This document shows positions 1 through 64,000 of a stretch of 64,000 nucleotides of DNA, one piece after another. The notes under the pieces are model-generated. The model made no database searches and was not told the DNA's origin. It was given only the letters and a program-made list of their open reading frames with translations. Source of the stretch: an uncultured Gammaproteobacteria bacterium (lineage in GTDB: Bacteria; Patescibacteriota; Patescibacteriia; JAHIZJ01); contig CAZQLY010000001.1 of NCBI GenBank assembly GCA_964594455.1, forward strand, positions 133,989-197,988. Direction: 5' to 3'. Position numbers and translations under genes: made by a program. How positions within the stretch are numbered: the stretch's first letter is position 1; every line of letters begins with the position of its first letter.

Positions 1-3
1 GCA

Positions 4-219
4 TTGGAAAACCTGAAACTAGTTTGCAGTGAACTAGGCATGATTACCACGACATATCCATTCACAGTTGCCAAGGTAGATAAAAACTTTAAAACCTCCA
101 ATGAACCAATTGAAAAAAAGTTAAATTATTTCGAAAAAAAATTAGAAAAATTTACTGCTGAATTTGAATGGTATCTGGAGGCTTTAAAAGTGCAGAGAAA
201 AAAAGGGCTGCCTTTTTAA
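4..219 (+). CDS. 3' end of a hypothetical protein; its 5' end lies outside the window
   Basis: ORF runs from the window edge to a TAA stop; no recognisable motifs. Confidence 0.3.
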   Translation: MENLKLVCSELGMITTTYPFTVAKVDKNFKTSNEPIEKKLNYFEKKLEKFTAEFEWYLEALKVQRKKGLPF

Positions 220-290
220 AAATAAAAAAACTTAGCTAATTTAATATAATTGTGCTAAAATTTATTTAGTTAATAATTGAAATAGCTATT

Positions 291-1046
291 ATGAAAAAAA
301 TAGTTATTATAGCTGCGATAATCATCGTTGTTTTATTTATCGTATTAATCGTTGTTATGGCTCTAAATGATGATGAGAATAACGTCAGCAACGCCGGAGG
401 AAAGCTGGCCGCATTTTCTCAAAGCGATACTGAAGTAATGATTGACTTTTCGGCCTGTCCCGCAACCGGTGTTGCCAAGATAACTATGGGCTCAAGCGCA
501 GACGCGTTAGAATTAATAGGGAAAGATGGTGATAATTGCCTAATGCAATATGGCGCTGATCCCGATGATCCAGACTGGGGTGGTTCATATGCCAAGAACT
601 GTCAGGTGCCTATTAGGCTGGGACAGGTTACTTTTTCCAAACAAGAAAGCGGGATAGATTATAGACCAATCAGAGAATATTGCAGTGCTAATGATAATAG
701 CAACACTATTTGTTCAGATATAAACGATGAAGAAGAATGTAAATCACAGTCGGGCTGTTTGACAGTTGATTATTGTACTTGCACGACTGATTTTAATCGG
801 GCTGAAAAGTGTGGTTACTCTATACCGGGCGATGAGCAATGTTTATGTGATATGGGAGGATTTGAAAGATGTGAAGATTTACATTGCCCGGCGGCCCGAA
901 GTGCCTGTGACGAAGATTTTTGTTCAAATTACACCTACAGCGATTGCCCAACACTTTGTCAAAAAGAATGCCAGCCCAGTGATTGCCATGGAGACGTTTG
1001 CACAAATGATTGTGATGGGGCGGGGTCGTGTTACTGCTCTAATTAA
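291..1046 (+). CDS. Cysteine-rich secreted or membrane-anchored protein
   Basis: N-terminal hydrophobic anchor; C-terminal 100 aa carry more than 25 Cys (for example CTCTTD, CLCDMGG, CDGAGSCYC). Confidence 0.6.
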   Translation: MKKIVIIAAIIIVVLFIVLIVVMALNDDENNVSNAGGKLAAFSQSDTEVMIDFSACPATGVAKITMGSSADALELIGKDGDNCLMQYGADPDDPDWGGSYAKNCQVPIRLGQVTFSKQESGIDYRPIREYCSANDNSNTICSDINDEEECKSQSGCLTVDYCTCTTDFNRAEKCGYSIPGDEQCLCDMGGFERCEDLHCPAARSACDEDFCSNYTYSDCPTLCQKECQPSDCHGDVCTNDCDGAGSCYCSN

Positions 1047-1079
1047 TTCATAAACATGACAATATATGCTGTTTGTCGT

Positions 1080-1108
1080 TGACAGCGGGTTTTGTTATTG
1101 ATACAATA
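1080..1108 (+). promoter_or_regulatory. Sigma70-like promoter (TTGACA, 17-nt spacer, TACAAT)
   Basis: ttgacagcgggttttgttattgatacaat about 30 nt upstream of the 1139 start. Confidence 0.5.
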
Positions 1109-1138
1109 TAAATACCTAGTAATTAAGTAGGAATTTAT

Positions 1139-1696
1139 ATGAAACAAGTGATAGGTTTAATAGCTGCGATAATAGTGGTATTGGGTGTCGTTTGGGGATT
1201 AACCGTAGTTTCTAACAACAAAAATGACAGTGCAGAAAATGATGCTATGACAAATGTGGATAAATCAACTAACTCAATGAATGACTCCAATGATAAAGCC
1301 ATGAATGACAATATAGGTGATGAGGCAATGGATGATAATATAAATGATTCTGATGATTCGATGGACGACTCAAATACTAATTCTGTTAGTAATGCTCAAT
1401 ACATTGATTATTCAGAATCAAACTTAGAGAGTACCAAGTATAAAACCCAGGTTTTGTTCTTTCATGCCAAATGGTGTCCAACCTGTAAGGCGGCTGACCA
1501 GGAGTTTACAGCCAATCTGGATCAATTGCCAGACAATGTTGTACTAATAAAAACAGATTATGATACTCAAACCGCTCTTAAGCAAAAACATGGCATTACC
1601 TATCAACACACTTTTGTCCAAATAGACGAGAACGGCAATCAGATCACTAAATGGAATGGTGGTGATGTGGAAGAATTAATATCCAACATTCAATAA
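1139..1696 (+). CDS. Membrane-anchored thioredoxin-family protein
   Basis: N-terminal TM segment, low-complexity D/N/S-rich linker, C-terminal thioredoxin fold with WCPTC active site. Confidence 0.7.
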   Translation: MKQVIGLIAAIIVVLGVVWGLTVVSNNKNDSAENDAMTNVDKSTNSMNDSNDKAMNDNIGDEAMDDNINDSDDSMDDSNTNSVSNAQYIDYSESNLESTKYKTQVLFFHAKWCPTCKAADQEFTANLDQLPDNVVLIKTDYDTQTALKQKHGITYQHTFVQIDENGNQITKWNGGDVEELISNIQ

Positions 1697-1702
1697 AATA
1701 AT

Positions 1703-3430
1703 ATGTTTGTTTTAGCCGGATTTGCTTTTGTAGCAGGTGTTGTCACAATTCTATCACCCTGTATTCTGCCGTTGTTGCCGATTATCTTATCTAGCTCAAC
1801 CTCGGGAAGTAAGAAGAGGCCCTTCGGTGTGGTAACGGGTTTTGTTGTCAGCTTCACTTTTTTTACACTTTTTCTTTCCACCATAGTTAGTGCTACCGGG
1901 TTATCCGCGGGATTCTTACGCAACCTAGCTGTAGTTATTTTGATTGGTTTTGGCTTGAGCTTATTGATACCAAAAACTCAAGAATTACTCGAGAAGCTAT
2001 TTACCAATCTTTCTAACAAAACACCTCAGCAAAGAGAACGTAGTGGTTTTGGTGGCGGAGTAATAGTTGGTATTAGTTTGGGTTTAATCTGGACACCCTG
2101 CGTGGGCCCGATTCTGGCTTCGGTCATTTCGCTAGCTTTAACCGGCACAGTTTCCGGTACTGCATTAATAATTGCGCTGGCTTATTCAATCGGTACTGGG
2201 TTACCAATGCTGGCAATAATATTTGGTGGCCGACAACTGTTACAAAAAGTACCCTGGTTATTGCGCAATACCAGTAAAATACAAAAAGCTTTTGGCTTAC
2301 TAATGATTGTGACGGCAGTGGGTATACTTTTTAACGTCGATCGGACATTTCAATCTTACATTTTAGAAAAGTTTCCCAATTACGGATTGGGTTTGACGCA
2401 GATTGAGGACAACGAAACCGTTCAAAAAGAATTAGATAATTTAGATAATCAAAATATTAAAGAAGAAGATATGGGAAAACCAATGGACGAATTTATGGAC
2501 GATGAATCAGTACGCGCGCCTGAATTAATTAGCGGCGGCAGTTGGTTCAATTCAGAACCATTAAAGATTAGTGAGTTAAAAGGGAGGGTTGTATTGGTAG
2601 ACTTCTGGACTTATACCTGTATAAATTGCATTAGGACTTTGCCCTATATAGAAAATTGGTACGAAAAATACCAAGACAAAGGCTTGGTCATTGTTGGCGT
2701 ACACACTCCAGAGTTTGAATTTGAGAAAAACCCTGATAATGTAATGAAGGCCATTAAGGATTTTGGATTGACTTATCCAATAATGCAGGACAATGATTAT
2801 AAAACCTGGCGGGCCTATTCCAACCATTATTGGCCAGCCAAATATTTAATAGATAAGGATGGAAAAATACGCTACACTCACTTTGGAGAGGGGAAGTATG
2901 ACGAGTCAGAAAAATGGATCCAAATATTATTGGAAGAAACAGGATCTGACGTTCAATCAGACGCAATCAGCAACCAAGAATACGATATAAACAGCCGAAC
3001 TCCCGAACTATATTTGGGCTATTCCCGGATAGCCGCTTTAGCTTCTCCAGAAAGAATATCAGCCAACAAAGTTAGTCAATACAGTTTACCGAGCAAGTTA
3101 CCAGATAATACATTTGCTTATGTGGGGGATTGGAAACTCAACTCCGAATACGCAATACCAGAAGCTGGGTCTAGCTTGGTTTTGAATTACGAATCTCAGA
3201 ACGTGTTTTTGGTGATGAGATCCCAAGACGGTCCAGCTAAAATTCTGATAAGGCTGGATGGAAATGCTCTTGATTCCAATATGGCTGGAGTCGATTTGGT
3301 TGACTCGGGCGTGACAGTGGACATAGACAGGCTTTATACTTTAGTTCAAGCTGATTCACCTGGACAGCATCAACTGACTTTAGAATTCCCTGAAGGTGGA
3401 GTAGAGCTTTACGCATTTACGTTTGGTTAA
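1703..3430 (+). CDS. DipZ/DsbD-like protein: CcdA-type transmembrane electron-transfer domain fused to a TlpA/ResA-like thioredoxin domain
   Basis: N-terminal multi-TM CcdA-like domain with the SPC..P.LP motif; periplasmic domain with CINC (CxxC) in a VLVDFWTYTCINC context, typical of TlpA-like thiol:disulfide oxidoreductases. Confidence 0.75.
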   Translation: MFVLAGFAFVAGVVTILSPCILPLLPIILSSSTSGSKKRPFGVVTGFVVSFTFFTLFLSTIVSATGLSAGFLRNLAVVILIGFGLSLLIPKTQELLEKLFTNLSNKTPQQRERSGFGGGVIVGISLGLIWTPCVGPILASVISLALTGTVSGTALIIALAYSIGTGLPMLAIIFGGRQLLQKVPWLLRNTSKIQKAFGLLMIVTAVGILFNVDRTFQSYILEKFPNYGLGLTQIEDNETVQKELDNLDNQNIKEEDMGKPMDEFMDDESVRAPELISGGSWFNSEPLKISELKGRVVLVDFWTYTCINCIRTLPYIENWYEKYQDKGLVIVGVHTPEFEFEKNPDNVMKAIKDFGLTYPIMQDNDYKTWRAYSNHYWPAKYLIDKDGKIRYTHFGEGKYDESEKWIQILLEETGSDVQSDAISNQEYDINSRTPELYLGYSRIAALASPERISANKVSQYSLPSKLPDNTFAYVGDWKLNSEYAIPEAGSSLVLNYESQNVFLVMRSQDGPAKILIRLDGNALDSNMAGVDLVDSGVTVDIDRLYTLVQADSPGQHQLTLEFPEGGVELYAFTFG

Positions 3431-3519
3431 ATATTAAAGGATTGACATAGATCAGTCCTTTTGATAAGGTGGGTTCGCTCTTTAGCCAGCACTAGGCCAA
3501 TCTCGCCAAGGAGGCTGCT

Positions 3520-3852
3520 ATGAAAATCAAGAAGGTGTCGCTGGTAGACAGACCCAGTGATACGGAACTGGAAGCGTCTTTAGTTCAGGGAAAGGACGCC
3601 ACAATTGTGATCAGGGACCTTGAAGGTATTGTATTAGGTATCAGGGGTAGCCGGGTGGTTGTCAAGGTGGACGTTACTTCGGTGGGGCGAGTTTCTGGTC
3701 AGTCCAGACAGAGAGGCTTCATGGGCCACGTGAGGAGGGGGCCAGGAAACCATGTTTTCGTCGAGGGAGTGATCAATGATGATGAGGATGAGGGATGGGT
3801 GGCCGTAGTGCATGATCGAGAACCTTCGATCCAGCTGATGCCACAGGGATAA
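3520..3852 (+). CDS. Hypothetical protein (GC-rich islet)
   Basis: AAGGAGG SD 7 nt upstream; ends in ...DREPSIQLMPQG; its 3' end and terminator are duplicated at 5757-5890. Confidence 0.5.
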   Translation: MKIKKVSLVDRPSDTELEASLVQGKDATIVIRDLEGIVLGIRGSRVVVKVDVTSVGRVSGQSRQRGFMGHVRRGPGNHVFVEGVINDDEDEGWVAVVHDREPSIQLMPQG

Positions 3853-3869
3853 ACCCCTGTGGTTTTTTA
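3841..3869 (+). terminator. Rho-independent terminator (8-bp stem ccacaggg/ccctgtgg, then T7)
   Basis: Hairpin overlaps the stop codon of the 3520 gene and is followed by ttttttt. Confidence 0.7.
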
Positions 3870-3999
3870 TTGACAAGTGAAGCAATATTGCATAAGGTTG
3901 TTTTGTTCTTTGAAAGATTAAGGCATTGAAGCTTGTCACTATTTTAGTGATAAAACGGATTACACGACCAAGCCCAAACGGTGAAAGGAGGGGTTTACT

Positions 4000-5589
4000 A
4001 TGATTCGCTGGTTGCTTATCCTATTCCTGCTAGTTCTGCCAACTCTGAGTAGTGCAGATGAGCCAATGGACACTGAAATCTTAAGATTTCTTGTCATTCC
4101 CAACCCTGATTGTGGTCTAAACTGGACCTATCAGGACAACTACTTCGATCCGCTCAAAGCTAATCCAGAATTAGCCCTGGAAGACGTCACGGCTGCTTTG
4201 CGAAAAGATCGGGGATCTGATCCTCTCTATACGGCTCAGCTCAAACTTGATGCCGCTATTGTCTATGGTGAACTGGATTCTCCGGTGATGGCTCAGCGAT
4301 ATAACCAGGAAGCTCTGGATATGTTGGAGCGGTTGTATCGACGCAACCCGAGTGCTGAGTGCGCTTTTTTCATCGGTCAGGCCAAAGAACGTCTAGACCA
4401 GGACAAAGAAGCCAACGCCTGGTACGAGAAAGCTTACGAACATGATCCGAATTACTATCCTGCTGTGTTTGAGATGGTCAGTGAGGTTAGTTTCAAGGAT
4501 CAAGAGAAGGCTACTCTTTGGGCGAGACGGGCTAAGAGGCTGTCTGATAAACTGCTCGGCTCTGGGGCTGATGCCTCAATAAGAGCTGAAGTAGCTTATG
4601 AATTTGCCGGCGTCAGGTCCAGTATAATGGCTAGGAGTCAGGTCGTTGGCTGGTTTGACATGATTTGGGAATTGGCTGGAAGTGAAAGTGATGAATCTGA
4701 GTCGACCAAACAAGCCCTGACCAGCATGAAAAGCATGTTTGGATCACTGTGTTCTGAAGAGAATGTCAGCCTCCTCAAAACTGCAGCTGATCTTGATCCT
4801 ACCAACACCCAGCATCAAGTTGCCTATGTCGGAGCCAGACTGGGACAGATATTCTTTGGTGTATTCGACATCATTGCCGAGAAGGATGAGGATATTCCTG
4901 ATGATGAGGCGCGGCAGTATTTCAAACAGTGGTTTATTGATAACAGAACGGCCATCCAGTCTCTAAGAGATAAGCTGGAAGCCTTACCACCGGTTGAACG
5001 CCTTCGTTGCCCGGTTGTGCATTACTATCTAGCCTATGCAGACGTTCTTCTTGGCGAGTATACGATTGCATATACTGAGATCTGTGAGTTTATCCGGCTA
5101 AAACCGGACAATGACTCTGCTCAGTCATTGCTTTGCACCGTTATTGATCAGATGCCAGGAAGCAACCCGAACCTGGGCGACATCCTCATGACATACACCG
5201 AGAGGAAGTGTGAGCTGTATCCGACCATGGCAGATTGCTACCGCTATGGTTACCTCAAGTGGCTAACTGGTGATCTGGCTGGCAGTTATCAAGCATTTGC
5301 CCACTCGGCCTTGTTTGCAATTGAGGATTTTCGACCCAGACTGGCTTGTGCTGTAGTCATGCTTCAAAATGGCCAGACAGAAGACGCTCTATCGTTTGTC
5401 CAAACACTTGAGTTACATGAATCCGATCTAGTCGGTCAGGAAGAGGCATGCTATTACATACTCAAGTCAGTCATTGCAGCCCGAAGAGGTGATCTGGATA
5501 TCGCCAAATACTGGGCAGAAAAAGCAGCCAACCAAGACGATCTAACGCCTGAATCCCAAGCTTTGCTGAGCTATCTGAATGTTCGTTGA
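4000..5589 (+). CDS. Secreted TPR-like repeat protein (GC-rich islet)
   Basis: AAGGAGGGG SD; N-terminal signal peptide (LLILFLLVLPTLSSA); helical repeat-like composition with Tyr/Ala/Leu periodicity. Confidence 0.55.
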   Translation: MIRWLLILFLLVLPTLSSADEPMDTEILRFLVIPNPDCGLNWTYQDNYFDPLKANPELALEDVTAALRKDRGSDPLYTAQLKLDAAIVYGELDSPVMAQRYNQEALDMLERLYRRNPSAECAFFIGQAKERLDQDKEANAWYEKAYEHDPNYYPAVFEMVSEVSFKDQEKATLWARRAKRLSDKLLGSGADASIRAEVAYEFAGVRSSIMARSQVVGWFDMIWELAGSESDESESTKQALTSMKSMFGSLCSEENVSLLKTAADLDPTNTQHQVAYVGARLGQIFFGVFDIIAEKDEDIPDDEARQYFKQWFIDNRTAIQSLRDKLEALPPVERLRCPVVHYYLAYADVLLGEYTIAYTEICEFIRLKPDNDSAQSLLCTVIDQMPGSNPNLGDILMTYTERKCELYPTMADCYRYGYLKWLTGDLAGSYQAFAHSALFAIEDFRPRLACAVVMLQNGQTEDALSFVQTLELHESDLVGQEEACYYILKSVIAARRGDLDIAKYWAEKAANQDDLTPESQALLSYLNVR

Positions 5590-5756
5590 AGCTCCTTATA
5601 CTATTCCCCATGTTTCAGTTCATGGGTTTTTTTTATTGACATTTAATGAATATTATCGTAAGTTTTTGTTTATGTTTGAACCATCTTTATCTGTTCTTTG
5701 TCTTTGCAAATAGATAATTACCAATAGGTCATGGATTGAAAACATTGGGAGGAAAA

Positions 5757-5878
5757 ATGCGAGAAGCTGAGAAGGTCCAGTGGATTACTGGAACGGAATT
5801 AAATTGTCTAGACTGGGATGCCGTGGTAGGTGATTGAGAACCTTCGATCAAATTGGTCCCACAGGGTTAAAGGCCTCT
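5757..5878 (+). pseudogene. Degenerate partial duplicate of the 3' end of the 3520..3852 gene, with an in-frame TGA
   Basis: Translation ...LDWDAVVGD*EPSIKLVPQG* parallels ...EGWVAVVHDREPSIQLMPQG*; the 14-nt core gagaaccttcgatc is identical, and the downstream terminator is also shared. Confidence 0.4.
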
Positions 5879-5900
5879 GTGGTTTTTTATAATTGCATTG
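5844..5900 (+). repeat. Copy 2 of a roughly 57-bp repeat (gene 3' end, terminator hairpin, T-run, TTGACA); copy 1 is at 3817..3875
   Basis: Shared blocks gagaaccttcgatc, ccacaggg, ctgtggttttttat; both copies are followed by TTGACA. Confidence 0.6.
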
Positions 5901-6023
5901 ACATTATTAGGAAAGCATGCTACAGTACTTTGTCGACTTTAATTAGTCGACTACTTGCTCATTGAGTGCGGAAGTTTCGCACTAAAGACCCGGTTTTCAA
6001 ATATCGAAAGGAGGGATGCATAA

Positions 6024-6398
6024 GTGTCCCTTACGAGAAGTGGTAACCTCAGCAGTGGTAAGGCCTGGGAAATGGTTCCCAGTCAAAAGAGTTCAGTGAC
6101 AGAGGGCTCGCATTCCATCGTTCATGTGGTGGATGACCCTGATCTGAGTTCGGAAGAACTTCACGAGCTACTGGGTGTGGCCCAAACTTTGGCCTGTGAG
6201 CTCTCCGAGAGTCATGGAGAACCAGGCCGTTTCCGGATCGCCTACAATGGTCCAGCTCAGCGGGTCAGACCGACTCATCACATCCATATCATCCTACCCA
6301 AGGGAGAAGACGCACTGCCGCGTTTGGTGGCCAACATGAAGGACGTAGCCAGCACCATTCAACAGACTCTGGCCGGCGCCTTTCCCAAGAAGGGCTAG
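6024..6398 (+). CDS. HIT (histidine triad) family protein (GC-rich islet)
   Basis: Histidine triad HHIHIIL (H-x-H-x-H-x-x hydrophobic) near the C-terminus; GTG start 8 nt after AAGGAGGG. The start codon is uncertain: GTG at 6024 or an internal ATG. Confidence 0.5.
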   Translation: MSLTRSGNLSSGKAWEMVPSQKSSVTEGSHSIVHVVDDPDLSSEELHELLGVAQTLACELSESHGEPGRFRIAYNGPAQRVRPTHHIHIILPKGEDALPRLVANMKDVASTIQQTLAGAFPKKG

Positions 6399-6410
6399 TG
6401 AGCTGATACA

Positions 6411-6447
6411 AGCCCCGACAGCTAACGCTGCTTGGGGCTTTTCTTTA
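6411..6447 (+). terminator. Rho-independent terminator after the HIT gene
   Basis: agcccc...ggggct hairpin followed by tttctttat. Confidence 0.6.
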
Positions 6448-6451
6448 TATG

Positions 6452-6480
6452 AAAAAAGCAGTTAGGTTGTCCCTAACTGC
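6452..6480 (-). terminator. Rho-independent terminator after hutU (minus strand)
   Basis: 9-bp stem gcagttagg/cctaactgc preceded on the plus strand by aaaaaa, which is a U-run on the minus strand. Confidence 0.65.
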
Positions 6481-6491
6481 TGTGTAATGTG

Positions 6492-8537
6492 CTAGTTGAA
6501 CGCCTGCTCGACTGCGCGGCCAACAAATACAGGGTCAGAGTGATGCGGCAGTGTTATCTGCAGACGGGAATCGGCCGCCATGGATTCTTTGATGGAGAAC
6601 TCAGCCCCAGGATTGCTTCCGGTCCAAGCTCTGCGAGCCAGGCCGTTGTTGACGTCGATTGCCATGAGCATCCTAATGCGTCGGTCAGTATCATCAGTTC
6701 CATCGAGGATCAGACCAAAGCCGCCGTTGATGCCCTTACCCCAGCCAACACCTCCGCCGTTGTGGAGACAAGCCCAAGTGGCACCCGAGCGAATACTGGC
6801 CGCGAAATTATGTACTGCCATATCGGCACAACGATTGCTGCCGTCAGCAATATTGGCTGTTTCGCGGAGAGGAGAATCGGTTCCGCCTACGTCGTGGTGA
6901 TCTCTCCCCAGAGCAATGGGTCCGATTTCAGCGCGACGCACCAGGTCGTTAAAGGCCAAAGCCAGCAGTGTCCTACCCTCGCGATTGCTGTAGAGGATAC
7001 GCGCCTGGGATCCAACTACCAGCTTATGAAAATCAGCCTCTACAATCCAGCGCTGGTTGTCCTCAATCTGTTGTCTGATTTCAACGGGGGCTCGACTGAG
7101 CATATCATTGAAGATTATAATTGCTTCTGCGTCCGTACGTTTCAGATCCTTGAGTTGGCCGCTGAGACAAACCCAGCGGAACGGGCCAAAGCCATAATCG
7201 AAACAAATCGGACCCATCAGATCCCTCACATAGGAAGGGTATCGGAATCCATCAATGTCTCCTTCGATGTCAGCTCCTGAGGTTCTTGATTGATCCAAGA
7301 AAGAATTCCCGTAGTCGAAGAAGCGAGCACCACGTTCGACCAGAGAATTAATCAGGCTGACCTGTACCCGAATCGATTCATCGACCAGTTCCTTGAAACG
7401 TTCTGGATCATCTGCAATCATCTTGTCAGCGCGCTCCAGAGTCAAAGTGTGGGGGTGATACCCGCCGGAGTAAGGCAGGTGGCAAGAGGTTTGGTCTGAG
7501 ATGAGATCGATCTTAACATCCGAGCTTACCAAAGCATCCAACAGAGTTACGATGTTGCCCAGGTAGCCGAGCGACAAAGGCATTTTGGCCGTCATTGCTT
7601 CTTTGATCAGTCTTATGGCCTCACCCGCGTCATTCGTGGACTTGTCGATCCAACCATGTTCCAGCCTACGGTTCAGGGCTCTGGGATTCACCTCGGCGAT
7701 GATTGAAACGATACCGAGTATTTGAGCGGCTTTTCCTTGAGCGCCGCTCATACCACCCAGACCGGAGCTGACAAACAGCCTTCCTTTCAGGTCCTCAAGG
7801 TTATTGAGCCCGAAGTACTTGCGGAAGGCATTGAGGATGGTGATGGTTGTACCATGGACAATGCCCTGTGGTCCAATATAGAACCAGCCATTGGCTGTCA
7901 TTTGGCCATAGGATGTGAGTCCCAGGGCGGAAAGGTCATCATAGTCTTGATCGGTCGAATGCCTCGGAACCACCATTCCAGCTGTAGTAATCGTCCTGGG
8001 TTGGTCAGGTGAAGAAGGAAACAGTCCCAGAGGATGACCTGAGTAGACCTGGAGTGTGTGATACTGGGTCAGTTGTGAGAGATACATCATTGTCAAACGG
8101 TACTGTGCCCAGTTCTGGAAAACAGTACCGTTGTTGCCGTAGGTAACCAATTCATGCGGGAACTGAGCCACCTCCAATTCGTCCAAGTTGTTCTGGATGT
8201 TGAGCATCATGGCACGACCCTCAAGGCACTGGCCAGGATACCAATCAATCGGACGGGCGTACATGCGGTAAGAGGGACGGAATCTGTACATGTAGATCCG
8301 GCCGCGTTCTTTCAGCTCACGAGCGAATTCTGGCGCCAAGACGCTATGCCACTTTTCAGGGAAATAGCGCAAAGCGTTTTGAACAGCGAGAATGCGTTGA
8401 TCACTGGTGAGTTGATTCGGACGAGGAGGTGCATGATTAACCCCTTCATCCCATAACGGTTCCGGCGGTAGGTCGTCAGGAATACCCTCGGCGACCAAAC
8501 ACTGGAACTCTTCACGAGTAACTTCTACACCTGGCAT
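6492..8537 (-). CDS. hutU: Urocanate hydratase (urocanase), long form (GC-rich islet)
   Basis: Urocanase signatures GQMTANGWFYIGPQGIVHGT and SSGLGGMSGAQ. Start at MPGVEV (ATG at 8537) with GGAGGTG SD; the ORF-track start at 8612 looks like an upstream extension. The 681-aa length resembles long/eukaryote-like urocanases. Confidence 0.85.
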   Translation of the reverse strand: MPGVEVTREEFQCLVAEGIPDDLPPEPLWDEGVNHAPPRPNQLTSDQRILAVQNALRYFPEKWHSVLAPEFARELKERGRIYMYRFRPSYRMYARPIDWYPGQCLEGRAMMLNIQNNLDELEVAQFPHELVTYGNNGTVFQNWAQYRLTMMYLSQLTQYHTLQVYSGHPLGLFPSSPDQPRTITTAGMVVPRHSTDQDYDDLSALGLTSYGQMTANGWFYIGPQGIVHGTTITILNAFRKYFGLNNLEDLKGRLFVSSGLGGMSGAQGKAAQILGIVSIIAEVNPRALNRRLEHGWIDKSTNDAGEAIRLIKEAMTAKMPLSLGYLGNIVTLLDALVSSDVKIDLISDQTSCHLPYSGGYHPHTLTLERADKMIADDPERFKELVDESIRVQVSLINSLVERGARFFDYGNSFLDQSRTSGADIEGDIDGFRYPSYVRDLMGPICFDYGFGPFRWVCLSGQLKDLKRTDAEAIIIFNDMLSRAPVEIRQQIEDNQRWIVEADFHKLVVGSQARILYSNREGRTLLALAFNDLVRRAEIGPIALGRDHHDVGGTDSPLRETANIADGSNRCADMAVHNFAASIRSGATWACLHNGGGVGWGKGINGGFGLILDGTDDTDRRIRMLMAIDVNNGLARRAWTGSNPGAEFSIKESMAADSRLQITLPHHSDPVFVGRAVEQAFN

Positions 8538-8602
8538 AACACCTCCTATTGATGGTTTATTGACAAATCTGCGTTTACAAAGAACAAAAAAGCACTGTAA
8601 TA

Positions 8603-8631
8603 ATTTATACATAAATCAGTAATATGTCAAA
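8603..8631 (-). promoter_or_regulatory. Sigma70-like promoter for hutU (minus strand: TTGACA, 17 nt, TAAATT)
   Basis: Reverse complement reads tttgacatattactgatttatgtataaatt, about 65 nt upstream of the hutU start. Confidence 0.45.
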
Positions 8632-8642
8632 CAGTATTTTAT

Positions 8643-8677
8643 TAAAAAATGGGCGGCTGAATTGAATCAGCTCGCCC
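8643..8677 (-). terminator. Rho-independent terminator (minus strand) between the small ORF and the hutU promoter
   Basis: Minus-strand gggcgagctgattcaattcagccgccc hairpin followed by attttttaat. Confidence 0.6.
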
Positions 8678-8718
8678 AAAGGACCATGATTTCACGTCCG
8701 TGAAGCCTCGGATATTGG

Positions 8719-8850
8719 CTATTGGACGGAACCCTCTTCATCACCACCTTCGATGGCGATCTGCTTCGTGGTCCGACTTCTTCTTGCGAGCGACCTCTTC
8801 TCACACTCGACTGGCGACCCGCGTGGGGTCGCCGAGAATTGGATGAGCAT
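8719..8850 (-). CDS. Small ORF (43 aa) with a strong SD; hypothetical
   Basis: AAGGAGG 7 nt upstream of the ATG; followed by its own terminator. Competes with a plus-strand ORF at 8722..8907; coding status uncertain. Confidence 0.3.
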   Translation of the reverse strand: MLIQFSATPRGSPVECEKRSLARRSRTTKQIAIEGGDEEGSVQ

Positions 8851-8984
8851 CGTAAACCTCCTTATTGGAGTCCAAAAAGGAAGGGCCGCGCTCCTCGTAT
8901 CTACTAGGGTTGGCTAAAAGCCGACTGGAGCGGCGTAATCAGCCAGTAGCCATTACAGCACAGTCATTTTGGCCTCACCTCCTT

Positions 8985-9010
8985 TGCGGAAAACAGCTGC
9001 GGAAAACAGC
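8985..9010. repeat. Tandem direct repeat, 2 x 13 bp (tgcggaaaacagc)
   Basis: Exact tandem 13-mers in a GC-rich non-coding stretch (8700-9060). Confidence 0.7.
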
Positions 9011-9106
9011 GGAGTAGAAGCGAGCAACATGGGACAGTGGTTGGCACACATGAGAATAGCAGCGGCGACCTGATTGACATCGCCAATATAATTCTGGCAA
9101 TAAATA

Positions 9107-9135
9107 TCTGCTTTGTCAATAATATGTGAAAATGT
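9107..9135 (+). promoter_or_regulatory. Sigma70-like promoter (TTGTCA, 17 nt, TACAAT)
   Basis: ttgtcaataatatgtgaaaatgttacaat upstream of the 9169 gene. Confidence 0.5.
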
Positions 9136-9168
9136 TACAATTATTTCACTTAATATTAACGAAAAACA

Positions 9169-9876
9169 ATGGCATCAGATCCTATTCCTGAAGTGGTTCC
9201 AGAGAAGAAAAAACATAGATGGCTCTGGGTTGTCTTGGCAATTATTATAATTTTGCCTTTGCTTTTTTTGGGCTGGACCGGGATTTATAGCATCCCTGTT
9301 TTGACTGACTTGTTCGGCAGTCGGAAACCGATTGATTTAGGGGTTGTAGTTAGTAATGAAGCTTTAGCCAGCGCCATAGCTGATAACCCAATGGACTTAG
9401 AAGGTGATCCAGCTGAGTACTCGGGCGTAGCAAAAAAAATATATACCGGGCAAGTGCCGATTAATGATCAACACAGTTCAGAAGAGATGACTTCGTTTCT
9501 CCAGCATTATACCCAAAACGCTCCCTACATTCGTGATCTGCAAGTTAAATTTATTGATGGCGGAATGGAAATTTCAGCTTTTGTAAAAGAGTATGTTAAA
9601 GCCCCGGTGTATATAAAAGTCGGAGTTGAGAAGACGGGCGTAAAATCTATAAAATTGAATTTGCAAAAAGCCAAGATCGGCCGTTTGTCAGTTCCGGAAA
9701 CATATTATGATGACATTGAAAAATTTGCCGAAGATGTGATTAATGATAAATTAACTGAAATTGAGGGTTTTACTATTGATAAACTGGAGTACACTGACGG
9801 TCAAGCCTACTTAAAAGGCACTCTTCCGGAAAAAGTTGAATTAGTGTCCGGGGAAGAAGATAAATTTTGGGAGTAG
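9169..9876 (+). CDS. Membrane-anchored hypothetical protein
   Basis: One N-terminal TM helix (WLWVVLAIIIILPLLFLGW); no known motifs. Confidence 0.55.
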   Translation: MASDPIPEVVPEKKKHRWLWVVLAIIIILPLLFLGWTGIYSIPVLTDLFGSRKPIDLGVVVSNEALASAIADNPMDLEGDPAEYSGVAKKIYTGQVPINDQHSSEEMTSFLQHYTQNAPYIRDLQVKFIDGGMEISAFVKEYVKAPVYIKVGVEKTGVKSIKLNLQKAKIGRLSVPETYYDDIEKFAEDVINDKLTEIEGFTIDKLEYTDGQAYLKGTLPEKVELVSGEEDKFWE

Positions 9877-9882
9877 TCTTTT

Positions 9883-10884
9883 ATGAAAATAACAATTAGA
9901 GAAACTGCCAAGCTTTTAGAAGCAAAGCTAAAGCGTATTGGGTATAGTAGTAAAGAAGCAAGGATAATCGCCAGTGAGTATGTAGATGGCGAGATTAAAG
10001 GAAAGCAGTCTCATGGTGTGTTTGGTTTTATTCGGGCATTTGGAAAAATACAAGCCAACAAAGATAAGCTTGAAGCGTTTGGCTCGGCCAAGAGAGGAGA
10101 GTTTAAAGTAAAAATTAACAAACCGGCCTATGCTTATATAGAAGGTAATCAGGATAAAGGGCAAATAGTCGCTGACTATGCTATTAAATTGGCTGTAAAA
10201 AAAGCCAAAAAATCTGGAATAGCTATGGTTGGCGGAGGCAATATTCAGTCCTTTCTCAAGCCGGGTACATGGGCTGAGTCTGCCGCCAAACAACAAATGA
10301 TCGGTTTATGCTTTAATTACGGCGGCAGTCCGTTAATGGCTCCGACAGGCTCTAGACAACCAGTTCTATCGACGAATCCCATTGGTATTGGTATACCCTA
10401 TAAACCATTTCCGATAGTTATAGACATGGCTACTTCTGTTCGCGCCTTTTACCATATTAGAATGGCAAAAGCACTAGGTAAGAAGATAGAAAAAGGCTGG
10501 GCAATTGATCGTTGGGGTAGTTTAACCCGGGATCCAGAAAAAGTTGCCGCTGTCTTACCATTCGGCGATTACAAAGGCTATGCTTTAAGCCTAGCCTTAG
10601 AGATTCTAACCGGTCCGTTGGTAAAAACAAGAGTGGGGAGTAGGACCAGGAAATTGAGAGGATTTTTATTTATAGTTATTAATCCTTATGTTTTTACTAG
10701 CCAGAAAGAATTCCAGTCAGATGTTAAAAAATTAATCAAAGAAATAAAGTCAGCAAAAAGGATAAAAGGTATTCAAGAAATAATTATTCCTGGTGAAAGA
10801 GCGTATGAGCATGAGAAAAGGATAAGACGCAGAGGGTGTTTAGAAATAGATAATAGTATTATTAACAAAATAAAATCTTTATGA
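9883..10884 (+). CDS. Ldh_2 family (malate/L-lactate/ureidoglycolate/sulfolactate) dehydrogenase
   Basis: Collinear with AllD/YbiC-type enzymes: MKITIRETAKLL start, SHGV, STNP, DMATS, GYAL, IVINP blocks. Confidence 0.75.
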   Translation: MKITIRETAKLLEAKLKRIGYSSKEARIIASEYVDGEIKGKQSHGVFGFIRAFGKIQANKDKLEAFGSAKRGEFKVKINKPAYAYIEGNQDKGQIVADYAIKLAVKKAKKSGIAMVGGGNIQSFLKPGTWAESAAKQQMIGLCFNYGGSPLMAPTGSRQPVLSTNPIGIGIPYKPFPIVIDMATSVRAFYHIRMAKALGKKIEKGWAIDRWGSLTRDPEKVAAVLPFGDYKGYALSLALEILTGPLVKTRVGSRTRKLRGFLFIVINPYVFTSQKEFQSDVKKLIKEIKSAKRIKGIQEIIIPGERAYEHEKRIRRRGCLEIDNSIINKIKSL

Positions 10885-13139
10885 AAACTAAGAAAACGGT
10901 AAAGAAAATAAAGAAGGCAACAAACTTAAAAATGTCATCCGGTATTTCCAACACCGAAGTGCTAGTAGTGCTGGTTATTGCCATGCTGGTGGCCGGTACC
11001 TCAATTTATCTTGGATTGAACTATGAGTTTCCATTTAATGTAAATACCAATAGTAATACATCTGATGATGTCGGCAGTGGCACCACTGTTTCAGAATCTC
11101 TGCTGGCTCAGAAGGAATTAAAAAAGTTTGAAGACTATGATCAACTCAATGATTTCTTAGATGAACGAGCAGGTTCGGAAAGTAGCTACTACAGAAGTTA
11201 TTGGGCTGATGTGACGATTGAAGAGAGTGCAGTCGGAGAGAGCTTGACCCAAGATTACAGCGCCAAAGAAGCTTCACCTAGTGATTTTTCTACTACCAAT
11301 ATCCAAGTCGAGGGAGTAGATGAAGCTGACATTGTGAAAAGTGACGGCGATTATATTTATGTTGTCTCAAGAAAGAATCTATATATTATTGACGCTTATC
11401 CGGCTGATCAGGCCCAGATTGTTTCGACAATCGCGTTTCACTCCACCCCTCAAGACATTTATATCAATGAAGATTACTTAGTTGTTTACGGCACGGAAAG
11501 CAGTGTTTTAACAAAGCCGTTTTTTGAATCTATCCGTGATTCCTCAACTTATACTTTTTTCAAAGTTTTTGACGTTAAGGATCGAGTCAATCCCAAGCAA
11601 GTTCGTGATCTGGAATTCGAAGGCACCTACGTAAATTCACGAATGATTGGCGATTATGTTTACTTTATTACCTCTCAGCCTTCATACGGAGTTTATGATG
11701 ACTATCCTGTTCCTATGGTTGTGGAGGATGATGAGTTAGTATCATCTGATCCAAGCGCCAAAGGCTGCCTCTGCCCAGATGTATATTATGTTGATGTTCC
11801 CTATACTAATTATAATTTTACGTCGGTTACTGCCATAAACGTTACCGACAATAACAAAAAAATAAACTCTGAAGTATATCTTTTGAGTGGTACGGAAAAT
11901 ATGTATGTTTCGGAAAATAATATCTATATTGCTTATACGAAATATGTCAGCGAAAGCCAGTTAGAATTAGAAGTCTTAAAGGAAATAGTTATGCCAATGT
12001 TAGAAACTAAAGACCGACAGCGTATTCAGGATATTGAAGATGCTCCAGCTCATGTCCTAAACCAAGTGGAGAAATTGACCAAAATAGGCCTGATTATTGA
12101 GCGATATACAAATTCGTTAAGCCAAACAGATCAAGTAAGCATAAATCAGAAAGTTGAGGAAAAACTTCAGGCTAAATATGACGATATATATAAAGAGTTA
12201 GAAAAAACTGTTATTCATAAAATTGAGTTAAATAACGATAAACTGTCATACAAAGCCACAGGCGAGGTAACCGGACAGGTATTAAACCAGTTTGCCATGG
12301 ATGAACACGACGATTATTTCCGGATCGCTACAACTAAGAATAGCAATTGGTCCTGGATTGAAGATGCCACAACTGATTCCTACAACAATGTTTATGTCTT
12401 GGATGAAGATTTGGAGATTGTGGGTAAGGTGGAAAATCTTGCTGAGGGTGAAAGAATCTATTCGGCCCGATTCATGCAGGGCAGAGTATATTTAGTAACC
12501 TTCCGACAAGTCGACCCGCTTTACGCTATCGATCTGTCTAATCCTAAGAGTCCAAAAGTGCTGGATATGTTAAAGGTCCCTGGCTTTTCGTCATATCTGC
12601 ATCCTTACGATTCCGAAACCCTGATTGGGTTTGGTAAACAGGCTGACGAAGATGGAAGAATCCAAGGATTAAAGATATCACTTTTTGACGTCTCTGATGT
12701 TGAGAACATGAAAGAAATTGATACCTATGAAATGGGTGATAGCGGGAGCGAATCAATTGCCCTGACTGACCATAAGGCGTTTCTCTTTTCCAAAGACAAA
12801 AATCTGTTGGTAGTGCCCGTGTCACTTCGCAAATCTTATGACGAAGAAACGTTTGTTAGCACATATACCAGGGGTGCCATGGTTTTTAGCATTACAGAAG
12901 ATGGTATAGAATTTCGTGATCAAATAAATCATTCCGATGGCAGCAATGACAGTTCAGATTACTATTATGGCTATCAGTATTACGATACTACCGTGAAAAG
13001 AAGTCTCTATATCGATGATACGCTTTATACGATTTCAAACTTATTTGTTAAATCAAACAGCTTGGATGATTTGTCGGTGATAAAAGAAATTGATCTAGCA
13101 ACTACGACATCTACTAGCGATTTTGATATAATTAACTAA
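10881..13139 (+). CDS. Secreted beta-propeller domain protein (COG4880/PF09826-like)
   Basis: N-terminal TM/signal; blocks EGVDEADIVKSDGDYIYVVS and VDPLYAIDLSNPKSPKVLDMLKVPGFSSYLHPYD resemble the archaeal/CPR beta-propeller secreted family. Confidence 0.55.
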   Translation: MKTKKTVKKIKKATNLKMSSGISNTEVLVVLVIAMLVAGTSIYLGLNYEFPFNVNTNSNTSDDVGSGTTVSESLLAQKELKKFEDYDQLNDFLDERAGSESSYYRSYWADVTIEESAVGESLTQDYSAKEASPSDFSTTNIQVEGVDEADIVKSDGDYIYVVSRKNLYIIDAYPADQAQIVSTIAFHSTPQDIYINEDYLVVYGTESSVLTKPFFESIRDSSTYTFFKVFDVKDRVNPKQVRDLEFEGTYVNSRMIGDYVYFITSQPSYGVYDDYPVPMVVEDDELVSSDPSAKGCLCPDVYYVDVPYTNYNFTSVTAINVTDNNKKINSEVYLLSGTENMYVSENNIYIAYTKYVSESQLELEVLKEIVMPMLETKDRQRIQDIEDAPAHVLNQVEKLTKIGLIIERYTNSLSQTDQVSINQKVEEKLQAKYDDIYKELEKTVIHKIELNNDKLSYKATGEVTGQVLNQFAMDEHDDYFRIATTKNSNWSWIEDATTDSYNNVYVLDEDLEIVGKVENLAEGERIYSARFMQGRVYLVTFRQVDPLYAIDLSNPKSPKVLDMLKVPGFSSYLHPYDSETLIGFGKQADEDGRIQGLKISLFDVSDVENMKEIDTYEMGDSGSESIALTDHKAFLFSKDKNLLVVPVSLRKSYDEETFVSTYTRGAMVFSITEDGIEFRDQINHSDGSNDSSDYYYGYQYYDTTVKRSLYIDDTLYTISNLFVKSNSLDDLSVIKEIDLATTTSTSDFDIIN

Positions 13140-13146
13140 TATTTCT

Positions 13147-13341
13147 ATGGAAGAAAGTCCAAAAGAAAAAACCCAACCGGACAAACCCGTCCACAAGCGA
13201 AAGTTTCCGCTGGGTGGGGTTATTGTTCTAGTGGTGGGAGTAATCCTGCTTTTGCAGAATATGGGAGTTGAGTGGGCTGACAATATCTGGTTCCCGGCTA
13301 TTTTGATAGTTTTGGGTTTGGGAATTATATTCAAGAAATAA
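13147..13341 (+). CDS. Small membrane protein (2 TM)
   Basis: 64 aa with two hydrophobic helices. Confidence 0.45.
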   Translation: MEESPKEKTQPDKPVHKRKFPLGGVIVLVVGVILLLQNMGVEWADNIWFPAILIVLGLGIIFKK

Positions 13342-13343
13342 AG

Positions 13344-13637
13344 ATGAAAAAAAGATTATACATCTTTCTCAGCATTGTTTTGGGTGTATTATTGAGCTTT
13401 ATCGTGCATGCTGCAATAGAGCTATGGTATCTAAATCGGATGGAAAGCTCAGGTAAAGAAGTGGTTTGGCGGACATTTTTTGGATATGGAGCGTGTGCCC
13501 TGCCGGATTATTTGAAATACGGGCTGATAGTAGCAGGGCTTCTGGGAGGCTTTTTGCTGGGAAAATGGTGGTGGAGGGCTGTGTATATCCAGGGAAGGCA
13601 TTGGCGTAATAAAAACGACTCCAATATTTCACCTTAA
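13344..13637 (+). CDS. Small membrane protein
   Basis: 97 aa with two hydrophobic segments and a Trp/Arg-rich tail. Confidence 0.45.
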   Translation: MKKRLYIFLSIVLGVLLSFIVHAAIELWYLNRMESSGKEVVWRTFFGYGACALPDYLKYGLIVAGLLGGFLLGKWWWRAVYIQGRHWRNKNDSNISP

Positions 13638-13689
13638 GTTTTCAATAGTTTGTTTTGAAAAAATAGGGTATCTATTGTAAAATTAACTT

Positions 13690-14724
13690 ATGGCTAAGAA
13701 AAAAAACAATCAACCTCCGATTACCCAGGTAACCAAGGTTTTAAAATTAAGAAACGAACGTCAAGCCATTATTCTAGATACAATATCCGAACATGCTAAG
13801 CCGGACGTTGATTTTTATTTATTAAGCGTTTTTTCCAGCATAATTATCACCCTCGGGTTGATTAGAGACAATACGGCAGTGGTCATTGGTGGTATGTTGA
13901 TAGCCCCTTTTATCTGGCCCATCCTTCAATTGGCTTTAGGTGTGGTTCGCGGGCAACCAATCTCATTGCGTAAAGGGCTAATGACAGCCTTGAAAGCAGC
14001 ATTAATATTTGTAGCGGTTTCATATATAATTACTGTGGTCTGGCCAGTGTTTGAAGTTGGTCGAGAAATTTTGCAGAGAACAGAACCGACTTTAGCTGAA
14101 TTAGTAATCGCTCTATCATCCGGATTTATTGGAGCGTTTATTATTTCTTGGCCCAAGATTATCTCGGCTTTGGGAGGAGTCTTAATAGCTGCAGCAATAA
14201 CACCACCGCTAGGTGTACTCGGTATTACCTTGGCTTTGGGAAATTTCGAAGCCTTCATGGGCGCCTTTCTTTTATTTTTGGCAAATTTGATTGCGATTAC
14301 CTTTGGGGCAGCCATACTTTTCTTTCTTATCAAAATCCGTCCGCTCAAATCAGAAAAAACTCCGAGCCGGGTCATGCGAAATACTGTCTGGGCTGTAATT
14401 TTCTTTGTCTTGATCACTATCCCGCTGAGTTACTTCTTTATTGATATTGCTAAGATCAACCGACAAAAATTTATTATCCAAGACGTGATTGAAGAAAACA
14501 TGCCCGAAAGCGTTATCAGAGATTTACAAGTCTCACATTCTCAGAATTCTGTTCATGCTAAAATTACTGTAGAATATACAGAAGAAGTAACGGAGTGGAA
14601 GGTTGATCGGATAAATGATATTATCAGTGATAAATTGAATAAGTCAGTTGATCTCGAGATGTATATTGTTCCGGTGATAAAAGCGGGCGAGACCAACAAT
14701 ACCAATACTGAGCAGCTGCTATAA
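13690..14724 (+). CDS. Polytopic membrane protein (possibly DUF389-like)
   Basis: Six or more TM helices, Gly-rich motifs, C-terminal soluble region. Confidence 0.5.
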   Translation: MAKKKNNQPPITQVTKVLKLRNERQAIILDTISEHAKPDVDFYLLSVFSSIIITLGLIRDNTAVVIGGMLIAPFIWPILQLALGVVRGQPISLRKGLMTALKAALIFVAVSYIITVVWPVFEVGREILQRTEPTLAELVIALSSGFIGAFIISWPKIISALGGVLIAAAITPPLGVLGITLALGNFEAFMGAFLLFLANLIAITFGAAILFFLIKIRPLKSEKTPSRVMRNTVWAVIFFVLITIPLSYFFIDIAKINRQKFIIQDVIEENMPESVIRDLQVSHSQNSVHAKITVEYTEEVTEWKVDRINDIISDKLNKSVDLEMYIVPVIKAGETNNTNTEQLL

Positions 14725-14725
14725 A

Positions 14726-17626
14726 ATGAAATCGGAATTATCCCAACAACTAAATCCAGAACAGAATCGGGCGGTCAAATTCGGGGACGGCCCATTATTA
14801 ATCGTGGCAGGCGCCGGGACCGGCAAAACCACAGTGATTACCCAGCGGTTGGCCTGGCTGATTGAGCAAAAAAAAGCTGCGCCGGACGAAATTTTGGCAC
14901 TGACATTTACCGACAAAGCAGCCGGAGAAATGGAAGAGCGAGTTGACCAGCTTCTGCCATACGGATACGTGGATCTTTGGGTGTCGACATTCCACGCTTT
15001 TGGTGAAAGGATTCTAAAAGACCATGCGTTGGATCTAGGCTTGGATCCGGGATTTAGAATCTTATCTACGCCGGATCAGTGGTTTATGATCCGGCAGAAT
15101 TTAGATAAATTTCAGCTTAGCTATTATAAACCTCTGGGCAACCCAACCCGTTTTATCTACGCTTTAGTCAAACACTTTTCGCGTTTAAAAGACGAGCACA
15201 TTGAACCGGATGAGTACGTAAAGTATGCCGAAAGACGGATCAAGAAAACCAAAGGCGGTTCGGAAGATGAGGTGGAAGAGGCAAAAAAGATTCTTGAGGT
15301 AGCCAAGGCTTTTCGGGTTTACCAAAACCTCCTGCATGAAAATGGCTGGCTGGATTTTGGCGATTTGGTTATATACACGCTGAAGCTTTTTAAAACTAGA
15401 AAAACCATTCTGGAAAAATACCGTCAGCAATTTAAATACGTATTAGTTGACGAATTCCAGGATACAAATTATGCCCAATACGAATTAGTCAAACTATTGG
15501 CCGGTACTAAACAAAACATTACTGTTTGCGGTGATGATGATCAATCAATTTATAAATTTCGGGGAGCGTCTGTTTCCAATATTTTGCAGTTCAAAAAAGA
15601 TTTCCCTAAAGCCCTGGAAGTCGTCTTGGTGCAAAATTATCGTAATGCTCAAAACACTTTGGATTTGTCTTATGATTTTATCCAGCTTAATAATCCTAAT
15701 AGATTAGAAGCACAGTTGGGCGATAGTGGAAAAGAGAAGTCGGGGCTGACAAAAAAGATCAGCAAAAAACTAAAGTCTAACAAAAAAGAACCAGCCGTTA
15801 TTGAACACATTCATTGTGAAACTATAGATAGGGAAGTGATGACGGTTCTAAAAAAGATAGTCGATTTGCAAAAAGCCAAGCAAGCCAGCTGGAGCGATTT
15901 TGCGATTTTGGTCAGGGCCAATGATATGGCTGACCCCTTTATTACGGCCTTAAGTGCTCAGGGTTTGCCATATCAGTTTATTGCTTCAAAAGGATTGTTC
16001 CAAAAACCCGAGATAATAGATTTAATATCTTATTTGAAACTGCTGGATAACTATCATGAGAGTTCGGCGCTTTATCGGATCCTCTCGTTGAAAACTTTTA
16101 ATATCCCAGTTGAAGATATCGTAAAACTTTTGCACTATTCCAGCCGTAAGAGTGTTTCTCTTTATGAAACATTACGTGAGGCTAGACTTTTGGGATTACA
16201 ACCAAAATCAAAAGACAAAATTGAAAAAATACAAAAGTTGATAGAACGACATACAGAATTAACGCGTACCAAATCAGTCGGCCAAGTGCTTTATCGTTTT
16301 GTGAAAGAGTCGGGCTATATTGAAAGGTTAACTAAGAAAGAAACGCTGGAGAACGCGGAAAAGATTTTGAATATCAATAAGTTTTTTACCAAGATAGCGG
16401 AATTCGAAAGCCGGAACGAAGACAAATCAGTCAAAAGTTTCATGGCTGAGCTGAATATCATGCTGGAAATAGGGCAAGATCCAGCGCCTACATCAATGCT
16501 GGAAGGACCAGAAGCTATAAAAATAATGACTATTCATTCGGCCAAAGGCCTGGAATTCCCTTACGTGTTTATTGCCAATTTGGTAGACAAAAGATTCCCC
16601 TCGATTGAACGGCGTGAACAAATAGAGATCCCTGAAGATATGATCAAGGAGATATTACCGACCGGCGATATTCATTTGCAGGAGGAGCGTCGGCTGTTTT
16701 ATGTGGCAGTAACTCGTGCCAAGTCAGGATTGTTTTTTACCACAGCTGACAACTATGGCGGATTGAGAAAGAAGAAGCTTTCTCGATTTCTCAAGGAAAT
16801 CAAATACGATCAGTATGTTAAACCGATGGGTATCAAAAAAGAGAAAGGGATTGATTATCCGGATGAGTTTGAAGGTGCGCGTAATAAACTTTTCAAATAT
16901 GAATTACCGCGCCAGCTCAGCTTTACCCAGCTAAAGGCTTTTTGGACCTGTCCGTATCAATACCGGTTCATGTTTGTTTTGAAGGTTCCGGGTGAGCCTA
17001 AACATACTTTTAGTTACGGCAAATCAATTCACAAAACATTAAGTGATTTCTTCCAGCTGGTTCAAAGAGGACAAAAGCACGACTGGCCAACTCTAAAAAG
17101 ATTATATGAATCAAACTGGATAGATGAATGGTACGAATCATCTGAGCATATGGCTGAACGAAAAGCTCAAGGTTTAAAAGCCCTCAAAGTATATTTTGAT
17201 TCTTTTGAGGGTAAGTTTCCTAAACCGCTTTATTTGGAGAAAGGTTTTGTTATTAAGATAAAAGGCAATTCTATCAAGGGATTTATTGACCGCATTGACG
17301 AGTTATCAGATGGCACGGTGGAAATTATCGATTATAAAACCGGTACCAAACCAAAATCAAAAAAGGTGGAAAACCCGGAACAGCTTTTAATTTATGCTAT
17401 GGCGGCTCGGGAAAGCATGAAAAAAGAACCCTCTAGCTTGTCGTATCATTATTTGGAGGGCAATGAGCAAGTAGCATTTAGCGCAACCGATCAAGCCATA
17501 GAAAAAGTTAAAGAAAAAATAGCCCAAACGGCCGAAGAGATGAAAACCAGTGATTTCCGGCCCACGCCTGGATTTCAATGCAAGTACTGTGATTTCAAAG
17601 ATATTTGTGAATATCGGCAGGTATAA
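14726..17626 (+). CDS. UvrD/PcrA-family helicase fused to a C-terminal Cas4/AddB-like PD-(D/E)xK nuclease with an Fe-S cysteine cluster
   Basis: Walker A AGAGTGKTT, DExx VDEFQDT, GDDDQSIY, helicase C-terminal TIHSAKGLEF; C-terminal GFIDRID...EIIDYKTG plus C..(CPYQY) and CKYCDFKDIC. Confidence 0.85.
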   Translation: MKSELSQQLNPEQNRAVKFGDGPLLIVAGAGTGKTTVITQRLAWLIEQKKAAPDEILALTFTDKAAGEMEERVDQLLPYGYVDLWVSTFHAFGERILKDHALDLGLDPGFRILSTPDQWFMIRQNLDKFQLSYYKPLGNPTRFIYALVKHFSRLKDEHIEPDEYVKYAERRIKKTKGGSEDEVEEAKKILEVAKAFRVYQNLLHENGWLDFGDLVIYTLKLFKTRKTILEKYRQQFKYVLVDEFQDTNYAQYELVKLLAGTKQNITVCGDDDQSIYKFRGASVSNILQFKKDFPKALEVVLVQNYRNAQNTLDLSYDFIQLNNPNRLEAQLGDSGKEKSGLTKKISKKLKSNKKEPAVIEHIHCETIDREVMTVLKKIVDLQKAKQASWSDFAILVRANDMADPFITALSAQGLPYQFIASKGLFQKPEIIDLISYLKLLDNYHESSALYRILSLKTFNIPVEDIVKLLHYSSRKSVSLYETLREARLLGLQPKSKDKIEKIQKLIERHTELTRTKSVGQVLYRFVKESGYIERLTKKETLENAEKILNINKFFTKIAEFESRNEDKSVKSFMAELNIMLEIGQDPAPTSMLEGPEAIKIMTIHSAKGLEFPYVFIANLVDKRFPSIERREQIEIPEDMIKEILPTGDIHLQEERRLFYVAVTRAKSGLFFTTADNYGGLRKKKLSRFLKEIKYDQYVKPMGIKKEKGIDYPDEFEGARNKLFKYELPRQLSFTQLKAFWTCPYQYRFMFVLKVPGEPKHTFSYGKSIHKTLSDFFQLVQRGQKHDWPTLKRLYESNWIDEWYESSEHMAERKAQGLKALKVYFDSFEGKFPKPLYLEKGFVIKIKGNSIKGFIDRIDELSDGTVEIIDYKTGTKPKSKKVENPEQLLIYAMAARESMKKEPSSLSYHYLEGNEQVAFSATDQAIEKVKEKIAQTAEEMKTSDFRPTPGFQCKYCDFKDICEYRQV

Positions 17627-17660
17627 AAAAACCCACCAAAAAGGCGGGTGAGGAAAGAGC
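17625..17660 (-). terminator. Terminator repeat A (minus-strand hairpin cacccgcc-ttttt-ggtgggt then U7)
   Basis: aaaaaaacccaccaaaaaggcgggtgaggaaagagc; near-identical copies at 18058 and 18563. Confidence 0.6.
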
Positions 17661-17662
17661 GG

Positions 17663-17968
17663 TCAGGTTGTCTGGCTGTTTCTGACATGGCTGGTAATGA
17701 TTTCAATTCGGGTAACGCTGCTTCTTTGTATGGTGCTTTTGACATGGAAGAAGCGCCTAAAACCATCGTGGACAAACCTGACAATCAATGAGTCATCAGC
17801 ACGATCCACAACTTGAGCAAAACCCTCCTTGCCAACTTCGATAAACTCGCGAATGCGCACTGACTGGATTGGTAATTCACGTCTTATTAGACGTTTTCTA
17901 TGGCGGCAGCCAATACGTAACTGCCGCAGCGATGTTATTGCAGCAGAACGGATCATTACTCCCTCCAT
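17663..17968 (-). CDS. Hypothetical small protein (GC-rich islet); coding status uncertain
   Basis: 101-aa ORF immediately upstream of terminator repeat A; an overlapping alternative 69-aa ORF exists. Confidence 0.3.
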   Translation of the reverse strand: MEGVMIRSAAITSLRQLRIGCRHRKRLIRRELPIQSVRIREFIEVGKEGFAQVVDRADDSLIVRFVHDGFRRFFHVKSTIQRSSVTRIEIITSHVRNSQTT

Positions 17969-18057
17969 ACAAGTTAAATGAGACAGGCCTTCCGTTTATC
18001 TGTTATGAAATTAGTGTGTATTATCTATTTTGTCAAGGGTATATTTACTAGTTTTAT

Positions 18058-18093
18058 AAAAAAACCCACCAAAATGGCGGGTGAGGGAAAGAT
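18058..18093 (-). terminator. Terminator repeat B
   Basis: aaaaaaacccaccaaaatggcgggtgagggaaagatc, directly 3' of the 18094 gene stop. Confidence 0.6.
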
Positions 18094-18486
18094 CTAGGTG
18101 TGCTGACCGATCAGGTCAGCGAAGATTTGGCGTGGGAGTGCCGGCTCTTTTAGGATTAAAGAAGGAACAACACTCTCAGTTTGGACATCAGGGGTGACGT
18201 AGTCAGTCCAAGATGTGCCAGGATGAAACTTGGGCGAGTCGATATGCGTGTTCGTTAGAAGAAATACGGCGCCATTCAACTCCAGCCCCTCGAGATTAGC
18301 TATCTGCGCTAAAGCCAGATAGACTAATCGATTCCAATCTGAGGGAGTAACATTAAAAAATTCCACCGCTAGTACAAACAGCGGTTTCTCTCCCGTCTGA
18401 TGGTCTGGTTTGTAATAGCGGAAAGTGCAGTCAGTAACTCCATCGGTTACTTGGACGGTGCAAATGGATTGATTTATGCGGCCCAT
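18094..18486 (-). CDS. Hypothetical protein (GC-rich islet)
   Basis: Start MGRINQ with GAGGAGGTG SD; possible weak similarity to the 27908..28180 protein (shared TPSD and KFHP motifs). Confidence 0.45.
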   Translation of the reverse strand: MGRINQSICTVQVTDGVTDCTFRYYKPDHQTGEKPLFVLAVEFFNVTPSDWNRLVYLALAQIANLEGLELNGAVFLLTNTHIDSPKFHPGTSWTDYVTPDVQTESVVPSLILKEPALPRQIFADLIGQHT

Positions 18487-18562
18487 GAACACCTCCTCGG
18501 TGGAAAGAACAACGGATACTACCAAGGTAATTTATCAGGTTGGCTGAAGAAGTCAAATGTTT

Positions 18563-18597
18563 AAAAAAAGACCCACCAATTGGTAGGTCAGAAAGGG
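18563..18597 (-). terminator. Terminator repeat C (diverged copy)
   Basis: aaaaaaagacccaccaattggtaggtcagaaaggg; the minus-strand RNA forms an 8-bp stem including one G-U pair, then a U-run. Confidence 0.55.
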
Positions 18598-20394
18598 CTA
18601 CGAAGAAAGAATGCCGAGCCAGATCAGCAAGGCAACAATCATACCCATGAGAGATGAGCCAGCGATGCCTGAAGCACCAATCGTGTACTGGTATTCGCCG
18701 GTGAAGCGCCTGTGAATCCAGTTCATGATCAGGTAGATAAACGAGCCGAGCCAGATCGCGCTGGAGTAGAAGAAGGGGATGATCATGGCTACACCTATAC
18801 CGACTGGGCTGGGCACCCATCTACGGAAACGTGTCTGCTCCAGTGTTGTCAGGAAGACTCCGGCCAGGCTTGCCCAAAGCATGGCCAAACCAGCTTTGGC
18901 CGGCAAAGCACTCCAACCTTCAGAGAAGAACTCAGCCAGCGTCGCGAAACGGACTGCGCCTGGAGCTGGCATGATGTCGCCCCCCATCTCGTAAGTGTTG
19001 AAGACTAGCATCAGCATCGGGACAGCAGCCAACGCTCCGACAATGATACCAATAAATTGGGCCGTAACCTGTTTCCGAGGAGTTGCTCCGACCAGCCAAC
19101 CGGTCTTCAGATCCTGCATCATGTCACCTGCTTCTCCAGCACCCGCGCCGGCCACACCCGCCATGGTCAGGTTTGCCGTGACGTTGTTCGGGCTGATGCC
19201 GCCGAAAATGAGTTGGGTCATGGATGCGAATGCCGAAATCGGATTGACTTCGGTTTGTCCGATGCACCGGACAGCGATTGCGGCCATGAACATGCTGAGA
19301 ATGATAGCCAGTAGGGTCATGAACGGATTAATGCCAAAGCCAAGCCATATGACCAGGATGCAGAGAAGTGACGAGCCCAGGAGCCCCCAGAGCCAGCTAC
19401 GGAAAGATGTCTTGAGGTCGCCGCCGACTCCGATCTGGCGCATGCTTCTGAGACTCTCCATGATGATCCGGAATTTGATAAGTATCTGGGTTAAACCCGC
19501 AGAAATCATGATCATTACCCCAGGCCAGACAGTCCAAGCAACGATCGGACGGAACAGCAAACCTTGTCCAGGATCCTGGACCAAACCATTCGCGATCAAC
19601 CAGGGGCCGAGTATCGGAAAAGCGATAATCGCTCCGATCAACAGCGACCAGCCGATCCGCGGACCGATCAGGAAACCGGCGCCGATCAGAAGAGGATCCC
19701 AGGCCACACCGACAGTCAGCCGAGTGAGAGACTGAGTGGCCACACTGCCACCCATCAACCAGAGAGCCGACAGCTTGTGAAAGCCTTCCTGCAGAAGCTT
19801 GACCAACCCGGAGACAGCGACCAGTATGCCCAGCATCCAGCCATGTCCAGCCGAACCGGTTTCCTGGTTATGAAAGGTGTCCATCATATAAGCGCAGGCT
19901 GTCCCCGAAGGAAACCTGAGCTTTTCTTCAATGACCACTTGTCGTCTCAGCGGAATGGCAAAATAGATGCCAAGCAAGCTAGTACTGCCAATAAACAGCA
20001 GAATCTGACACCAGCTCATAGCTTGGCTAATTACTCCGGAAGCTGCCAAGATGACGAACGCTGGCACGACATTGACTATGTTGCCGATACTACCGGCCGC
20101 TGATCCCACCGTCTGGGTGATGTTGTTTTCCAGGATTGAGTAGCGGGCCCGGAACATACGGAATAGCACCAGGCCGAAGATTGCGGCAATAATGGAGCCT
20201 CCTTCTCCAAAGCAAGTCTTCAAGCCCATGTAAATGTTGACTGCGACCAGCAGTATTCCGATGAAAATACCGGCTAAGACTGCCTTGAGAGTAAGCTCGG
20301 GTTTGCCATACCCTTGGTACACATTATAGTACCAGTGCTCTTCATCCCAGCAATCGGGAGGAAGATGCCATGGATCAGACGGTCGAAGCGACAT
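18598..20394 (-). CDS. OPT-family oligopeptide transporter (GC-rich islet)
   Basis: About 15 TM helices; OPT-like N-terminus (YQGYGKPELTLKAVLAGIFIGILL...GLKTCFGEGGSIIAAI); AGGGGG SD. Confidence 0.7.
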   Translation of the reverse strand: MSLRPSDPWHLPPDCWDEEHWYYNVYQGYGKPELTLKAVLAGIFIGILLVAVNIYMGLKTCFGEGGSIIAAIFGLVLFRMFRARYSILENNITQTVGSAAGSIGNIVNVVPAFVILAASGVISQAMSWCQILLFIGSTSLLGIYFAIPLRRQVVIEEKLRFPSGTACAYMMDTFHNQETGSAGHGWMLGILVAVSGLVKLLQEGFHKLSALWLMGGSVATQSLTRLTVGVAWDPLLIGAGFLIGPRIGWSLLIGAIIAFPILGPWLIANGLVQDPGQGLLFRPIVAWTVWPGVMIMISAGLTQILIKFRIIMESLRSMRQIGVGGDLKTSFRSWLWGLLGSSLLCILVIWLGFGINPFMTLLAIILSMFMAAIAVRCIGQTEVNPISAFASMTQLIFGGISPNNVTANLTMAGVAGAGAGEAGDMMQDLKTGWLVGATPRKQVTAQFIGIIVGALAAVPMLMLVFNTYEMGGDIMPAPGAVRFATLAEFFSEGWSALPAKAGLAMLWASLAGVFLTTLEQTRFRRWVPSPVGIGVAMIIPFFYSSAIWLGSFIYLIMNWIHRRFTGEYQYTIGASGIAGSSLMGMIVALLIWLGILSS

Positions 20395-20562
20395 TGATAC
20401 CCCCTTTGTATTGGGAACCGACGTTACGGTAAATGACCAACAGAGTTTTCAAAGAACCTTGAAATCTTAGTTACTTTTTTTATACCTAGTCAAGAGAAAA
20501 AGGGTCTATTATTTTGTAAAATATAAATATCGATGTATCATTAAGGTATAAATACTAATCTA

Positions 20563-20988
20563 GTGATTATGAACCCAGAAAAACCCACAAATTCGGAAGA
20601 ACTTGGTGAAAAAAAACTAGAGAAATCGCCAGAAATACTGACTGAACTGTGGACTTCGTTTGACCTGGAAGAGCAAGTCTTAGCCAAAGCAATCCTGGAT
20701 GGGCGTCCGCCAGATGAAGATGCAGCTGTTATTGAGAGCGATTTGCCTCCTAATAACGCGGCAGATCTATTAGATGTAAATTTGATTGATGGAGCCTCAG
20801 TATTGAGCAGATATATAACAAGAGGCAAGGGGACAGAAGTAGTAGTTGATAAAGGCAAACCGTCAATTGTTATTGATGACACAAATTGGCGTGAGCACGG
20901 GCCGAGAGGCAAATGGCTCAGGAAATGGATCCCGATTGCCGAATCTCTGTATCAAAAAGTCGAAGCGTTTAAATCAAAGGGATTATAA
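20563..20988 (+). CDS. Hypothetical protein
   Basis: 141 aa, acidic N-terminal half; no motif recognised. Confidence 0.5.
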   Translation: MIMNPEKPTNSEELGEKKLEKSPEILTELWTSFDLEEQVLAKAILDGRPPDEDAAVIESDLPPNNAADLLDVNLIDGASVLSRYITRGKGTEVVVDKGKPSIVIDDTNWREHGPRGKWLRKWIPIAESLYQKVEAFKSKGL

Positions 20989-21010
20989 TTAGTAGTATTA
21001 AACACGAGCC

Positions 21011-21039
21011 TTGACAGAAAGAGTTGGACATGTTATCAT
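21011..21039 (+). promoter_or_regulatory. Sigma70-like promoter (TTGACA, 17 nt, TATCAT) driving a non-coding transcript
   Basis: ttgacagaaagagttggacatgttatcat; no ORF follows for about 230 nt. Confidence 0.5.
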
Positions 21040-21045
21040 GCCCTA

Positions 21046-21266
21046 TCAAGTATTAGCTGGTTCTGGCTGAGCTTCAGAAAGTCATACAGACACACATGGT
21101 AATATGGTGTTGCGAGGATTATTTAGGCAGAACCAGGCAGTATCAGTTTTTCCGTGTTGAGTTTGATAACGCTAGGATAACCTACCCAAACCATTGAGAG
21201 GTAATTCGGAATTCAGGCGTCGCTCGTCCGAAGTAAATTGGAACCCTTGAACAGAGGGTTTTTTGA
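21046..21266 (+). ncRNA. Candidate structured sRNA or cis-regulatory leader (about 220 nt) running from the promoter to an intrinsic terminator
   Basis: ORF-free interval bounded by a consensus promoter and a hairpin plus T-run; internal long-range complementarity (ctggttctggc with gccagaaccag about 60 nt apart) and several local hairpins. Class not identified. Confidence 0.4.
21242..21266 (+). terminator. Rho-independent terminator (aaccct/agggtt stem then T5)
   Basis: aacccttgaacagagggttttttg, immediately upstream of the ywbE-like gene. Confidence 0.65.
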
Positions 21267-21319
21267 TTTGATTCAAATTAGAAATTAGCTATTCCTTGTT
21301 ATTTTTTAGGATTTGGCGT

Positions 21320-21526
21320 ATGATAAGCTATATGGATGGAAACAGTAGAGATAGCATATTTCCTGGCTTACGAGTAGCTGTGGTAAAAAAAATGGATCAG
21401 GCAACCGGACAGCTGACAGAAGGAATAGTCCGGGATGTTTTAACACATTCAGCTAGCCATCCACACGGTATTAAGGTTAGGCTGGAATCTGGCGAAGTAG
21501 GTAGAGTTAAGGATATTTTGAACTAA
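21320..21526 (+). CDS. YwbE-family small protein (DUF2196)
   Basis: MDGNSRDSIFPGLRVAVVKKMDQATGQLTEGIVRDVLTHSASHPHGIKVRLESGEVGRVKDI aligns along its length with B. subtilis YwbE (HPHGIKVRL..G.VGRV). Start at 21320 or 21332. Confidence 0.7.
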   Translation: MISYMDGNSRDSIFPGLRVAVVKKMDQATGQLTEGIVRDVLTHSASHPHGIKVRLESGEVGRVKDILN

Positions 21527-21554
21527 CTTTTTAAATAACTAAATATAGAAAAAT

Positions 21555-22127
21555 ATGTTTGATAAAAAAGAGATGTTCAAGGCAGTGTGTGGTGAATGTA
21601 ATAAACCATGTGAAGTACCATTTAAGCCAACCGGAGATAAACCTGTGTTGTGCAGCGACTGCTTTGCTCAAAAAAAAGACAGATTTCATAGCCGAACCGG
21701 CGCCGGTCGTTCGGCCAGATCTAGGGATAGGCACATGCATGAAGCTATTTGTGATAAATGTGGTAAGAAATGCCAGGTACCTTTCAAGCCTACTGGAGAA
21801 AAACCAATATTCTGTAGTGATTGTTTCAGTACAGAAGATAGACGAAGCGACAGGAGAGGTGATAGACGAGGCAGAGACCGGTATGGTAGAGGCAGCACTA
21901 AGAGTAGGGATGAAGTTGGAAGCAGACAGTTGTCAGAGCAATTAAAATCAGTCAGCCTTAAGGTAGACAAGGTATTGGAATTATTGGAGAGAGAAGAGAC
22001 TGAGAAACAATCTTCTACAAAAACTATCGGTAAAAAAGCTAGTATAAAAAAAGCAGGAGCCAAAACTAAAACAGCCAAGAATTCCACAAAAAAAGCAGCA
22101 AAGAAAACACCTAAGAAAAAGAAATAA
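21555..22127 (+). CDS. Nucleic-acid-binding-type protein: two tandem C4 zinc ribbons, an RG/RD-rich linker and a lysine-rich tail
   Basis: Duplicated C..C-x4-VPFKPTG-KP--C-DCF motif; RRSDRRGDRRGRDRYGRG low-complexity region; C-terminal KKAAKKTPKKKK tail. Confidence 0.55.
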   Translation: MFDKKEMFKAVCGECNKPCEVPFKPTGDKPVLCSDCFAQKKDRFHSRTGAGRSARSRDRHMHEAICDKCGKKCQVPFKPTGEKPIFCSDCFSTEDRRSDRRGDRRGRDRYGRGSTKSRDEVGSRQLSEQLKSVSLKVDKVLELLEREETEKQSSTKTIGKKASIKKAGAKTKTAKNSTKKAAKKTPKKKK

Positions 22128-22155
22128 ATCGTTAGATAAATACTCAGATAAACCA

Positions 22156-22704
22156 ATGAATAATCGTCAAAAGCAAACCCCATTACACCCAAAGCTAAAA
22201 GCCAATTATCAGGCTGAGATAAGTTTGTCTTTTGACAAAATTAATTATTCAGATATTTCTGATAAGGCCAAGCGGGAGGGATTCAAAAGAAATAAAGATT
22301 TCCATATTACAGTAATCGGAATAATTGCTGCTAAGGCAATAAAGAGTTGTTTAACGAAACTTGATCAGACAAAACGAAAAAAAATGCTGGAAAAAATACA
22401 GGAATTGTTAAAATCGTTTAACTGGTCGTTTAAGCTTTCCCAGCGTTATCACGTCAAGAAGAATGGGAAGTTTAATGAAAAAAATGACATTATAGAAAAT
22501 CGTGAGTCATATATTCAGATATTGTACCTTCCGGCTATGGAGAGATTCTATAGCAAGTTAAATGGCTTGATGGGTCTAGAGCTGGACACACAAATTTCTC
22601 ACGTTACTCTATTTACAAAAGGTGAAAGTAAAAATCCAGACTATTATGGCATACCCATACCGTCAAAAGAAGAATTCGATAATATGGATCCACAGGAAAT
22701 CTGA
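22156..22704 (+). CDS. 2H phosphoesterase superfamily protein (LigT / cyclic phosphodiesterase-like)
   Basis: Two H-x-T-x motifs in the expected spacing (FHITVIG and SHVTLFT). Confidence 0.5.
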   Translation: MNNRQKQTPLHPKLKANYQAEISLSFDKINYSDISDKAKREGFKRNKDFHITVIGIIAAKAIKSCLTKLDQTKRKKMLEKIQELLKSFNWSFKLSQRYHVKKNGKFNEKNDIIENRESYIQILYLPAMERFYSKLNGLMGLELDTQISHVTLFTKGESKNPDYYGIPIPSKEEFDNMDPQEI

Positions 22705-22734
22705 GCTGAAAACAACTATTTCAATTATCGTACT

Positions 22735-22758
22735 GGCAGTGCTTTAGCGCTGTTTTTA
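22735..22758 (+). terminator. Rho-independent terminator after the 2H phosphoesterase gene
   Basis: ggcagtgc-ttta-gcgctg then ttttta. Confidence 0.55.
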
Positions 22759-22861
22759 TATTGACAATTAAAGGAAATAGTAATAAATTCAGGAGCTGAG
22801 GAAATGAGAGCCCATTACATAAACTTGGCTGAATACAGCCGATATCTAGGAGGTAAACACC

Positions 22862-23959
22862 ATGAAGACTATGAGTATTTTTCTGTGTCTTCTGGTGGTC
22901 GCATTCAGCGCTTCGGCTGAAACGATCCGAGTGCCGGATCAGTATGCGACCATCCAGGCGGCTGTCGAGTCCGCACAACCCGGTGACGAAGTCCAAGTGG
23001 CGGCTGGAACGTACAACGACTGCACTCATCAATCAGTCAATGAGGCGGGCGCTGAGATGATGAACTGCGTAATAATGAAGAGCGGTGTCTCGCTGATCGG
23101 CGCTGGTTCCGAGAGTACCATCATTGATGCTCAAGGACTGGGTCGGGTCATCTTGGCTGATTCTTGTGCAGCCGGAACCAGGATCGAAGGCTTCACCCTG
23201 ACTGGAGGACACCTGGAAGGGAGTAAAAACGGTGCTGGTTTGAACTGCTACTGGTCGGCGGTTGAGTGCTCTGACCTGACCTTTGTTGAGAATGGAACAG
23301 AGGGTAATGGCGGCGGAGTCTCCATCTTCATGGGTGCGAATCGAATGACTGACTGTTTCTTCAACGGTAACTATGTTTTGATCGGATACGGAGGTGCTAT
23401 CCACTGTGTCAGTTCAAGCAGCGAGTTTGAGCGGTGCCGTGTTACTGGAAGCAGCGGCTACAACGGTACAGTGGTCTGTGACCAGAGTGATGGAGCTCCG
23501 ACTTTCAAATACTGCCTCTTTGATCACAACCAGAGTCACCGCGGTGTGGTCTGGACCGGCAATGAGAGCCAAGCCAGATTCGAACACTGTACTATTTCCG
23601 ACAGCGAAGGAGAGTCATTCTATACTAATTCCGAAGGGGCATCGCTATATTGCTGCATATTGGCATTCGGTAGTAGAGTGGCAATGATCTGTGACGAGGG
23701 TACAACATTTGAGTGCTGTGATGTCTACGGACATCAGTACAATGACACGAATAAAGGCACCGACCTCGGCGGATGTTTTTCTGAAGATCCCGAGTTTGTC
23801 AGCCGGGAGTCCGGGGACTACTACCTTCAGCCCAGCTCTCCATGCCAGCCCGGCAACCACTCTGGCGGCTGCAACGACGTTGTGATCGGCGCGTTTCCGC
23901 CCGATGACACGCCTGTCCAGAGATGTTCCTGGGGCATGATCAAGGCGTCATTTCGATAA
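22862..23959 (+). CDS. Secreted right-handed beta-helix (pectin-lyase-fold) protein with a Cys-rich C-terminus (GC-rich islet)
   Basis: Signal peptide ...AFSASA; Gly/Asn/Thr-rich repeats typical of parallel beta-helix; AGGAGGT SD. Confidence 0.55.
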   Translation: MKTMSIFLCLLVVAFSASAETIRVPDQYATIQAAVESAQPGDEVQVAAGTYNDCTHQSVNEAGAEMMNCVIMKSGVSLIGAGSESTIIDAQGLGRVILADSCAAGTRIEGFTLTGGHLEGSKNGAGLNCYWSAVECSDLTFVENGTEGNGGGVSIFMGANRMTDCFFNGNYVLIGYGGAIHCVSSSSEFERCRVTGSSGYNGTVVCDQSDGAPTFKYCLFDHNQSHRGVVWTGNESQARFEHCTISDSEGESFYTNSEGASLYCCILAFGSRVAMICDEGTTFECCDVYGHQYNDTNKGTDLGGCFSEDPEFVSRESGDYYLQPSSPCQPGNHSGGCNDVVIGAFPPDDTPVQRCSWGMIKASFR

Positions 23960-23970
23960 TGAACATTCAT

Positions 23971-23996
23971 GAGGTAACTACGGTTACCTCTTTTTT
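23971..23996 (+). terminator. Rho-independent terminator
   Basis: gaggtaac-tacg-gttacctc then tttttt. Confidence 0.7.
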
Positions 23997-24035
23997 ATGC
24001 TTGAAAAAAGAGTTATTAATGATTAAACTATTATT

Positions 24036-24977
24036 ATGGATAAAGCGAAGGTTGAAATAATGCGCAAAGAGATATTGAATCGACCAGACGTTGGGTCAAT
24101 TAAAATTTTTGATACATTCAAAAATGAGTCTGGCCGCAAAGACGTTATATTGATAAAACAAAATAACCAAAAAAAGATAGTCCGAATTGGCGAAGCCAGA
24201 CCGGATTATTTTTTTTCAGATGGGTATCAAGGCGAATATCTGGTAATACCCAAAATATATGAGATTAACAAACAGGAAATCGTTTATGAAATAGAAGAGT
24301 ATCTTGAGGGGCCTACGCTTTGGAAAAAGCTTGGGCGGAGTAACAGCTTTTTTTTACCAGAAGACCTGTGGGATTTATTGTTTTCAGCCTTTTGGGAATT
24401 TCAATCAGTAGCCAAAGAATTACCCTTTGAACAAAAGATGACGATAGAAAAAGTGATAAAGCATTTTGATAAGGCAAAAGAGTTAATCCCTGATCAGAAA
24501 GAAACACTATCGTTGATTAAAAAACTGGAGTCGAAGTGGAATTCCAGCTATCCGTCCAAGTGGAAGTTTGCCTTGGACAATCTGATCTATATCAAAGATA
24601 AAAAAATCGGTTTCATAGACAATGATAATGTAGGTAGCAGGTTCCTGGGTTATGACCTGGGCTGGGTTATCTGGCCTGGTTGGGTGCATATGAGAACAAA
24701 GGACTATCGGAACAGGTTTGATCAATACATTAAATACTTGAAAAGTATTGAGAAGAGATTTGCTAGATCCTGTCCTAGTAACCTAGACTTAGATGAAAAA
24801 TTATCCGATGCTTTTTGGCTGGCAATATTTGAGCGTATTATCGGAGCATTGTATGATGTAGTTAATCAAACTAAGCATTTGGCGCCTGCTAGGATTATAA
24901 AAAACAGTGTCAAAGAAAAAGAACACACAAACTTCCTTGTGCGATTGTTAAAAGTCGTTAGTGATAGATTAGAATGA
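24036..24977 (+). CDS. Hypothetical protein, possibly phosphotransferase (APH/choline-kinase fold)-like
   Basis: IGFIDNDNVGSRFLGYDLGWVIW resembles the APH catalytic loop and D...DLG region; weak. Confidence 0.35.
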   Translation: MDKAKVEIMRKEILNRPDVGSIKIFDTFKNESGRKDVILIKQNNQKKIVRIGEARPDYFFSDGYQGEYLVIPKIYEINKQEIVYEIEEYLEGPTLWKKLGRSNSFFLPEDLWDLLFSAFWEFQSVAKELPFEQKMTIEKVIKHFDKAKELIPDQKETLSLIKKLESKWNSSYPSKWKFALDNLIYIKDKKIGFIDNDNVGSRFLGYDLGWVIWPGWVHMRTKDYRNRFDQYIKYLKSIEKRFARSCPSNLDLDEKLSDAFWLAIFERIIGALYDVVNQTKHLAPARIIKNSVKEKEHTNFLVRLLKVVSDRLE

Positions 24978-25124
24978 TCTAGCATGAAAATAAAACTTTT
25001 TAGAAAAAGGTTTATTAGTTAATATCAGATAAATATTAGATATCTTGAAAAAAAATTAAGCTGGTAGTAAGATAATCCCAGTTCATTTGTAATTCGACTA
25101 GGGTACGAAAATAAGGGAGGAGAC

Positions 25125-25889
25125 ATGAAGAGGTTGAATGTTTTGTTATGGGTGATGCTGGCGGGGTTACTACTGGTGTCGTGCGGAGGTGATTCTGTCT
25201 CGAGCTGGACCAGGGCAATGTCCCAAGAAAACGCCGGCGAACACGAGAAGGCTTTGGCCAGAGCAACCAAGCTGGTTGAAGCTCGAATTGCACACATGGA
25301 CGGCGCTCTAGCGTCGAACTTGACCACCAGCCGGTATTTTGACCCTGAACGAGCGGCTGAGGACATCCTGAAGCTGAGCCGGAAGATCCACGACAACGAC
25401 GATTTGGCCAACAGTTTGGCTGCTCGAGGATTCCTCTTCTGCGTCATCGGCGAGTACAATCTGGGCGTTGCGGACTTTGAGCAGGCAATGAAAGCTGGAG
25501 AAGAGCCGGACTTGATGATGCTGGAGCCGCTGACTTCCGGAACCCTACACTTCTGTCATGCCATGGCACTCTGGCAGAAGGGAGAAAAGTCGCAAGCTCT
25601 GTCTGAACTAGAGTCCCTGACAGAGAAGGACGAGAAGTGCCACCAGGCCTGGTTTTATCAGGGAGTGATCAGAGATGAGTTGGGACAGCGTATTGATGCG
25701 ATCGGCAATATACAGTACGCTACTTATCTGAAATCAAGTCCTGTCTACAGCAATACCTTTGATTACTTGATGGGGAAGAGGACGGGCGAAGTGCCGTATT
25801 GCTCATTCCTGATTGCCTTTTTCAGCAACCGAGAACCGCTCAACCGGCCCTATGGCTACATCTGGCCCCTAGTCCAAGATACCAAATAA
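25125..25889 (+). CDS. Lipoprotein with TPR-like repeats (GC-rich islet)
   Basis: Lipobox LLLVSCGG; GGGAGGAG SD; helical repeat composition. Confidence 0.5.
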   Translation: MKRLNVLLWVMLAGLLLVSCGGDSVSSWTRAMSQENAGEHEKALARATKLVEARIAHMDGALASNLTTSRYFDPERAAEDILKLSRKIHDNDDLANSLAARGFLFCVIGEYNLGVADFEQAMKAGEEPDLMMLEPLTSGTLHFCHAMALWQKGEKSQALSELESLTEKDEKCHQAWFYQGVIRDELGQRIDAIGNIQYATYLKSSPVYSNTFDYLMGKRTGEVPYCSFLIAFFSNREPLNRPYGYIWPLVQDTK

Positions 25890-25899
25890 ACCTTCGAAC

Positions 25900-25926
25900 A
25901 GGCGTTTCCGTAAACGCCTTTTTTAT
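25900..25926 (+). terminator. Rho-independent terminator
   Basis: aggcgttt-ccgt-aaacgcct then tttttatt. Confidence 0.7.
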
Positions 25927-26050
25927 TCTTGAAGTAGTGTAAATTAAACCTTTTGGTAAAAAGGTTTACTCCTTTCATATAAGTCAATTTTTATGTTGAA
26001 TAGATAGGGGATAAGGAGTATGATAAAAATACAAATAATTAATTGATCTC

Positions 26051-27160
26051 ATGAAAAATTTCATTACCACAACGCTAATCATTCTCTTAGTAATCGTTGG
26101 CGGGTATATTGCTTATGATAAGATTTATAATGAAAGGGAGGGAAATGCTGGGCATGAATCTAAGTCATATGATCAGCTGGGCTTCTTAATTGGACCTTCG
26201 GCAAAAGAAATGAAGGAAGCGAGAGAATTAGGCGCCGGCTGGGTTCGGCCACACCCAGGCCCTTTTGTCTGGGGTGATATGCAGAAGACCGCTGAGAGCA
26301 AGATTTCTTTTTCTGAAACAGATGATATTGTCGAAGACTCTAAGGATTATGATATACAGTTGCTGGTTACTATTTGGCCTTATGCTGGCTGGGATCAGAA
26401 AGAACGTTCTGATTATGACGATTGTCGAGTGTCTGGAAGCGAATTTGTCGATGAGTTTGGCTGGTATCGTTGCAATCCAAATAATTGGGATACATATCAA
26501 GAATGGGTTTCGGCTTTTGTCGAACGTTATGATGGAGATGGGGTCGAAGATATGCCTGGAATGCAGCAGGCAATCAAATACTGGGAGGTATTTAATGAAC
26601 CGGATTTGCAGCAGATGGCAGGAGAAAGCGGGCTACAGTTCTTTGTAGGAGATCCTGATGATTACGCGGAATTACTTAAAAAGACCAGCCAGGCCATAAG
26701 ATCAGCTGATCCAGAAGCAAAAATATTAGTAGCCGGAGCAGCTGGCGGTGATGCGGATATGCTGGAATTCTATCGAGGAGTTTTTGACGACCAGAGCGCG
26801 ATCAACAGTTTTGATATAGCTAATGTGCATTGCATTTCCAGTGGAGACGTAGAAAGTTTTAATGTCGAACCGTATAGGGAAATGCTTGATGAATTTGGAA
26901 TTGATAAACCTATCTGGGTGACCGAAGCCGAGGCATTTATAAGTTCGGATCCAGCCGTGGTGGCAACTCAAACCAAGGAAAGCTCCTTGGAAGCTTTTGA
27001 ATTAGGAGCAGAGAAGTTATTTTATACTAGTCGAGATTTTGAACACCAGCCAGGTGGTGGTATGATGAAGATGGATGAAACAGACACGATGGTTGACACT
27101 AGCCTAGATGTATCTGATCCGGGTAGTATATTTAGAGAGATATGTGAATCAAATGGTTAA
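26051..27160 (+). CDS. Membrane-anchored glycoside hydrolase, GH5 (clan GH-A)-like
   Basis: N-terminal TM; IKYWEVFNEPD matches the GH5 acid/base NEP signature; candidate nucleophile in IWVTEAE. Confidence 0.45.
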   Translation: MKNFITTTLIILLVIVGGYIAYDKIYNEREGNAGHESKSYDQLGFLIGPSAKEMKEARELGAGWVRPHPGPFVWGDMQKTAESKISFSETDDIVEDSKDYDIQLLVTIWPYAGWDQKERSDYDDCRVSGSEFVDEFGWYRCNPNNWDTYQEWVSAFVERYDGDGVEDMPGMQQAIKYWEVFNEPDLQQMAGESGLQFFVGDPDDYAELLKKTSQAIRSADPEAKILVAGAAGGDADMLEFYRGVFDDQSAINSFDIANVHCISSGDVESFNVEPYREMLDEFGIDKPIWVTEAEAFISSDPAVVATQTKESSLEAFELGAEKLFYTSRDFEHQPGGGMMKMDETDTMVDTSLDVSDPGSIFREICESNG

Positions 27161-27193
27161 AATAAAGGCAAGTTAATTATTAATTAAAATTTT

Positions 27194-27778
27194 ATGAACA
27201 AAAGTTTAATTGGCATTATCGTGGCCGTGATAATCATTGGTAGCGGTGTAGGTATTTATTTCTATATGCAAAATGATGAGGAAGCTTCCACAGACAACAC
27301 CAACACCAACGCTGTAGCTGAAACAAAGTATGAGGGAGATTCCTATTCTTTTACTCAGCCGGACGGTTGGACTCAAGGACACATCCAGAACACGTTGGTA
27401 TCGTTTCATAATACCGAGGAAACTTTTCCTGAAGGTAGCGCGGCAGCCAACATAAATTTCAAAAGTTATATGGCTTTGTCGTTTGACAGCATCAATGAAC
27501 GATCCCTATCTGAGATATATGATTTGACTGTTGCCGGTTTACAGCAAACACTTCCTTCAATTACGGTTGTTGATGTAGTTGATGAAACAATTAATGGCCT
27601 TCCAGCTAAACTTCTGACAATCCAATTTGTTCAACAGGAAGTTGATTATACGGTGCTAATAGGCATGTACATGGCAAGCCAGCGGTATTATGCCATGTCA
27701 TTTAATACTACGACTGAAAAATGGTCAGAGTACAAAGACTACTTCTTCAAACTAGCTAGAAGTTTCGAGGCGGAATAA
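27194..27778 (+). CDS. Membrane-anchored or secreted hypothetical protein
   Basis: N-terminal TM; no motif recognised. Confidence 0.5.
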   Translation: MNKSLIGIIVAVIIIGSGVGIYFYMQNDEEASTDNTNTNAVAETKYEGDSYSFTQPDGWTQGHIQNTLVSFHNTEETFPEGSAAANINFKSYMALSFDSINERSLSEIYDLTVAGLQQTLPSITVVDVVDETINGLPAKLLTIQFVQQEVDYTVLIGMYMASQRYYAMSFNTTTEKWSEYKDYFFKLARSFEAE

Positions 27779-27796
27779 ATCACAGTTATAGCTATT

Positions 27797-27831
27797 AAAA
27801 AACCCGTGTTCAGGGCAATGCGGGTTTTTTA
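27797..27831. terminator. Bidirectional hairpin terminator (A-run, hairpin, T-run)
   Basis: aaaaaacccgtgttcagggcaatgcgggtttttt. Confidence 0.55.
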
Positions 27832-27907
27832 TTGTGTCATATTCATTAAAAAGCGAAAGACCCAGCGGCTGGTGCTGGGTCACGTGTGCGAAGAGCGAGG
27901 TTGGAAG

Positions 27908-28180
27908 TCAAATTACGGCTCTTTGCACCAAGGTTGTACTGATGGTACGAGGACTGATGTGCTGGGTTAGAACTGGAGTTTCGACAGATAACCCCTTAGG
28001 ATCGGAAGAAACTTGGATGTTGCAGCAGGGATCAACCCTGTGGTGAACTATCACATCACATAATACTGCGTCATCCGATGGAGTTAGTCTAAGATAGACG
28101 ACGATCATGTCATCCTCGTAGATGATGGGGGTATTTTTATTCCCGTGCATCCAGTCAACAGGATGAAACTTCGCGGACAT
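27908..28180 (-). CDS. Hypothetical small protein (GC-rich islet)
   Basis: Start MSAKFHP with GGAGGTG SD; four Cys. Confidence 0.4.
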   Translation of the reverse strand: MSAKFHPVDWMHGNKNTPIIYEDDMIVVYLRLTPSDDAVLCDVIVHHRVDPCCNIQVSSDPKGLSVETPVLTQHISPRTISTTLVQRAVI

Positions 28181-28405
28181 CTGACACCTCCAGTACTTCT
28201 GAGGTTTATTGAGAAACAATGAACGACCATGCGTAATAGCATGGATTATTCATGTTGTCAATAGTTACCTTATTTTAGCCAAAAAGATATCCCCAGCTAC
28301 TCTGCCTATAAGTTTGAAAAATGGGCGATTTTGTGTTAGAATTTGAGTAGAAAATATACGCTTTTCTAGCGAAAATCAAACAAAAGTTTGTAAAACTTTT
28401 AAGAT

Positions 28406-28789
28406 ATGTCATTGAGAAAATTTTTATTGTTTATGACCGCTGTAACAGTGATTTGCTGGATCGGCTGGATCACTGTGTTGTTTTATATAGACCCTGATTC
28501 CGCCGGATTTATTGGCTTATTCCTATTTTATATCAGTCTGTTTTTTGCTGTTATCGGATCTTTTTCGCTACTTGGATTCTTTTTTCGGGTTTGGTTTTCA
28601 AAAGAAGAGGTTGTTTTTCATCATGTGGGAATAGCCTTTAGGCAGGCCCTGCTGTTTTCTTTGCTGCTGGTCGGTTCATTGATTCTTCAAGGCATGCGTA
28701 TTTTAACTTGGTGGAATGCTGCATTGTTCGTGATTTGTTTAGCTGTGCTGGAATTATTTTTCTTAACTAGAAAGAAGAGCTACTCATGA
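28406..28789 (+). CDS. Membrane protein (4 TM), hypothetical
   Basis: Hydrophobic profile; overlaps the pheS start by 4 nt. Confidence 0.5.
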   Translation: MSLRKFLLFMTAVTVICWIGWITVLFYIDPDSAGFIGLFLFYISLFFAVIGSFSLLGFFFRVWFSKEEVVFHHVGIAFRQALLFSLLLVGSLILQGMRILTWWNAALFVICLAVLELFFLTRKKSYS

Positions 28790-29820
28790 GAGAAAAGATA
28801 GAAAAAATTCACCAACAAGCCAAAGCTGATTTGGGAGAAGTAACCAGCGAAAGCGATATCCAGAATCTGCGCAATAAATATTTGGGCCGTAAGGCTGAGT
28901 TGACTCGTTTACTGCGAGATGTCAAACAGCTGCCTCCTGAGGAGAGACCGCAGATGGGTCAGCTGGCCAATCGTCTTCGTAGCGAGATTGAAGAAGCATT
29001 AGCCGGCAAGAAGTTTGATCAAAGCGGCCTGGTAGGAAATATCGATATCACTTTGCCCGGCAAAAGGCTGCCGGTCGGACATTACCATCCTTTGACTCGC
29101 TTTTTACGAAAAGTTAAGAAAGTATTTAGTTCAATGGGATTTGAGATAGTTGATGGGCCGGAAGTGGAAACAGCAGAAAATAACTTTGATCTGCTAAATA
29201 TTCCCAAGGACCACCCAGCCAGAGATATGTGGGACACTTTTTATGTTAATAGAGGCAAAGGGATTAATCGGGGTAAAAGCACTGGATCACAATTGCTTCT
29301 GAGAACGCATACTTCACCCGGGCAAATTCGGGCAATGGCGAATCGAAAACCACCGGTTAGAATAATAGTTCCGGGTCGAGTATTCCGTCACGAGGCTACA
29401 GACGCTTCCCACGAAGCTCAGTTTTGCCAGTGTGAAGGCTTGGTTATAGATAAAGATGTAGCAGTAACTGATTTGATAGGTACGCTCAAAGCTTTTTTGA
29501 ATGAGATGTTTGGTGAAGACGTTAAGATCAGAATTCGTCCGGAATTTTATCCTTTTGTTGAACCGGGCATGGATATAGATATGAGTTGTATTTTGTGCAG
29601 CGGTAAGGGCTGTTCGGTATGTAGTCAGCGCGGCTGGTTGGAAATGCTTGGTTCAGGCATGGTTCACCCAACAGTTTTGAAGAATATGAAAGTTGATCCC
29701 AAGCAATACAGCGGCTTTGCTTTTGGGCTTGGCATAGACAGGCTGATGATGCTTTATTACGGTGTGCAGGATGTCCGGCTGTCCTATTCAAATGATTTAC
29801 GATTTTTAAAACAGTTTTAA
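28786..29820 (+). CDS. pheS: Phenylalanine--tRNA ligase alpha subunit
   Basis: Class II aaRS motifs: FRHEATDASHEAQFCQCEG and GFAFGLGIDRLMMLYYGVQDVR. Confidence 0.92.
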   Translation: MREKIEKIHQQAKADLGEVTSESDIQNLRNKYLGRKAELTRLLRDVKQLPPEERPQMGQLANRLRSEIEEALAGKKFDQSGLVGNIDITLPGKRLPVGHYHPLTRFLRKVKKVFSSMGFEIVDGPEVETAENNFDLLNIPKDHPARDMWDTFYVNRGKGINRGKSTGSQLLLRTHTSPGQIRAMANRKPPVRIIVPGRVFRHEATDASHEAQFCQCEGLVIDKDVAVTDLIGTLKAFLNEMFGEDVKIRIRPEFYPFVEPGMDIDMSCILCSGKGCSVCSQRGWLEMLGSGMVHPTVLKNMKVDPKQYSGFAFGLGIDRLMMLYYGVQDVRLSYSNDLRFLKQF

Positions 29821-29831
29821 GATATATTTAT

Positions 29832-30146
29832 ATGTCAAAATTTTTAAAAAAATTAGAAGACCGAAACTTTGATATTCTGATATACTCCGTACTGATTTTT
29901 TTCTACGGCTTAGGCTGGGATTTGGTACAGGATCGCCAGGTCGATTATTGGTCGGTAATAGGAGTAATCAGCTATACGGTTTTTGTTCTGCTGCTCCTGG
30001 TCAAAAGGCGGATGAACCTTCCTGATCCTAATGCTGGTGAACATCTTTCCAAAATTAGCCCTCGTAAAGACTTCACCGGAAAAATGGTATTGGCAGCCAT
30101 ACTCTATGGGTTATTGGTTTATAAGCTAATAACAGGTTTTCTCTAA
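29832..30146 (+). CDS. Small membrane protein
   Basis: 104 aa with 3 TM helices; inserted between pheS and pheT. Confidence 0.45.
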   Translation: MSKFLKKLEDRNFDILIYSVLIFFYGLGWDLVQDRQVDYWSVIGVISYTVFVLLLLVKRRMNLPDPNAGEHLSKISPRKDFTGKMVLAAILYGLLVYKLITGFL

Positions 30147-30150
30147 ACAT

Positions 30151-30456
30151 ATGAAAGAAAATTTCAAATCAGTTTTTCAAACAAAAATGTTTGATGCTGC
30201 GCTGGGGATTTTATTGTTTATGATATTGGCGTTTGCCCTGGATTATGCTACGGACGAGCAGTTTACCAGCAACTCTATACTTTTTGATTTAGTTTTTAGT
30301 TTTCTTTTAGGTGTTTTATTGGTTGTTAAGCCTTCTGGTAAAAAAATGGATCCCAAGATTTTGAAACAGCGGGCTGAAACCATGGAGCTGGTGGGTAAGG
30401 TTTTGATTGGTATCCTACTGTTTGTAACTTTAATTGTTTTAATCTTAACAAAGTAG
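30151..30456 (+). CDS. Small membrane protein
   Basis: 101 aa with 3 TM helices. Confidence 0.45.
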   Translation: MKENFKSVFQTKMFDAALGILLFMILAFALDYATDEQFTSNSILFDLVFSFLLGVLLVVKPSGKKMDPKILKQRAETMELVGKVLIGILLFVTLIVLILTK

Positions 30457-32853
30457 ATGAGACTTTCTCTTGATTGGTTAAAAGATTTTGTTGCGGTTAA
30501 AGAGGTGCCTGAAAAAGCAGCTGAAATTTTGACGTTACTGGGTTTTGAAGTAGAAACCATCGAAAAACCAGGACGAGAAATCAAAAACGTTATAACAACA
30601 AAAATTACCAAGATAAGAAAGCATCCTCAGGCTGACCGTTTGCAGCTGGCAACTGTTACCGACGGCAAAAAAGAACAAGAAGTTGTTTGTGGTGCCACTA
30701 ATATACGCGTGGGTCAAACAGTTCCATTAGCCAGAGTGGGAACGGTACTGCCTGGTGGCCGCAAGATAGAAAAAGCTAAAATTCGAGGTGTTGTATCCGA
30801 AGGCATGCTTTGTTCAGAAAAAGAACTCGGTTTAGGATTGGATCATGAAGGAATATACATTTTGGATAGCAGGGTCTCTTTGGGTCAAAGCTTGAGCCAA
30901 GCCCTGGGTCTAAACGATGCAGTTTTAGATATAACCATTTCTCCAAATCGCTCAGATTGCTTCTCAGTCCTGGGATTAGCGCGTGAGTATGCAGCTCAGA
31001 CTGGGCGCTCTTTGAAAACAAAGAAATATTCATTGAAGAAAATCAATAAAAAAAGCTCAGTTACTATTGTTAACAGAGAAACCAAAATTTGTCCCAAATA
31101 TACCGCTAGAGAGATAATTGATGTCAAAGTTGAATCTTCACCCGTCTGGCTCAAGAGCCGCTTGATTGCTGCAGGTGTGCGCCCGATAAACAATGTAGTT
31201 GATGCGACTAACTACATGATGCTGGAGACCGGCCAGCCGATACACGCCTTTGATTTGGATCAGCTGGCTGAGACTTCAGGAAATCATAGAATTATTATTC
31301 GTTCAGCCAAGCAAAAAGAGAAGATAAAGACGCTGGATGGACAGGGAAGGGAATTAAATCCATCTATGTTGATTATAGCTGACAGTAGAGAGCCTATTGC
31401 CGTGGCTGGTGTAATGGGCGGCGTGGCTAGCGAAGTTACTCCAGAAACAAAACGAGTTGTCTTGGAGGTAGCGGCTTTTGACAAACTGTCAGTTCGCAAA
31501 ACTAGCCAGCAGCTTGGTCTCCGTTCAGAAAGCTCTACTCGGTTTGAAAAAGGGATTGATCTGACGCAGATTGAAACAGTTTCTGATAATACAGCCAGCT
31601 TAATCGCCGATTTGAGTAGCGGCAAAGTTCTCAGTAAGATGCATGTTAATGGCTCCAAAGCTAAACCCAAAGAAAATAAAGTAGAACTGGATTTGGCTGA
31701 AGTGAAACGCCTTCTGGGCATAGAAATTCCCAAGCCTGAGATCAAAAAATATTTGCAACGCCTGGGCTTCAAGGTAACTGGTAGTGCTAAATCATTTAAC
31801 GTAACGGTCCCGAGCTGGAGGAGTGATATTGTAGTACCGGCTGATTTAATTGAAGAGATAGGTCGAATGTATGGATACAATAAGTTGGAACCAACATTAT
31901 TAACTGGTACTCTAAAACCTTCAAAAACCAACAAATCTGATGCCTGGTCTGAAAAACTCAGAGACAGTCTGGTTGGTCTGGGATATTCAGAGGTATATAA
32001 TTATTCATTCTATGATTTAAAATCGGCTGAAACAGCTGAACTGCCCGCGTCCGAACACTATAAAGTTTCTAATCCCATGAGTCCAGATCAGAAATATTTA
32101 CGAGCCAGTTTAATCCCTCGCTTGAAAGAAAATTTGAGGCGAAACGGCTCTCATCAAAAAGATATGCATATTTTTGAGGTCGGACGTACTTTCCACCCGG
32201 GGGCAGATTTACCGGTAGAGCACACCGTTCTAGCTGCGGCCGTGGCTAGAGACCGAGCCAAATCCCAAGAGATAGTATTAGAGTTAAAGGGCGTGCTCCA
32301 GAAGATACTCAACACGCTCCATTTGAATATTTTAATGCATATTGAATCAGTCCGCCCAGGATATTACAAGATAAAACTAGGTGAGATGGGTGAGGTGGGA
32401 GGATTATTCATTTTTTCGAACCGGGAAATGAATCAACTCAAACTATCTGGGAGTGCCGGTGCCTTTGGTATAAGACTGGACCTAATAATCGGTAAAGCCA
32501 GTGATCGGGTTCAGTATCAACCGTTTTCACAATATCCTACTATCGAAAGGGATTTGGCGGTAATTATTGATGAGCAGATTGAATATGTTAAAATCGGTGA
32601 AGCTATCTGCCGGATTAATCAGACAACAATGAGCAAGCAGGAACCCAATGGATTGGTAGCCGACCTAGGCTTATTTGGTGAAATATATAGAGGGAAGAAT
32701 ATCGGCTCTAATAAAAAAAGTTTACCGATCCGAATAGTCTATCAATCACCCAGCCGGACACTCAGCCATAAAGAAGTAGAAAAAATACAGAATAAGATAA
32801 TAAGCAAACTTCAGCAAGAATTTGGGGCAAAGATTAAAGGTATTAATAATTGA
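30457..32853 (+). CDS. pheT: Phenylalanine--tRNA ligase beta subunit
   Basis: N-terminal tRNA-binding (Myf) domain, B3/B4 and B5 domains, C-terminal anticodon-binding-like domain; about 800 aa. Confidence 0.92.
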   Translation: MRLSLDWLKDFVAVKEVPEKAAEILTLLGFEVETIEKPGREIKNVITTKITKIRKHPQADRLQLATVTDGKKEQEVVCGATNIRVGQTVPLARVGTVLPGGRKIEKAKIRGVVSEGMLCSEKELGLGLDHEGIYILDSRVSLGQSLSQALGLNDAVLDITISPNRSDCFSVLGLAREYAAQTGRSLKTKKYSLKKINKKSSVTIVNRETKICPKYTAREIIDVKVESSPVWLKSRLIAAGVRPINNVVDATNYMMLETGQPIHAFDLDQLAETSGNHRIIIRSAKQKEKIKTLDGQGRELNPSMLIIADSREPIAVAGVMGGVASEVTPETKRVVLEVAAFDKLSVRKTSQQLGLRSESSTRFEKGIDLTQIETVSDNTASLIADLSSGKVLSKMHVNGSKAKPKENKVELDLAEVKRLLGIEIPKPEIKKYLQRLGFKVTGSAKSFNVTVPSWRSDIVVPADLIEEIGRMYGYNKLEPTLLTGTLKPSKTNKSDAWSEKLRDSLVGLGYSEVYNYSFYDLKSAETAELPASEHYKVSNPMSPDQKYLRASLIPRLKENLRRNGSHQKDMHIFEVGRTFHPGADLPVEHTVLAAAVARDRAKSQEIVLELKGVLQKILNTLHLNILMHIESVRPGYYKIKLGEMGEVGGLFIFSNREMNQLKLSGSAGAFGIRLDLIIGKASDRVQYQPFSQYPTIERDLAVIIDEQIEYVKIGEAICRINQTTMSKQEPNGLVADLGLFGEIYRGKNIGSNKKSLPIRIVYQSPSRTLSHKEVEKIQNKIISKLQQEFGAKIKGINN

Positions 32854-32868
32854 TAATCAAATAAATAA

Positions 32869-34941
<2,073 letters not shown>

Positions 34942-34973
34942 TACGCCCGCGTTTCTTCCTGAAACAACGGGCG

Positions 34974-35546
34974 TTAGGTGGTTGGATTGGATCGGAGGCG
35001 CTTGATAGGAATAACTTCGAAAAGTTCAGTGCCGTATTCAAGTACCGCTCCTTTTTCCTGAAGCACCCTGATTATCCTGACAGCGTCGAAATCAGTTACT
35101 TCTTCATAGCGAGGACAAGACTCTCGACCCGTGTCGCGCCAGATGGACCCGATTTTGATATCAAAGTGATTGCCAAGCACATGGGCGCAGCTGATAATAT
35201 CATTTTTGGCAAAACATCTGGGTGTCCGGGTGGAACCGCCGGATCGCCGGATCTTTAGCCGATAATCTGCCGCTACAATGGGTGACCGGATGACATAACG
35301 CGGTGGGTTGGGAGATGCCTGTTTAGCGCTAGAAACTGCAACCGGCGGCCTGGAGCGAGTAACTGTGGCGAGTTTCTTACTGAGAGTGTATTGATAGCAG
35401 CGAAACAAAGAAAACCATCTTCGCTTGATTGTTACATCAAGACTGATTCCGGTGCTGGCAGAAGAGCAAGCGATATGTTTTTTGAAATCATTAGGGTGAC
35501 CCCACACATATCGCCTTAACCAGCCGATAATATCCAGAAAGAGCAT
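34974..35546 (-). CDS. Hypothetical protein, moderately GC-rich; possible HNH-like nuclease (weak)
   Basis: AAGGAGG SD 5 nt upstream; GHPND...H and SCAH..GNH arrangement is reminiscent of HNH but not diagnostic. Confidence 0.4.
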   Translation of the reverse strand: MLFLDIIGWLRRYVWGHPNDFKKHIACSSASTGISLDVTIKRRWFSLFRCYQYTLSKKLATVTRSRPPVAVSSAKQASPNPPRYVIRSPIVAADYRLKIRRSGGSTRTPRCFAKNDIISCAHVLGNHFDIKIGSIWRDTGRESCPRYEEVTDFDAVRIIRVLQEKGAVLEYGTELFEVIPIKRLRSNPTT

Positions 35547-35599
35547 AGTAACCTCCTTAGTTGGTGGTTCACGAAGCTTGTCAGTTTATCAAAACCTAT

Positions 35600-36061
35600 A
35601 TGAATAAGCAAGTTGATACATTTTTTCCTAAACGCATGCACTGGGTTTTGAAGCTGCGCCAAGTGACTGATTATTGGCTGACTCTGATACCTTGGCCAAA
35701 TCTGAATCCCACCATAGTATCGATACTATCATTGTTGGCAGCCCTGGGCTTTGCCTGGGCATATCTAGAGGGGTTAGTTTGGATAGCGTTAGTACTTTTG
35801 ATAATAAACATGCTAGGCGATTGGATTGATGGCGCTATCGCCAAGCGGCACAACCGCACTAGTTTCAAGGGGTGGGTGATAGACAACGTAGTTGATCGAG
35901 CTTCCGAAGGGATCATTTTGATACAGTTCATGGAGCCTTGGTTTTCTATGTTTGTCATCAATTGCTTCATGGCGTTTTATTCGTATGCCTTTCGTTGCAA
36001 TATAATTATTCCTTTACGCATAATATTCCTAGTTTATTATTTGATAATTATTTTTATATAA
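35600..36061 (+). CDS. CDP-alcohol phosphatidyltransferase family protein
   Basis: Signature D-G-x2-A-R...G-x3-D-x3-D present as DWIDGAIAKRHNRTSFKGWVIDNVVDRASE. The track start at 35561 (TTG) is unlikely because it overlaps the divergent gene's RBS; ATG at 35600 preferred. Confidence 0.6.
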   Translation: MNKQVDTFFPKRMHWVLKLRQVTDYWLTLIPWPNLNPTIVSILSLLAALGFAWAYLEGLVWIALVLLIINMLGDWIDGAIAKRHNRTSFKGWVIDNVVDRASEGIILIQFMEPWFSMFVINCFMAFYSYAFRCNIIIPLRIIFLVYYLIIIFI

Positions 36062-36067
36062 AAGTAA

Positions 36068-36610
36068 ATGTTTCAATTTGTCCTCCAGTGCCTTTGGTTC
36101 ATGCTACCGATCGGCGTGGCCAATATGAGTCCGGTGATTTTCAAAAACCAGCTTAGGGTTTTAGCTCGGCCGGTTGATTATGACATAAAGTTTTTTAACG
36201 AACCCCTTTTTGGAAAACACAAAACCTGGCGGGGATTCTTGGTTGCAACATTGGCGGGCGGCATCACTTTTATATTGCAGCAAGCACTTTACACCATCCC
36301 ATCGTTTGAGTATTTGAGCTTGTTTGATTATCCGGCCATCCCCTCGCATTTTGGATTTGTAGTCGGCTTTGGAGCATTATTTGGCGATCTGATTAGAGCT
36401 TTTTTTAAACGTCGGTTCAAGGTTTCACCGGGAAAAACTTGGCTACCCTTTGATCAAATAGACTACACTATCGGAGGATTGGTTTTTGCTTTGCCTTATG
36501 TATCGATTAGTTGGTCCGTTGCTATAACTATTGTTTTATCAGGCTTTCTGCTCCATATCATAGTGGGTCATATTGGCTATTATTTACGAATAAAGGACAG
36601 CCGTTGGTAG
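36068..36610 (+). CDS. CarS (CDP-archaeol synthase, DUF46)-like CTP-transferase membrane protein
   Basis: 180 aa with 5 TM; LPIGVANMSPVIF...RPVDYDIKFFNEPLFGKHKTWRGF matches the DUF46/CarS pattern (P.D.g..f..g...G..KTW.G). Confidence 0.5.
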   Translation: MFQFVLQCLWFMLPIGVANMSPVIFKNQLRVLARPVDYDIKFFNEPLFGKHKTWRGFLVATLAGGITFILQQALYTIPSFEYLSLFDYPAIPSHFGFVVGFGALFGDLIRAFFKRRFKVSPGKTWLPFDQIDYTIGGLVFALPYVSISWSVAITIVLSGFLLHIIVGHIGYYLRIKDSRW

Positions 36611-36702
36611 GGAAAGCTGATTAACTTGACGACTAATAAAGAACGTTATATACTGGGGATAGATTAAATATCCGCCAGACAAGCGGATTTTAAAAACCAC
36701 AA

Positions 36703-36894
36703 ATGAACATTACTGACAACAAATTAACCAGGTATTTAAAGGAATCCAGACAAGAATTAAAAAAGGTAGTCTGGCCCACTCGTCGCGAGACAGTTAGAAA
36801 CACACTGATTGTTATTGGAATTAGTGTAGCGGTTGCGGCTTTTCTGGGTGTAGCTGACTACCTCCTCAATCTGGGTTTAGAAAATATTATTTAA
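36703..36894 (+). CDS. secE: Preprotein translocase subunit SecE
   Basis: 63 aa; KKVVWPTRRET plus a single TM; in the conserved position upstream of nusG. Confidence 0.8.
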   Translation: MNITDNKLTRYLKESRQELKKVVWPTRRETVRNTLIVIGISVAVAAFLGVADYLLNLGLENII

Positions 36895-36904
36895 ATAATC
36901 TAAT

Positions 36905-37450
36905 ATGCCTAAACAAACAGCAGCGCAAGGTCGCAGATGGTATGTACTTCATACATATTCAGGATACGAAGAAAACGTTGCTCGCAACTTGAAACAACGT
37001 ATTGAATCAATGGATATGGAAGACAAGATATTCAACGTTTTGATACCTACAGAAAAAAAGATAAAAATCAAGAATGGCAAGCGCCGAGTTGTTACAGAAA
37101 AGATTTTTCCTGGATATGTTTTGGTTGAAATGGTGGTGACAGATGATTCTTGGTATGTGGTTCGAAACACTCCAAACGTGACTGGTTTCGTTGGTTCAGG
37201 CACAACCCCGACTCCGATATCAGAGACCGAGGTTAAGTCTCTACAGAAAAGAATGGGTGTCGAAGAGCCGAAATACAAGATTGACGTTAATGTTAATACA
37301 CCCGTCAGAATCATTGATGGACCATTCAAAGACTTCGAAGGTAAGATTAATGAAATCGATGAAGCTCGCGGTAAGGTCAAAGTACTGGTCTCAATGTTTG
37401 GTCGTGAGACCCCAGTGGAATTAGACTTCCTACAAATTAAAAAGATATAA
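36905..37450 (+). CDS. nusG: Transcription termination/antitermination factor NusG
   Basis: NGN domain ([11 protein letters not shown]) and KOW motif ([35 protein letters not shown]). Confidence 0.92.
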
Positions 37451-37455
37451 ACTAT

Positions 37456-37884
37456 ATGGCTAAGAAAGTAAAAACAGTTGTCAAACTACAAATTCCAGCC
37501 GGTAAAGCAACACCCGCTCCACCGATCGGACCAGCTCTAGGTCAACACGGATTAAATATCCAGGATTTCTGCACCCGTTTTAATGCCGAGACCAAGGATA
37601 TGGGTGGGGATGTCGTGCCAGTGGAAATTACTATTTTTGAAGACCGGACTTTTTCTTTTATCAAAAAAACTCCTCCAGCCGCTGAATTATTAAAGAAGGC
37701 CGCCGGTATCAAAAAAGGATCCGGTAGTTCTCTGAAGGAAAAGGTCGCCAAAGTTACCCAGCAACAGATCAGAGAGATTGCTGAGCGCAAGATGCCCGAT
37801 CTAAACGCCAATGACGTAGAAGCCGCCATGAAGATTATCGAAGGTACGGCTCGAAATATGGGTATCACAGTCGAAGGTAAGTAA
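37456..37884 (+). CDS. rplK: 50S ribosomal protein L11
   Basis: [26 protein letters not shown], the canonical L11 N-terminus. Confidence 0.93.
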
Positions 37885-37958
37885 AATAATAAACAACATA
37901 CTAATTAGTGGGAGATCCAAATAGTCTCTAGATCGATTGAACCACTAAAAGGAGTAAT

Positions 37959-38639
37959 ATGAAAAGAAGTAAACGCTATCAAGAAGCAGCCAATCAGGTC
38001 GACAAACAGAAGACCTATTCAATGACTGAGGCTTTTGATTTGATTAAGAAGACCTCAACTACTAAATTTGATTCATCTGTTGAGGTGCATATCCATCTGG
38101 GAATTGATTTAAAGAAACCGGACCAGCAAGTCAGGGCTACGGCTCAACTGCCTCATTCTACGGGCCGGAAAAGGAAAATATTGGTATTAGCCAATGACGC
38201 TGACCAAAAGAAGGCTTTGGAGGCTGGAGCCAGTCAAGCCGGTGGTGAGGATCTGATTAAAGAAATTAAGAAAACTCAGAAAGTTAATGCTGATATTGTC
38301 TTGGCTACTCCTGAGATGATGAAAAAAATTGGCCAGGTCGCTAAAATACTAGGCACCAAGGGATTGATGCCAAACCCCAAGAACGAAACCATAACTGCCG
38401 ATGTGGCAAAAACAATCAAGGATCTGGCCAGCGGCAAAATAGCCTTCCGTTCCGATGAATCAGGCAATGTCCATCAAATAATCGGCAAAGTATCATTTGA
38501 TCAAAAAATATTGGAAGATAATTTCAGAACCTTTGTGGAGGCAGTGCGTAAGGCTAAACCAGCCGAAGCCAAAGGTATATATATCCAAGGCATCACGCTT
38601 ACCACCACCATGGGTCCTGGGATTCGAGTAGCGTCATAA
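37959..38639 (+). CDS. rplA: 50S ribosomal protein L1
   Basis: L1 family blocks (KFDSSVEVHIHLGIDLKKPDQQVR, GKIAFRSDESGNVH); AAAGGAG SD. Confidence 0.93.
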   Translation: MKRSKRYQEAANQVDKQKTYSMTEAFDLIKKTSTTKFDSSVEVHIHLGIDLKKPDQQVRATAQLPHSTGRKRKILVLANDADQKKALEAGASQAGGEDLIKEIKKTQKVNADIVLATPEMMKKIGQVAKILGTKGLMPNPKNETITADVAKTIKDLASGKIAFRSDESGNVHQIIGKVSFDQKILEDNFRTFVEAVRKAKPAEAKGIYIQGITLTTTMGPGIRVAS

Positions 38640-38654
38640 TTAATATTCTTTCAC

Positions 38655-39194
38655 ATGGCAGAAAAAAAGTATTATCGTCCCAGCTGGGATGACTATTTCA
38701 TGGCTATTGCTCGAATTGTGGCCACTCGCGGAACATGTGACCGTTTAAGGGGTAGTGCAGTACTAGTTAAAAACAATCGCATCATTTCAACCGGCTACAA
38801 CGGCTCTCCTCCTGGTTTACCGCATTGTGATGATGTTGGTCATATGATGGAAGAGGGGCACTGTATTAGGACAATTCATGCCGAACACAATGCTCTGCTG
38901 CAGGCGGCTGTTATTCCCGGGGCGAGTACCGAGGGGTCAACGCTTTATGTAAAATATCTACCATGTGCGCATTGTTGTAAATATATTGTGGCTTGTGGTG
39001 TGAAAAGAGTGGTGTACGCGGACTTTTATAGAAACACAAAATCAGCAGATTACTTAGAGGAAGCTGGTCTAGAGGTAGACAAATATAAGAACAACAAGGT
39101 ATGGAATAAAAAAGCTCAAGAATTATTTGCTGAGGAAATAAAAGAGGTAAAAGCAGCTGAAGGATACGTGGTTATTAAAGACGGAGAAAAATGA
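38655..39194 (+). CDS. dCMP deaminase (ComEB/Dcd family cytidine/deoxycytidylate deaminase)
   Basis: Zinc-binding HAEHNAL and PCAHCC motifs; SD-less. Confidence 0.8.
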   Translation: MAEKKYYRPSWDDYFMAIARIVATRGTCDRLRGSAVLVKNNRIISTGYNGSPPGLPHCDDVGHMMEEGHCIRTIHAEHNALLQAAVIPGASTEGSTLYVKYLPCAHCCKYIVACGVKRVVYADFYRNTKSADYLEEAGLEVDKYKNNKVWNKKAQELFAEEIKEVKAAEGYVVIKDGEK

Positions 39195-39751
39195 TTATAG
39201 GATTAACCGGCTACACTGCCGCTGGCAAAGGTACGGTAGCTGAATTTTTAAAAGAGAAAGGGTTTGTCTATCATTCTTGTTCTGATGTTTTAAGAGAAGA
39301 AAACAAGAAATTGGGCCAGGAAAACACCATTGAGAATTTGATAACGCTGGGAAATAAACTGCGTGAAGAACAAGGACCCGGCGTGTTAGCAATAAGACTA
39401 TTAGAAAAAATAAAGGCTGAAAAAGAAGAATTATCCATAGTAGATAGTTTAAGACACCCCGATGAAATCGCCACTCTGAGAGAAACAGGCGATTTTGTGC
39501 TATTTAGCGTTGATGCGCCTCTAGACCTCCGATACGAACGAACTCAATTGAGGAAGCGAGACGAGGATAAAATTGATTTTGAGGAATTCAAAAGACAAGA
39601 ACAATTCCAAATTACCGGCAAAGGCAGTCAAGCCCAGATTCTGAACTGTATCAAGCTAGCTGATTACAACATAGTTAACGATGGAACCATTGAAGAACTG
39701 AAACTAAAAGTTGATGTTTTAATTGACGAACTCGGCATCAAAAAAGAATAG
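39191..39751 (+). CDS. P-loop nucleotide/nucleoside kinase-like protein (CoaE/dNMP-kinase fold)
   Basis: Walker A GLTGYTAAGKGTV; about 186 aa; 4-nt overlap with the deaminase gene. Confidence 0.45.
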   Translation: MIIGLTGYTAAGKGTVAEFLKEKGFVYHSCSDVLREENKKLGQENTIENLITLGNKLREEQGPGVLAIRLLEKIKAEKEELSIVDSLRHPDEIATLRETGDFVLFSVDAPLDLRYERTQLRKRDEDKIDFEEFKRQEQFQITGKGSQAQILNCIKLADYNIVNDGTIEELKLKVDVLIDELGIKKE

Positions 39752-39765
39752 TAAATAAAATACCC

Positions 39766-40413
39766 ATGCCCGCCCCAAAGTATTTAAAGGACAAAGATCC
39801 TTGGATGTTGGCCGAGGATATTCCTGATATGGATTTTGCCTTTGGGCAGATTTGGTTATCCTGTTTTGTAAATGAATTTGCTAAACCAGCCGGCCGTGCT
39901 TATAAAAAAATATTGGCAATTTTTAAAGGTTACCACTTGTGGTTTTATTATGGTGAAAAAGATTCAAACCGAGTAGGTGAGCACATAGTAAAAAAGTTCT
40001 GTGTTTATTATGCAGAGAAAGGCGTGGATAAAGTTTTCTTAAGAAAACAAGCCAAAGAATTGGCACAGCAAACACAACGTGATATTGGCGCAGAAGCCGA
40101 AATATCTGGACAGACGGGTTGTGTTGGCCGAGCTATTGGTGTAGTAAAGAAGATATTTCGTCCAGAAGGTATGGGCAAGATGAAAAAAGGCGATATACTC
40201 GTTTCCATAGCCACTGATCCAGATATAGTTCCAGCTATGAAAAAGGCCGCCGCCATCGTTACTGAACAAGGAGGAGTCACTTCGCACGCCGCTATCGTTT
40301 CTCGCGAAATGAACATACCTTGCGTGATTGGCACAAAAATTGCCACCAAAGTTTTGAATGATGGCGATAAAGTTGAAGTTGATGCCAATAAGGGTATTGT
40401 AAGGAAAATATGA
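39766..40413 (+). CDS. PEP-utilizer phosphohistidine (swivel) domain protein, paralog 1 (short N-terminal domain)
   Basis: C-terminal GDILVS..TDPDIVPAMKKAAAIVTEQGGVTSHAAIVSREMNIPCVIGT...VEVDANKGIVRKI: PF00391-type mobile domain with the catalytic His in GG.TSHAAI. Confidence 0.7.
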   Translation: MPAPKYLKDKDPWMLAEDIPDMDFAFGQIWLSCFVNEFAKPAGRAYKKILAIFKGYHLWFYYGEKDSNRVGEHIVKKFCVYYAEKGVDKVFLRKQAKELAQQTQRDIGAEAEISGQTGCVGRAIGVVKKIFRPEGMGKMKKGDILVSIATDPDIVPAMKKAAAIVTEQGGVTSHAAIVSREMNIPCVIGTKIATKVLNDGDKVEVDANKGIVRKI

Positions 40414-41432
40414 AGCTAGAATACGAAAAGCACCAGAGGAATTATACACTCCTGGCTGTGTCTTTGGTTATGGAAGAAATGATGAAAAGCCAACATTCCA
40501 AACTTTTTATCAATCCTTCGCAACCCATGTATATATATGTAAAAAACGGAGTGCTTTATCATTTTATCTCGGTGGCTAATTACTATAGTTGGACTGATCA
40601 GTGGATTAAAAAATATGATTATAAAAAAATAAAGAAGCTTTTTGATAAAAGAATAACTCAGCTCTTGGAATTCCATAAATATATTAAAAGAGATAAGCTT
40701 GATTTAGTACAGGCTGTAGATAAAATAAGTTGGTATATACTTGAGTTGCTGGACATTATAATGTTAGCCGCTTATTTGAAAGTTTATTCTACCGTGGACG
40801 ACAAAAAAACTAAAAAAATTTTAAACAAAGCCCGGCGGGAATTTGAATCTGTCCATAGGGTGGCGATAGATTTTCAGGCAAAACTGCTTAATAAAATTGA
40901 AAAAGAGAAAAATATTAAAAAGGGTAGTTTGTCCCATCTATCGATTGAGGAATATCGACGCTGGCTAAAAACTAAAAAACTTCCCTTAGGTGCATCAGCT
41001 CGCAATAAATTTTTAATGCTAGAACACTCAGGTAAGGGTGAGAGAATTTTGAACAACAAACAAGCTAAGGATCTATTAAGGAAAATAGACACCCGCGTTA
41101 ATAATAAAAATGTTAAATCAGCCAAAGGCATGTCTGCTTACCAGGGAGTCGTTAAGGGGAAAACCAAAATAATCATGGTTTTGAATCAGATACCTAAGTT
41201 TAAAAAAGATGAAATACTGGTTACTCCAATGACTGATCCACGCTACTTACCGGCCATGAAAAAAGCCTCAGCTATAGTGACTGACGAAGGTGGTGTTACT
41301 TGTCATGCTGCCATTGTAGCTCGAGAGTTAAAAAAACCATGCGTGATCGGAACAAAAATATCAACTCAAGTCTTCAAAAACGGTGACCGAGTTGAGGTTG
41401 ATGCTAACAAGGGTATTATTAGAAAAATATGA
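40410..41432 (+). CDS. PEP-utilizer phosphohistidine (swivel) domain protein, paralog 2
   Basis: C-terminal DEILVTPMTDPRYLPAMKKASAIVTDEGGVTCHAAIVARELKKPCVIGT; N-terminal about 250 aa K/N-rich helical domain unrelated to ATP-grasp. Confidence 0.7.
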   Translation: MKLEYEKHQRNYTLLAVSLVMEEMMKSQHSKLFINPSQPMYIYVKNGVLYHFISVANYYSWTDQWIKKYDYKKIKKLFDKRITQLLEFHKYIKRDKLDLVQAVDKISWYILELLDIIMLAAYLKVYSTVDDKKTKKILNKARREFESVHRVAIDFQAKLLNKIEKEKNIKKGSLSHLSIEEYRRWLKTKKLPLGASARNKFLMLEHSGKGERILNNKQAKDLLRKIDTRVNNKNVKSAKGMSAYQGVVKGKTKIIMVLNQIPKFKKDEILVTPMTDPRYLPAMKKASAIVTDEGGVTCHAAIVARELKKPCVIGTKISTQVFKNGDRVEVDANKGIIRKI

Positions 41433-42031
41433 AGTCTGAGATAAAGATAATTATTTTAGATGGGTACGGAATTATTCTGAGTCGGGGTTATCCTGACACC
41501 GTAAATTATTTGCATAAAAGATATAAGTTAGATAAGACTGAGCTACAAAAAGTTTTTTATAAAAAGTATTTTAATCTCGCAGCTGAAAGAAAAATAACTC
41601 AAAAGCAGGCCTGGCAAATACCAGTTGAGGAATTAGGTATTCCTATGACCTGGCAAGAAGTAAGAGCTTTGCACATGAGCCTATTTAGAATTAATAAGCC
41701 AGTTATGAAGTTAATCAACCAACTGCGAAATAAATATAAGGTTATCATGTTAAGCAAGAATACCAGATCTCAATTTGCTGATACCAAGAAGCTCTTTCCC
41801 AAGGTCTGGAAAAGTTTGGATGGAGTGATCAATACTTGGGAATTAAGCCTTCCCAAGGCCTCAAAAAGGACGATTTTGGAGATTTGTCGTCGATTTCGGG
41901 TAAAACCATCAGAAATAGTCTATGCTGACGATCAGAAGGTAAATTTGATTGAGCCAAAAAAAATGGGTGTTAAAACTATATTCTATAAATCATTCAAACA
42001 ATTCGATAGTGATTTGCGCAAATATTTATGA
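41429..42031 (+). CDS. HAD-superfamily hydrolase-like protein
   Basis: IIILDGYGIIL at the N-terminus (degenerate motif I) and K...VYADD motif III; embedded in the swivel-protein array. Confidence 0.45.
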   Translation: MKSEIKIIILDGYGIILSRGYPDTVNYLHKRYKLDKTELQKVFYKKYFNLAAERKITQKQAWQIPVEELGIPMTWQEVRALHMSLFRINKPVMKLINQLRNKYKVIMLSKNTRSQFADTKKLFPKVWKSLDGVINTWELSLPKASKRTILEICRRFRVKPSEIVYADDQKVNLIEPKKMGVKTIFYKSFKQFDSDLRKYL

Positions 42032-43509
42032 AAAGTAAAGCTCAATGGATAGAAACATCACGGCGAGGAAAGGCTCAACCACTTTTGGTTGTAGATGCTG
42101 TTATAGATTTGTATAAACAGAAATACTTTCAAAAAGCTCATAGAAGCAAATGGGGACCAAAGAACTATCGACAGTTTGATTCTGCTAGTTGGTTTGGAGT
42201 CAAGGATTACCAAGAATATCAAGACTTGCTGACGTTAGCAGCTGATAGTAAAGACCAGAAGTTATTGAAGTATGGTCGGGAGTACGAAAAAAGAATAATT
42301 GCTCACAGGACATTTGCTGACAAATATAGTAATTATGATTTTTACGGTCTTAGCAACAAAGAATTAAGAAAAATATTCAGTCAGTGGTTTGAGCTGACTA
42401 AGAGGTTTTGGTCATTTGCTTATGACTATATTTTTATCAACAAATTTCTACCTGACATAGTAACATCTGTAGTCGCCTCTAAGGTTCTAGATGTTAAAAA
42501 GCAGAATAAGTATCTAGGAATTCTGTTTGAAGCTGATGAACCCTCAGAGCTTAGACAGGAGAAAAAAAATTTATTGGAGATAGTGAAGTATATACGCAAC
42601 AAGAAAACAGACCTGAACAATGACATTGTTCATCGTAAATTGTCTAAACATTTAAATGAATATGCCCATCTAGGTTTTTACTATTTTAGAGGGTCATCAT
42701 ATAATTTATCCGACCTTAAAAAAAGAGTTAGTGAATACTTGAAAATAAATAGAATAGATTTTAATAAAATCGAATCAGATTTTAATAAACAGAACAAAAA
42801 TAATGCATTAGTCAAAGGAGTCATTAGAGAATTGAAACTTGATAAAAAAACTGTTGATTACATCAGATATATAAAACGTTGGGGTAGTTTATCAAACAAA
42901 GTTGACGAGACTTACGGTTACGTAGTTCACAAATGTTGGGGCCTCTGGCATGAAATCGCCAAGAGGTTTGGAATTTCTTATCAAGAATTTTATCATCTGA
43001 CCGGTACTGAAATAATTAAAAACTTAGATAGAGCTCAGCTTCCCCAGAAGTTAAAAAATAAAATTAAATTAAGACACAAAGATCATGCTCTAGTTTTAGA
43101 AAATAATAAGAAAAGCATTTATGTTGGCAATGAGCTGCGGAGCTACAGCTTGAGGGAAAAACAAGATAAAAGTTTTAACAAAAACGTAAAGGAATTGAAA
43201 GGCCAGCCAGTGTCACCGGGCCAAAAAAAGGGCAGAGTGATAATAGTACATACTGTGCATGATGTTAGAAAAGTGGAAAGAGGCGATATTATAGTAGCAA
43301 ATTCCACTAACCCTACCTATGTTCCGGCCATGGAGCGGGCTGGAGCCATAGTAACCGACGAAGGCGGATTGCTTTCTCATGCTGCTATAGTTTCCCGAGA
43401 ACTTAAGGTTCCTTGTGTTGTTGGCACAAAAATAGCTACCCGTGTTCTCAAAGATGGTGATATAATAAATGTGGATGCTGAAAAAGGAATTATTAAAATA
43501 GTTTCATAA
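42028..43509 (+). CDS. PEP-utilizer phosphohistidine (swivel) domain protein, paralog 3 (longest)
   Basis: C-terminal GDIIVANSTNPTYVPAMERAGAIVTDEGGLLSHAAIVSRELKVPCVVGT; about 400 aa novel N-terminal region. Confidence 0.7.
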   Translation: MKSKAQWIETSRRGKAQPLLVVDAVIDLYKQKYFQKAHRSKWGPKNYRQFDSASWFGVKDYQEYQDLLTLAADSKDQKLLKYGREYEKRIIAHRTFADKYSNYDFYGLSNKELRKIFSQWFELTKRFWSFAYDYIFINKFLPDIVTSVVASKVLDVKKQNKYLGILFEADEPSELRQEKKNLLEIVKYIRNKKTDLNNDIVHRKLSKHLNEYAHLGFYYFRGSSYNLSDLKKRVSEYLKINRIDFNKIESDFNKQNKNNALVKGVIRELKLDKKTVDYIRYIKRWGSLSNKVDETYGYVVHKCWGLWHEIAKRFGISYQEFYHLTGTEIIKNLDRAQLPQKLKNKIKLRHKDHALVLENNKKSIYVGNELRSYSLREKQDKSFNKNVKELKGQPVSPGQKKGRVIIVHTVHDVRKVERGDIIVANSTNPTYVPAMERAGAIVTDEGGLLSHAAIVSRELKVPCVVGTKIATRVLKDGDIINVDAEKGIIKIVS

Positions 43510-43510
43510 T

Positions 43511-44587
43511 ATGGTCAAAAAAGTTATCTACGAAGCTCATCCGCGAGACTATACTATTGTTGGTATATCGGAAGTTGCTCGTCATTATTGTACTAGCGGC
43601 TGGAAAGAGTTTAATGGACAGTTATTGGATGAATTTATCAACGTAATTGAGAACGGGAAATATATTTACTATGTTGAAGAGGACGGGCTTAATAAAATCA
43701 GCCAAGCGTTTATTAGATATAGGTTAAACAAGAACAAAGTTGATTTGCTGGGCATGTGGAAGAGGTTTGATAAAATGGTCGATGATTATTTCTCTCTGAT
43801 AAAATTACCCTACAGCAAATATTCCAAATATATGCTGTTGGATTTTTATGATTATTATATTAAGCTTCTGGGTCCGGCCTACACTGGTGCTTATGCTTTG
43901 GAATATATTGATGAAGTCAAGCCCTCAATAAAAAAACAGTTTACCGGTATTGCAAAAAAATTTCGCGACAAAGGAGAACTTATTTACAAAGACGGAGAAA
44001 GCAGGTTCATTCCAAAATATTTGAAATGGCTGTCCAAAAAAGAGTTGCCACAATACACTCCAGAACTAATGCAGTACATTTCGTGTAATGAAATGAAAAC
44101 CTGGCTTTTAACAAATAAAGGTTTGCCCAGTCCAAAAGAATTAAGATCAAGAAAGAAATTATTTGTCTTGAAGTATTATCCTGATGATAAGTTCCAAATC
44201 ATGACAGGCCAAAAGGCAAAAAAATATCTTAATAACATCAGATTAATGGAGCGCAGTACCTCGGGTGTTAAAAAGATGACAGGCACAACCGGTTATCCCG
44301 GAGTGGTTAAAGGTGTTGTAAAGATTGTGCGCTATCAGCATGAGATGAAAGGATTTAAAAACGGGCAGGTGCTGGTTTCTCCCATGACTCAGCCCAGCTT
44401 TTTAACCGTCATGAAAAAGGCTTCAGCCTTTATCACGGAAGAAGGTGGAACGCTTAGCCACGCCGCTATTGTGGCTCGAGAATTAAAAAAGCCTTGCGTT
44501 TTGGGAACAAAAGTTGCTACTAAAGTATTGAGAAATGGAGATAGAGTGACGGTAAACGCCACTACCGGAACCGTAAACAAGTTGTAG
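43511..44587 (+). CDS. PEP-utilizer phosphohistidine (swivel) domain protein, paralog 4
   Basis: C-terminal GQVLVSPMTQPSFLTVMKKASAFITEEGGTLSHAAIVARELKKPCVLGT; its N-terminal region shares short blocks with paralog 2 (YLKWLSKKELP vs YRRWLKTKKLP; GYPGVVKG vs AYQGVVKG). Confidence 0.7.
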   Translation: MVKKVIYEAHPRDYTIVGISEVARHYCTSGWKEFNGQLLDEFINVIENGKYIYYVEEDGLNKISQAFIRYRLNKNKVDLLGMWKRFDKMVDDYFSLIKLPYSKYSKYMLLDFYDYYIKLLGPAYTGAYALEYIDEVKPSIKKQFTGIAKKFRDKGELIYKDGESRFIPKYLKWLSKKELPQYTPELMQYISCNEMKTWLLTNKGLPSPKELRSRKKLFVLKYYPDDKFQIMTGQKAKKYLNNIRLMERSTSGVKKMTGTTGYPGVVKGVVKIVRYQHEMKGFKNGQVLVSPMTQPSFLTVMKKASAFITEEGGTLSHAAIVARELKKPCVLGTKVATKVLRNGDRVTVNATTGTVNKL

Positions 44588-44636
44588 ATTTGCTTAGTCA
44601 GGTTTTAACGTATATAATCAAAAAAAGTTTAAAGAT

Positions 44637-45074
44637 ATGGACTATTTATACGGAGTAACAAATTACAGTTTCTTTGATTCTTATTGGGCGGCTATCCACT
44701 TTGGTTCTGGTTTGCTGATCGGCTTATTGATTATCTTGATTTTTAGAATGGTTGATAAAAAAAGGTATTTTGGGTTTGGGATGTCCTTATTGGTATTTTG
44801 GGAGATATTTGAGTTTTTTATTCGGATACTAAACGAGTATTTTCCTAAATCTGCAGAAAAGCTAACCTTCATACCCGAAACCATGTTTCAGTCAGAAAGC
44901 ATAATTAATATTCTTAGCGATTTAATACTGGGATATATCGGCTTGGCGATTATTTATTGGATATTTGTTCGTCAGTCCGGTCTCGATCCCGATAACACAG
45001 AATATTATGATAAAAGTAAAGATAAAACGCCTCCACCCAGAAATGCGCCCCCCGACATACGGACGACCGAATGA
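44637..45074 (+). CDS. Membrane protein, hypothetical
   Basis: 3-4 TM helices; its 3' end overlaps the dut start by about 70 nt in another frame, so the true extent is uncertain. Confidence 0.4.
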   Translation: MDYLYGVTNYSFFDSYWAAIHFGSGLLIGLLIILIFRMVDKKRYFGFGMSLLVFWEIFEFFIRILNEYFPKSAEKLTFIPETMFQSESIINILSDLILGYIGLAIIYWIFVRQSGLDPDNTEYYDKSKDKTPPPRNAPPDIRTTE

Positions 45075-45432
45075 TGCTGGTCTGGATATTTTTGCATGCG
45101 GTGATCACACACTAAAACCTGGTCGGAGGTATGCCATACCAACAGGTTTTGCTATCGAAATACCCAAAGGTTTCGCTGGCTTGGTTTGGGACAAAGGTGG
45201 CCCGGCTTTTAAGTATGGAATTCATTGTTTAGCTGGTGTACTGGATGCCGGATACCGAGGAGAGCTGAAAATTGTCCTTTTAAATACCAGCGACAAAGAG
45301 TACCAGATAAAACTTGGCGATAAATTGGCTCAATTATTGATTCAGTCGGTAGAATCAGTTAAAATAGAGGAAGTAGATATATTAAGCGATACCGAGCGTG
45401 GAGAAGGAAGATTTGGCAGCACCGGCCGGTAA
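45007..45432 (+). CDS. dut: dUTP diphosphatase
   Basis: MIKVKIKRLHPE start, AGLDI, GLVWDKGG, RGEGRFGSTG dUTPase motifs. Start chosen at ATG 45007 rather than the track's 44965. Confidence 0.8.
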   Translation: MIKVKIKRLHPEMRPPTYGRPNDAGLDIFACGDHTLKPGRRYAIPTGFAIEIPKGFAGLVWDKGGPAFKYGIHCLAGVLDAGYRGELKIVLLNTSDKEYQIKLGDKLAQLLIQSVESVKIEEVDILSDTERGEGRFGSTGR

Positions 45433-45441
45433 AAATCATCA

Positions 45442-47142
45442 ATGGCAAAATTTACCAAAGAAGAAATAAAATTATTAAAGAAATATATCACTAACCCTAC
45501 GGGTGATGTTTTTTGTATTACGGGACTAGAAGGAATGGTCGGAGCGGCTTACGCTCGGTACAGCCGGGCCAGGGGCGGTTTTCGAGAGGTTTTATTAAAC
45601 GAATTCATAAAAGAAGGCGTAGTTGATCCATTACACGCGGAAGAATTGATTCAGCGGGTATTAATCGCTTTTGGAGATGATTCGGTTGGTGAATTAGAAG
45701 GCGCTCATTTGTCAGTTGAGAATGTTTCAGTGTTAGGCACAAAAGAGATGGAAGAGTGTCGTATTGGCGGATCACCGATTGAGCAGTCAACCCGCTATGT
45801 TTTTTACGATCAAAAAAAAGATGATGGTGAACATAGATATTACCGAGACCCCAAGATTATGCAGTCGCAGCATGCCAAGGAGTATACTGAGACGATGGAT
45901 TTCTTTTTCCAAACCTACTGCGATTTGATTGAGCCGATGAAGAAGTATTATAAGAAACTTAAGTCTTTAAAATCTGCCGAGTACGATATCAAGGGTACTG
46001 GCAATAAACAGCACTTCGAAGAACTGACCAGCGAAGAAGACAAAAAAGCCTTCAAGATGACTTACTCAATGGACTTGAGAACTAGAGCTTGTGATGCTTT
46101 GCGCTATATTTTGCCGATAGCTACTCAAACAAATGTAGGCTGGTTTGGGAATGGAAGGTTTTATCAAGGAATGTTGTCTAGTCTATATTCTAGCCCCTTT
46201 ACCGAAACTCAAAACATCGCTAAATCTGCTCAAGAGGAATTAAACAAAGTTATACCAGCTTACGTGAAAAGAGCCAATAAAAATGATTATCAAACAACGA
46301 TTGATAAAGAGATGTATCAGTTGGCTAATGAAGTCACAAAAAAGTATGATATTTTACCGGGCGAGGAAGTCGGACTATTGGATTCCGGGGTACATTATAT
46401 ATCTCACAAGCTGGGAGATGGCTATATCACATTAGAAAAAGTAAGAAAAACAATCCAAGATCGTCATGACAACGTAACGATTGCCATGATGCTATACGCC
46501 TATTCGAAGCACCCGCTGAAACAGCTGGTTAATTATATAGTTCCAAATTTAACAGACGATCATAAGAAGCAGGTTATTAAAACATATGTAGGCAATCGAC
46601 GCACTCGACGCGATCGGCCATATCGGGCTTTAGAATCTGGTTATCCCTATACCTTTGATTTAGTAACTGACTTTGGTGTTTACAAGGATTTAATGAGACA
46701 CCGAATGACCTCACAGTTGCGCCAGAGGTTTTCACCATTATTGGGCTTTGTCGTGCCGGATGATATTAAGAAAGCTGGATTTGAAAAAGAGTTCTTAAAT
46801 TGCCACCAAAAGTCATCAGAGCTGTATAATAAACTCTTCAAAGAATTTCCCGACGAAGCATCATACGCCACCCTTCATGGTTCAAAAGTCCGCTGGCTGA
46901 TTGGTTTTAATGAGCGCGAGGCTTATCATCTTTTGGAACTAAGGACCACTCCCCAAGGACACACTGCATATAGAAAGATTGCCCAGCAAATGCATAAGAA
47001 AATAAAAGAAGTAAGCCAGTGGAGAGCTGATAACATGAAGTTTGTTGATTACAATGATTACCAATGGGCTAGAGCCGATTCCGAGGCACGGCAAAGGGTA
47101 AAAGAGCGTGAACTGGAAGAAAAGTTAAAGCATAAAAAATAG
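45442..47142 (+). CDS. thyX: Flavin-dependent thymidylate synthase ThyX, long form
   Basis: ThyX signature RHRMTS...S (RHR-x2-S) in the C-terminal half; at 566 aa it is about twice a canonical ThyX. Confidence 0.65.
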   Translation: MAKFTKEEIKLLKKYITNPTGDVFCITGLEGMVGAAYARYSRARGGFREVLLNEFIKEGVVDPLHAEELIQRVLIAFGDDSVGELEGAHLSVENVSVLGTKEMEECRIGGSPIEQSTRYVFYDQKKDDGEHRYYRDPKIMQSQHAKEYTETMDFFFQTYCDLIEPMKKYYKKLKSLKSAEYDIKGTGNKQHFEELTSEEDKKAFKMTYSMDLRTRACDALRYILPIATQTNVGWFGNGRFYQGMLSSLYSSPFTETQNIAKSAQEELNKVIPAYVKRANKNDYQTTIDKEMYQLANEVTKKYDILPGEEVGLLDSGVHYISHKLGDGYITLEKVRKTIQDRHDNVTIAMMLYAYSKHPLKQLVNYIVPNLTDDHKKQVIKTYVGNRRTRRDRPYRALESGYPYTFDLVTDFGVYKDLMRHRMTSQLRQRFSPLLGFVVPDDIKKAGFEKEFLNCHQKSSELYNKLFKEFPDEASYATLHGSKVRWLIGFNEREAYHLLELRTTPQGHTAYRKIAQQMHKKIKEVSQWRADNMKFVDYNDYQWARADSEARQRVKERELEEKLKHKK

Positions 47143-47176
47143 TCCGGACAAATCAAAACATCCGGCTGTTTTTTTA
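47143..47176 (+). terminator. Rho-independent terminator after thyX
   Basis: tccgga-caaatcaaaaca-tccgg then ttttttt. Confidence 0.65.
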
Positions 47177-47182
47177 TACACA

Positions 47183-47211
47183 TTGACACTACCTATTAAT
47201 TAAAATAAAAT
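47183..47211 (+). promoter_or_regulatory. Sigma70-like promoter (TTGACA, 17 nt, TAAAAT) for tdk
   Basis: ttgacactacctattaattaaaataaaat, followed by the 5'-UTR hairpin tgtgcg-gaggaa-cgcaca at 47213-47232. Confidence 0.5.
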
Positions 47212-47273
47212 CTGTGCGGAGGAACGCACATTATAGCCAAATCAGACATGAGAATAAAAGGAGGTGATTGGTT

Positions 47274-47915
47274 ATGGCTTGGGGCCCGAAAATAATCGTA
47301 GTCATCGGTTCAATGTATTCTGGTAAGACCGGTTTTCTTTTCCGTCTAGCGAGGCAACTTATCAGGATGAAGCGTCACGGCACAAATATTCCGTTTGTGT
47401 GGTTAAGGCCATCTATCGATACACGCGATGGAGACCAGAGTATGATCGTAACTCGCAACAGGGAAGTGTTGGAAGGCGTGGAAGCCATCATCTTTCGGGC
47501 CAGTCGACCCAGCGATATCCTGCGTCATCCGCAAGTGAGAGAGGCTAAGCTGGTTTTCATCGACGAATTGCAGTTTGCCGGCGCTCGACTTTATCGCACC
47601 GTGATAAAACTTCATGAGATGGGAAAACGAGTGATTCTTGCTGGGCTAGACATCGACCACATGGGTAGACCATTTGATACCACCGCCCGGGTTGCGCTAA
47701 TACCCGAAGCTAAAGTATTCAAATTGCGTGATGGCGTTTGCATCAGATGCGGTGCAGTAGCTACGCATTCGCTGCGATTGATAGATGGTATACCCGCACC
47801 AGCAGACTCTCCCAGATTTATGGTTCAAGGTCAAGAAAAGGTTGATTACGAACCCGTATGTAGGAGGTGTCAGATAGGGGCATATGATAAAGCCGGCATT
47901 AGTTTCTTCTTCTAG
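47274..47915 (+). CDS. tdk: Thymidine kinase (GC-rich islet)
   Basis: P-loop GSMYSGKTG, C-terminal zinc ribbon (CIRCG...CRRC); AAGGAGGTG SD 9 nt upstream of the ATG (the track's TTG at 47268 is too close to the SD). Confidence 0.8.
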   Translation: MAWGPKIIVVIGSMYSGKTGFLFRLARQLIRMKRHGTNIPFVWLRPSIDTRDGDQSMIVTRNREVLEGVEAIIFRASRPSDILRHPQVREAKLVFIDELQFAGARLYRTVIKLHEMGKRVILAGLDIDHMGRPFDTTARVALIPEAKVFKLRDGVCIRCGAVATHSLRLIDGIPAPADSPRFMVQGQEKVDYEPVCRRCQIGAYDKAGISFFF

Positions 47916-47968
47916 CCTTAGCCTTCAGCTCACTAGAGTGAAGGCTTTTTTTATGGTAAAATAATGGC

Positions 47969-48403
47969 ATGAATTACTTACTAACATTTGCCTGGATTGT
48001 AGTCACATTTGCCTCAATTTCTTTCTGGGAGGCTTATATTGAGGGCCATCATGGAGGAGCTTCCAAGCAGGTGGGCTGGGTCTGGAACATATTTGGATTG
48101 AGATTAACAGGCTATCATGTGATGCTCTTCGGGGTAACTATTCCGCTTTTTCTGCTGATGCCTTTTATCGCTTATGGTTATGACGGCAAATTACTAGTTA
48201 CAGTTGTTATCGGATATTTGATTGGAATAGTAGTCGAAGATTTCTTGTGGTTCGTGGTTAATCCAGTTTACCCGCTAAGAGACTTCCGTCCAGAAAAAGT
48301 TTGGTGGTTCCCTTGGATTAAGTTAGGCAAGTTCAGGTTGCCGTTTTTCTACCCACTAGCAATTGTCATTGCCCTGGTTTTATACTTTTTATTTCTCAGA
48401 TAA
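47969..48403 (+). CDS. Membrane protein, hypothetical
   Basis: 4 TM helices, Trp/Phe-rich. Confidence 0.5.
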   Translation: MNYLLTFAWIVVTFASISFWEAYIEGHHGGASKQVGWVWNIFGLRLTGYHVMLFGVTIPLFLLMPFIAYGYDGKLLVTVVIGYLIGIVVEDFLWFVVNPVYPLRDFRPEKVWWFPWIKLGKFRLPFFYPLAIVIALVLYFLFLR

Positions 48404-48427
48404 AGTGTGTTAAAATTAGTTTGAATT

Positions 48428-49048
48428 ATGAAAAGAAACGGATATTTAATTGCCATTTACGGCATAAACAATTTAGGCAAGACCACTCAGGCAAAAAGAC
48501 TGGTGGATTTTTTGAATAAGAATGATTGGCCGGCTGAGTATGTGAAATACCCGGTTTATAGACAAAAGCCTTCCGGTCAGTATATTAATCAGATTCTCAG
48601 GAGAACGACTGAACAGCCGATCTCCGAGGAAGAATTTCAGATGTGGTATACTGTTAACCGTTTCCAATACGAGCCGGTGATAAAAAAGAAAATGGATAAT
48701 GGAAAAATCATCGTGGCTGAAGATTATATAGGGACTGGCTTAGCCTGGGGTGCCACAAAGGGGGCTAGCTTGGATTGGCTAGTCGAGATGAATGAACCTC
48801 TCCACAAAGAGGATTTGGCTATATTATTTGATGGTGAAAGATTTCCCGACGGCAAGGAAAAAAAACATCTACACGAGACAGACGATATATTAATGAAACG
48901 CTGTCGTCGCTGGCATCAGAAGTTAGCCGAAATGTACGGCTGGAAATTGGTAAACGCGAATCAAAAAGTAGATGAAGTCCATCAAGACGTCTTGGAGATC
49001 GTATCACAATTTTTGAGGAGTAAAGAAATATGGCAGAAAAAAAAGTAG
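48428..49048 (+). CDS. Thymidylate kinase-like dNMP kinase
   Basis: P-loop IAIYGINNLGKTTQ, DYIGTGLAWGATKG (like Tmk DRY..S..AYQ); divergent. Confidence 0.55.
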   Translation: MKRNGYLIAIYGINNLGKTTQAKRLVDFLNKNDWPAEYVKYPVYRQKPSGQYINQILRRTTEQPISEEEFQMWYTVNRFQYEPVIKKKMDNGKIIVAEDYIGTGLAWGATKGASLDWLVEMNEPLHKEDLAILFDGERFPDGKEKKHLHETDDILMKRCRRWHQKLAEMYGWKLVNANQKVDEVHQDVLEIVSQFLRSKEIWQKKK

Positions 49049-50544
49049 CCAAGCTGGAATCAGTAATTGGATTAGAAATTCACGTTCAGCTCAATACCAA
49101 GAGCAAGATGTTTTGCGGTTGTGATAACAAAAGCGATGAGGCTGAACCAAATACTAACATCTGCTCAGTCTGTACTGGACAGCCAGGCACCTTACCGGTG
49201 GTAAATGATTTGGCGTTGCGTTGGGGGATTAAAGCTGCTTTGGCCATGAACTGCACAATTTTACCCAAGACTAAATTTGATCGCAAGAACTATTTCTACC
49301 CAGATTTACCCAAAGGTTATCAAATTTCACAATATGATCTGCCTTTAGCCCAAGATGGTTTTTATAAAATCAAGTCAGGGGAGACATTAATTAAAGTTGG
49401 GATAGTGCGCGTGCATCTAGAAGAGGATTCAGCAAAGTTAATCCATCCGGCGGGTATGAAACACAGCTTGGTAGATTTTAACCGCTCTGGCACTCCTTTG
49501 ATTGAAATAGTTACTGAACCAGATTTTCGTCAGCCGTCAGAAGCCAGAGCCTTCTTGCAGTCCTTAAGACTTTTGATGCGATATTTGAAGATTTCAGATG
49601 CTGACATGGAAAAAGGACACTTGAGATGCGACGCTAACATTTCTTTACGACCAGTTGGTGATGTTCGGCTTTACACTAAGACAGAAATAAAAAACATGAA
49701 TTCATTCCGCTCGGTTGAAAACGCCTTAGCCTATGAAATCAAAAGACAGACTAAACTCTGGCAAAATAATGAAGTATCCAACCAACAGACCACCAGAGGT
49801 TGGGACGAAAATAAAGGTGTGACAGTAGAGCAAAGGAGTAAAGAAGGCGAGGCAGATTATAGATACTTTCCAGAACCAGATATTCCACCTATCGTGGTGA
49901 CTGCAGATATGATAAAAAGGCTTAAATCCGAGCTGCCCGAATTACCTGAACAGCGCCGAGTTAGATTTGTCGAAGATTATGCTTTTAGTGAAAAAGAAAT
50001 AAGTTTCTTGGTAGAAAACGTTGAATTGGCAAATTATGTAGAAGGAGTAGTGTCGGAACTAAGAGCCTGGTTCTTAGCCGAGCGACCCAAAGAAAGAGGC
50101 AAGGAGTTCTACGTTCAAAGGGATAAAATAACTCACTTGGCTGCCAGTTGGATTATAAACAAACTGGTCAAGCTGATGTATGATGCCGGAAAGACAGTAA
50201 AAGACTTGAAAATAACCCAAGAGAATTTTGCCGAATTTATTAAATTAATATACCAGGACAGAATTAACTCTCGTAACGCTCAAGAAGTAATGAAAGAGAT
50301 GTTTGAAAAAGGTCGCGATCCCTCAGACGTGATTGAAGAAAAAGACCTCTGGCAGCTGGGCACTCAAGAGGATTTGGAATTGATAGTTGATAAAGTAATT
50401 AACGACAATCCCAAACAAGTCGAGGAGTACAAATCAGGCAAGCTGGCCGTTTTACAATACTTGATTGGCCAGGTGATGAAGGAGTCGCGCGGTAAGGCCA
50501 ACCCCGAAGTGGTAAATCATATTTTAGTTCATAAGCTTAAATAG
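49030..50544 (+). CDS. gatB: Asp-tRNA(Asn)/Glu-tRNA(Gln) amidotransferase subunit B
   Basis: VIGLEIHVQLNTKSKMFCGC start, GatB/GatE catalytic domain and C-terminal GatB-Yqey domain; no adjacent gatA/gatC. Confidence 0.92.
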   Translation: MAEKKVAKLESVIGLEIHVQLNTKSKMFCGCDNKSDEAEPNTNICSVCTGQPGTLPVVNDLALRWGIKAALAMNCTILPKTKFDRKNYFYPDLPKGYQISQYDLPLAQDGFYKIKSGETLIKVGIVRVHLEEDSAKLIHPAGMKHSLVDFNRSGTPLIEIVTEPDFRQPSEARAFLQSLRLLMRYLKISDADMEKGHLRCDANISLRPVGDVRLYTKTEIKNMNSFRSVENALAYEIKRQTKLWQNNEVSNQQTTRGWDENKGVTVEQRSKEGEADYRYFPEPDIPPIVVTADMIKRLKSELPELPEQRRVRFVEDYAFSEKEISFLVENVELANYVEGVVSELRAWFLAERPKERGKEFYVQRDKITHLAASWIINKLVKLMYDAGKTVKDLKITQENFAEFIKLIYQDRINSRNAQEVMKEMFEKGRDPSDVIEEKDLWQLGTQEDLELIVDKVINDNPKQVEEYKSGKLAVLQYLIGQVMKESRGKANPEVVNHILVHKLK

Positions 50545-50546
50545 TA

Positions 50547-52097
50547 TTGTCTGAGCAAGTTATAGAAAAAAAAGTAGAGCTGGAGCGGATCATTAAAAAA
50601 CGCTCCTGGTTTTTAATTATATTAGCGGTAGCACTATCAGGAGCTTCAGCCTTGATTTATGAGGTCATAGCTGAACGCGTTCTGGAAATATTTTCCAATG
50701 GTTCACTATATTCGGTAACAACTGTATTAATAGTCTTTTTGGGAGGAATAGCTATCGGAGCTGGCTTAATGACTGAGTTAAGAAAGAAATATCAATTAGA
50801 AGCACCAGCATTTGTAATCATCCAAATGGTGATTGCCATATACAGCAGCTGTCTCCTAACACAATTTGGTTGGCTGCCATCTATTTTCGATAGGATCGAA
50901 GAATATATTTCATCACAAATCGCGGTGTTATTAATTGGTGGCATCTTCTATTTATTGATACCTGCTATTTTAATCGGTAGCGTTTTTCCATTAGCAGCCG
51001 CACTGATATTAGAAAGGGGGCAAGCAGATACCAAAAGAAGATTGGGCTGGCTCTATAGTTTTGATGTTATTGGAGCGGTAGTGGGGGCGGCCCTGGCTGG
51101 ATTTTGTTTGATCCCATTTCTAGGTTTAGTTAAAACACTATTAGTGGCCGCAGCGTTAAATTTAATTGCTAGTTTACTGTTACTAAATTACAAAAGGATC
51201 ACTCTGATGTATTGGCTTTTATTCTTTGCAATAATGTCCTTAGGGGTCTATCTATTCGTTCCGTATCAGTCAAATTTGAGCTTAGGAAGAGATTATGATC
51301 GGAACGAATCCTATACTCTACGATTTAACGAAAACGAACTTTTGTACAAAACCAGTTCACCCTATGGTTTGGTGACAGTGAGAGAAGAAGAATGGACCGA
51401 AGGTGGCCAGAACAGGATAATGGCCATAGGGGAACGTGATCAGTGTCAGTCAAAAGCCAGCGAATCTGAACAGCGTTTAGCGTTATCAACATTATCCAGC
51501 TTTAAAGAATCAGCCCGAGTGTTACATATTGGTTTAGGATGCGGATTCACACTACAAAAAATTTTGGAGTTTAATCCCGAATTAATTGACGTTGTTGAAA
51601 TCAATCGGGTTGTTCCCAGCATTGCTGATCAGTGGTTTGGTGAATTAAACGGACAGGCTTTGGACGATTCTAGGGTCAATCTGATAGTTGATGATGGAGC
51701 TGAAGTAGTAAGAAGAGGTGAAGATAAATACGACGTTATAATAATAGATATTGAGAATCCTACAATTGTTCATTCATCGCCTCTCTATACCTTGGAATAT
51801 TTCCGATACGCTGAAAGAATTCTCAAGCCGGGTGGTCGATTAGCTTTATGGGGTTATCAGTCGCAAGATTATAGGTATTTGAAAAGTTTAGTGAAAACGC
51901 TGGAAGAGGTTTTTGAACATGTAGACTTTTACCAGGATAATGCCTATATTTTTGTGGCCAGTCAGGGAGCGGTGGATTTATCTGAATTTGATTTGTATAA
52001 TACACGTGAGAGGTTAAGAGTAGAAATAAACAAACTTGATTCTATTGAAATAAATACCATAGATAACCTTGTTTTAGAAAAATATTATAATCCTTAA
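50547..52097 (+). CDS. Spermidine-synthase-like methyltransferase fused to an N-terminal polytopic membrane domain (COG4262-like)
   Basis: About 8 TM helices, then a Rossmann/SAM-type domain (VLHIGLGCGFT, DVIIIDIENP, KPGGRLALW). Confidence 0.6.
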   Translation: MSEQVIEKKVELERIIKKRSWFLIILAVALSGASALIYEVIAERVLEIFSNGSLYSVTTVLIVFLGGIAIGAGLMTELRKKYQLEAPAFVIIQMVIAIYSSCLLTQFGWLPSIFDRIEEYISSQIAVLLIGGIFYLLIPAILIGSVFPLAAALILERGQADTKRRLGWLYSFDVIGAVVGAALAGFCLIPFLGLVKTLLVAAALNLIASLLLLNYKRITLMYWLLFFAIMSLGVYLFVPYQSNLSLGRDYDRNESYTLRFNENELLYKTSSPYGLVTVREEEWTEGGQNRIMAIGERDQCQSKASESEQRLALSTLSSFKESARVLHIGLGCGFTLQKILEFNPELIDVVEINRVVPSIADQWFGELNGQALDDSRVNLIVDDGAEVVRRGEDKYDVIIIDIENPTIVHSSPLYTLEYFRYAERILKPGGRLALWGYQSQDYRYLKSLVKTLEEVFEHVDFYQDNAYIFVASQGAVDLSEFDLYNTRERLRVEINKLDSIEINTIDNLVLEKYYNP

Positions 52098-52107
52098 TGT
52101 TATAAAT

Positions 52108-52302
52108 ATGGGAGAAAGAGGATCAGACATAGAAAAATATAGAGAAGGGCAGTTTTCTGACAGCTTTGCAAGCGAGGAAGAGGAAAAAGATCCGGAAAAA
52201 CTGAAAGAAGCCACCAGAAGGCTTAAAGACAAAAGATTGGGTCGAAAACCGGACAGAAGTATTGAAATTCCGGATACAGAGGCTGGTAAGAAAGAATCAT
52301 AA
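52108..52302 (+). CDS. Small charged hypothetical protein
   Basis: 64 aa, highly charged (E/K/R/D); coding status uncertain. Confidence 0.3.
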   Translation: MGERGSDIEKYREGQFSDSFASEEEEKDPEKLKEATRRLKDKRLGRKPDRSIEIPDTEAGKKES

Positions 52303-52325
52303 ATATCTGTGGATAAAAACAGCAT

Positions 52326-52354
52326 TGACCGAATATCATTCAGGTGATATGCTC
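52326..52354 (+). promoter_or_regulatory. Sigma70-like promoter (TTGACC, 17 nt, TATGCT) upstream of the pyrBI leader
   Basis: ttgaccgaatatcattcaggtgatatgct. Confidence 0.4.
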
Positions 52355-52364
52355 TGTTTCAGAT

Positions 52365-52443
52365 ATGAATAACCACGGAATGAAACAAGTGAATAGGAGG
52401 GCTAAGGCCTGAGGAAATCCCCGGATGACGGGGAATTTTTTTT
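52365..52443 (+). promoter_or_regulatory. Putative attenuator: 15-codon leader ORF (MNNHGMKQVNRRAKA) followed by an intrinsic terminator hairpin (tccccg-gatga-cgggga, then T8) upstream of pyrBI
   Basis: The leader ORF ends 6 nt before a perfect 6-bp-stem hairpin and a U8 tract; pyrBI starts about 70 nt downstream. The architecture recalls the E. coli pyrBI attenuator; the leader has no obvious SD. Confidence 0.35.
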
Positions 52444-52513
52444 GGTCTGAAGCTCTGTGGTTATAGAATGTACGTTGATAATCGGGCATGAAAAACACGC
52501 AAGGAGGGGGTTG

Positions 52514-53992
52514 ATGAAACACGTAATCAGCGCGCAGGATTTCCGGGCTGACTGGGTTCAGGAGGTGCTGGAGCGAGCCACTTTCAATATCGAAACCTAC
52601 CGTAGTGGTGAGCCGAAGGGACACAAAAGCACCAAGGCGACAGTGTTCATTGCTGAGCCAAGCACCCGGACCAGCGGGTCCTATAGTGAGGCTGCCCGAC
52701 TGGCCGGCTGTGCCAGGGAGGGTATTTCTGGCGCCGATCTGACTTCATTGGTCAAAGGTGAAACTTTAGGAGCGACCGGTAGAATGTTCAGTGGCCAGAA
52801 CACAGCACTGCTGCCTATTCGCACTAGGATCGAAGGAGGAGCCAGGTGGCTGACCGAGATGTTCGCGATGGAGGGTTATGAATACCTGACCGCAGTTCAT
52901 AACTGCGGCGATGGATCCAACGAACATCCGACTCAAGCCTTGCTTGATCTGCTGACGATCCAGCAGAAATTGAATCGCTTAACAGACCTGAAGATCGGGT
53001 TTGTAGGTGATCTGAGGAACAGCCGGACGGTTCACTCATTGGTCGGGGTTCTCAGGCTTTTCACTGGCATCAAGATTGTCCTGGTGTCTTCACCATCAGT
53101 CAAACTGCCTGGGTGGTACACCGAAGGAATGGAGGTTGAGCAATCACAAGAGATTGAGGCGCTCCGTGGATGCGACGTTGTCTATGTCACGCGTGTCCAA
53201 GCAGAGCGTTTCGGTGGCAACAAGGTAGAGTATGAGCGTGTCCGGGGCCTGTATTCAATTGGCGTCAAGGAATTGGAGTTGATTGGTCCTAAGACTCAGA
53301 TAATGCATCCTCAGCCGATCAATCAGACTGACCGTGATATCGATCCGAGGATTTGGCGTCATCCGCAAGTGGTCATGGATTTTCAAGCTCAGATGGGAAT
53401 TCCAATGCGCATGGCTCTGATCGAATGGTCGTTGGCTCATATCAAGGACAGTGTTGTATCTGAAGCTCCTAAGCCAGGAATCGCTGTTTTGAGCGAGCGC
53501 TCAGCTGGCGAGGCCTTGCGGGCCAAGCATGCGAGGAATCAATACTTCACGCCAATTGAGCGGGGAACGGTTATCGATCACATTCCGCACGGCTTGGGCG
53601 CGAAGGTTGAAGCAGTATCTAACGCTGAAGCTAATAACGGCGATGGTGCTGTCCTGTTGCTCAAGAGACTCCGGACTCAAGGTGATCCTGGGACCAAGGA
53701 TGTGTTGGTAATCGAGGACGGATTCCTGTCTGATGCGGAGAAAGCAGCTATCTCGGTGATTGCACCAAGTGCGGTCTTCAACGAGATCAGAGAGGGACAA
53801 ATCATCAAGATGCGAGTCGAATCGGTTTCACAGATCGGCATCGGCAAGTGTCCCAATTCCAACTGCATTACCCAACAGGACATCGAAGCCGCACTGTATC
53901 CTGGTTTCAGTATCGTGATTGAAGACGGCGGACACATCAGACTGGTCTGCCGCTACTGCGAAAGACACTTCCATCGCGAGGAAGTGATCTAG
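52514..53992 (+). CDS. pyrBI: Aspartate carbamoyltransferase with fused catalytic (PyrB) and regulatory (PyrI) chains (GC-rich islet)
   Basis: PyrB motifs STRT (EPSTRTSGS), HPTQ (EHPTQALLD), HPQP; C-terminal about 160 aa with a PyrI-like allosteric domain and a 4-Cys zinc domain (CPNSNC...CRYC). Start at ATG 52514, 6 nt after AGGAGG. Confidence 0.8.
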   Translation: MKHVISAQDFRADWVQEVLERATFNIETYRSGEPKGHKSTKATVFIAEPSTRTSGSYSEAARLAGCAREGISGADLTSLVKGETLGATGRMFSGQNTALLPIRTRIEGGARWLTEMFAMEGYEYLTAVHNCGDGSNEHPTQALLDLLTIQQKLNRLTDLKIGFVGDLRNSRTVHSLVGVLRLFTGIKIVLVSSPSVKLPGWYTEGMEVEQSQEIEALRGCDVVYVTRVQAERFGGNKVEYERVRGLYSIGVKELELIGPKTQIMHPQPINQTDRDIDPRIWRHPQVVMDFQAQMGIPMRMALIEWSLAHIKDSVVSEAPKPGIAVLSERSAGEALRAKHARNQYFTPIERGTVIDHIPHGLGAKVEAVSNAEANNGDGAVLLLKRLRTQGDPGTKDVLVIEDGFLSDAEKAAISVIAPSAVFNEIREGQIIKMRVESVSQIGIGKCPNSNCITQQDIEAALYPGFSIVIEDGGHIRLVCRYCERHFHREEVI

Positions 53993-54008
53993 CATTTGTT
54001 CATTCATC

Positions 54009-54040
54009 GGGAGAAGTCATCTGACCTCTCCCTTTTTTTA
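54009..54040. terminator. Hairpin terminator between convergent pyrBI and miaA
   Basis: gggaga-agtcatctgacc-tctccc then ttttttt; the T-run overlaps the miaA stop. Confidence 0.6.
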
Positions 54041-54913
54041 TTTAAGAAATTGTTTTGTTAACCTGTTGGCTTGGTTTCTATTGGTGATCCAGTGAATATT
54101 TTTATCTCTGCGAAACCAGGTTAGTTGGCGCTTAGCATAATGACGCGTATCGCGCTTTATCAAATCTATGGCTTCTTGTTTGGATAATTTATCTCGCAGA
54201 AACAATCCGATTTGTTTGTAGCCAATACCCGACATGGCTGGTAAATTCCAAGAATATTTTTTGGCTAATTTTTTTGCTTCAGCAATTAAACCTTTATTTA
54301 TCATATTATCAACTCGCCCGTTGATTCTTTTATACAAGACATCGCGGTCTATTTTTAATCCTAATTGCAAAACATCAAAAGCTGGTGTCTGATTGTTTAT
54401 TCGCGATTTACCTTTTGTGGATTTAGCTATCTCAATAGCTCGAATAAGGTAGCGTTTGTTATGAGGATTGATTTTCTTTGCTGAATTCGGATCAAGACGT
54501 TTTAACTGAGCCAGTAATTGAGCTGTGGTTTTTTTGTTTAATATCTTCCTCAAGGCAATGTCGGGTTTAACCTTAGGCAAGGAATATCCCTCAATGATTG
54601 ACGATATGTACAGGCCGGTTCCTCCAACTAGAATCGGTAATTTATTGGCTGGTATCTTCTTTATTGTTTTGTAAAAATCTTTTTGGAAATCAGCCAGCGT
54701 ATACTTCTGGCTTGGCTTGACTATGTTTATCAAGTAATGTTTGACGTATTTCAGTTCGGCTGAAGAAGGTTTGGCGGTTCCGATATTCATCTCCTTGTAT
54801 ATTTGTCTGGAATCGGCTGAAATGATGATGCCGTTGTATTTTTTAGCCAAATACAAAGCCAACTCTGATTTCCCGGAAGCAGTTGGTCCTAAAATAACTA
54901 GTAGTTTTTTCAT
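54038..54913 (-). CDS. miaA: tRNA dimethylallyltransferase
   Basis: P-loop ILGPTASGKS, ISADSRQIYKEMNIGTAKP. Confidence 0.9.
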   Translation of the reverse strand: MKKLLVILGPTASGKSELALYLAKKYNGIIISADSRQIYKEMNIGTAKPSSAELKYVKHYLINIVKPSQKYTLADFQKDFYKTIKKIPANKLPILVGGTGLYISSIIEGYSLPKVKPDIALRKILNKKTTAQLLAQLKRLDPNSAKKINPHNKRYLIRAIEIAKSTKGKSRINNQTPAFDVLQLGLKIDRDVLYKRINGRVDNMINKGLIAEAKKLAKKYSWNLPAMSGIGYKQIGLFLRDKLSKQEAIDLIKRDTRHYAKRQLTWFRRDKNIHWITNRNQANRLTKQFLK

Positions 54914-54995
54914 TGGCCGTAGTTTATCTCAATGATATAGTGATTGCGTTGATAGTGATGGTTCTTTATGACGCGAACAGAAGGAGGGAAGAAAT

Positions 54996-55490
54996 GTGAT
55001 AGACGAGATCTTTTTTGCTTGGACGGCTATATGGCAGGAACAGACCACGGCTGTTGCTATGTACCTTGCTGGGTACGCTTTCTGGAAAGGTTACATAGTC
55101 CTAGTCAGCGGATCTAGCATTGGGATAATCATCTGCTATTTCTTTCCTGATTATACCAAATGGCTGGGTCAGCGGACAGTCGAGTCGATAGAAACAGCCA
55201 CACAGAGAAGGCTGCGCGATACCCGCCTCATGATTTGGTGTCAGCACTACTGGCTAGCTATTGAGAAGGCACGGGCGAGATTAATCGATCGGATAGTTGC
55301 AAACAATTATCCTCAACTGATTGTCTTTGCCAGTACAGCCATACCAATACCTTTTCTCTGGCTGGCTCCGATAGCCGCCACCAGGATTCTGAAGCTGCGA
55401 CGGGGATTTACGATCGTCTATTCAGCCAGTGTCGTGCGATCGTTGATAATTGCACTGGTAACATATCGGGTCCTAGTAACGTTAAAATAA
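54996..55490 (+). CDS. Membrane protein, hypothetical (moderately GC-rich)
   Basis: GTG start 7 nt after AGGAGGG; 4 TM helices. Confidence 0.45.
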   Translation: MIDEIFFAWTAIWQEQTTAVAMYLAGYAFWKGYIVLVSGSSIGIIICYFFPDYTKWLGQRTVESIETATQRRLRDTRLMIWCQHYWLAIEKARARLIDRIVANNYPQLIVFASTAIPIPFLWLAPIAATRILKLRRGFTIVYSASVVRSLIIALVTYRVLVTLK

Positions 55491-55493
55491 CGC

Positions 55494-56858
55494 TTATCGT
55501 TTTTTAGGCGAAGAGCGTTTTTTTAATTCTCCCGTTAGATTCCAGGCTGTAGCTGATGTTACATTAACAGTTTTAAAACGACCTGTTAGATCACTGGTTG
55601 ATTTTACTCTGATATTTTTAAATCCGTAAGTTTTACCGTCACAATAGCCTTTCTGACATTTTTCAAAAAGAACCCGCTGTTCTGAATTAATCAATTTTTT
55701 GTTTTTCGCTAAAGCCACTTTTTTCAAAATTGAATTAAGGTTTTTTTCTCGCGTAGCTTTTATATCATGTGGAATATCATCTTTAAGTCTGGCTGCCATA
55801 GTACCGGGTCGGGGCGAGTATTGAGCAATATAAGCCATATCAAATTTAACCTCTTTGACTAGCTGACAAGTTTTTTGGAAATCTGATTCAGTTTCTCCGC
55901 AAAAACCTACAATAATGTCAGTTGATATTACAGCGTTTGGAATTTGTTTTTTTATTTTATTTATCTGTTCTTTATAGTGTTCAATAGTATAAAGCCGATT
56001 CATTCTTTTTAAAACTTCATTGCTTCCGGATTGTACTGCTAGGTGAATATAAGGCGTTATTTTTTTATTACTAGCTACTGTTTTAATTAAATTTTCGTCC
56101 ATATCGTAGGGGTGGCTGGTAATAAACCTAATCCAGAAGTCACCGGGCAGAATAGCAATATTTTTCAGCAGGGTAGGGAAATTCATTGGGTTATTTACCG
56201 CTCTTTTGTTGATTTCCAGTTGACCCTGAGCTCCTTTTTTATGAATTAATACCTTTCCTTTGGGGTGGTTTATAGCCACTCCTTCGAAATCCCAGCCATA
56301 AGAGTTTACGTTTTGCCCAAGCAAGGTGATTTCTTTATATCTCTTCTTAATTAATTGTTTTATTTCGTAAATAATATCATCGGGAGGACGAGATACTTCA
56401 CGGCCACGAGTGTAGGGGACAGCGCAGTAACTGCAGAATTTATTGCAGCCGGTTGAAATCGGAACAAAAGCCTGGAATTTAGAATTATAGTTTGGTTTTA
56501 TGGTTAAGTATTCTTCCCTGGCTGTGTTTTTGGCTTTTTTATTGATTAATAGAGCGGGTAATTCTTGAATATCTTTGATCGGCAATATATGATCAAACAC
56601 TTCGGACATTTTTATTTTGTCTAAATCCAAAACACAGCCGGTTAATATTGTAATGGCGCCTGTCTGCTTCCAGCGTCTGGCTCGTCCATAAATACGATCA
56701 ACCGCTTTTTGTCTGACCGCGCAAGCCACAACTAAAATCAGATCGGCCAAGCTTTCCTTGTTTGTCCTACGGTAGTTAAGCTCCTTTAATATAGTCTCCA
56801 GGCGTTCAGCGTCGGAGATGTTCATCTGACAACCAAAAACCTGTATATAATATTTCAT
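55494..56858 (-). CDS. miaB: Radical-SAM methylthiotransferase, MiaB-like (tRNA ms2i6A synthase)
   Basis: N-terminal MTTase domain (VFGCQMN), radical SAM CNKFCSYCAVPYTRG, C-terminal TRAM; adjacent to miaA. RimO not excluded. Confidence 0.8.
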   Translation of the reverse strand: MKYYIQVFGCQMNISDAERLETILKELNYRRTNKESLADLILVVACAVRQKAVDRIYGRARRWKQTGAITILTGCVLDLDKIKMSEVFDHILPIKDIQELPALLINKKAKNTAREEYLTIKPNYNSKFQAFVPISTGCNKFCSYCAVPYTRGREVSRPPDDIIYEIKQLIKKRYKEITLLGQNVNSYGWDFEGVAINHPKGKVLIHKKGAQGQLEINKRAVNNPMNFPTLLKNIAILPGDFWIRFITSHPYDMDENLIKTVASNKKITPYIHLAVQSGSNEVLKRMNRLYTIEHYKEQINKIKKQIPNAVISTDIIVGFCGETESDFQKTCQLVKEVKFDMAYIAQYSPRPGTMAARLKDDIPHDIKATREKNLNSILKKVALAKNKKLINSEQRVLFEKCQKGYCDGKTYGFKNIRVKSTSDLTGRFKTVNVTSATAWNLTGELKKRSSPKKR

Positions 56859-56931
56859 ATAATGATATTAATAAATTACCCCTCGTGTTGAAATGGTACG
56901 AGGGGCATTTACTCTTGCCTGATCGTTTGTG

Positions 56932-57285
56932 TTATTGTTCCAACCCCTCATCATTGTCTTCTGCCTCCTCCCTGGCTGTAGTCCTCGCTGCACATTGTTG
57001 TGCTTCGGTGAAGATGTCCACGATACCACTGATTGATTCTTGTACCTGCCTGGCTGCGATCTTCTCGGCCGATCTCACTGCCGGTTCTGGGTAGCCTCTC
57101 AAGCTTAATTCCTCTGGATGAGAGAATATTGGACTCGACAATAGACCCAGCAATCGAGACATGGTGTTGCGGTCAATCCGTCCTTCTTGATAAAGCCACT
57201 GGATGTCGACTCCTGCCTGCCTTAACCCCTGACGGAGCTTAGCCAGGTAGGCGGTTCTAGGAGTTACTTCTGTCATGGCGATCAC
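56932..57285 (-). CDS. Hypothetical protein (GC-rich islet)
   Basis: 117 aa, acidic C-terminus; GAGGTGAT SD; a hairpin (cccctcgt...acgagggg) at 56878-56904 lies downstream. Confidence 0.4.
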   Translation of the reverse strand: MIAMTEVTPRTAYLAKLRQGLRQAGVDIQWLYQEGRIDRNTMSRLLGLLSSPIFSHPEELSLRGYPEPAVRSAEKIAARQVQESISGIVDIFTEAQQCAARTTAREEAEDNDEGLEQ

Positions 57286-57372
57286 CTCGATTCAGACCAG
57301 GGCAAGAGTAATAAAGAGGTGAAAGGATCGTGACACTATCGTAGCAGGTGATATTTTATTGTCAAATGGGTA

Positions 57373-59109
57373 TTATTGTCTTTCTGTAACTGACTTTTCT
57401 AGATTTTTGATAAAGGAAGATATAGAAACGATGGAAACTTTGTCGTCTCCTCGAGCCCTAACGTGCAACTTGCTGCTCTTTAGCTCTTTATCTCCGATTA
57501 CCAATATGTAAGGGGTTTTTTGCTTGATCGCTTTGCGGATTTTATTACCTACCGTTTCATTGGCGCTGTCTACATAAACACGCAGGTTGTGTGATTTGAA
57601 TTCTTCAGCCAATTTCTCCGAAGGCTTGATATGTGCAGATCCTACCGGGACGATTTGAATTTGCACTGGAGACATCCAAACAGGAAAGGCTCCGGCGTAA
57701 TGTTCAATGATAATGCTCAAGAATCTTTCCATTGATCCGGCTACCGCAATATGAATCATCACCGGTCTAGCCTTTTTACCTTTATCGTCGGTATATTCCA
57801 GCTTGAATCTCTCGGGTAGATTGAAGTCTAGCTGTATTGTGGAAAGCTGCCAGGTGCGGCCCAATGAGTCCTCGGCTTTGAAATCTATCTTGGGACCGTA
57901 AAAAGCAGCCTCGCCTTCGCAAATATCATAATTTATTTTTTTTTGATCTAAGAAATCTTTGAGTAGTTTTTCTGATTTTTTCCAGATTACATCACTGCCG
58001 AGATATTTATCAGGTGTTTTTGGATCACGCACTGACAGCTCAACCTTGATAGGAAACCCGAATACTTTGTTGAATTTACTAATAATGTTATAGGCTCGTT
58101 CAGCTTCAGTGGTTATTTGGTCCGGACGACAGAATATATGCGTATCGTCTATGGTTATAGATCTGACTCGGGAAAGTCCCAGCAGTTCGCCCGTTTGTTC
58201 ATCACGGTACATTTTGGTAGTTTCGGCTAAGCGCACGGGCAAATCACGATAACTACGCGGCAGGGAAGAGTAGATCATCACATGATGAGGGCAGTTCATA
58301 GGTTTGAGTACAAATTCCTCGCTTTTGCCTTTGACATAAAAGATATCGTTTTTAAACTTATCCCAATGCCCAGACGTTTTGTAGAGATCACTTTTAGCAA
58401 TATGCGGTATATCAACCAGCTCATAACCCTGCTCTGATTTTAATTCATTAAGAAGTTTGTTAACTTCATTCATCAAGATGGTACCTTTGGGTAAATAAAG
58501 AGGTAGTCCCGGACCGACTAAATCAGAGAAGGCGAATAGTTCTAATTCTTGACCCAATTTTCTGTGCTCTCTCTTTTCTGCTTCATCCCTTTGTAGCTGG
58601 TATTCATCTAGCTGTTTTTTTGTGTCAAAAGCTACACCGTATATTCTTTGCATCTGAGGATTTTTTTCATCGCCTCGCCAGTAGGCACCTGCCACAGAGA
58701 TCAATTTAAAAGCTGCTGGATCAATGTCTCGAGTTGTATTGACATGCGGGCCTCCACAAAGGTCGATAAAGTTGGCTGAACGATAAAAAGTAATCGGTTT
58801 TTTATCCCTGATTAGATCTTTAACCAGCTCTTCTTTGAAAGGCTGATCTTTTACAATCTTCTTGGCTTCATCAGCTGAAACCGACAGGCGTTCGAAACTA
58901 ATAGATTTCTTAACAAGCTGACGCATTCTTTTCTCCAGTTTTGGCAGATCCTTAATTGTGATCTTATCTGGTAGGTCAAAGTCGTAATAAAAGCCATTAT
59001 CTATGGTTGGCCCAATTCCCAGCTTGGCATTTGGATACTGCTCTAGAACGGCCATAGCCATGAGATGTGACAGAGAATGTCTAATTTTTTCTAATTGCTC
59101 TTTTTTCAT
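57373..59109 (-). CDS. thrS: Threonine--tRNA ligase (lacks the N-terminal TGS domain)
   Basis: Editing-domain HxxxH (HSLSHLMA), class II core KPMNCPHHVMIY, RVRSITIDDTHIFC, C-terminal anticodon-binding domain; 578 aa. Confidence 0.92.
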   Translation of the reverse strand: MKKEQLEKIRHSLSHLMAMAVLEQYPNAKLGIGPTIDNGFYYDFDLPDKITIKDLPKLEKRMRQLVKKSISFERLSVSADEAKKIVKDQPFKEELVKDLIRDKKPITFYRSANFIDLCGGPHVNTTRDIDPAAFKLISVAGAYWRGDEKNPQMQRIYGVAFDTKKQLDEYQLQRDEAEKREHRKLGQELELFAFSDLVGPGLPLYLPKGTILMNEVNKLLNELKSEQGYELVDIPHIAKSDLYKTSGHWDKFKNDIFYVKGKSEEFVLKPMNCPHHVMIYSSLPRSYRDLPVRLAETTKMYRDEQTGELLGLSRVRSITIDDTHIFCRPDQITTEAERAYNIISKFNKVFGFPIKVELSVRDPKTPDKYLGSDVIWKKSEKLLKDFLDQKKINYDICEGEAAFYGPKIDFKAEDSLGRTWQLSTIQLDFNLPERFKLEYTDDKGKKARPVMIHIAVAGSMERFLSIIIEHYAGAFPVWMSPVQIQIVPVGSAHIKPSEKLAEEFKSHNLRVYVDSANETVGNKIRKAIKQKTPYILVIGDKELKSSKLHVRARGDDKVSIVSISSFIKNLEKSVTERQ

Positions 59110-59336
59110 AATTGTAATAATTTAAAAATCCCAATCAATGTTCCTTGTTTGGGACCCTGTTATTCGGGCGGTTCCACCCAATTTCTTTCTTTAGCCGATG
59201 CCAAAGAGAGCGCTCATTGAATTGTCTCTTATAGTTTAGGTCGCAGTTGACTTGGGCCATTGGCCTAACCAGTTTGGTAATCTGGTCAATCACTATAAGT
59301 GTTTATAGAATATTTGAATCTGAATAATCTGTCAAG
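59110..59336 (-). promoter_or_regulatory. T-box leader (tRNA-sensing riboswitch) upstream of thrS
   Basis: Minus strand: TTGACA promoter; Stem-I region with an AGUGA (GA/K-turn) motif and an ACC Thr codon in the expected specifier position; T-box sequence UUGGGUGGAACCGC; then terminator ucccaa-N14-uuggga with U5, 30 nt before the ATG. Confidence 0.6.
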
Positions 59337-59338
59337 AA

Positions 59339-60496
59339 TTACCTTATCCGGACTTCAATATTATCCACTAAGGTTGGCGTTCTAAACACCCAGAATGGCG
59401 AGAATTGTATTTCCACGTTTTCTACTTTGGGGAATTGGGCAAAGTACCGCTGGACATCATTACGATCCATATTGACCAATTTAATACGGTCAAACATGGA
59501 ATGCGAGAGCGTAACGTTCTTGGTTCCCGATATGGTTACTCTCAGACTGGCGACTTGGTCTTCAACATTGAAATTATCTATTACATAGGTGTAAGGAGTG
59601 TCAGTATCCAATGTTAATTTAGTATTATTGGGAAGCTGTCCGGCGGTTTTTTCGTGAGCTAAGGCAATAACTTCATCAGCGTTATAACTTAAAGCTACAA
59701 CATGCAGGCTGGTAGTAACATAAAAGGAATTTACTTGGGCATTGGGTTCGACTGAGGCTTCTTCGCTGAGTAGTTCTTTTTTAGTGGCTTGTATTTTATA
59801 ATCTGCATTTAAATAATTTAGCTGAGTTTCAATATCATCCAAAGCTTGATTGTAGGCTGCTTGAAAGTTGTCATTCTTGGCTTTAACAATATTATCTAAG
59901 GTGGCTACGGTTGTGGTAGTGGTTCCGCCAGTCATTTTTTCAGTACTTTCACCATAGATCTTATCTTGGAGACCTGGCCAAAGTCCTGGAATAGTGAAGC
60001 GCATAGGTTCGACCTCTCCAGCCAGACCGGGTTGGTCAGCTGTTACTGATACGGAAACTTGACCGCCTGGAGGCACATCCACGCGTTCGTCTGTTCTGAA
60101 TAAGATTCCAGTTTCTGACAACAGTCTGGTGGTAGCAATCAGAGGCTGTGTACTAGAGTAGTTGTTATGAATTGTAACTTGACCAGTTGCCTTAGATTCG
60201 ACTTCTGATCCTACAGTAACTTCAGCATACTCATTTGTCAGTGAAACGTTTGATTCGAACACCACCCCGGCAACTGCTGGTTCGCTGGTGTTTTCATCTT
60301 CCGGATTGTTGACTATCTCGATTAGGGTGCTAACCGTGTATGGTTCGTCAGAGACTGTAACCCAAATAATTGTATTAGAAAAGGAAAAGTAGACTATCAG
60401 AGCCAATACGATTACAACCGCTATAGAAAAAGTAATAATTAAAGTCCGATAGTAATTCTGTATTTTAATTTTGTGGATTGATTTTTTCTTAGTCAT
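59339..60496 (-). CDS. Membrane-anchored hypothetical protein
   Basis: One N-terminal TM helix; Thr/Val/Asn-rich extracytoplasmic domain; no motif. Confidence 0.55.
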   Translation of the reverse strand: MTKKKSIHKIKIQNYYRTLIITFSIAVVIVLALIVYFSFSNTIIWVTVSDEPYTVSTLIEIVNNPEDENTSEPAVAGVVFESNVSLTNEYAEVTVGSEVESKATGQVTIHNNYSSTQPLIATTRLLSETGILFRTDERVDVPPGGQVSVSVTADQPGLAGEVEPMRFTIPGLWPGLQDKIYGESTEKMTGGTTTTTVATLDNIVKAKNDNFQAAYNQALDDIETQLNYLNADYKIQATKKELLSEEASVEPNAQVNSFYVTTSLHVVALSYNADEVIALAHEKTAGQLPNNTKLTLDTDTPYTYVIDNFNVEDQVASLRVTISGTKNVTLSHSMFDRIKLVNMDRNDVQRYFAQFPKVENVEIQFSPFWVFRTPTLVDNIEVRIR

Positions 60497-60499
60497 AAA

Positions 60500-63400
60500 T
60501 TATCTAAGAGTAATCATGTCCTTACCAATTACCGATTCTATTTCTTTCACTAGGTCGGGAGAATGATTTACGGCCAAGCTTGTTTTTATTACTCGCTGAC
60601 CAGTACGGGCTGGTACAACCAGAAACACGTTAATTTTTCCGGGATTCTTTTGCAATATCACTTTAAGCTTATCATAAATATCACGTTTGGCGCGAGAGGG
60701 TACATTAATAAATAGATTTTCGTTGTAGGGCATATTGTTACGATCGTAGTTGTTTCTATTTCGCTTCTTGGAAAATCCAGCTATCACTTCCTCAGCATTG
60801 TCAGTATTCATGACAGTTACGTCATCGACCAATAATTTCTTTTCATCATCTTTTTCTGAAAGTCGGCCGGCGATAGCTACAACTCTATCTTCCTGCCAGA
60901 CTTCCGGGTACTGCTCTAAAACCTTAGGGAAAACTAACACTTCAACTGACCCAGTATTATCCTCGATTTTAACAAATAACATAGGATCATGATTGCGAGT
61001 GAGTATTTTTTTTATTTGGGTGATAATTCCAGCGACAATTACACGTTTTTTTGGAGGAACATGGCTTAGCTCATTAATAGAAGTTGTATAGTCTTGGATT
61101 TTTTCCGAATATGAGGAAAAAGGGTGCTCGGTGATGTAGAGCCCCAGGAGTTCTTTTTCCCAGGCCAGCATTTGGTCTTTAGTGTCTGGTTCAGAAGATA
61201 TTAGTTTCAGTTTTGGCGAGTTGTTTATTGGAGCATAGCGGAAAAAATTTGTTTGGCCGTTGGTGCTTTCCTTTTCTGCTGATTTAGCAAAACTGAGGAG
61301 ATGGTCCATATTGCTTAGGAGCTGATTGCGTCCGCCAAAACGGTCGAGGGTGCCTGATTTGATCATACTTTCTAATGATTTCTTGTTTAAATCTTTAGTG
61401 TGAACCCGGCTTAAGAAATCTTCTAAGTTTTTATAAGCTCCGTTGGCTTTTCTTTCTTCAATGATAGTTTCAACTATATTTGACCCGACATTCTTTATTG
61501 CTCTCAGTCCAAATCGAATAGTCGGGCTTTTCGCTTGAGGCACAACCGAAAAAGTTCCGAAACTTTCATTAATGTCAGGTGGTAGGACCTGGATTCCCAT
61601 GTGTTCGCATTCTTCTACCTCTATCGATATACGGTCAGTATTTTCCTGATCAGAAGTCAGCAGTGAAGCCATAAACTCTTCAGGGTAATTAGCCTTGAAA
61701 TAGGCAGTTTGGTAGGCAATCAAAGCGTAACAAGCGCCATGAGATCTATTAAAACCATAACGGGCAAATGGCTCGATGAACTGAAATATCATTTCTGCAG
61801 TTTTCTGGGGTATTTTGTTGTTCACACAACCGTCAATAAACTTCTTTTTTTGTTGCTTAAGAAGTTTTTCAATCTTTTTGCCCACCGCTTTTCTCAAAAC
61901 GTCAGCTTCGGCCAGAGTAAATCCCGCCAATGATTGGGCAATTTGCATAATTTGCTCTTGATAAACAGCCACGCCGTAAGTCTTCTCTAGAATGGGTTGA
62001 AGTTTTGGATGTAGATACTCAGTTTTTTTACGACCGTGCTTACCGGCGATAAAGTCGGGGATCAGTTCCATCGGGCCTGGTCGGTACAACGAGACCATAG
62101 CAATAATATCTTCTAGAGAAGTAGGTCGAAGTTGCTTGAGATATCTTTTCATGCCGGAACTTTCAAGTTGAAAAACACCAGTAGTTAAAGAACGTTGCAG
62201 TAGCTCAAATGTTTTTTTGTCATCCAATGGTAGATTATCCAGATCAATGTCTACATTCCTGGTTTTATTGATGATCTTCATGGCATTCTGGAGAATGGTC
62301 AGGTTCTTTAATCCCAAAAAGTCCATTTTTAATAAACCAAGGTCTTCGATAGCGTGAAGCGAATATTGGGTTACAATCGTCCGGTCATCTTGGCTGGCGT
62401 ATTGAGTGGGAACATAATGATCAAGTGAATCCTTGGTTATTACCACGCCACAGGCATGAGTTGAGGCGTGCCGGGCAACACCTTCCAGTTTTTTTGCGTT
62501 GTCTAATAAATTCCTGCCTTCTTCGTCGTTGTCATATATTTCTTTCAATTCAGGAACGGAGGAGATAGCATCAGAGAGTGACGAGAACATAGGAATGAGC
62601 TTGGCCACCCTATCGCAATATGAGTAACTTAGCCCCAGCACCCTCCCAACGTCTCTGATGGCGGCTCGAGCGGCCATAGTTCCAAAAGTGATTATTTGAG
62701 CCACGTGGTTTTTGCCATATTTTTTTTCAACATAACGGATAACTTCATCGCGCCTGTCATCAGCGAAGTCAACATCGATATCAGGCATTGATATACGTTC
62801 AGGATTCAAGAAACGTTCAAACAATAACTCATATTTCAATGGGTCAAGGTTTGTGATATTGGTCAGATAAGAAACTATTGAGCCAGCGGCTGAACCACGC
62901 CCTGGTCCCACGACGATATCGTTATCTTTAGCCCAATTAATGAAATCTTGGACTATTAAGAAATATGATGCAAACCCTGTTTTTTCGATGACTGACAGCT
63001 CAAAATCCATGCGGTCAATAATGCCTTTTTCAGAGCTGTTTTTTGGATGCTGATAATCATTTAATCCATATCTTTTGGCTAAACCTTTTAGGCAAAGATC
63101 ACGCAGGAAATCATCCGCTGTTTTGTTATCAGGAAGAGGGAAGTGTGGTAAAGAGATTTTGCCTAGCTCTATCTCTAGATTACAGCGCTCAGCTATTTTT
63201 ACCGTGTTTTCCAAAATTTCAGGATGACCAGGAAAAGCCTCGGCAATTGACTTGGCTGAACGAAAAGAAATATTAGTGTCTCCATAGGACATCCGGTCTT
63301 GATCTGATTGTTTCTTTTTTGTCTGAATGCAAAGCAGAATATCTTGAGCAACCGAGTCCTCTGGCTCTAAGTAGTGAACATCATTAGTAGCTACCACTGG

Positions 63401-63997
63401 GACATTTAGTTTTTCAGCAAATTGGAAAATTCTTTCGTTAACTTCTGATTGGTGTCTTAATTTTGGATGGTGTTGGACTTCTAAATAAAAATTATCCGGT
63501 CCGAAGAGATCGCGGTATTTAATGATCATCTCCTCAGCCTTCTTGAGATTATTATTAATAATGTGGTTAGAGAGTTCGCCTTGCAGGCAAGCTGTCAGAG
63601 CAATAATCCCTTCGTGATGTTCAGAAAGTAAATCAAAATCAACCCGAGGTTTTCTATAAAAACCCTCAAGGTGGGCCTTGGTAGTCAGTTTGATCAGGTT
63701 TTTGTAGCCAGCAGTGTTTTTAGCTAGTAGGACTAGATGGTAGGGTCGCTCATCAATTCTGGGTCGCTTCTGGTTACGGCTGTGCCTGGCAACATATGCC
63801 TCAACACCGATGATAGGTTTAATGCCTGCCTCTTGGGCTTTTTGGTAAAATTCGATAGCACCATACATTACGCCGTGGTCAGTTAAGGCCACGGCAGGCA
63901 TTGCCTCTTTTTGAACCTTTTCGATTAGCTCATCAATCTTCGGCAGTCCATCTAAGAGGCTATAATGGCTATGGAGATGCAGATGGACAAATTCCAT
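60500..63997 (-). CDS. dnaE: DNA polymerase III alpha subunit
   Basis: PHP domain start MEFVHLHLHSHYSLLDG, polymerase core, HhH and OB-fold; 1165 aa. Confidence 0.95.
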   Translation of the reverse strand: MEFVHLHLHSHYSLLDGLPKIDELIEKVQKEAMPAVALTDHGVMYGAIEFYQKAQEAGIKPIIGVEAYVARHSRNQKRPRIDERPYHLVLLAKNTAGYKNLIKLTTKAHLEGFYRKPRVDFDLLSEHHEGIIALTACLQGELSNHIINNNLKKAEEMIIKYRDLFGPDNFYLEVQHHPKLRHQSEVNERIFQFAEKLNVPVVATNDVHYLEPEDSVAQDILLCIQTKKKQSDQDRMSYGDTNISFRSAKSIAEAFPGHPEILENTVKIAERCNLEIELGKISLPHFPLPDNKTADDFLRDLCLKGLAKRYGLNDYQHPKNSSEKGIIDRMDFELSVIEKTGFASYFLIVQDFINWAKDNDIVVGPGRGSAAGSIVSYLTNITNLDPLKYELLFERFLNPERISMPDIDVDFADDRRDEVIRYVEKKYGKNHVAQIITFGTMAARAAIRDVGRVLGLSYSYCDRVAKLIPMFSSLSDAISSVPELKEIYDNDEEGRNLLDNAKKLEGVARHASTHACGVVITKDSLDHYVPTQYASQDDRTIVTQYSLHAIEDLGLLKMDFLGLKNLTILQNAMKIINKTRNVDIDLDNLPLDDKKTFELLQRSLTTGVFQLESSGMKRYLKQLRPTSLEDIIAMVSLYRPGPMELIPDFIAGKHGRKKTEYLHPKLQPILEKTYGVAVYQEQIMQIAQSLAGFTLAEADVLRKAVGKKIEKLLKQQKKKFIDGCVNNKIPQKTAEMIFQFIEPFARYGFNRSHGACYALIAYQTAYFKANYPEEFMASLLTSDQENTDRISIEVEECEHMGIQVLPPDINESFGTFSVVPQAKSPTIRFGLRAIKNVGSNIVETIIEERKANGAYKNLEDFLSRVHTKDLNKKSLESMIKSGTLDRFGGRNQLLSNMDHLLSFAKSAEKESTNGQTNFFRYAPINNSPKLKLISSEPDTKDQMLAWEKELLGLYITEHPFSSYSEKIQDYTTSINELSHVPPKKRVIVAGIITQIKKILTRNHDPMLFVKIEDNTGSVEVLVFPKVLEQYPEVWQEDRVVAIAGRLSEKDDEKKLLVDDVTVMNTDNAEEVIAGFSKKRNRNNYDRNNMPYNENLFINVPSRAKRDIYDKLKVILQKNPGKINVFLVVPARTGQRVIKTSLAVNHSPDLVKEIESVIGKDMITLR

Positions 63998-64000
63998 TCC

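Follow-up and report, generated by a model that had tools for sequence, protein, structure and literature searches.

GC-rich single-gene cassettes with their own expression signals, dispersed at differing ages in the AT-rich backbone of a Patescibacteria chromosome

Results

The DNA analyzed in this study (the window) is 64,000 nucleotides long. Most of it is an AT-rich, operon-packed backbone in which the genes are strictly co-oriented and almost without Shine-Dalgarno (SD) sequences or intrinsic terminators. Judging from sequence matches and gene order, this backbone is part of the chromosome of an ultra-small bacterium of the Patescibacteria (CPR). That is, the best matches of gyrB were Patescibacteria MAGs (81% and 69%), followed by Falkow-/Uhrbacteria at about 65%. 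The gene order gyrB-nusG-rplK-rplA...gatB-miaA-miaB-thrS is kept, without the islets described below, in four relatives (L002, L016, L022, and L083), in which miaA adjoins miaB and thyX adjoins tmk.

The first islet begins with a plus-strand cassette at 3508..3868, in which AAGGAGG (3508) precedes the gene of a 110-aa hypothetical protein (3520-3852; GC 0.52; terminator 3840-3863). The dS of this gene to the homologous contig L081 is only 0.12. The next plus-strand cassette (3985..5626) carries AAGGAGG, a predicted secreted TPR protein of 529 aa (4000-5589; GC 0.48) with an N-terminal signal-peptide-like segment, judged by eye from the translation, and a terminator at 5607-5626. It is followed on the same strand by a remnant (5747..5890), in which an SD-led 26-codon ORF is joined to a truncated duplicate of the 110-aa gene's 3' end with its terminator (74% identity by repeat search, local alignment, and translation). 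A plus-strand cassette at 5898..6446 then has a promoter (TTGACA-17-TACAGT, 5898-5926), AAGGAGG, a 124-aa ORF (6024-6398; GC 0.55), and a terminator (6412-6446). The original prediction called this ORF HIT; an HHIHII motif is present, but Pfam and PDB sequence searches gave no family match. The long-form urocanase of 681 aa lies antiparallel to the backbone at 6452..8630 (minus strand; promoter 8630-8602; SD AGGAGGT; ORF 6492-8537; terminator 6481-6452; GC 0.52), and a minus-strand mini-cassette at 8644..8868 consists of AAGGAGGT, a 43-codon ORF (8719-8850), and a terminator (8644-8677).

A minus-strand 101-aa ORF at 17631..17968 is the weakest member of the set, having GC 0.46, no SD, and a terminator (17631-17649) that shares 94% identity with that at 18055-18089. 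Beside it are a 130-aa cassette (18064..18556, minus strand; promoter 18556-18529; SD GAGGAGGT; ORF 18094-18486; terminator 18064-18082) and a cassette for an OPT oligopeptide transporter of 598 aa (18564..20410, minus strand; weak SD AAAGGGGG; ORF 18598-20394; terminator 18564-18589; GC 0.54, GC3 0.63). Two plus-strand cassettes follow, one for a predicted secreted right-handed beta-helix protein of 365 aa (22848..23996; SD TAGGAGGT; ORF 22862-23959; terminator 23971-23996; GC 0.53) and one for a 254-aa TPR protein (25115..25924; SD GGGAGGAG; ORF 25125-25889; terminator 25900-25924; GC 0.53, GC3 0.64), the N-terminus of which resembles a lipoprotein signal, as judged by eye. A 90-aa ORF on the minus strand (27908..28196; SD GGAGGTG; GC 0.46) is a weak member that was not called by the HMM described below, and a 190-aa ORF on the minus strand (34974..35563; SD AAGGAGGT; GC 0.49) lies between gyrB and a CDP-alcohol phosphatidyltransferase gene; no terminator was found for either.

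The tdk cassette (47183..47951, plus strand) has the promoter TTGACA-17-TAAAAT at 47183-47211, a 5'UTR with a conserved GCGGAGG, the SD AAAGGAGGTG, a thymidine kinase gene (47277-47915), and a terminator (47921-47951). The pyrBI unit (52325..54038, plus strand) starts with a promoter (52325-52353) and a leader ORF of 15 codons (52365-52412) that is followed by an attenuator hairpin with T8 (52418-52443); the SD AAGGAGGGGG (52501-52510) then precedes a fused PyrB-PyrI of 491 aa (52517-53992), and a terminator stands at 54009-54038. Between miaA and miaB, and antiparallel, lies the cassette of a 164-aa membrane protein with a weak VTT-like match (54981..55524, plus strand; SD GAAGGAGGG; ORF 54996-55490; terminator 55490-55524). 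Finally, a 117-aa ORF (56879..57303, minus strand; ORF 56932-57285; GC 0.52) is located between miaB and thrS; its promoter is TTGACA-16-TACGAT, and no canonical SD was found at the called start. Pfam supported the original labels urocanase, OPT, beta-helix, TPR, thymidine kinase, and fused PyrB-PyrI.

The presence of GC-rich islets with their own signals in an AT-rich backbone was confirmed as a real observation. A 500-bp GC profile and a two-state HMM on G/C were computed, and the two-state model recovered 8 of the 10 islets, at 52-54% GC against 39%. Its eight HIGH segments (3468-5571, 6010-9084, 18065-20429, 22892-23949, 25150-25875, 34944-35372, 52396-53981, and 56879-57303) total 11,768 bp, or 18.4% of the window. 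The HIGH segments have 48-54% GC against 35-41% in the remainder. The genes of four intermediate regions that the HMM did not separate (17630-18064, 27790-28230, tdk at 47180-47930, and 54960-55500) have 46-49%.

The contrast in signals and codon usage was borne out. With SD defined as GGAGG, AGGAG, or GAGGT at 4-14 nt upstream of the start, the SD-led genes were 12/15 in the islets and 2/44 in the backbone (Fisher p=3.3e-8). A private terminator, that is, a hairpin and T-run within 90 nt past the stop, was found in 12/15 islet genes versus 5/44 backbone genes (p=1.8e-6). GC3 per gene was 0.45-0.64 in the islets and 0.31-0.47 in the backbone, with a general shift of the islet genes to G/C-ending codons. 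In addition, a feature absent from the original prediction was found: 7/15 islet genes run antiparallel to the local backbone, as compared with 0/45 backbone genes (p=1.7e-5). A sigma-70-like promoter was seen 40-180 nt upstream of 11-12 of the 15 islet genes.

The initiation regions also differed. The dG(-30..+30) was -10.3 kcal/mol in the islets and -5.5 kcal/mol in the backbone (p=2e-6), meaning that the islet regions are more structured, and the 30 nt upstream of the start had 45% and 23% GC, respectively. The leaders around backbone start codons are A/U-rich and unstructured, pointing to initiation without an SD. Lys makes up 3.3% of the islet proteins and 9.1% of the backbone proteins. 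The islet proteins show no kinship to one another and are mostly orphan. In the window, no integrase, transposase, or tRNA was found with the islets, and the repeat search revealed no shared flanking repeat.

Several cassettes recur at matching positions in L087, L088, and L094, which are independent relatives. The tdk cassettes of L087 and L088 are orthologous and retain the promoter, SD, terminator, and GC offset; the cassette is missing in L083, and no close homologue of tdk was found outside the clade. The pyrBI unit is conserved in L087, L088, and L094, including its leader-peptide attenuator, and its identities to relatives (69, 62, 54, and 43%) follow the backbone phylogeny. The fused pyrBI gene belongs to a family found across Patescibacteria: the locus gatB-pyrBI-miaA occurs even in a 55% GC relative, where the gene is compositionally normal, the shared locus reaches as far as L091, and L090 and L095 have a family member in another context. 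Even relatives of 61-63% GC keep the pyrBI SD (AAGGAG, GAGGTG). For the 117-aa gene, L087 and L088 have orthologs of 34-38% identity, still GC-rich, in the same place. The 164-aa gene has an ortholog (49%) with SD and terminator at the same site in L094, and it is missing in L016, L022, L083, L087, and L088. The 190-aa gene is missing at its gyrB junction in L091, L002, and L083. Judged from these comparisons, fused pyrBI, tdk, and the 117-aa gene have long been present in a clade of family rank. No donor of pyrBI or tdk was detectable, and these two may be called foreign on composition and signals only. The ages thus differ, the 190-aa and 164-aa genes being patchy, tdk and the 117-aa gene common to L087 and L088, and pyrBI reaching L091; the islets are multi-epoch, not one recent burst.

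The GC offset of pyrBI persists in these relatives. Its GC3 versus the backbone median, as read from tables, was 0.58 versus about 0.38 in the window, 0.60 versus about 0.41 in L087, 0.60 versus about 0.51 in L088, and 0.46 versus about 0.33 in L094; in relatives of 55-63% GC, the gene exceeds the backbone by about 0.02-0.04. Four-fold identity between the window and L087 was 0.23-0.37 for backbone genes and 0.35 for pyrBI, with a saturation expectation of about 0.26; the four-fold sites are saturated. By an F81-type hand calculation, pyrBI would have had a GC3 of about 0.9 or above at this saturated split, and higher earlier, and therefore amelioration of a foreign gene fails to explain the offset. 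An extra gene-specific force that holds the GC offset of the old cassettes must be assumed. Candidates would be biased repair or selection acting on the composition of mRNA or codons.

Urocanase and OPT differ from these genes in their affinities. The best non-self matches of urocanase are of 59% identity or lower, the named ones being FCB taxa, and the best two lie on 70-73% GC, non-CPR contigs with SD sites, beside cytochromes, SOD, and GGT. The best homologue of OPT (62% identical) is from a Candidatus Eisenbacteria MAG, and the next is at most 43% identical. These matches support horizontal acquisition of both genes from outside the phylum. The dS of urocanase to the DRR203642 strain (0.66) is backbone-like, so the gene appears to predate that split. 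The originally proposed acquisition from high-GC, SD-using donors is supported for these two cargos. For the other islets, repeated recent acquisition from a donor is at odds with the Patescibacteria-wide family of fused pyrBI, with the lack of a close tdk homologue outside the clade, and with features that outlast four-fold saturation. The spread of islet GC3 (0.45-0.64) speaks neither for one donor nor for one age. As a whole, the original interpretation was partly supported.

Discussion

We lean, with modest confidence, toward a genome with SD-independent initiation that has acquired autonomous, SD-dependent cassettes in several epochs, their composition being held by some force. About 15 genes would have been inserted at various times, in either orientation, into gaps between backbone operons. 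Each cassette would bring a sigma-70-type promoter and a GC-richer, Lys-poor ORF, preceded by a near-consensus SD in a 5'UTR of 35-90 nt and closed by a hairpin terminator of its own. The two largest cargos, urocanase and OPT, would have entered from outside the phylum, their relatives being in high-GC, SD-using FCB-type or Eisenbacteria genomes, and pyrBI with its attenuator, tdk, and the 117-aa and 164-aa genes would be old residents common to family-level relatives. We infer that the SD is kept because the GC-rich initiation regions fold too tightly for the SD-independent route of the backbone, and the terminators may shield the cassettes from neighbours to which they often run antiparallel. 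Some islets have retained their foreign look far beyond what neutral decay predicts, which simple amelioration does not foresee. The pattern extends beyond the window: SD-led ORFs exceeded the local median by 5 GC points and 8.7 GC3 points (31 Patescibacteria loci, p=1e-8), terminators accompanied 8/19 SD-led versus 39/355 other ORFs (26 distant loci, p=9e-4), and SD-led genes fill the same gaps elsewhere (gyrB|nusG in L004, gatB|miaA in L016). SD is rare in relatives (0-18% of ORFs in 27 relatives' loci of 32-57% GC), and by our estimate roughly half of the SD-led ORFs counted there may be chance motif matches (about 10 expected of 432).

There is a minor but real chance that the genome is natively of two regimes. 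That is, SD-led, GC-richer, monocistronic genes would be a conserved Patescibacteria class held by selection, conditionally expressed from stable, structured, SD-dependent mRNAs, and the backbone would follow mutational drift with SD-independent initiation. The cassette architecture and GC offset kept by pyrBI, tdk, and the 117-aa and 164-aa genes despite saturation, the pyrBI SD in GC-rich relatives, and the backbone-like descent of pyrBI fit this reading, and the conserved attenuator marks pyrBI as a fully integrated regulated gene. The triad of SD, GC, and terminator also recurs in distant Patescibacteria, as described above. Against a native class stand the extra-phylum homologues of urocanase and OPT, the patchy breaks in otherwise conserved synteny, the antiparallel placement of half of the cassettes in a perfectly co-oriented backbone, and the mutually unrelated, mostly orphan proteins. 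Nor is the GC rise ordinary translational selection, since the GC3 of ribosomal protein genes is almost unraised (0.42-0.43).

The main original reading, a recent and unameliorated series from one high-GC, SD-using donor, is improbable and already contradicted. The islets do have AAGGAGG, terminators, and the codon shift in common, and urocanase and OPT point to the same broad group. However, the best foreign identities are only 59-62%, urocanase predates the DRR203642 split, tdk, pyrBI, and the 117-aa gene are older than family-level splits, and the GC3 spread is wide.

We see similarly little chance that the islets are recombination hot spots, that is, flexible loci exchanged among strains, where GC-biased gene conversion raises GC by repair. 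A high-identity tract at about 3500-6700 versus L081 (dS 0.12-0.20 inside, 0.6-0.8 outside) and the patchiness of small cassettes agree with such exchange. In contrast, the spacers inside the islets (3853-3999 and 5590-6023) are AT-rich, each 38% GC, the GC boundaries match ORF ends rather than tract ends, and the tract ends on its right inside urocanase, the rest of which is equally GC-rich. Moreover, the SD sites, terminators, and foreign homologues would be left unexplained.

A chimeric assembly or contaminating fragments, raised originally for the composition, which is all that suggests them, have practically no likelihood and are already refuted, pending read mapping: two other assemblies cross islet junctions (Logan contig L082, 100% identical over 5,865 bp across both OPT junctions, and L081, from another sample and 89% identical, at about 3.5 kb), L087, L088, L089, and L094, from other projects, carry the same cassettes in the same gaps of the backbone, and a mis-join would have to alternate ten times with every boundary falling precisely at a gene end.

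In the concept of Lawrence and Ochman, acquired genomic islands or islets ameliorate. As in genomic islands (PMC12455944), GC and codon usage of the islets are atypical, the genes are inserted in conserved synteny and distributed patchily, the cargo is accessory (surface proteins, a transporter, salvage enzymes), and two genes have their nearest homologues in foreign taxa. Unlike islands, the units are single genes at about ten sites without integrase, tRNA, or repeat hallmarks; they carry a set of promoter, SD, and terminator that the host backbone lacks (not every unit being complete), and the offset of the old ones outlasts synonymous saturation. Horizontal transfer is documented in Patescibacteria, as are genomic islands that take up as much as 13% of their genomes (PMC12455944). 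Integron gene cassettes likewise consist of one gene each, with a sequence at its 3' end that can fold into a hairpin. However, the units here are dispersed rather than arrayed, and each comes with a promoter and SD of its own. Their hairpins lead into T-runs, the usual form of an intrinsic terminator. No intI was found in the window, and the repeat search revealed no shared attC-like repeat family.

In Bacteroidota, translation is SD-independent with few conserved SD-led genes, of which rpsU in Flavobacterium johnsoniae is reportedly one, according to the Fredrick laboratory and others. The window resembles this system in genome-wide SD scarcity, A/U-rich unstructured starts, and a small set of strong-SD genes. 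It differs in phylum, and its SD-led genes are GC-richer, self-terminated, often antiparallel, and, at least for some, xenologs. Within Patescibacteria, loss of the anti-SD motif is reported for only a subgroup of Parcubacteria (PMC9297842).

Neither the window nor the loci examined in relatives contained any other gene of de novo pyrimidine synthesis. Escherichia coli pyrBI has a leader (pyrL) attenuator, and the layout here is similar, with a short leader ORF and an intrinsic terminator between promoter and pyrB. Unlike pyrL, which runs through the hairpin, the leader ORF (15-16 codons) ends about 5 nt before it and is A-rich rather than U-rich. Thermotoga maritima has a fused PyrB-PyrI, and the window gene likewise joins catalytic and regulatory chains in one polypeptide.

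Composition of the islets and the backbone

We compared the base composition of the islets, which are about 15 GC-richer single genes, with that of the AT-rich backbone around them. The 500-bp profile of the window showed blocks of 48-57% GC against a background of 32-44%. A two-state HMM on G/C called eight HIGH segments with 48-54% GC (3468-5571, 6010-9084, 18065-20429, 22892-23949, 25150-25875, 34944-35372, 52396-53981, and 56879-57303), which amount to 18.4% of the window; the remaining segments had 35-41%. Single islet genes had GC3 values of 0.45-0.64, and single backbone genes had 0.31-0.47. The RSCU of the islets was generally shifted toward G/C-ending codons, including AAG, GAG, and CTG, and the share of Lys in the proteins was 3.3% in the islets versus 9.1% in the backbone. 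That is, both the base composition and the codon usage of the islets are atypical for the resident genome. The original prediction, which described about ten GC-rich islets from the sequence alone, is borne out by these checks, and all eight HMM segments match islets that it named. Its other stretches at 17.6-18.1 kb, 27.9 kb, tdk (thymidine kinase, 47277-47915), and 55.0-55.5 kb are only intermediate, with genes of 46-49% GC. AT-rich accessory genes, namely the PEP-utiliser paralogs, the spermine-synthase-like gene, and a 144-aa gene, are also present, so that accessory status alone does not make a gene GC-rich.

Expression signals of the islet genes

A strong SD was found 4-14 nt before the start in 12 of the 15 islet genes but in only 2 of the 44 backbone genes (p=3e-8). 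A hairpin and T-run terminator followed the gene in 12/15 islet and 5/44 backbone cases (p=2e-6). These counts agree with the earlier claim that the islets have strong SD sites and private terminators. The backbone genes all lie on the + strand up to 52.1 kb and all on the - strand from 54.0 kb, whereas 7 of the 15 islet genes are antiparallel to their neighbours (p=2e-5). In addition, a sigma-70-like promoter was present 40-180 nt upstream in 11-12 of the 15 islets. These contrasts in SD, terminator, orientation, and promoter indicate that the islet genes are complete expression units. That is, an islet gene consists of a promoter, a 5'UTR with SD, an ORF, and a terminator, and the backbone as a rule lacks these signals. 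The start regions were also of two kinds. The upstream GC was 23% in the backbone versus 45% in the islets, and the predicted dG(-30..+30) was -5.5 versus -10.3 kcal/mol (p=2e-6).

The sole backbone genes with SD-like motifs were rplA (37949) and gatB (49015), and the gatB motif (AAGGAG/GAGGAG) was found again in L087 and L094, which are loci of relatives. Thus a few core genes retain an SD too.

Some details of the islets were observed besides these. The 35-nt terminator regions at 17622-17656 and 18055-18089, which lie behind two adjacent unrelated small ORFs, are 94% identical. On the - strand upstream of urocanase (8644-8990), we found two SD-led ORFs, namely a mini-ORF of 4 codons and an ORF of 43 codons (8719-8850); the latter has a terminator of its own (8644-8677). 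At 5747-5890, an ORF of 26 codons preceded by an SD comes first, then a shortened copy of the 3' end of the 110-aa islet gene with an in-frame TGA, and then the terminator of that gene; this stretch is a decaying partial duplicate of the 110-aa gene. None of the islet proteins is a paralog of another. A Pfam search at E up to 5 with eight small islet ORFs gave no match save a weak VTT-like one. The label 'HIT', which the gene at 6024-6398 had received in the original prediction, was supported by neither Pfam nor PDB sequence searches.

Continuity of the assembly and insertion sites

The proposal that the mosaic is a chimeric assembly was refuted by contigs from other sources. L082, which is a Logan contig obtained from SRR7048224, matches window 16820-22684 at 100% identity and spans both junctions of the OPT islet. 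L081, a Logan contig from run DRR203642, has 89% identity over window 900-7307 and retains the order DsbD, 110-aa, TPR, 124-aa, and urocanase. Furthermore, MAGs and contigs from other projects (L087, L088/L089, and L094) carry the tdk, pyrBI, 117-aa, and 164-aa units with the same backbone genes on either side.

The islets interrupt a gene order that is conserved in relatives. The genes miaA and miaB are adjacent in L016, L022, and L083, the last of which was the sole useful relative from a metagenome scan that used miaB as the query. In L083, thyX and tmk are also adjacent. The gyrB-nusG distance is about 340 bp in L002 and L083, and gyrB abuts the CDP-alcohol phosphatidyltransferase gene in L091. 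At this last junction, the 190-aa gene of the window is absent in every relative seen. The 164-aa gene between miaA and miaB is common only to the window and L094 (49% identity), and tdk and the 117-aa gene are common to the window, L087, and L088. L094 lacks the 117-aa gene, and its contig ends short of the tdk site. The fused gene pyrBI (52517-53992) is at the same locus in L087, L088, L094, and L091, and members of its family are located elsewhere in L090 and L095. Judging from these gene orders, the islets are insertions, probably of differing ages.

Hallmarks of mobility were not found at the islets. The scanned genes contained no integrase or transposase Pfam domain, and there were no flanking direct repeats. 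The repeat search revealed no boundary repeat family and no att-like or attC-like boundary elements, and gave just two local duplications (D2 and D10). No tRNA gene and no Rfam family were detected in the 64-kb window, which means that it contains neither a tRNA target site nor any known riboswitch or PyrR element. The islets also differ from integron cassettes, which are characterized by an attC family, intI, and a promoterless array. Here the units are dispersed and have their own promoters and no integrase, and their 3' hairpins, in contrast to attC, show no sequence relationship to one another apart from two local duplicates.

In the comparison of the window with L081, thioredoxin and DsbD had dS values of 0.61-0.78 and the 3' part of urocanase had 0.66, but the 110-aa, TPR, and 124-aa genes had just 0.12-0.20. 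The tract of high identity (93-98%) covers about 3.2 kb, at about 3500-6700, with its left edge at the backbone/islet junction and its right edge inside urocanase. It looks like a recent homologous replacement in an islet already present in both strains, and such a replacement would mean that islet DNA still moves between close relatives.

Origin of the cargo

We examined the affinity of homologues for urocanase, OPT, pyrBI, and tdk by identity searches. The urocanase is of the long form (about 675 aa), and its best non-self matches were 59% identical. The named matches belong to the FCB group (Fermentibacteria, Krumholzibacteria, Bacteroidota, and CSSED10-310). The two top matches that were placed in context lie near multihaem cytochromes, Cu/Zn-SOD, gamma-glutamyl transpeptidase, and MacB transporters, on contigs of 70-73% GC with SD sites at their genes. 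Judging from the GC, the SD sites, and the neighbours, these contexts are clearly not CPR. For OPT, an exhaustive HMMER search gave one representative at 62% identity, from Candidatus Eisenbacteria (MBU1698796.1), and all others were at 43% or below. These matches support the idea that urocanase and OPT came from high-GC, SD-using bacteria, and not recently.

The results for pyrBI were different in kind. Its single ORF carries the Pfam domains OTCace_N, OTCace, PyrI, and PyrI_C. The fused PyrB-PyrI homologues, about 25 in number, had identities of 69, 63, 62, 58, 55, and 49% and on down to 38%, and several of them are annotated as Patescibacteria or Kerfeldbacteria; unfused ATCases appeared just at 35-40%. 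These matches suggest that the fused protein (491 aa) is a Patescibacteria-wide family. Neither the window nor the relatives' loci showed another pyrimidine de novo gene.

The tdk search returned the protein itself, the L088 protein (59%), and then only proteins at 39% or below; the L087 tdk was at 43%. Thus tdk is closer to L088 than to L087, whereas the backbone genes are closer to L087. This pattern means either fast evolution or the replacement of tdk in one lineage. Viral-contig scans, which covered close relatives, revealed no viral relatives of tdk, the beta-helix protein, or OPT.

The idea of repeated horizontal acquisition is supported for part of the cargo. The nearest homologues of urocanase and OPT are non-CPR, but pyrBI belongs to a family of Patescibacteria and tdk is clade-specific. 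A single donor or a recent acquisition was not borne out, since the best foreign identities are 59-62% and pyrBI and tdk are common to relatives. In kind, the mosaic can be classed with the horizontally acquired genomic islets that have been documented in Patescibacteria (PMC12455944). Taken comprehensively, the observation of the original prediction is confirmed, its chimeric alternative is refuted, and its transfer reading applies to part of the cargo. The cargo, i.e., the OPT transporter, urocanase, thymidine kinase, ATCase, and apparently secreted TPR and beta-helix proteins, hints at uptake, salvage, and host contact.

Persistence of the GC offset and of the signals

The orthologous tdk, pyrBI, 117-aa, and 164-aa genes in L087, L088, and L094 remain GC-richer than their neighbours. 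The values were 0.52-0.54 versus 0.38-0.42 in L087, 0.54 versus 0.39-0.49 in L088, and 0.45-0.48 versus 0.36-0.40 in L094. Most of these orthologs are still led by AAGGAGG or GAGGAGG. The 117-aa orthologs have just GGGGGGTG- or AAGGTGGTG-like motifs, which were not called by the SD pattern used. An SD is present at pyrBI in the window, L087, L088, L094, L095, and L090 and at tdk in the window, L087, and L088; that is, the SD is kept at specific orthologs across lineages. Most of the four kinds of ortholog are still terminated as well, and the pyrBI and tdk hairpins are recognisably homologous, with apparent compensatory changes as judged by eye. Three genomes have the tdk promoter (TTGACA-17-TAAAAT) and the GCGGAGG next to it without variation.

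In the region upstream of tdk (47183-47230 in the window), the promoter is followed, at the predicted mRNA 5' end, by CTGnGCGGAGG, which is invariant across the window, L087, and L088. It forms a second SD-like element some 35 nt ahead of the real SD, and it might act as a 5' stabiliser.

We then compared the GC3 of pyrBI with the backbone median GC3, which we read from per-gene values in seven genomes. The backbone and pyrBI values were 0.33 and 0.46 in L094, 0.38 and 0.58 in the window, 0.41 and 0.60 in L087, 0.51 and 0.60 in L088, 0.63 and 0.66 in L091, 0.79 and 0.83 in L095, and 0.80 and 0.82 in L090, respectively. That is, the GC3 of pyrBI is buffered at about 0.5-0.6 in AT-rich genomes and cannot be told apart from that of the backbone in GC-rich ones, whereas the backbone follows the genome.

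One explanation of such an offset would be foreign DNA that has not yet ameliorated. The offsets of pyrBI, tdk, and the 117-aa gene, however, are unchanged in L087 and L088, so that no decay with residence time was seen. The four-fold identity between the window and L087 was 0.23-0.37 for the backbone and 0.35 for pyrBI, and about 0.26 is expected at saturation from the four-fold composition; these sites are saturated in both gene classes. In a hand calculation of F81-type relaxation, a deviation decays to about 0.23-0.36 of its value per lineage since the window-L087 split, and the present offset of +0.20 GC3 would need a GC3 of about 0.9 or above at the split and impossible values earlier. 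The saturation and the F81 figures indicate that un-ameliorated foreign DNA does not explain the old cassettes, and the saturation argument rules out simple amelioration for pyrBI. Translational selection was rejected as the cause of the high GC3, because the GC3 of rplK and rplA is just 0.42-0.43 and the islets favour AAG, GAG, and CTG too, which amounts to a general GC shift. GC-biased conversion is unlikely, because the islet-internal spacers have 38% GC and the GC boundaries coincide with the ORF ends. We therefore think that something gene-specific holds the composition of the old cassettes. In the literature, we found no description of SD-led GC-rich cassettes in CPR, of a phylum with few SD sites in which SD, terminator, free orientation, and GC offset are so tightly coupled, or of the persistence of this coupling past synonymous saturation.

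The leader of pyrBI

The leader of pyrBI (52325-52443) contains a promoter, a leader ORF of 15-16 codons (52365-52412), and a hairpin with T8 (52418-52443). The leader ORF starts at CAGATATG and has GGAGGC...GCCTG within it, both of which are invariant. The terminator hairpin (CCCCGG..CGGGG with T7-8) lies about 5 nt past the leader stop and about 70 nt before the pyrBI SD. Counterparts are located in L087 (about 9800-9930), L088 (about 9830-9945), and L094 (about 4380-4500), which makes four genomes with the window. This arrangement of a leader ORF and then an intrinsic terminator upstream of pyrB resembles the enterobacterial (E. coli) pyrL attenuator. By analogy, this 'private' hairpin upstream of pyrBI is probably regulatory and not the end of another gene.

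The SD-poor backbone in Patescibacteria

GyrB of the window has 81% and 69% identity to two 'Patescibacteria group' MAGs and about 65% to Falkowbacteria and Uhrbacteria. The order gyrB-(secE region)-nusG-rplK-rplA...dut-thyX-tmk-gatB-miaA-miaB-thrS-dnaE is kept in many of the relatives. Other backbone genes identified by Pfam are thioredoxin/DsbD, a UvrD-type helicase, PheST, dCMP deaminase, four PEP-utiliser-domain paralogs, a tandem ThyX, a spermine-synthase-like protein, MiaA, and MiaB. In 27 relatives' loci, SD-led ORFs made up 0-18% over a range of 32-57% GC. The scarcity of SD across this range indicates that SD poverty is a trait of the lineage and not a by-product of AT-richness. The backbone combines the paucity of SD with unstructured A/U-rich starts, and in this it resembles Bacteroidota. 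The loss of the anti-SD motif has been reported only in a Parcubacteria subgroup (PMC9297842). The 16S rRNA gene, the 3' end of which would carry the anti-SD, was not found in the window or in any of the relatives' loci examined.

Across 31 Patescibacteria loci with 432 ORFs, the SD-led ORFs (25) averaged +5 GC and +8.7 GC3 points over the local median (p=1e-8), although by our estimate about 10 of these 25 SD calls could be chance matches. In 26 more distant loci, terminators followed 8/19 SD-led ORFs versus 39/355 others (p=9e-4). SD-led genes also occur in the same gaps as in the window, two in the gyrB-nusG gap of L004 and one in the gatB-miaA gap of L016.

Possible meaning of the two kinds of genes

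We directly observed the anatomy of the cassettes, two kinds of start region, insertion into synteny, two cargos with foreign affinity, and long-term conservation of the signals. The most likely relation between these is as follows. The backbone would be translated without SD pairing from unstructured A/U-rich leaders, and GC-richer genes with more structured start regions would rely on a strong SD. Such dependence would place the SD under purifying selection. Since the cassettes are independent units that often converge on neighbouring operons, they would need terminators. Incoming genes would be retained and expressed only if they bring or quickly gain the full set of signals. A further picture is that of two regimes side by side, i.e., an SD-independent, AT-rich, operonic core and an SD-dependent, GC-buffered, monocistronic, self-terminated minority, which is partly horizontally acquired and partly ancient, and in which selection holds GC3 at a gene-specific optimum of about 0.5-0.6 despite drift of the backbone from 0.33 to 0.8. 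We put this picture forward very tentatively and consider it rather unlikely as a whole. If it were true, the SD class could be a separately controllable translational regulon, for example via the availability of the anti-SD.

Horizontal transfer into CPR is known, but less is known about the expression of foreign genes where native genes lack SD and intrinsic terminators. The full promoter-SD-ORF-terminator units suggest that only self-sufficient cassettes survive in such genomes, and the SD-led acquired genes suggest that the ribosomes here can still use an SD. The old cassettes pyrBI and tdk, with a GC offset past synonymous saturation, are a concrete exception to neutral amelioration, and this persistent offset bears on the determinants of within-genome GC content. 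Taken together, SD, terminator, orientation, and GC mark the accessory genes of Patescibacteria MAGs more sharply than GC does by itself, and the evidence on the islets argues against discarding such contigs as chimeras.

Other observations on the backbone

The cumulative GC skew climbs to about 54 kb and then plateaus, and the strand switch lies at about 52.1-54.0 kb. The plateau may mark a replication terminus or a strand-switch point. The CDP-alcohol phosphatidyltransferase and CarS-like (CDP-archaeol synthase family) genes lie directly 3' of gyrB (35561-36610), and this pair is also present in the 55% GC relative (L091 451-1466). ThyX (45442-47142) has 566 aa with two Thy1 stretches; that is, it is a tandem-duplicated flavin-dependent thymidylate synthase, and it is kept in L087, L088, and L083. 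Four tandem paralogs that end in a PEP-utilisers mobile domain lie at 39766-44587, within a nucleotide cluster of dCMP deaminase, kinase, dUTPase, ThyX, Tdk, and Tmk. The paralogs resemble one another at 65-73% over their final 185 nt (repeat family D1). The first (39766-40413) has 41% GC, and the other three, like the HAD hydrolase gene interleaved with them, have 34-38%, which is below the backbone. These paralogs are absent in L083 and present in L087 and L088.

Follow-up and report, generated by a model that had tools for sequence, protein, structure and literature searches.

The locus raises the question of whether a stretch of about 220 nt, lying upstream of three closely spaced genes, is a leader that controls those genes or a gene in its own right. 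The three genes encode a YwbE-family protein, a zinc-finger protein (ZnR) and a 2H-like protein, and the first-pass annotation of the window (the whole 64,000-nt stretch of DNA that was analysed) had read their arrangement behind a non-coding RNA as the layout of a riboswitch or attenuator leader. Our analysis indicates that the interval is probably a free-standing small RNA gene (21046–21268, + strand) of a narrow clade of Patescibacteria, and not the leader of the ywbE-ZnR-2H genes. The elements of the RNA gene are:

21011–21039, + strand: promoter of the RNA gene (−35 box TTGACA at 21011–21016, 17-nt spacer, TG at 21031–21032, −10 box TATCAT at 21034–21039)
21046–21268, + strand: structured small RNA, predicted primary transcript of about 223 nt; the covariance model R1 matches 21046–21271
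21050–21143, + strand: domain 1, a long irregular hairpin (RNAalifold consensus)
21076–21088, + strand: 13-nt asymmetric internal loop AGAAAGUCAUACA, opposite a 2-nt GC; the best-conserved element
21144–21240, + strand: domain 2, a second long hairpin (RNAalifold consensus)
21240–21268, + strand: intrinsic terminator of the RNA gene (terminator scan; stem 21240–21262, U-tract up to 21268)

The promoter matches the consensus at 11 of 12 positions, carries the additional TG before the −10 box, and is the top-scoring site of the promoter scan within 20400–23000. The terminator recovered by the scan consists of GGAACCCTTGAACAGAGGGTTTT followed by a run of T; its stem is modest, with three G-C pairs. 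As the region holds nine promoter-like sites where 6.1 are expected, the pairing of a promoter with a terminator is unconvincing when taken alone. Three homologues of the RNA, 70–82% identical, are present in other Patescibacteria assemblies (L084, 2997–3220; L222, 5444–5672; L243, 9978–10206), and L243 scores 179.5 bits with a covariance model built without it. The sequences align from the −35 box to the U-tract and no further, so that both signals and all the sequence between them are conserved in the three further genomes while the flanks are unalignable. The promoter is kept in all three homologues as TTGACA-17-TA(T/G/A)CAT with TGn, the terminator stem and U6 are kept in all four copies with variation in the loop bases, and a 22-nt block is invariant in the window, L084 and L222. 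Retention of promoter, body and terminator as one unit in four copies out of four, within diverging flanks, is the pattern of a stand-alone sRNA gene.

The family is narrowly distributed, comprising four related bacteria of the candidate phyla radiation so far. An 18-mer scan of metagenomes gave 20 matches, among which L222 is the only true homologue; in L220, L223 and L226, from a GC-rich organism, the 18-mer precedes a short hairpin and CCCAAACCA, the covariance model gives only 12.9 bits (E 1.5), and the matches are probably due to chance. A 19-mer search of viral contigs returned no match, and a 14-mer search of the same contigs returned at least 120 random ones; one of these, L211 (nhmmer E 0.012), falls within a tail-fibre-like ORF of 707 aa and was dismissed as chance.

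The interval shows no sign of encoding a small protein. The only ORFs between promoter and terminator are of 33 aa (+ strand) and 34 aa (− strand); the homologues lack a start for the 33-aa ORF, and a minus-strand ORF beginning MIW varies from 16 to 50 aa with its frame broken. No ORF on either strand is common to the four copies, and the indels are not multiples of three. Nor does the RNA correspond to a catalogued family. At the gathering score, Rfam 15 gave no match in the whole window, including the interval for which the first-pass annotation had proposed such a scan, and none of its families matched the three homologues; at E up to 10, the segment 20900–21400 gave only two chance matches to eukaryotic snoRNAs (15–17 bits, against gathering scores of 40–70). 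The 6S RNA model RF00013 had no match at E up to 10, and ARAGORN found no tmRNA. CsrB-like repeated GGA loops were considered on inspection and rejected: the window copy has four GGA, which are not kept in L084. The literature search returned nothing relevant on non-coding RNAs of the candidate phyla radiation or on 6S RNA in that group.

Domain 1 is built from helices P1 (GUAUU/AGUAU), P2 (CUGGUUCU/AGAACCAG), P3, P4 (CUUC/GAGG) and P5 (GACAC/GUGUU) and ends in a variable tip, with compensatory changes in P2, P3, P5 and the tip helix. Its folding z-score is −4.1 in the window and −0.6 to −2.0 in the homologues. The 13-nt loop forms part of the invariant 22-nt block and reads AGAAAGUUAUACA in L243, a single C-to-U change, giving the consensus AGAAAGUYAUACA; the 64-kb window contains no other copy or complement of it with up to two mismatches. 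Domain 2 comprises a base helix (CAGUUUUUC/GAAGUAAAUUG), the helices GAGU/(A/G)CUC (GCUC in the window) and ACGC/GCGU, distal helices, and a conserved apical loop CCCAAAYCAU. In alignment A7, its helix 10 shows four compensatory pairs and helix 11 one; 10 of the 11 pairs of helix 8 never vary. Domain 2 alone is no more stable than its shuffles (z about 0). Since the z-score of the whole transcript is only −1.5, the case for structure rests on comparative data and not on thermodynamics.

In the three-sequence alignment, 94.4% of the cells are paired, with 11 compensatory pairs, compared with 35–46% and 0–1 in slid controls. In the four-sequence alignment the values are 94.9% and 12, compared with 34–46% and 0–3 in six slid controls, the compensatory counts being small and phylogenetically correlated (only four distinct sequences, all of fairly closely related organisms) and the alignment, which derives from the covariance model, being biased toward the structure of that model. 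At most one shuffle in 500 reached the observed four-sequence pairing and compensation. Unguided MAFFT/RNAalifold analysis of the four sequences misaligned P2–P3 and recovered domain 1 only in part. Many G-U pairs are invariant across the copies, which points to transcription of the + strand. We conclude that the interval specifies a real structured RNA. The central proposal of the first-pass annotation, a non-coding RNA of about 220 nt running from promoter to terminator, has thus held up, both in its signals and in the conservation and covariation among relatives that it had named as its own test.

The genes that follow the RNA, and the signals that delimit them, are:

21296–21324, + strand: promoter-like site for ywbE, TTGTTA-17-TATGAT (scan, 9 of 12 matches; ends 7 nt before the ATG)
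21332–21526, + strand: ywbE (DUF2196), 64 aa (Pfam PF09962, E 2.2e-28, 98.4 bits, cut-off 25)
21555–22127, + strand: CxxC-x17-CxxC zinc-finger protein (ZnR), 190 aa (Pfam PF23477 zf_Tbcl_2 in two stretches, E 8.5e-33, 112 bits, cut-off 27)
22156–22704, + strand: divergent 2H-like (2H-SAK-like) protein, 182 aa (HITV at residues 50–53, HVTL at residues 149–152)
22735–22762, + strand: terminator-like hairpin closing the ywbE-ZnR-2H unit (scan; 8 pairs, then TTTATATT)

The Pfam scores bear out the earlier assignments of the first two proteins, as YwbE and as a double zinc ribbon. YwbE of the window is 63–78% identical to homologues across many phyla; the literature search gave nothing relevant on DUF2196/YwbE, and a single-sequence AF2 model was unusable (pLDDT 53). 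Both domains of ZnR have the C4 pattern; an RG/RD linker and a Lys-rich tail come after them. ZnR has more than 1300 homologues, mostly from Patescibacteria, and CxxC-x17-CxxC proteins are recurrently encoded beside DEAD-box and PIF1 helicases. Zinc binding by this domain has been shown for Methanosarcina homologues (PMC12704099).

The third protein had been called a 2H phosphoesterase, and this assignment is plausible from its motifs and from weak HMM and fold matches but falls short of the curated HMM threshold. Among 18 homologues, H50, H149 and T151 never vary and T52 is kept in at least 90%; both HxT motifs lie on predicted β-strands in an AF2 model with a pLDDT of 91. The match of the window protein to Pfam PF22547 (2H-SAK) is below the cut-off (E 0.014, 16 bits against 27), and 14 of the 18 homologues match the same model weakly, the best at E 2e-4, still below the cut-off. 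Foldseek with the AF2 model gave weak matches, mostly to 2H enzymes, with TM-scores of 0.3–0.46. A profile search of PDB sequences with the family found no 2H match, and hhalign against a LigT-like protein gave a probability of 0.6%, with the first HxT motif alone aligned. These proteins form a separate family of about 520 representative clusters, and their membership of the 2H superfamily is plausible.

The gene order around the RNA differs from genome to genome. The gene after it is ywbE in the window and L222, a NUDIX gene in L243 and, in L084, an opposite-strand 91-aa ORF with a 2H gene about 780 nt away. The ywbE-ZnR-2H trio, put forward earlier as a possible conserved neighbourhood, is no conserved module and occurs only in the window and one close relative (L082); ywbE-ZnR is found without 2H in L222 and L238, and the 2H-like gene has unrelated neighbours in L083, L084, L086, L089 and L091. 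A recurrent arrangement of a 245-aa protein, a gap and a 2H gene in L083, L086 and L089 proved coincidental, the three proteins being mutually unrelated. Among 80 YwbE loci across phyla, drawn from GTDB contigs with one genome per species and searched with blastn, nhmmer, tblastn and the covariance model, none has the RNA, ZnR or 2H nearby.

A UvrD/PD-(D/E)XK helicase is encoded upstream of the RNA (14726–17626) and is 77% identical to the helicase upstream of the RNA in L084; the helicase–RNA order is the same in L243. On the far side lies pheS (28786–29820), similarly placed in L239 and L243. The RNA stays downstream of the helicase, inside a variable island, so its linkage to ywbE looks like inherited synteny: it adjoins ywbE-ZnR-2H because all of them lie in the island between the helicase and pheS. 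In different genomes, the RNA is encoded beside genes of an RNA-metabolism type (DEAD-box helicase, NUDIX, 2H-like, basic zinc-finger).

A cis-acting leader (a riboswitch, a protein-dependent attenuator or similar), in which the terminator gates transcription into ywbE-ZnR-2H, would account for the closeness of RNA and ywbE on the same strand in the window and L222. A same-strand gene begins 30–120 nt past the terminator in three of the four genomes, at 120 nt in L243, and with so modest a terminator stem some read-through into the downstream gene is plausible. The facing evidence makes such a leader improbable. A riboswitch or attenuator should have the same or coherent genes 3′ of the element in all members, and the genes downstream of the four copies are unrelated; ywbE-ZnR operons exist with no RNA upstream (L082, and L238, where the upstream gap is about 100 nt); the genome of L082 and L243 carries the RNA and the trio on separate contigs; and the RNA is missing from the 80 other YwbE loci. 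The conserved ywbE ATG is separated from the U-tract by about 64 nt (20–50 nt had first been noted), and the space before it is occupied by conserved −35 and −10 boxes in all four ywbE lineages examined. The geometry of −35 box, 17-nt spacer, −10 box, 6–7 nt and ATG is repeated in L082 (TTGTAA...TATGAT), L222 (TTGATT...TACGAT) and L238 (TTGAAA...TAGGAT). The ywbE-ZnR pair is a conserved dicistron whose predicted promoter abuts the start codon, and the spacing suggests that ywbE is transcribed from this promoter as a leaderless or near-leaderless mRNA. On inspection of the consensus fold by eye, domain 2 closes with its base helix at 21240 and the terminator starts at 21240/21241, the two abutting with no overlap, and no conserved complementary partner was seen for the 5′ arm of the terminator.

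If the RNA is independent of ywbE, it could be a trans-acting sRNA in which either the invariant 13-nt loop or the apical loop CCCAAAYCAU serves as a seed for mRNAs encoded elsewhere. The stand-alone promoter and terminator are typical of sRNAs, and the strongest conservation falls in a stretch predicted to be unpaired; against this, no complementary site with up to three mismatches is present in the 64-kb window, and a long, nearly all-helical RNA with invariant helices is atypical for seed-type sRNAs. We consider base pairing unlikely, although deserving of more weight than the other alternatives. A highly divergent housekeeping RNA (6S, SRP/4.5S, RNase P, tmRNA or Y RNA) that escaped the Rfam models would agree with the conserved near-consensus promoter, which suggests high constitutive expression, and the block AGAAAGUC...ACAGAC may bear a superficial likeness to the CR-I/CR-V strings of RNase P. 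This is very improbable indeed: none of these families matched across 500 nt, even under permissive filtering and at E up to 10, or in the three homologues, the tmRNA search was negative, and the fold consists of two independent hairpins with no 6S rod and central bubble, P4-type pseudoknot or GNRA-capped domain IV. In addition, L239 retains the helicase–pheS synteny and has no copy at that site, whereas a universal RNA would be expected in every genome, even if possibly at another location in this one.

As a free-standing gene, the RNA would have a strong extended −10 promoter and an intrinsic terminator of its own, and would fold into two long irregular hairpin domains with the 13-nt loop as their most conserved part; transcription of ywbE-ZnR-2H would start at the separate promoter at the ywbE start codon. 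The RNA presumably acts in trans. To our knowledge, very few non-coding RNAs are on record from the candidate phyla radiation beyond rRNA, tRNA, RNase P, SRP and tmRNA. The organisms of this group have tiny genomes, in which a conserved, structured RNA of 220 nt under a near-consensus promoter is unlikely to lack a use.

The mode of action that we would tentatively place first, at somewhat less than an even chance, is that of a protein-bound RNA, serving as a scaffold or a sponge. This is suggested by the architecture: the RNA is long and almost wholly helical, and its sequence invariance extends over entire helices and internal loops, with no single exposed seed. Judged by proximity only, candidate partners would be YwbE, the basic zinc-finger protein encoded nearby or a DEAD-box helicase. 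A more specific version, which we regard as doubtful, is that the RNA is a dedicated subunit of a small clade-specific ribonucleoprotein, with the CxxC-x17-CxxC/RGG protein and/or YwbE binding the 13-nt loop and a DEAD-box helicase, NUDIX or 2H-like enzymes remodelling the RNA or processing its ends. If true, it would provide a first function for DUF2196 and the CxxC-x17-CxxC domain, both very widespread uncharacterised families. Whatever its mode, the RNA constitutes a new, testable family, defined by an alignment and a covariance model together with its secondary structure and invariant loop, and the tempting reading of a riboswitch governing an RNA-repair operon is removed. The ywbE-ZnR dicistron, the adjacency of CxxC-x17-CxxC proteins to helicases and the 2H-like family of about 520 clusters may aid the annotation of very large families whose function is uncharacterised.

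Compared with known systems, the RNA resembles riboswitch and attenuator leaders in being a structured RNA that ends in a terminator, directly followed by a same-strand gene in two of the four genomes; it differs from them in the inconsistency of the downstream genes and in that the operon supposed to be under its control is served by a separate promoter and also occurs RNA-free. The third gene shares with the 2H superfamily (LigT/ThpR, CPDase, viral ns2/Acb1 and the PF22547 ‘Swiss Army Knife’ family) two H-x-T-x motifs on β-strands, one in each half of an α+β protein of about 180 aa; it differs in that its family is below the Pfam gathering score in every member tested. With the protein-binding sRNAs (6S RNA, CsrB/RsmZ and bacterial Y RNAs), the RNA has no sequence or structure match in Rfam 15. 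In particular, 6S RNA is a single rod, formed by pairing of its 5′ and 3′ ends around a large central bubble, in contrast with the two separate hairpins here; CsrB/RsmZ carry repeated GGA loops, which are not conserved in this RNA; and, with regard to Y RNAs, no Ro/Rsr or RtcB gene was noticed among the annotated genes of the window and the other loci. What the RNA has in common with all of these protein-binding RNAs is the general design: its own promoter and Rho-independent terminator, a length of about 200 nt, and a largely helical, untranslated body with conserved internal loops.

The window is part of a Patescibacteria (CPR) contig, and its proteins have their closest relatives exclusively in 'Patescibacteria group bacterium' MAGs. 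The first-pass annotation described a gene-free interval running from a promoter to a terminator, with three genes downstream; all of these elements, including the YwbE and double zinc-ribbon assignments, were confirmed by scan, ORF listing and Pfam. Only ORFs of 33 and 34 aa lie between the two signals.

Features of the locus (window coordinates)
21011–21039 (+): promoter of the RNA, TTGACA-17-TATCAT with a TG extension (simple scan, 11/12 matches)
21240–21268 (+): terminator of the RNA, hairpin with a T-run (simple scan)
21296–21324: ywbE promoter-like site, TTGTTA-17-TATGAT, ending 7 nt before the ATG (scan)
21332–21526: YwbE/DUF2196 (Pfam E 2e-28)
21555–22127: ZnR, two zf_Tbcl_2 (CxxC-x17-CxxC) domains, RG/RD linker, Lys-rich tail (Pfam E 8.5e-33, two stretches)
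22156–22704: 2H-like protein (putative 2H phosphoesterase), 182 aa, motifs HITV and HVTL
22735–22754: terminator-like hairpin at the end of the ywbE-ZnR-2H unit (scan)

The promoter of the RNA is the top-scoring site in 20400–23000 by the simple scan. The signals by themselves are not compelling: the scan reports 9 promoter-like sites in a region where 6.1 are expected, and the interval as a whole folds with a z-score of −1.5. The status of the interval is instead settled by comparative data. Three homologues of the RNA emerged from the loci around relatives of the neighbouring proteins and from one exact-word scan of metagenome contigs.

Homologues of the RNA
L084/L085, 2997–3220: identical sequence in two assemblies
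L222, 5444–5672
L243, 9978–10206: found with R1, the covariance model of the RNA

The copies are 70–82% identical pairwise. In every alignment the similarity runs from the −35 hexamer to the terminator U-tract, and the flanks are unalignable. The promoter is kept in all four copies (TTGACA, 17-nt spacer, TGn, TA(T/G/A)CAT), the indels are of 1, 2 and 4 nt, and no ORF on either strand is common to the four. The RNA belongs to no Rfam family: the whole window has no Rfam 15 match at the gathering score, and the interval, searched with E up to 10, gave two eukaryotic snoRNA chance matches only. An exact copy of the 18-mer UCAGAAAGUCAUACAGAC also occurs in three GC-rich metagenome contigs (L220 1–106, L223 1–106, L226 95–265; minus strand), where a short GGUC/GACC hairpin and CCCAAACCA come after it, an echo of two conserved elements of the RNA; their score against its covariance model is 12.9 bits, which is not significant.

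For the first three sequences RNAalifold predicts two long, irregular hairpins followed by the terminator. On this alignment the fold pairs 94.4% of cells, with compensatory double changes in 11 pairs, compared with 35–46% and 0–1 when the 3′ partners are shifted by 1–3 columns. R1, built from these three sequences, recovered the fourth copy (L243), an independent sequence, at 179.5 bits. With all four, which are related sequences in an alignment fitted to R1, 94.9% of cells are paired and there are 12 compensatory pairs versus 0–3 in the controls, a covariation that bears out the non-coding RNA of the first-pass annotation. Unguided MAFFT/RNAalifold of the four misaligned part of domain 1. 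Thermodynamic z-scores are −4.1, −1.3, −0.6 and −2.0 for domain 1 and ~0 for domain 2. Many G-U pairs are invariant across the copies, indicating that the + strand is the functional one. From the sequence comparison we conclude that the interval very probably encodes a genuine structured non-coding RNA of ~223 nt.

Predicted structure of the RNA (window coordinates)
21050–21143: domain 1; P1 GUAUU/AGUAU; P2 CUGGUUCU/AGAACCAG; P3, covarying; P4 CUUC/GAGG; P5 GACAC/GUGUU, with a variable tip
21076–21088: 13-nt asymmetric internal loop AGAAAGUCAUACA, facing GC, between P4 and P5
21144–21240: domain 2; base helix CAGUUUUUC/GAAGUAAAUUG, invariant; GAGU/(A/G)CUC (GCUC in the window copy); ACGC/GCGU, covarying; two distal helices, covarying; apical loop CCCAAAYCAU, conserved

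Together with its surroundings the internal loop makes up a 22-nt stretch without any variation in three copies; in L243 there is one C-to-U change.

The layout had been read as that of a riboswitch or attenuator leader, or a cis-encoded sRNA, controlling a putative RNA end-processing/repair module. The evidence says that the RNA is not the leader of the ywbE-ZnR-2H genes. The gene 3′ of it is ywbE in the window and in L222 and a NUDIX hydrolase in L243; in L084 an opposite-strand 91-aa ORF follows, with a 2H-like gene ~780 nt further on. Two ywbE-ZnR operons have no RNA detectable with R1: that of L082, where the ~200-nt upstream gap contains the terminator of another gene along with the ywbE promoter, and that of L238, where the gap is ~100 nt. 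L082 and L243 are contigs of one assembly, GCA_016294925.1, which has both the RNA and the ywbE-ZnR-2H trio, each on a different contig. Among YwbE loci from many phyla, five Patescibacteria among them, 0 of 80 contain the RNA. The operon also has a promoter-like site of its own, whose geometry recurs in the relatives.

Geometry of the putative ywbE promoter in relatives (direct reading)
L082, 3035–3075: TTGTAA-17-TATGAT-7-ATG
L222, 5672–5705: TTGATT-17-TACGAT-6-ATG
L238, 3740–3780: TTGAAA-17-TAGGAT-6-ATG

No Shine-Dalgarno sequence precedes ywbE in the four lineages (the window, L082, L222 and L238), and none is obvious before the ZnR and 2H genes. Given the conserved −35 and −10 elements ending 6–7 nt before the ATG, the ywbE(-ZnR) mRNA appears to be leaderless or near-leaderless. 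Within the RNA, the domain-2 base helix adjoins the terminator without overlapping it, and inspection revealed no conserved antiterminator. The RNA is thus predicted to be transcribed independently and is not tied to a single downstream gene, and a riboswitch-controlled RNA-repair module is not supported.

The adjacency of the RNA to ywbE-ZnR-2H appears to be a matter of synteny.

The variable island and its surroundings (window coordinates)
14726–17626: UvrD/PD-(D/E)XK helicase
17627–28405: variable island, ~10.8 kb, between the helicase and the 127-aa ORF/pheS
18598–20394 (−): OPT oligopeptide transporter gene, segment ~49–55% GC
22862–23959 (+): secreted right-handed beta-helix protein gene, segment ~49–55% GC

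The helicase is 77% identical to that upstream of the RNA in L084, and in L243 the RNA lies 107 nt past the orthologous gene. In L239 and L243 the helicase is followed within 0.2–1.3 kb by a small ORF, pheS, two small ORFs, pheT and gyrB; in the window the same set, with a 127-aa small ORF and with pheS at 28786–29820, begins at 28406, which marks the intervening ~10.8 kb as a variable insert. It holds the RNA, ywbE-ZnR-2H, the OPT and beta-helix genes and others. L239, a relative at 70% identity, has neither insert nor RNA at this site. The RNA is found with ywbE-ZnR in L222, ywbE-ZnR with 2H in L082, and the RNA with 2H in L084; every pair is therefore co-located in some genome. Since these genomes are all close relatives, shared ancestry with differential loss accounts for the pattern no less well than functional coupling. 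Some island genes are of clearly foreign composition: the genome is mostly ~40% GC, and the OPT and beta-helix genes are likely recent horizontal acquisitions. The urocanase gene at 6492–8612 (−) is also GC-rich (50–55%). In L082, the closest relative, a heliorhodopsin gene (7711–8400) lies ~3 kb past the trio, and a PsbP-like gene follows 2H both there (5352–5951) and in the window (27194–27778).

YwbE is extremely conserved (63–78% identity across phyla), and no solved structure of a homologue was found. The family of ZnR has >1300 members, most of them from Patescibacteria, and ZnR is encoded next to ywbE with 28–31-nt spacing in the same four lineages. The CxxC-x17-CxxC domain binds zinc in Methanosarcina homologues (PMC12704099). 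ZnR genes recur beside DEAD-box and/or PIF1 helicase genes (L233/L234/L235 1364–4552; L236 4001–6037; L238 4001–5819; L222 3964–6543), a hint that this widespread uncharacterised family acts together with nucleic-acid helicases.

For the 2H-like protein, 17 close homologues were identified, each from Patescibacteria or an unnamed metagenome contig, within a family of ~520 representative clusters by profile search. H50, H149 and T151 are invariant among the 18 sequences and T52 nearly so. Pfam 2H-SAK matches 14 of the 18 weakly (best E 2e-4, below the cut-off), and Foldseek with a confident AF2 model (pLDDT 91) returned weak matches, mostly to 2H enzymes (MHV ns2, CPDase, phage PDEs, Acb1, LigT, '2′-5′ RNA ligase'). 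Although profile comparison with the PDB and hhalign gave nothing significant, the protein probably belongs to the 2H superfamily, as first proposed. Related domains are fused to a PRK/uridine-kinase-like P-loop kinase (P0304) or a methyltransferase (P0308) or lie inside very large proteins (P0288, 2781 aa); P0292 is also among these fusion or large proteins. The pairing of kinase and 2H domains recalls the healing domains of tRNA ligases. In L091/L092 (4543–6709) a more distant homologue lies 6 nt past a HIT/DcpS_C-like gene; next come a 23S_rRNA_IVP four-helix-bundle gene and a canonical LigT/2′-5′ RNA ligase-like gene, and NUDIX and DUF3800 are close by. This setting would fit nucleotide or RNA-end metabolism, consistent with the 2H assignment. 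In L089 (917–5603), a Patescibacteria contig, a major-vault-protein homologue (Pfam MVP_shoulder, Vault_3) is encoded two genes ahead of a 2H-like homologue. Within the 467 nt that separate this 2H gene from the preceding one, a TTGACA-17-TAATAT promoter-like site and a T-run stand ~310 nt apart. The gap shows neither an Rfam match nor any similarity to the window RNA and may encode a different, unrelated non-coding RNA.

The RNA would act in trans. Binding to protein is tentatively favoured, with the RNA serving as a scaffold, a sponge or an RNP subunit. Three properties speak for this: it is long and helical over nearly its whole length, entire helices are invariant in sequence (in the domain-2 base helix, 10 of 11 pairs are the same in every copy), and conservation is highest in a large asymmetric internal loop, a type of element that proteins commonly recognise. 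The main alternative, base pairing through the 13-nt loop, is less likely; no complementary site lies within the 64-kb window. A divergent housekeeping RNA is unlikely, given the lack of even a weak Rfam match, an unsuited fold and its absence from a relative's syntenic site.

The distribution of the RNA is narrow, with four genomes of one CPR clade so far. As a non-housekeeping structured RNA it is a rare case in CPR. It belongs to a familiar class, the stand-alone bacterial sRNAs, in which it represents a new family, and it is a good candidate for RNA-motif catalogues.

Follow-up and report, generated by a model that had tools for sequence, protein, structure and literature searches.

The closest described counterparts of the genes reported here are the two-component enzymes HpeHI, CreHI and PpsAB (phenylphosphate synthase), in each of which one protein carries the ATP-grasp and a second the substrate and swivel domains (PMC12167813). 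The activity of HpeH is abolished by mutating its His, and HpeH alone moves phosphate from 4-phosphoacetophenone to acetovanillone (PMC12167813). In view of these split enzymes, the view taken in the initial annotation of our sequence, that known phosphohistidine enzymes always unite the swivel and ATP-grasp domains in one protein, is outdated.

In the window, by which we mean the whole 64-kb stretch of DNA analysed, four same-strand genes, P1 to P4, form an array with a gene for a HAD-superfamily hydrolase inside it (Table 1). Three of the junctions from P1 through the HAD gene to P4 are 4-nt overlaps and one is a 1-nt gap. The four genes lie exactly where they had been annotated, each with a C-terminal swivel domain and a catalytic His. 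Each protein has one Pfam match, to PF00391 at the C-terminus (E 2e-25 to 2e-27; 88.5-94.8 bits, above the gathering score of 23.1 bits), and the motif GG..[S/C]HAAIV is present in all four. The catalytic His is invariant in both family alignments, A1 and A2, and its motif is retained in 267 of the 283 swivel domains of related loci. As had been claimed, Pfam and NCBIfam domain searches found neither PF01326 (ATP-grasp) nor PF02896 (the PEP/pyruvate TIM barrel) in P1-P4; with no ATP-grasp, these are therefore not single-chain enzymes resembling rifampin phosphotransferase (RPH). A split canonical ppsA or ppdK, named beforehand as an outcome that would count against the annotation, was looked for and not found, and the C-terminal domain of E. 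coli PpsA, used as a phmmer query, matched nothing in the 64-kb window.

Table 1. Array genes and flanking genes, in window coordinates
Feature	Coordinates	Strand	Catalytic His (codon)	Description
dCMP deaminase	38655-39194	+		PF00383, E 4e-24; context only
P-loop kinase	39191-39751	+		AAA_18 and PRK08356-like; context only
P1	39766-40413	+	His174 (40285-40287)	215 aa; swivel phosphohistidine module, most of substrate-binding domain deleted; PF00391 at aa 140-210, E 2.4e-27
P2	40410-41432	+	His299 (41304-41306)	340 aa; putative short-class H-type module, reduced RIF-binding-like domain + swivel; PF00391 at aa 264-335, E 1.3e-26
HAD-superfamily hydrolase	41429-42031	+		200 aa; inside array; PF13419, E 7e-7
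P3	42028-43509	+	His451 (43378-43380)	493 aa; putative long-class H-type module, full RIF-binding-like domain (aa 1 to ~385) + swivel
P4	43511-44587	+	His317 (44459-44461)	358 aa; putative short-class H-type module
dUTPase (dut)	44965-45432	+		context only
ThyX	45442-47142	+		double-domain; context only
Thymidine kinase (tdk)	47268-47915	+		context only
Small membrane protein	between tdk and tmk	+		context only
dTMP kinase (tmk)	48428-49048	+		context only

Directly N-terminal to the swivel, the predicted models show the fold of the RIF-binding domain of RPH, which is also the closest solved structure to the modules. Residues 163-493 of P3 align to positions 504-820 of the 827-position RPH-like NCBIfam model, the region past the ATP-grasp, and the P4 family matches the P3 family with an hhalign probability of 100%. 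The models suggest that each module consists of a substrate domain of the RIF-binding type followed by a phosphate-carrying swivel His. These substrate domains, of about 250-385 aa, are highly divergent: many array modules score nothing against either substrate-domain HMM, and the P3 domain alone matched only 169 representative clusters among 1.84 billion. P2 and P4 had been said to share short N-terminal blocks; they are indeed related, but the likeness extends over their full length (31% identity, 359 columns), and the HMM built from the N-terminal domain of the P4 family gives P2 a score of 128 bits. In other genomes, too, a P4-type gene directly follows a P3-type gene. Invariant or near-invariant residues are R152, E156 and R214 in the P4 family and D293, E294, R313 and R349 in the P3 family; the R-x-x-x-E of the P4 family is replaced by Asp-Glu in the P3 family. 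In profile alignments RPH is covered only from residue 699 on, and neither its rifampin-binding residues nor its phosphate-binding block Arg666/Glu667/Lys670 could be mapped by sequence onto either family.

P1 had been taken for a paralog with a short N-terminal domain, and this reading did not hold. The orthologue in the syntenic relative L006 has 535 aa; P1 residues 1-78 correspond to its first 78 (70% identity) and P1 residues 76-215 to its residues 396-535 (81% identity). Because the two segments match the two ends of the orthologue, about 317 codons are missing in frame. Judged by sequence, P1 derives by internal in-frame deletion from a conserved paralog of about 535 aa and is probably a crippled copy. 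The identical 215-aa sequence is on record from a Logan assembly. We consider it probable that P2-P4 are the H-type parts of a split ATP-dependent small-molecule dikinase of the RPH superfamily and that P1 is the deleted remnant of a fourth.

Such a dikinase would need an ATP-grasp partner, and we observed a family-wide association with one. An ATP-grasp ORF occurs in 37 of 84 related CPR and DPANN loci, each cut at +/-10 kb. In four it belongs to a canonical PpsA that has the TIM barrel, and in 33 a non-canonical PpsA-like ATP-grasp lies beside the modules or is fused to them. It is a stand-alone gene in 24 loci, with a product of about 312 aa (~311-341) and often only 0-100 bp from a module, and in nine it is fused to at least one RD-swivel module, nearly always as the N-terminal part of the protein. 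One Micrarchaeota locus (L011) has the order P3 orthologue, ATP-grasp, HAD. The family partner matches the N-terminal domain of E. coli PpsA with E-values of 1e-39 to 1e-53. Stand-alone ATP-grasp proteins average 57% identity, versus roughly 30% among the modules, which fits one shared component. A protein database search with this ATP-grasp gave at least 8,000 candidates at E <= 1e-10; the best 120 matches are without exception 310-338 aa long and carry PF01326 alone, and those among the 120 with a named source are mostly from CPR phyla. Such proteins are thus very common among CPR bacteria. From these comparisons, the partner of the modules is likely a stand-alone PpsA-like ATP-grasp protein of about 312 aa. 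The partner dependence proposed at first is thus supported, but the partner is likely neither PEP nor the upstream P-loop kinase.

Within the 64-kb window no separate ATP-grasp (I) component is encoded with the H components: the best six-frame match to an HMM of the CPR ATP-grasp has E = 2, and Pfam found none among the scanned ORFs of at least 140 aa. In characterised two-component dikinases the two genes adjoin. However, in the closed Falkowbacteria genome CP066698 one locus holds at least five modules, a HAD gene, a His_Phos_1-like gene and the ATP-grasp, and a second locus, about 335 kb away, holds two modules with no ATP-grasp within 10 kb; modules can therefore sit far from the ATP-grasp.

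The recurrent neighbours of the arrays are phosphatases, namely HAD proteins and a histidine-phosphatase-like family. The suggestion that the HAD gene belongs with the modules is supported, since members of the same family, of about 200 aa, are found no more than 5 kb from swivel genes in 13 loci, also in L089, and the L090 member is joined to a module in one protein (HAD 5-201, RD 233-590, swivel 598-705). A HAD phosphatase motif I, DxDx[T/V], has two Asp residues; the embedded gene reads D11-G-Y-G, with the nucleophile kept and the Asp+2 general acid/base missing. In the alignment of the 13-member family this position is Y, H, G, R, V or N (Asn in the L090 fusion). Motifs II-IV are present. 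The protein belongs to the HAD fold by its PF13419 match, with ordinary phosphatase chemistry not assured.

We infer the chemistry as follows. The separate PpsA-like ATP-grasp protein, which would be encoded outside the window, would bind ATP; the swivel His of a module would attack the beta-phosphate, giving AMP, Pi and His~P; and the swivel would swing back to its own substrate-binding domain and phosphorylate the bound small molecule. Given how divergent the substrate domains are, the paralogs probably act on different substrates, with one ATP-grasp common to all. The embedded HAD is probably a functional partner, as product phosphatase or as phospho-acceptor. As substrates we favour scavenged metabolites or xenobiotics over nucleosides specifically.

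In very small symbiotic bacteria and archaea this family of modules has expanded enormously. Across the 84 loci, tandem arrays reach 11 intact genes, fusions or pairs of two modules are frequent (P0059), and the largest fused protein (L047) joins an ATP-grasp to eight swivel domains in 3,761 aa. We found no paper describing this expansion in the literature searched, the coverage of which was incomplete. With genomes of about 1 Mb, CPR and DPANN organisms obtain most metabolites from their hosts; even so, in some of them up to about 20 kb is given to this one family. A possible, if rather doubtful, extension of the split-dikinase reading is a modular phosphorylation platform in CPR and DPANN, in which one conserved ATP-grasp charges many fast-diversifying, substrate-specific phosphohistidine modules. 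The modules would be dispersed, in tandem or strung into polyproteins, the window array being one dispersed branch. Dedicated HAD and histidine-phosphatase-like partners would accompany them, and the HAD lacking the general-acid Asp might take phosphate from the swivel His in a His-to-Asp relay. Such a platform could trap or process many scavenged metabolites where biosynthetic pathways are absent. If true, it would be a new kinase organisation, and it may give these symbionts a major, unstudied means of capturing, activating or detoxifying small molecules. It would also put right a frequent misannotation: metabolic reconstructions name these genes 'phosphoenolpyruvate synthase' or 'pyruvate, water dikinase', although their products cannot make PEP.

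The same enzymology could serve another role, with the paralogs inactivating xenobiotics or antibiotics as RPH does and diversifying in an arms race with hosts or neighbours. The structural match to RPH agrees with this, as do the extremely fast divergence of the substrate domains next to conserved swivel and ATP-grasp domains, the different copy numbers in close relatives (the window and L006) and the transposase genes inside two arrays (L004, L089). Against it, HAD or histidine-phosphatase-like partners would reverse an inactivating phosphorylation, and the share of such small genomes devoted to the family, in both CPR and DPANN, better fits a core physiological role. We regard this alternative as unlikely.

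The initial annotation had proposed a phosphocarrier for nucleosides or nucleotides, charged by PEP or the P-loop kinase and reversed by the HAD enzyme, in the service of thymidylate salvage. The flanking genes are as it described, with dCMP deaminase and kinase upstream and dut-thyX-tdk-tmk downstream, and both the upstream pair and the downstream order are conserved in L006. Arrays with close P3 orthologues lie near genes for phosphoribosyltransferases, PRPP synthetase and LOG (L004, L089), PfkB kinases occur close to arrays in four loci, and the genes of the window array are closely spaced, the + strand from 38.6 to 47.1 kb showing no convincing terminator. CPR genomes, however, are generally compact and co-directional, so adjacency says little, and at the same site L006 has only two modules and no HAD, so that the array varies within a fixed gene order. 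Nor is the context conserved family-wide: dut is close to arrays in only three related loci, the dut-thyX-tdk-tmk context was not seen in array loci other than the window and L006, and among the 148 neighbouring proteins surveyed 146 different Pfam families are represented, none with more than three members (Pribosyltran has two). The salvage link is thus local to this lineage. Without PF02896, nothing in the array can bind PEP; P-loop kinases are not known to charge swivel histidines, and the real partner of the family is the ATP-grasp. A nucleoside or nucleotide substrate is unsupported, and we judge this model quite improbable.

Equally hard to favour is transphosphorylation independent of an ATP-grasp, in which modules would pass phosphate from one small molecule to another, or to the aspartate of the HAD, with phosphorylated metabolites as donors. 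HpeH alone does transfer phosphate between small molecules (PMC12167813), the window and many array loci have no ATP-grasp, and both the paired modules and the HAD, without its general acid in 13/13 members and fused to a module in one locus, would suit such transfers. Yet in 33 loci the ATP-grasp lies in or beside arrays, and it stands at the head of the fused polyproteins, the CP066698 modules show that it can be distant, and its absence from loci cut at +/-10 kb is weak evidence. Regulatory or structural swivels do occur, one example being the C-terminal domain of Bacillus pyruvate kinase, but a non-catalytic role or pseudogenised duplicates would be most surprising here given that P2-P4 are intact ORFs with confident full-length predicted models, the His motif is conserved, and orthologues are maintained across phyla and across domains.

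Returning to the split-dikinase reading, we compared the modules with known systems. With PTS Enzyme I only the swivel part agrees (36-46 bits against TIGR01417, cut-off 342); unlike Enzyme I/HPr, the modules have no HPr-binding or PEP-binding domains, and the 64-kb window contains no PTS genes. The prodiginine ligases PigC, HapC and RedH share the order of substrate domain then swivel (P2 residues 158-338 align to positions 695-880 of the 883 in the NCBIfam PigC model), but these are single chains with an ATP-grasp, and the modules score far under the cut-offs of such families (73 vs 1300 bits). Another single-chain member of the superfamily with an ATP-grasp is the L-glutamine kinase Cj1418. 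RPH itself (PDB 5hv1/5fbs) is one chain with an N-terminal ATP-grasp, unlike the modules, and is only 18-19% identical to them. The swivel sequence is nearer to PEP synthase than to RPH (104 vs 60 bits), and most like the archaeal PEP synthase 8a8e (104 bits for P3); unlike PpsA and pyruvate phosphate dikinase, the modules lack PF02896 and a same-protein ATP-grasp, and the RPH-type domain replaces the pyruvate site. With HpeHI, CreHI and PpsAB the modules share an RPH-type substrate domain, a C-terminal swivel, the lack of an ATP-grasp and the motif GGxx[S/C]H. They differ in having many H-type paralogs per genome (four here, up to 11 intact in a row and up to eight fused) that apparently share one ATP-grasp without needing to adjoin it, in their smaller substrate domains, in the phosphatase genes that accompany them, and in their hosts, which are CPR bacteria and DPANN archaea and not aromatic-degrading bacteria. 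Our verdict is that the array is a multi-paralog form of an already known kind of split dikinase.

Across the array region the + strand genes are tightly packed, and the assignment of each is confirmed by Pfam and by NCBIfam. The four paralogs, P1 to P4, each have a C-terminal PF00391 swivel domain as their sole Pfam match (E 2e-25 to 2e-27), with the motif GG..[S/C]HAAIV. Neither the ATP-grasp domain (PF01326) nor the PEP/pyruvate TIM barrel (PF02896) matches P1-P4 in Pfam or NCBIfam, which bears out the initial annotation's description of four tandem swivel paralogs devoid of both. Fragmentation of a canonical ppsA or ppdK gene is ruled out, ATP-grasp and TIM-barrel signal being absent from P1-P4 and from the whole window. 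Overlaps of 4 nt join P1/P2, P2/HAD and HAD/P3, a 1-nt gap separates P3 from P4, and a promoter and terminator scan gave 43 promoter-like sites, near the shuffle background of 34.8 +/- 6.8.

Features of the window and of related CPR and DPANN loci (L numbers; positions within each locus)
Feature	Position	Strand	Content
Urocanase	6492-8612	-	706 aa
OPT oligopeptide transporter	18598-20394	-
ORF without Pfam match	24036-24977		313 aa
CDP-alcohol phosphatidyltransferase and CarS-like CDP-archaeol synthase homologue	35561-36610
dCMP deaminase	38655-39194	+	Pfam, NCBIfam
P-loop kinase	39191-39751	+	Pfam, NCBIfam
P1	39766-40413	+	215 aa; PF00391 C-terminal, His174
P2	40410-41432	+	340 aa; PF00391 C-terminal, His299
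HAD hydrolase	41429-42031	+	200 aa; Pfam, NCBIfam; nucleophile Asp11 (codon 41459-41461)
P3	42028-43509	+	493 aa; PF00391 C-terminal, His451
P4	43511-44587	+	358 aa; PF00391 C-terminal, His317
Small membrane protein	44637-45074	+	no Pfam family
dut	from 44965 as listed	+	TTG start
ThyX	45442-47142	+	566 aa
tdk		+
Second small membrane protein	47969-48403	+	no Pfam family
tmk, gatB		+
PyrB-PyrI	52457-53992		511 aa
L047 ORF	7223-18508		3,761 aa; ATP-grasp then 8 swivels
L082 ORF	5565-11624		2,019 aa; 4 swivels
L033 ORF	6938-12922		1,994 aa; at least 4 swivels
L066 ORF	7217-11842		1,541 aa; 3 swivels
L026 ORF			1,313 aa; 2 swivels
L069 giant ORF	247-6230		ATP-grasp fused, not N-terminal
L090 HAD-module fusion	16311-18428		705 aa
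297-aa family, L066	11853-12746
297-aa family, L091	3490-4443
Y1-type transposase, L004	7963-8433
Y1-type transposase, L089	8792-9379

In NCBIfam, residues 163-493 of P3 align to positions 504-820 of the 827-position model related to rifampin phosphotransferase (RPH), and residues 158-338 of P2 align to positions 695-880 of 883 of PigC, in both cases the region that follows the ATP-grasp. AlphaFold2 models of P3 and P4, built from alignments of about 50 homologues, have pLDDT values of 94.2 and 95.9, respectively, and a pTM of 0.91 each. Profile-profile comparison shows homology between the P4 and P3 families along their whole extent (probability 100%, E 2.5e-69), with about 135 additional residues in P3 (about 153-290); between P2 and P4 the full-length identity is 31%. 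From the alignments, the models and the profile comparison we conclude that P2-P4 consist of an RPH-type substrate-binding ('RIF-binding') domain together with a swivel, the ATP-grasp being missing. All other strong matches are confined to the swivel domain of ~100 residues. A CPR single-chain homologue aligns with RPH solely across the ATP-grasp and swivel domains. RPH Arg666, Glu667 and Lys670, the first two of which are essential in the RPH substrate domain (PMC4844700), lie beyond the reach of the sequence-profile alignment to P3 and P4, which ends at RPH residue 699. Precomputed annotations of PF02350 epimerase fusions (proteins P0109 and P0117) were rejected: the weak matches overlap the swivel, and the long proteins merely contain two swivel modules.

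P1 departs from this layout. Its first 78 residues align with the first 78 of a 535-aa protein that occupies the corresponding place in the syntenic relative L006 (70% identity), and its residues 76-215 align with residues 396-535 of that protein (81% identity), an in-frame loss of about 317 codons that takes away the greater part of the substrate domain. In its full-length form (504-580 aa) this paralog is unusually well conserved: the stretches that align are 42-81% identical to P1, and it occurs in loci labelled bacterial and archaeal. P1 is a deletion derivative, the remnant of a full-length module; an identical 215-aa sequence is recorded in a Logan assembly.

Proteins like P3 (~490 aa) and P4 (~355 aa) are common in CPR bacteria (Magasanik-, Buchanan-, Nealson-, Falkow- and Doudnabacteria, and Patescibacteria generally) and in DPANN archaea (Micr-, Woese-, Nano- and Diapherotrites); their annotation goes no further than 'PEP-utilizing enzyme' or PEP synthase. 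We called ORFs in 78 loci from species-representative genomes and in additional context loci, and searched them with purpose-built HMMs of swivel, substrate domain and ATP-grasp. The usual arrangement is a tandem array: in L013, 11 swivel genes (13 module-related ORFs) lie within 20 kb, and arrays of 11, 10 and at least 8 occur in L090, L059 and L001, respectively. A P3-type gene is directly followed by a P4-type gene in the window, L001, L005, L089 and L090, and in two-swivel relatives of 700-860 aa a P3-like half precedes a short module. Five loci (L047, L082, L033, L069 and L066) carry uninterrupted giant ORFs of 1,541-3,761 aa, made up of one PpsA-like ATP-grasp and a unit of substrate domain and swivel His domain that is repeated 3-8 times; the labels found among these loci are Woesearchaeota, Nanoarchaeota, 'uncultured bacterium', 'archaeon' and Patescibacteria. 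The His motif is retained in 267 of the 283 swivel domains of the related loci, and the P3 substrate domain alone, searched against 1.84 billion representatives, matches just 169 clusters; divergence of the substrate domains is very fast. Two arrays contain Y1-type transposase genes, which fits with the array variation between close relatives. Several array-bearing MAG contigs (L032, L036, L041, L046, L080 and L081) bear the labels Gammaproteobacteria, Bdellovibrionales or Methanosarcinales; in gene content they resemble the CPR and DPANN loci, so mistakes in binning or taxonomy may lie behind these names.

An ATP-grasp ORF, searched for by phmmer with E. coli PpsA residues 1-345 and then with an HMM from the CPR matches, is present in 37 of 84 loci. 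It is a stand-alone gene of ~311-341 aa in 24 of these, frequently 0-100 bp from a module; it is fused to modules in nine, N-terminally in all except L069, and belongs to an ordinary PpsA with a TIM barrel in four. In Micrarchaeota locus L011 a P3-orthologue is followed by the ATP-grasp and then by the HAD, and an 833-aa protein of L021 combines ATP-grasp, substrate domain and swivel in a single chain, its ATP-grasp being about equally similar to those of RPH and archaeal PEP synthase. The stand-alone ATP-grasp proteins have a mean identity of 57% across bacteria and archaea, far above that of the modules, which is the pattern expected of one shared component. All 8,000 candidates scored in the protein database reached E <= 1e-10, and the best 120 of these 8,000 are PF01326-only proteins of 310-338 aa whose source names, where given, are mostly CPR phyla. 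Within the 64-kb window no ATP-grasp was found, either with the CPR HMM (best six-frame match E = 2) or by Pfam scans of all sizeable ORFs; the 313-aa ORF, considered as a hidden ATP-grasp, gave nothing against the HMM and a weak APH hint (E 0.044). The closed Falkowbacteria genome CP066698 (977,025 bp) is a direct precedent for modules remote from their ATP-grasp: one locus (L091) holds at least five modules, a His_Phos_1-like gene, a HAD and a 312-aa ATP-grasp, and another (L092), about 335 kb away, holds modules of 356 and 441 aa with no ATP-grasp within 10 kb.

Clustering of 756 ORFs within 5 kb of modules gave, as recurrent neighbours, a ~200-aa HAD family (13 loci including the window), a 297-aa family (seven), HTH_10 and TrmB regulators (six each), an ABC ATPase (five), and a T4SS coupling protein, DUF4012, a GT4 glycosyltransferase, a PfkB kinase and a weak His_Phos_1 family (four each). 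The HAD also occurs in L089, and in L090 it forms a single protein with a module. In the 13-locus alignment the nucleophile Asp is kept and the second Asp of motif I is missing in every member, the Asp+2 general acid/base position being occupied by Tyr, His, Gly or another residue (Asn in the L090 fusion). The 297-aa family (L066, L014, L019, L032, L037, L065 and L078; also L091) has no Pfam match at E <= 1e-3 and shows the RHG...R..ET...H motifs that typify the histidine-phosphatase (PGAM/SixA) superfamily; we read it as a putative divergent histidine phosphatase, a second phosphatase-like partner of the arrays.

The initial annotation had proposed that the paralogs act on nucleosides or nucleotides, for which the sole support is that the array adjoins nucleotide genes, and it does so in a compact genome. 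This association recurs in the window's own lineage, in L006, where the genes follow the window's order with just two modules and without the HAD, and in L004 and L089, with phosphoribosyltransferases and LOG nearby. It does not hold elsewhere: dut is close to arrays in only three loci, and a Pfam census of 148 neighbours gave 146 families of at most three members each. We regard a nucleoside substrate of these paralogs as improbable. We consider it likely instead that P2-P4 are H-type modules of a many-paralog split dikinase whose ATP-grasp is encoded elsewhere, with the HAD as functional partner and P1 as a remnant. What the analysis shows is the content and fold of the domains, the conservation of the His and the associations across the family. 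An ATP-grasp protein encoded outside the window would charge P2-P4, presumably by ATP -> AMP + Pi chemistry; this partner in the present genome, and the substrates, we infer.

ThyX contains two Thy1 stretches and is ~2x the usual length; its counterpart in L006 has 565 aa, so the doubled form is conserved. The two small multi-pass membrane proteins (144-145 aa) among dut, thyX, tdk and tmk have ORFs of comparable size and position in L006. The listed dut ORF overlaps the first of them by 110 nt, so the real start is probably further downstream. NF041025, the anti-phage dCTP deaminase model, is matched in part by the dCMP deaminase (77 bits) and in part by the P-loop kinase (56 bits), both far short of its cut-off of 400 and with the domain order reversed; the two genes are probably a housekeeping pair. 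PyrB and PyrI, the catalytic and regulatory chains of aspartate carbamoyltransferase, are fused, as is the case in L006. One or more steps of de novo pyrimidine synthesis are thus present, which contradicts the earlier assumption of no de novo nucleotide synthesis. The urocanase and OPT transporter genes, on the strand opposite to the array, sit in two islands where G+C is elevated (0.52-0.53, compared with about 0.41), which may reflect horizontal acquisition. The CDP-alcohol phosphatidyltransferase and the CarS-like homologue lie just upstream of secE-nusG-rplK-rplA in a genome otherwise bacterial (CPR) in appearance. Over the whole 64 kb, this region included, ARAGORN detected no tRNA genes, and Rfam gave no match at gathering score.

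The type of enzyme is already known. RPH comprises an ATP-grasp (1-314), a RIF-binding domain as well as a swivel (767-865), whose His825 moves phosphate from one site to the other over about 49 Å; the enzyme is one member of a large superfamily, the distant clades of which use other substrates (PMC4844700). The premise that a swivel is always paired with an ATP-grasp in the same protein is outdated, because HpeHI, CreHI and PpsAB are two-component versions (Dexter et al. 2025, PMC12167813), in which the I component is the ATP-grasp and the H component a RIF-binding-like domain plus swivel. HpeH passes phosphate between two substrates without its partner, and His581Gln abolishes its activity (PMC12167813). 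As far as we found in the literature, many modules sharing one ATP-grasp, giant polyproteins, and phosphatase partners across CPR and DPANN appear to be new.
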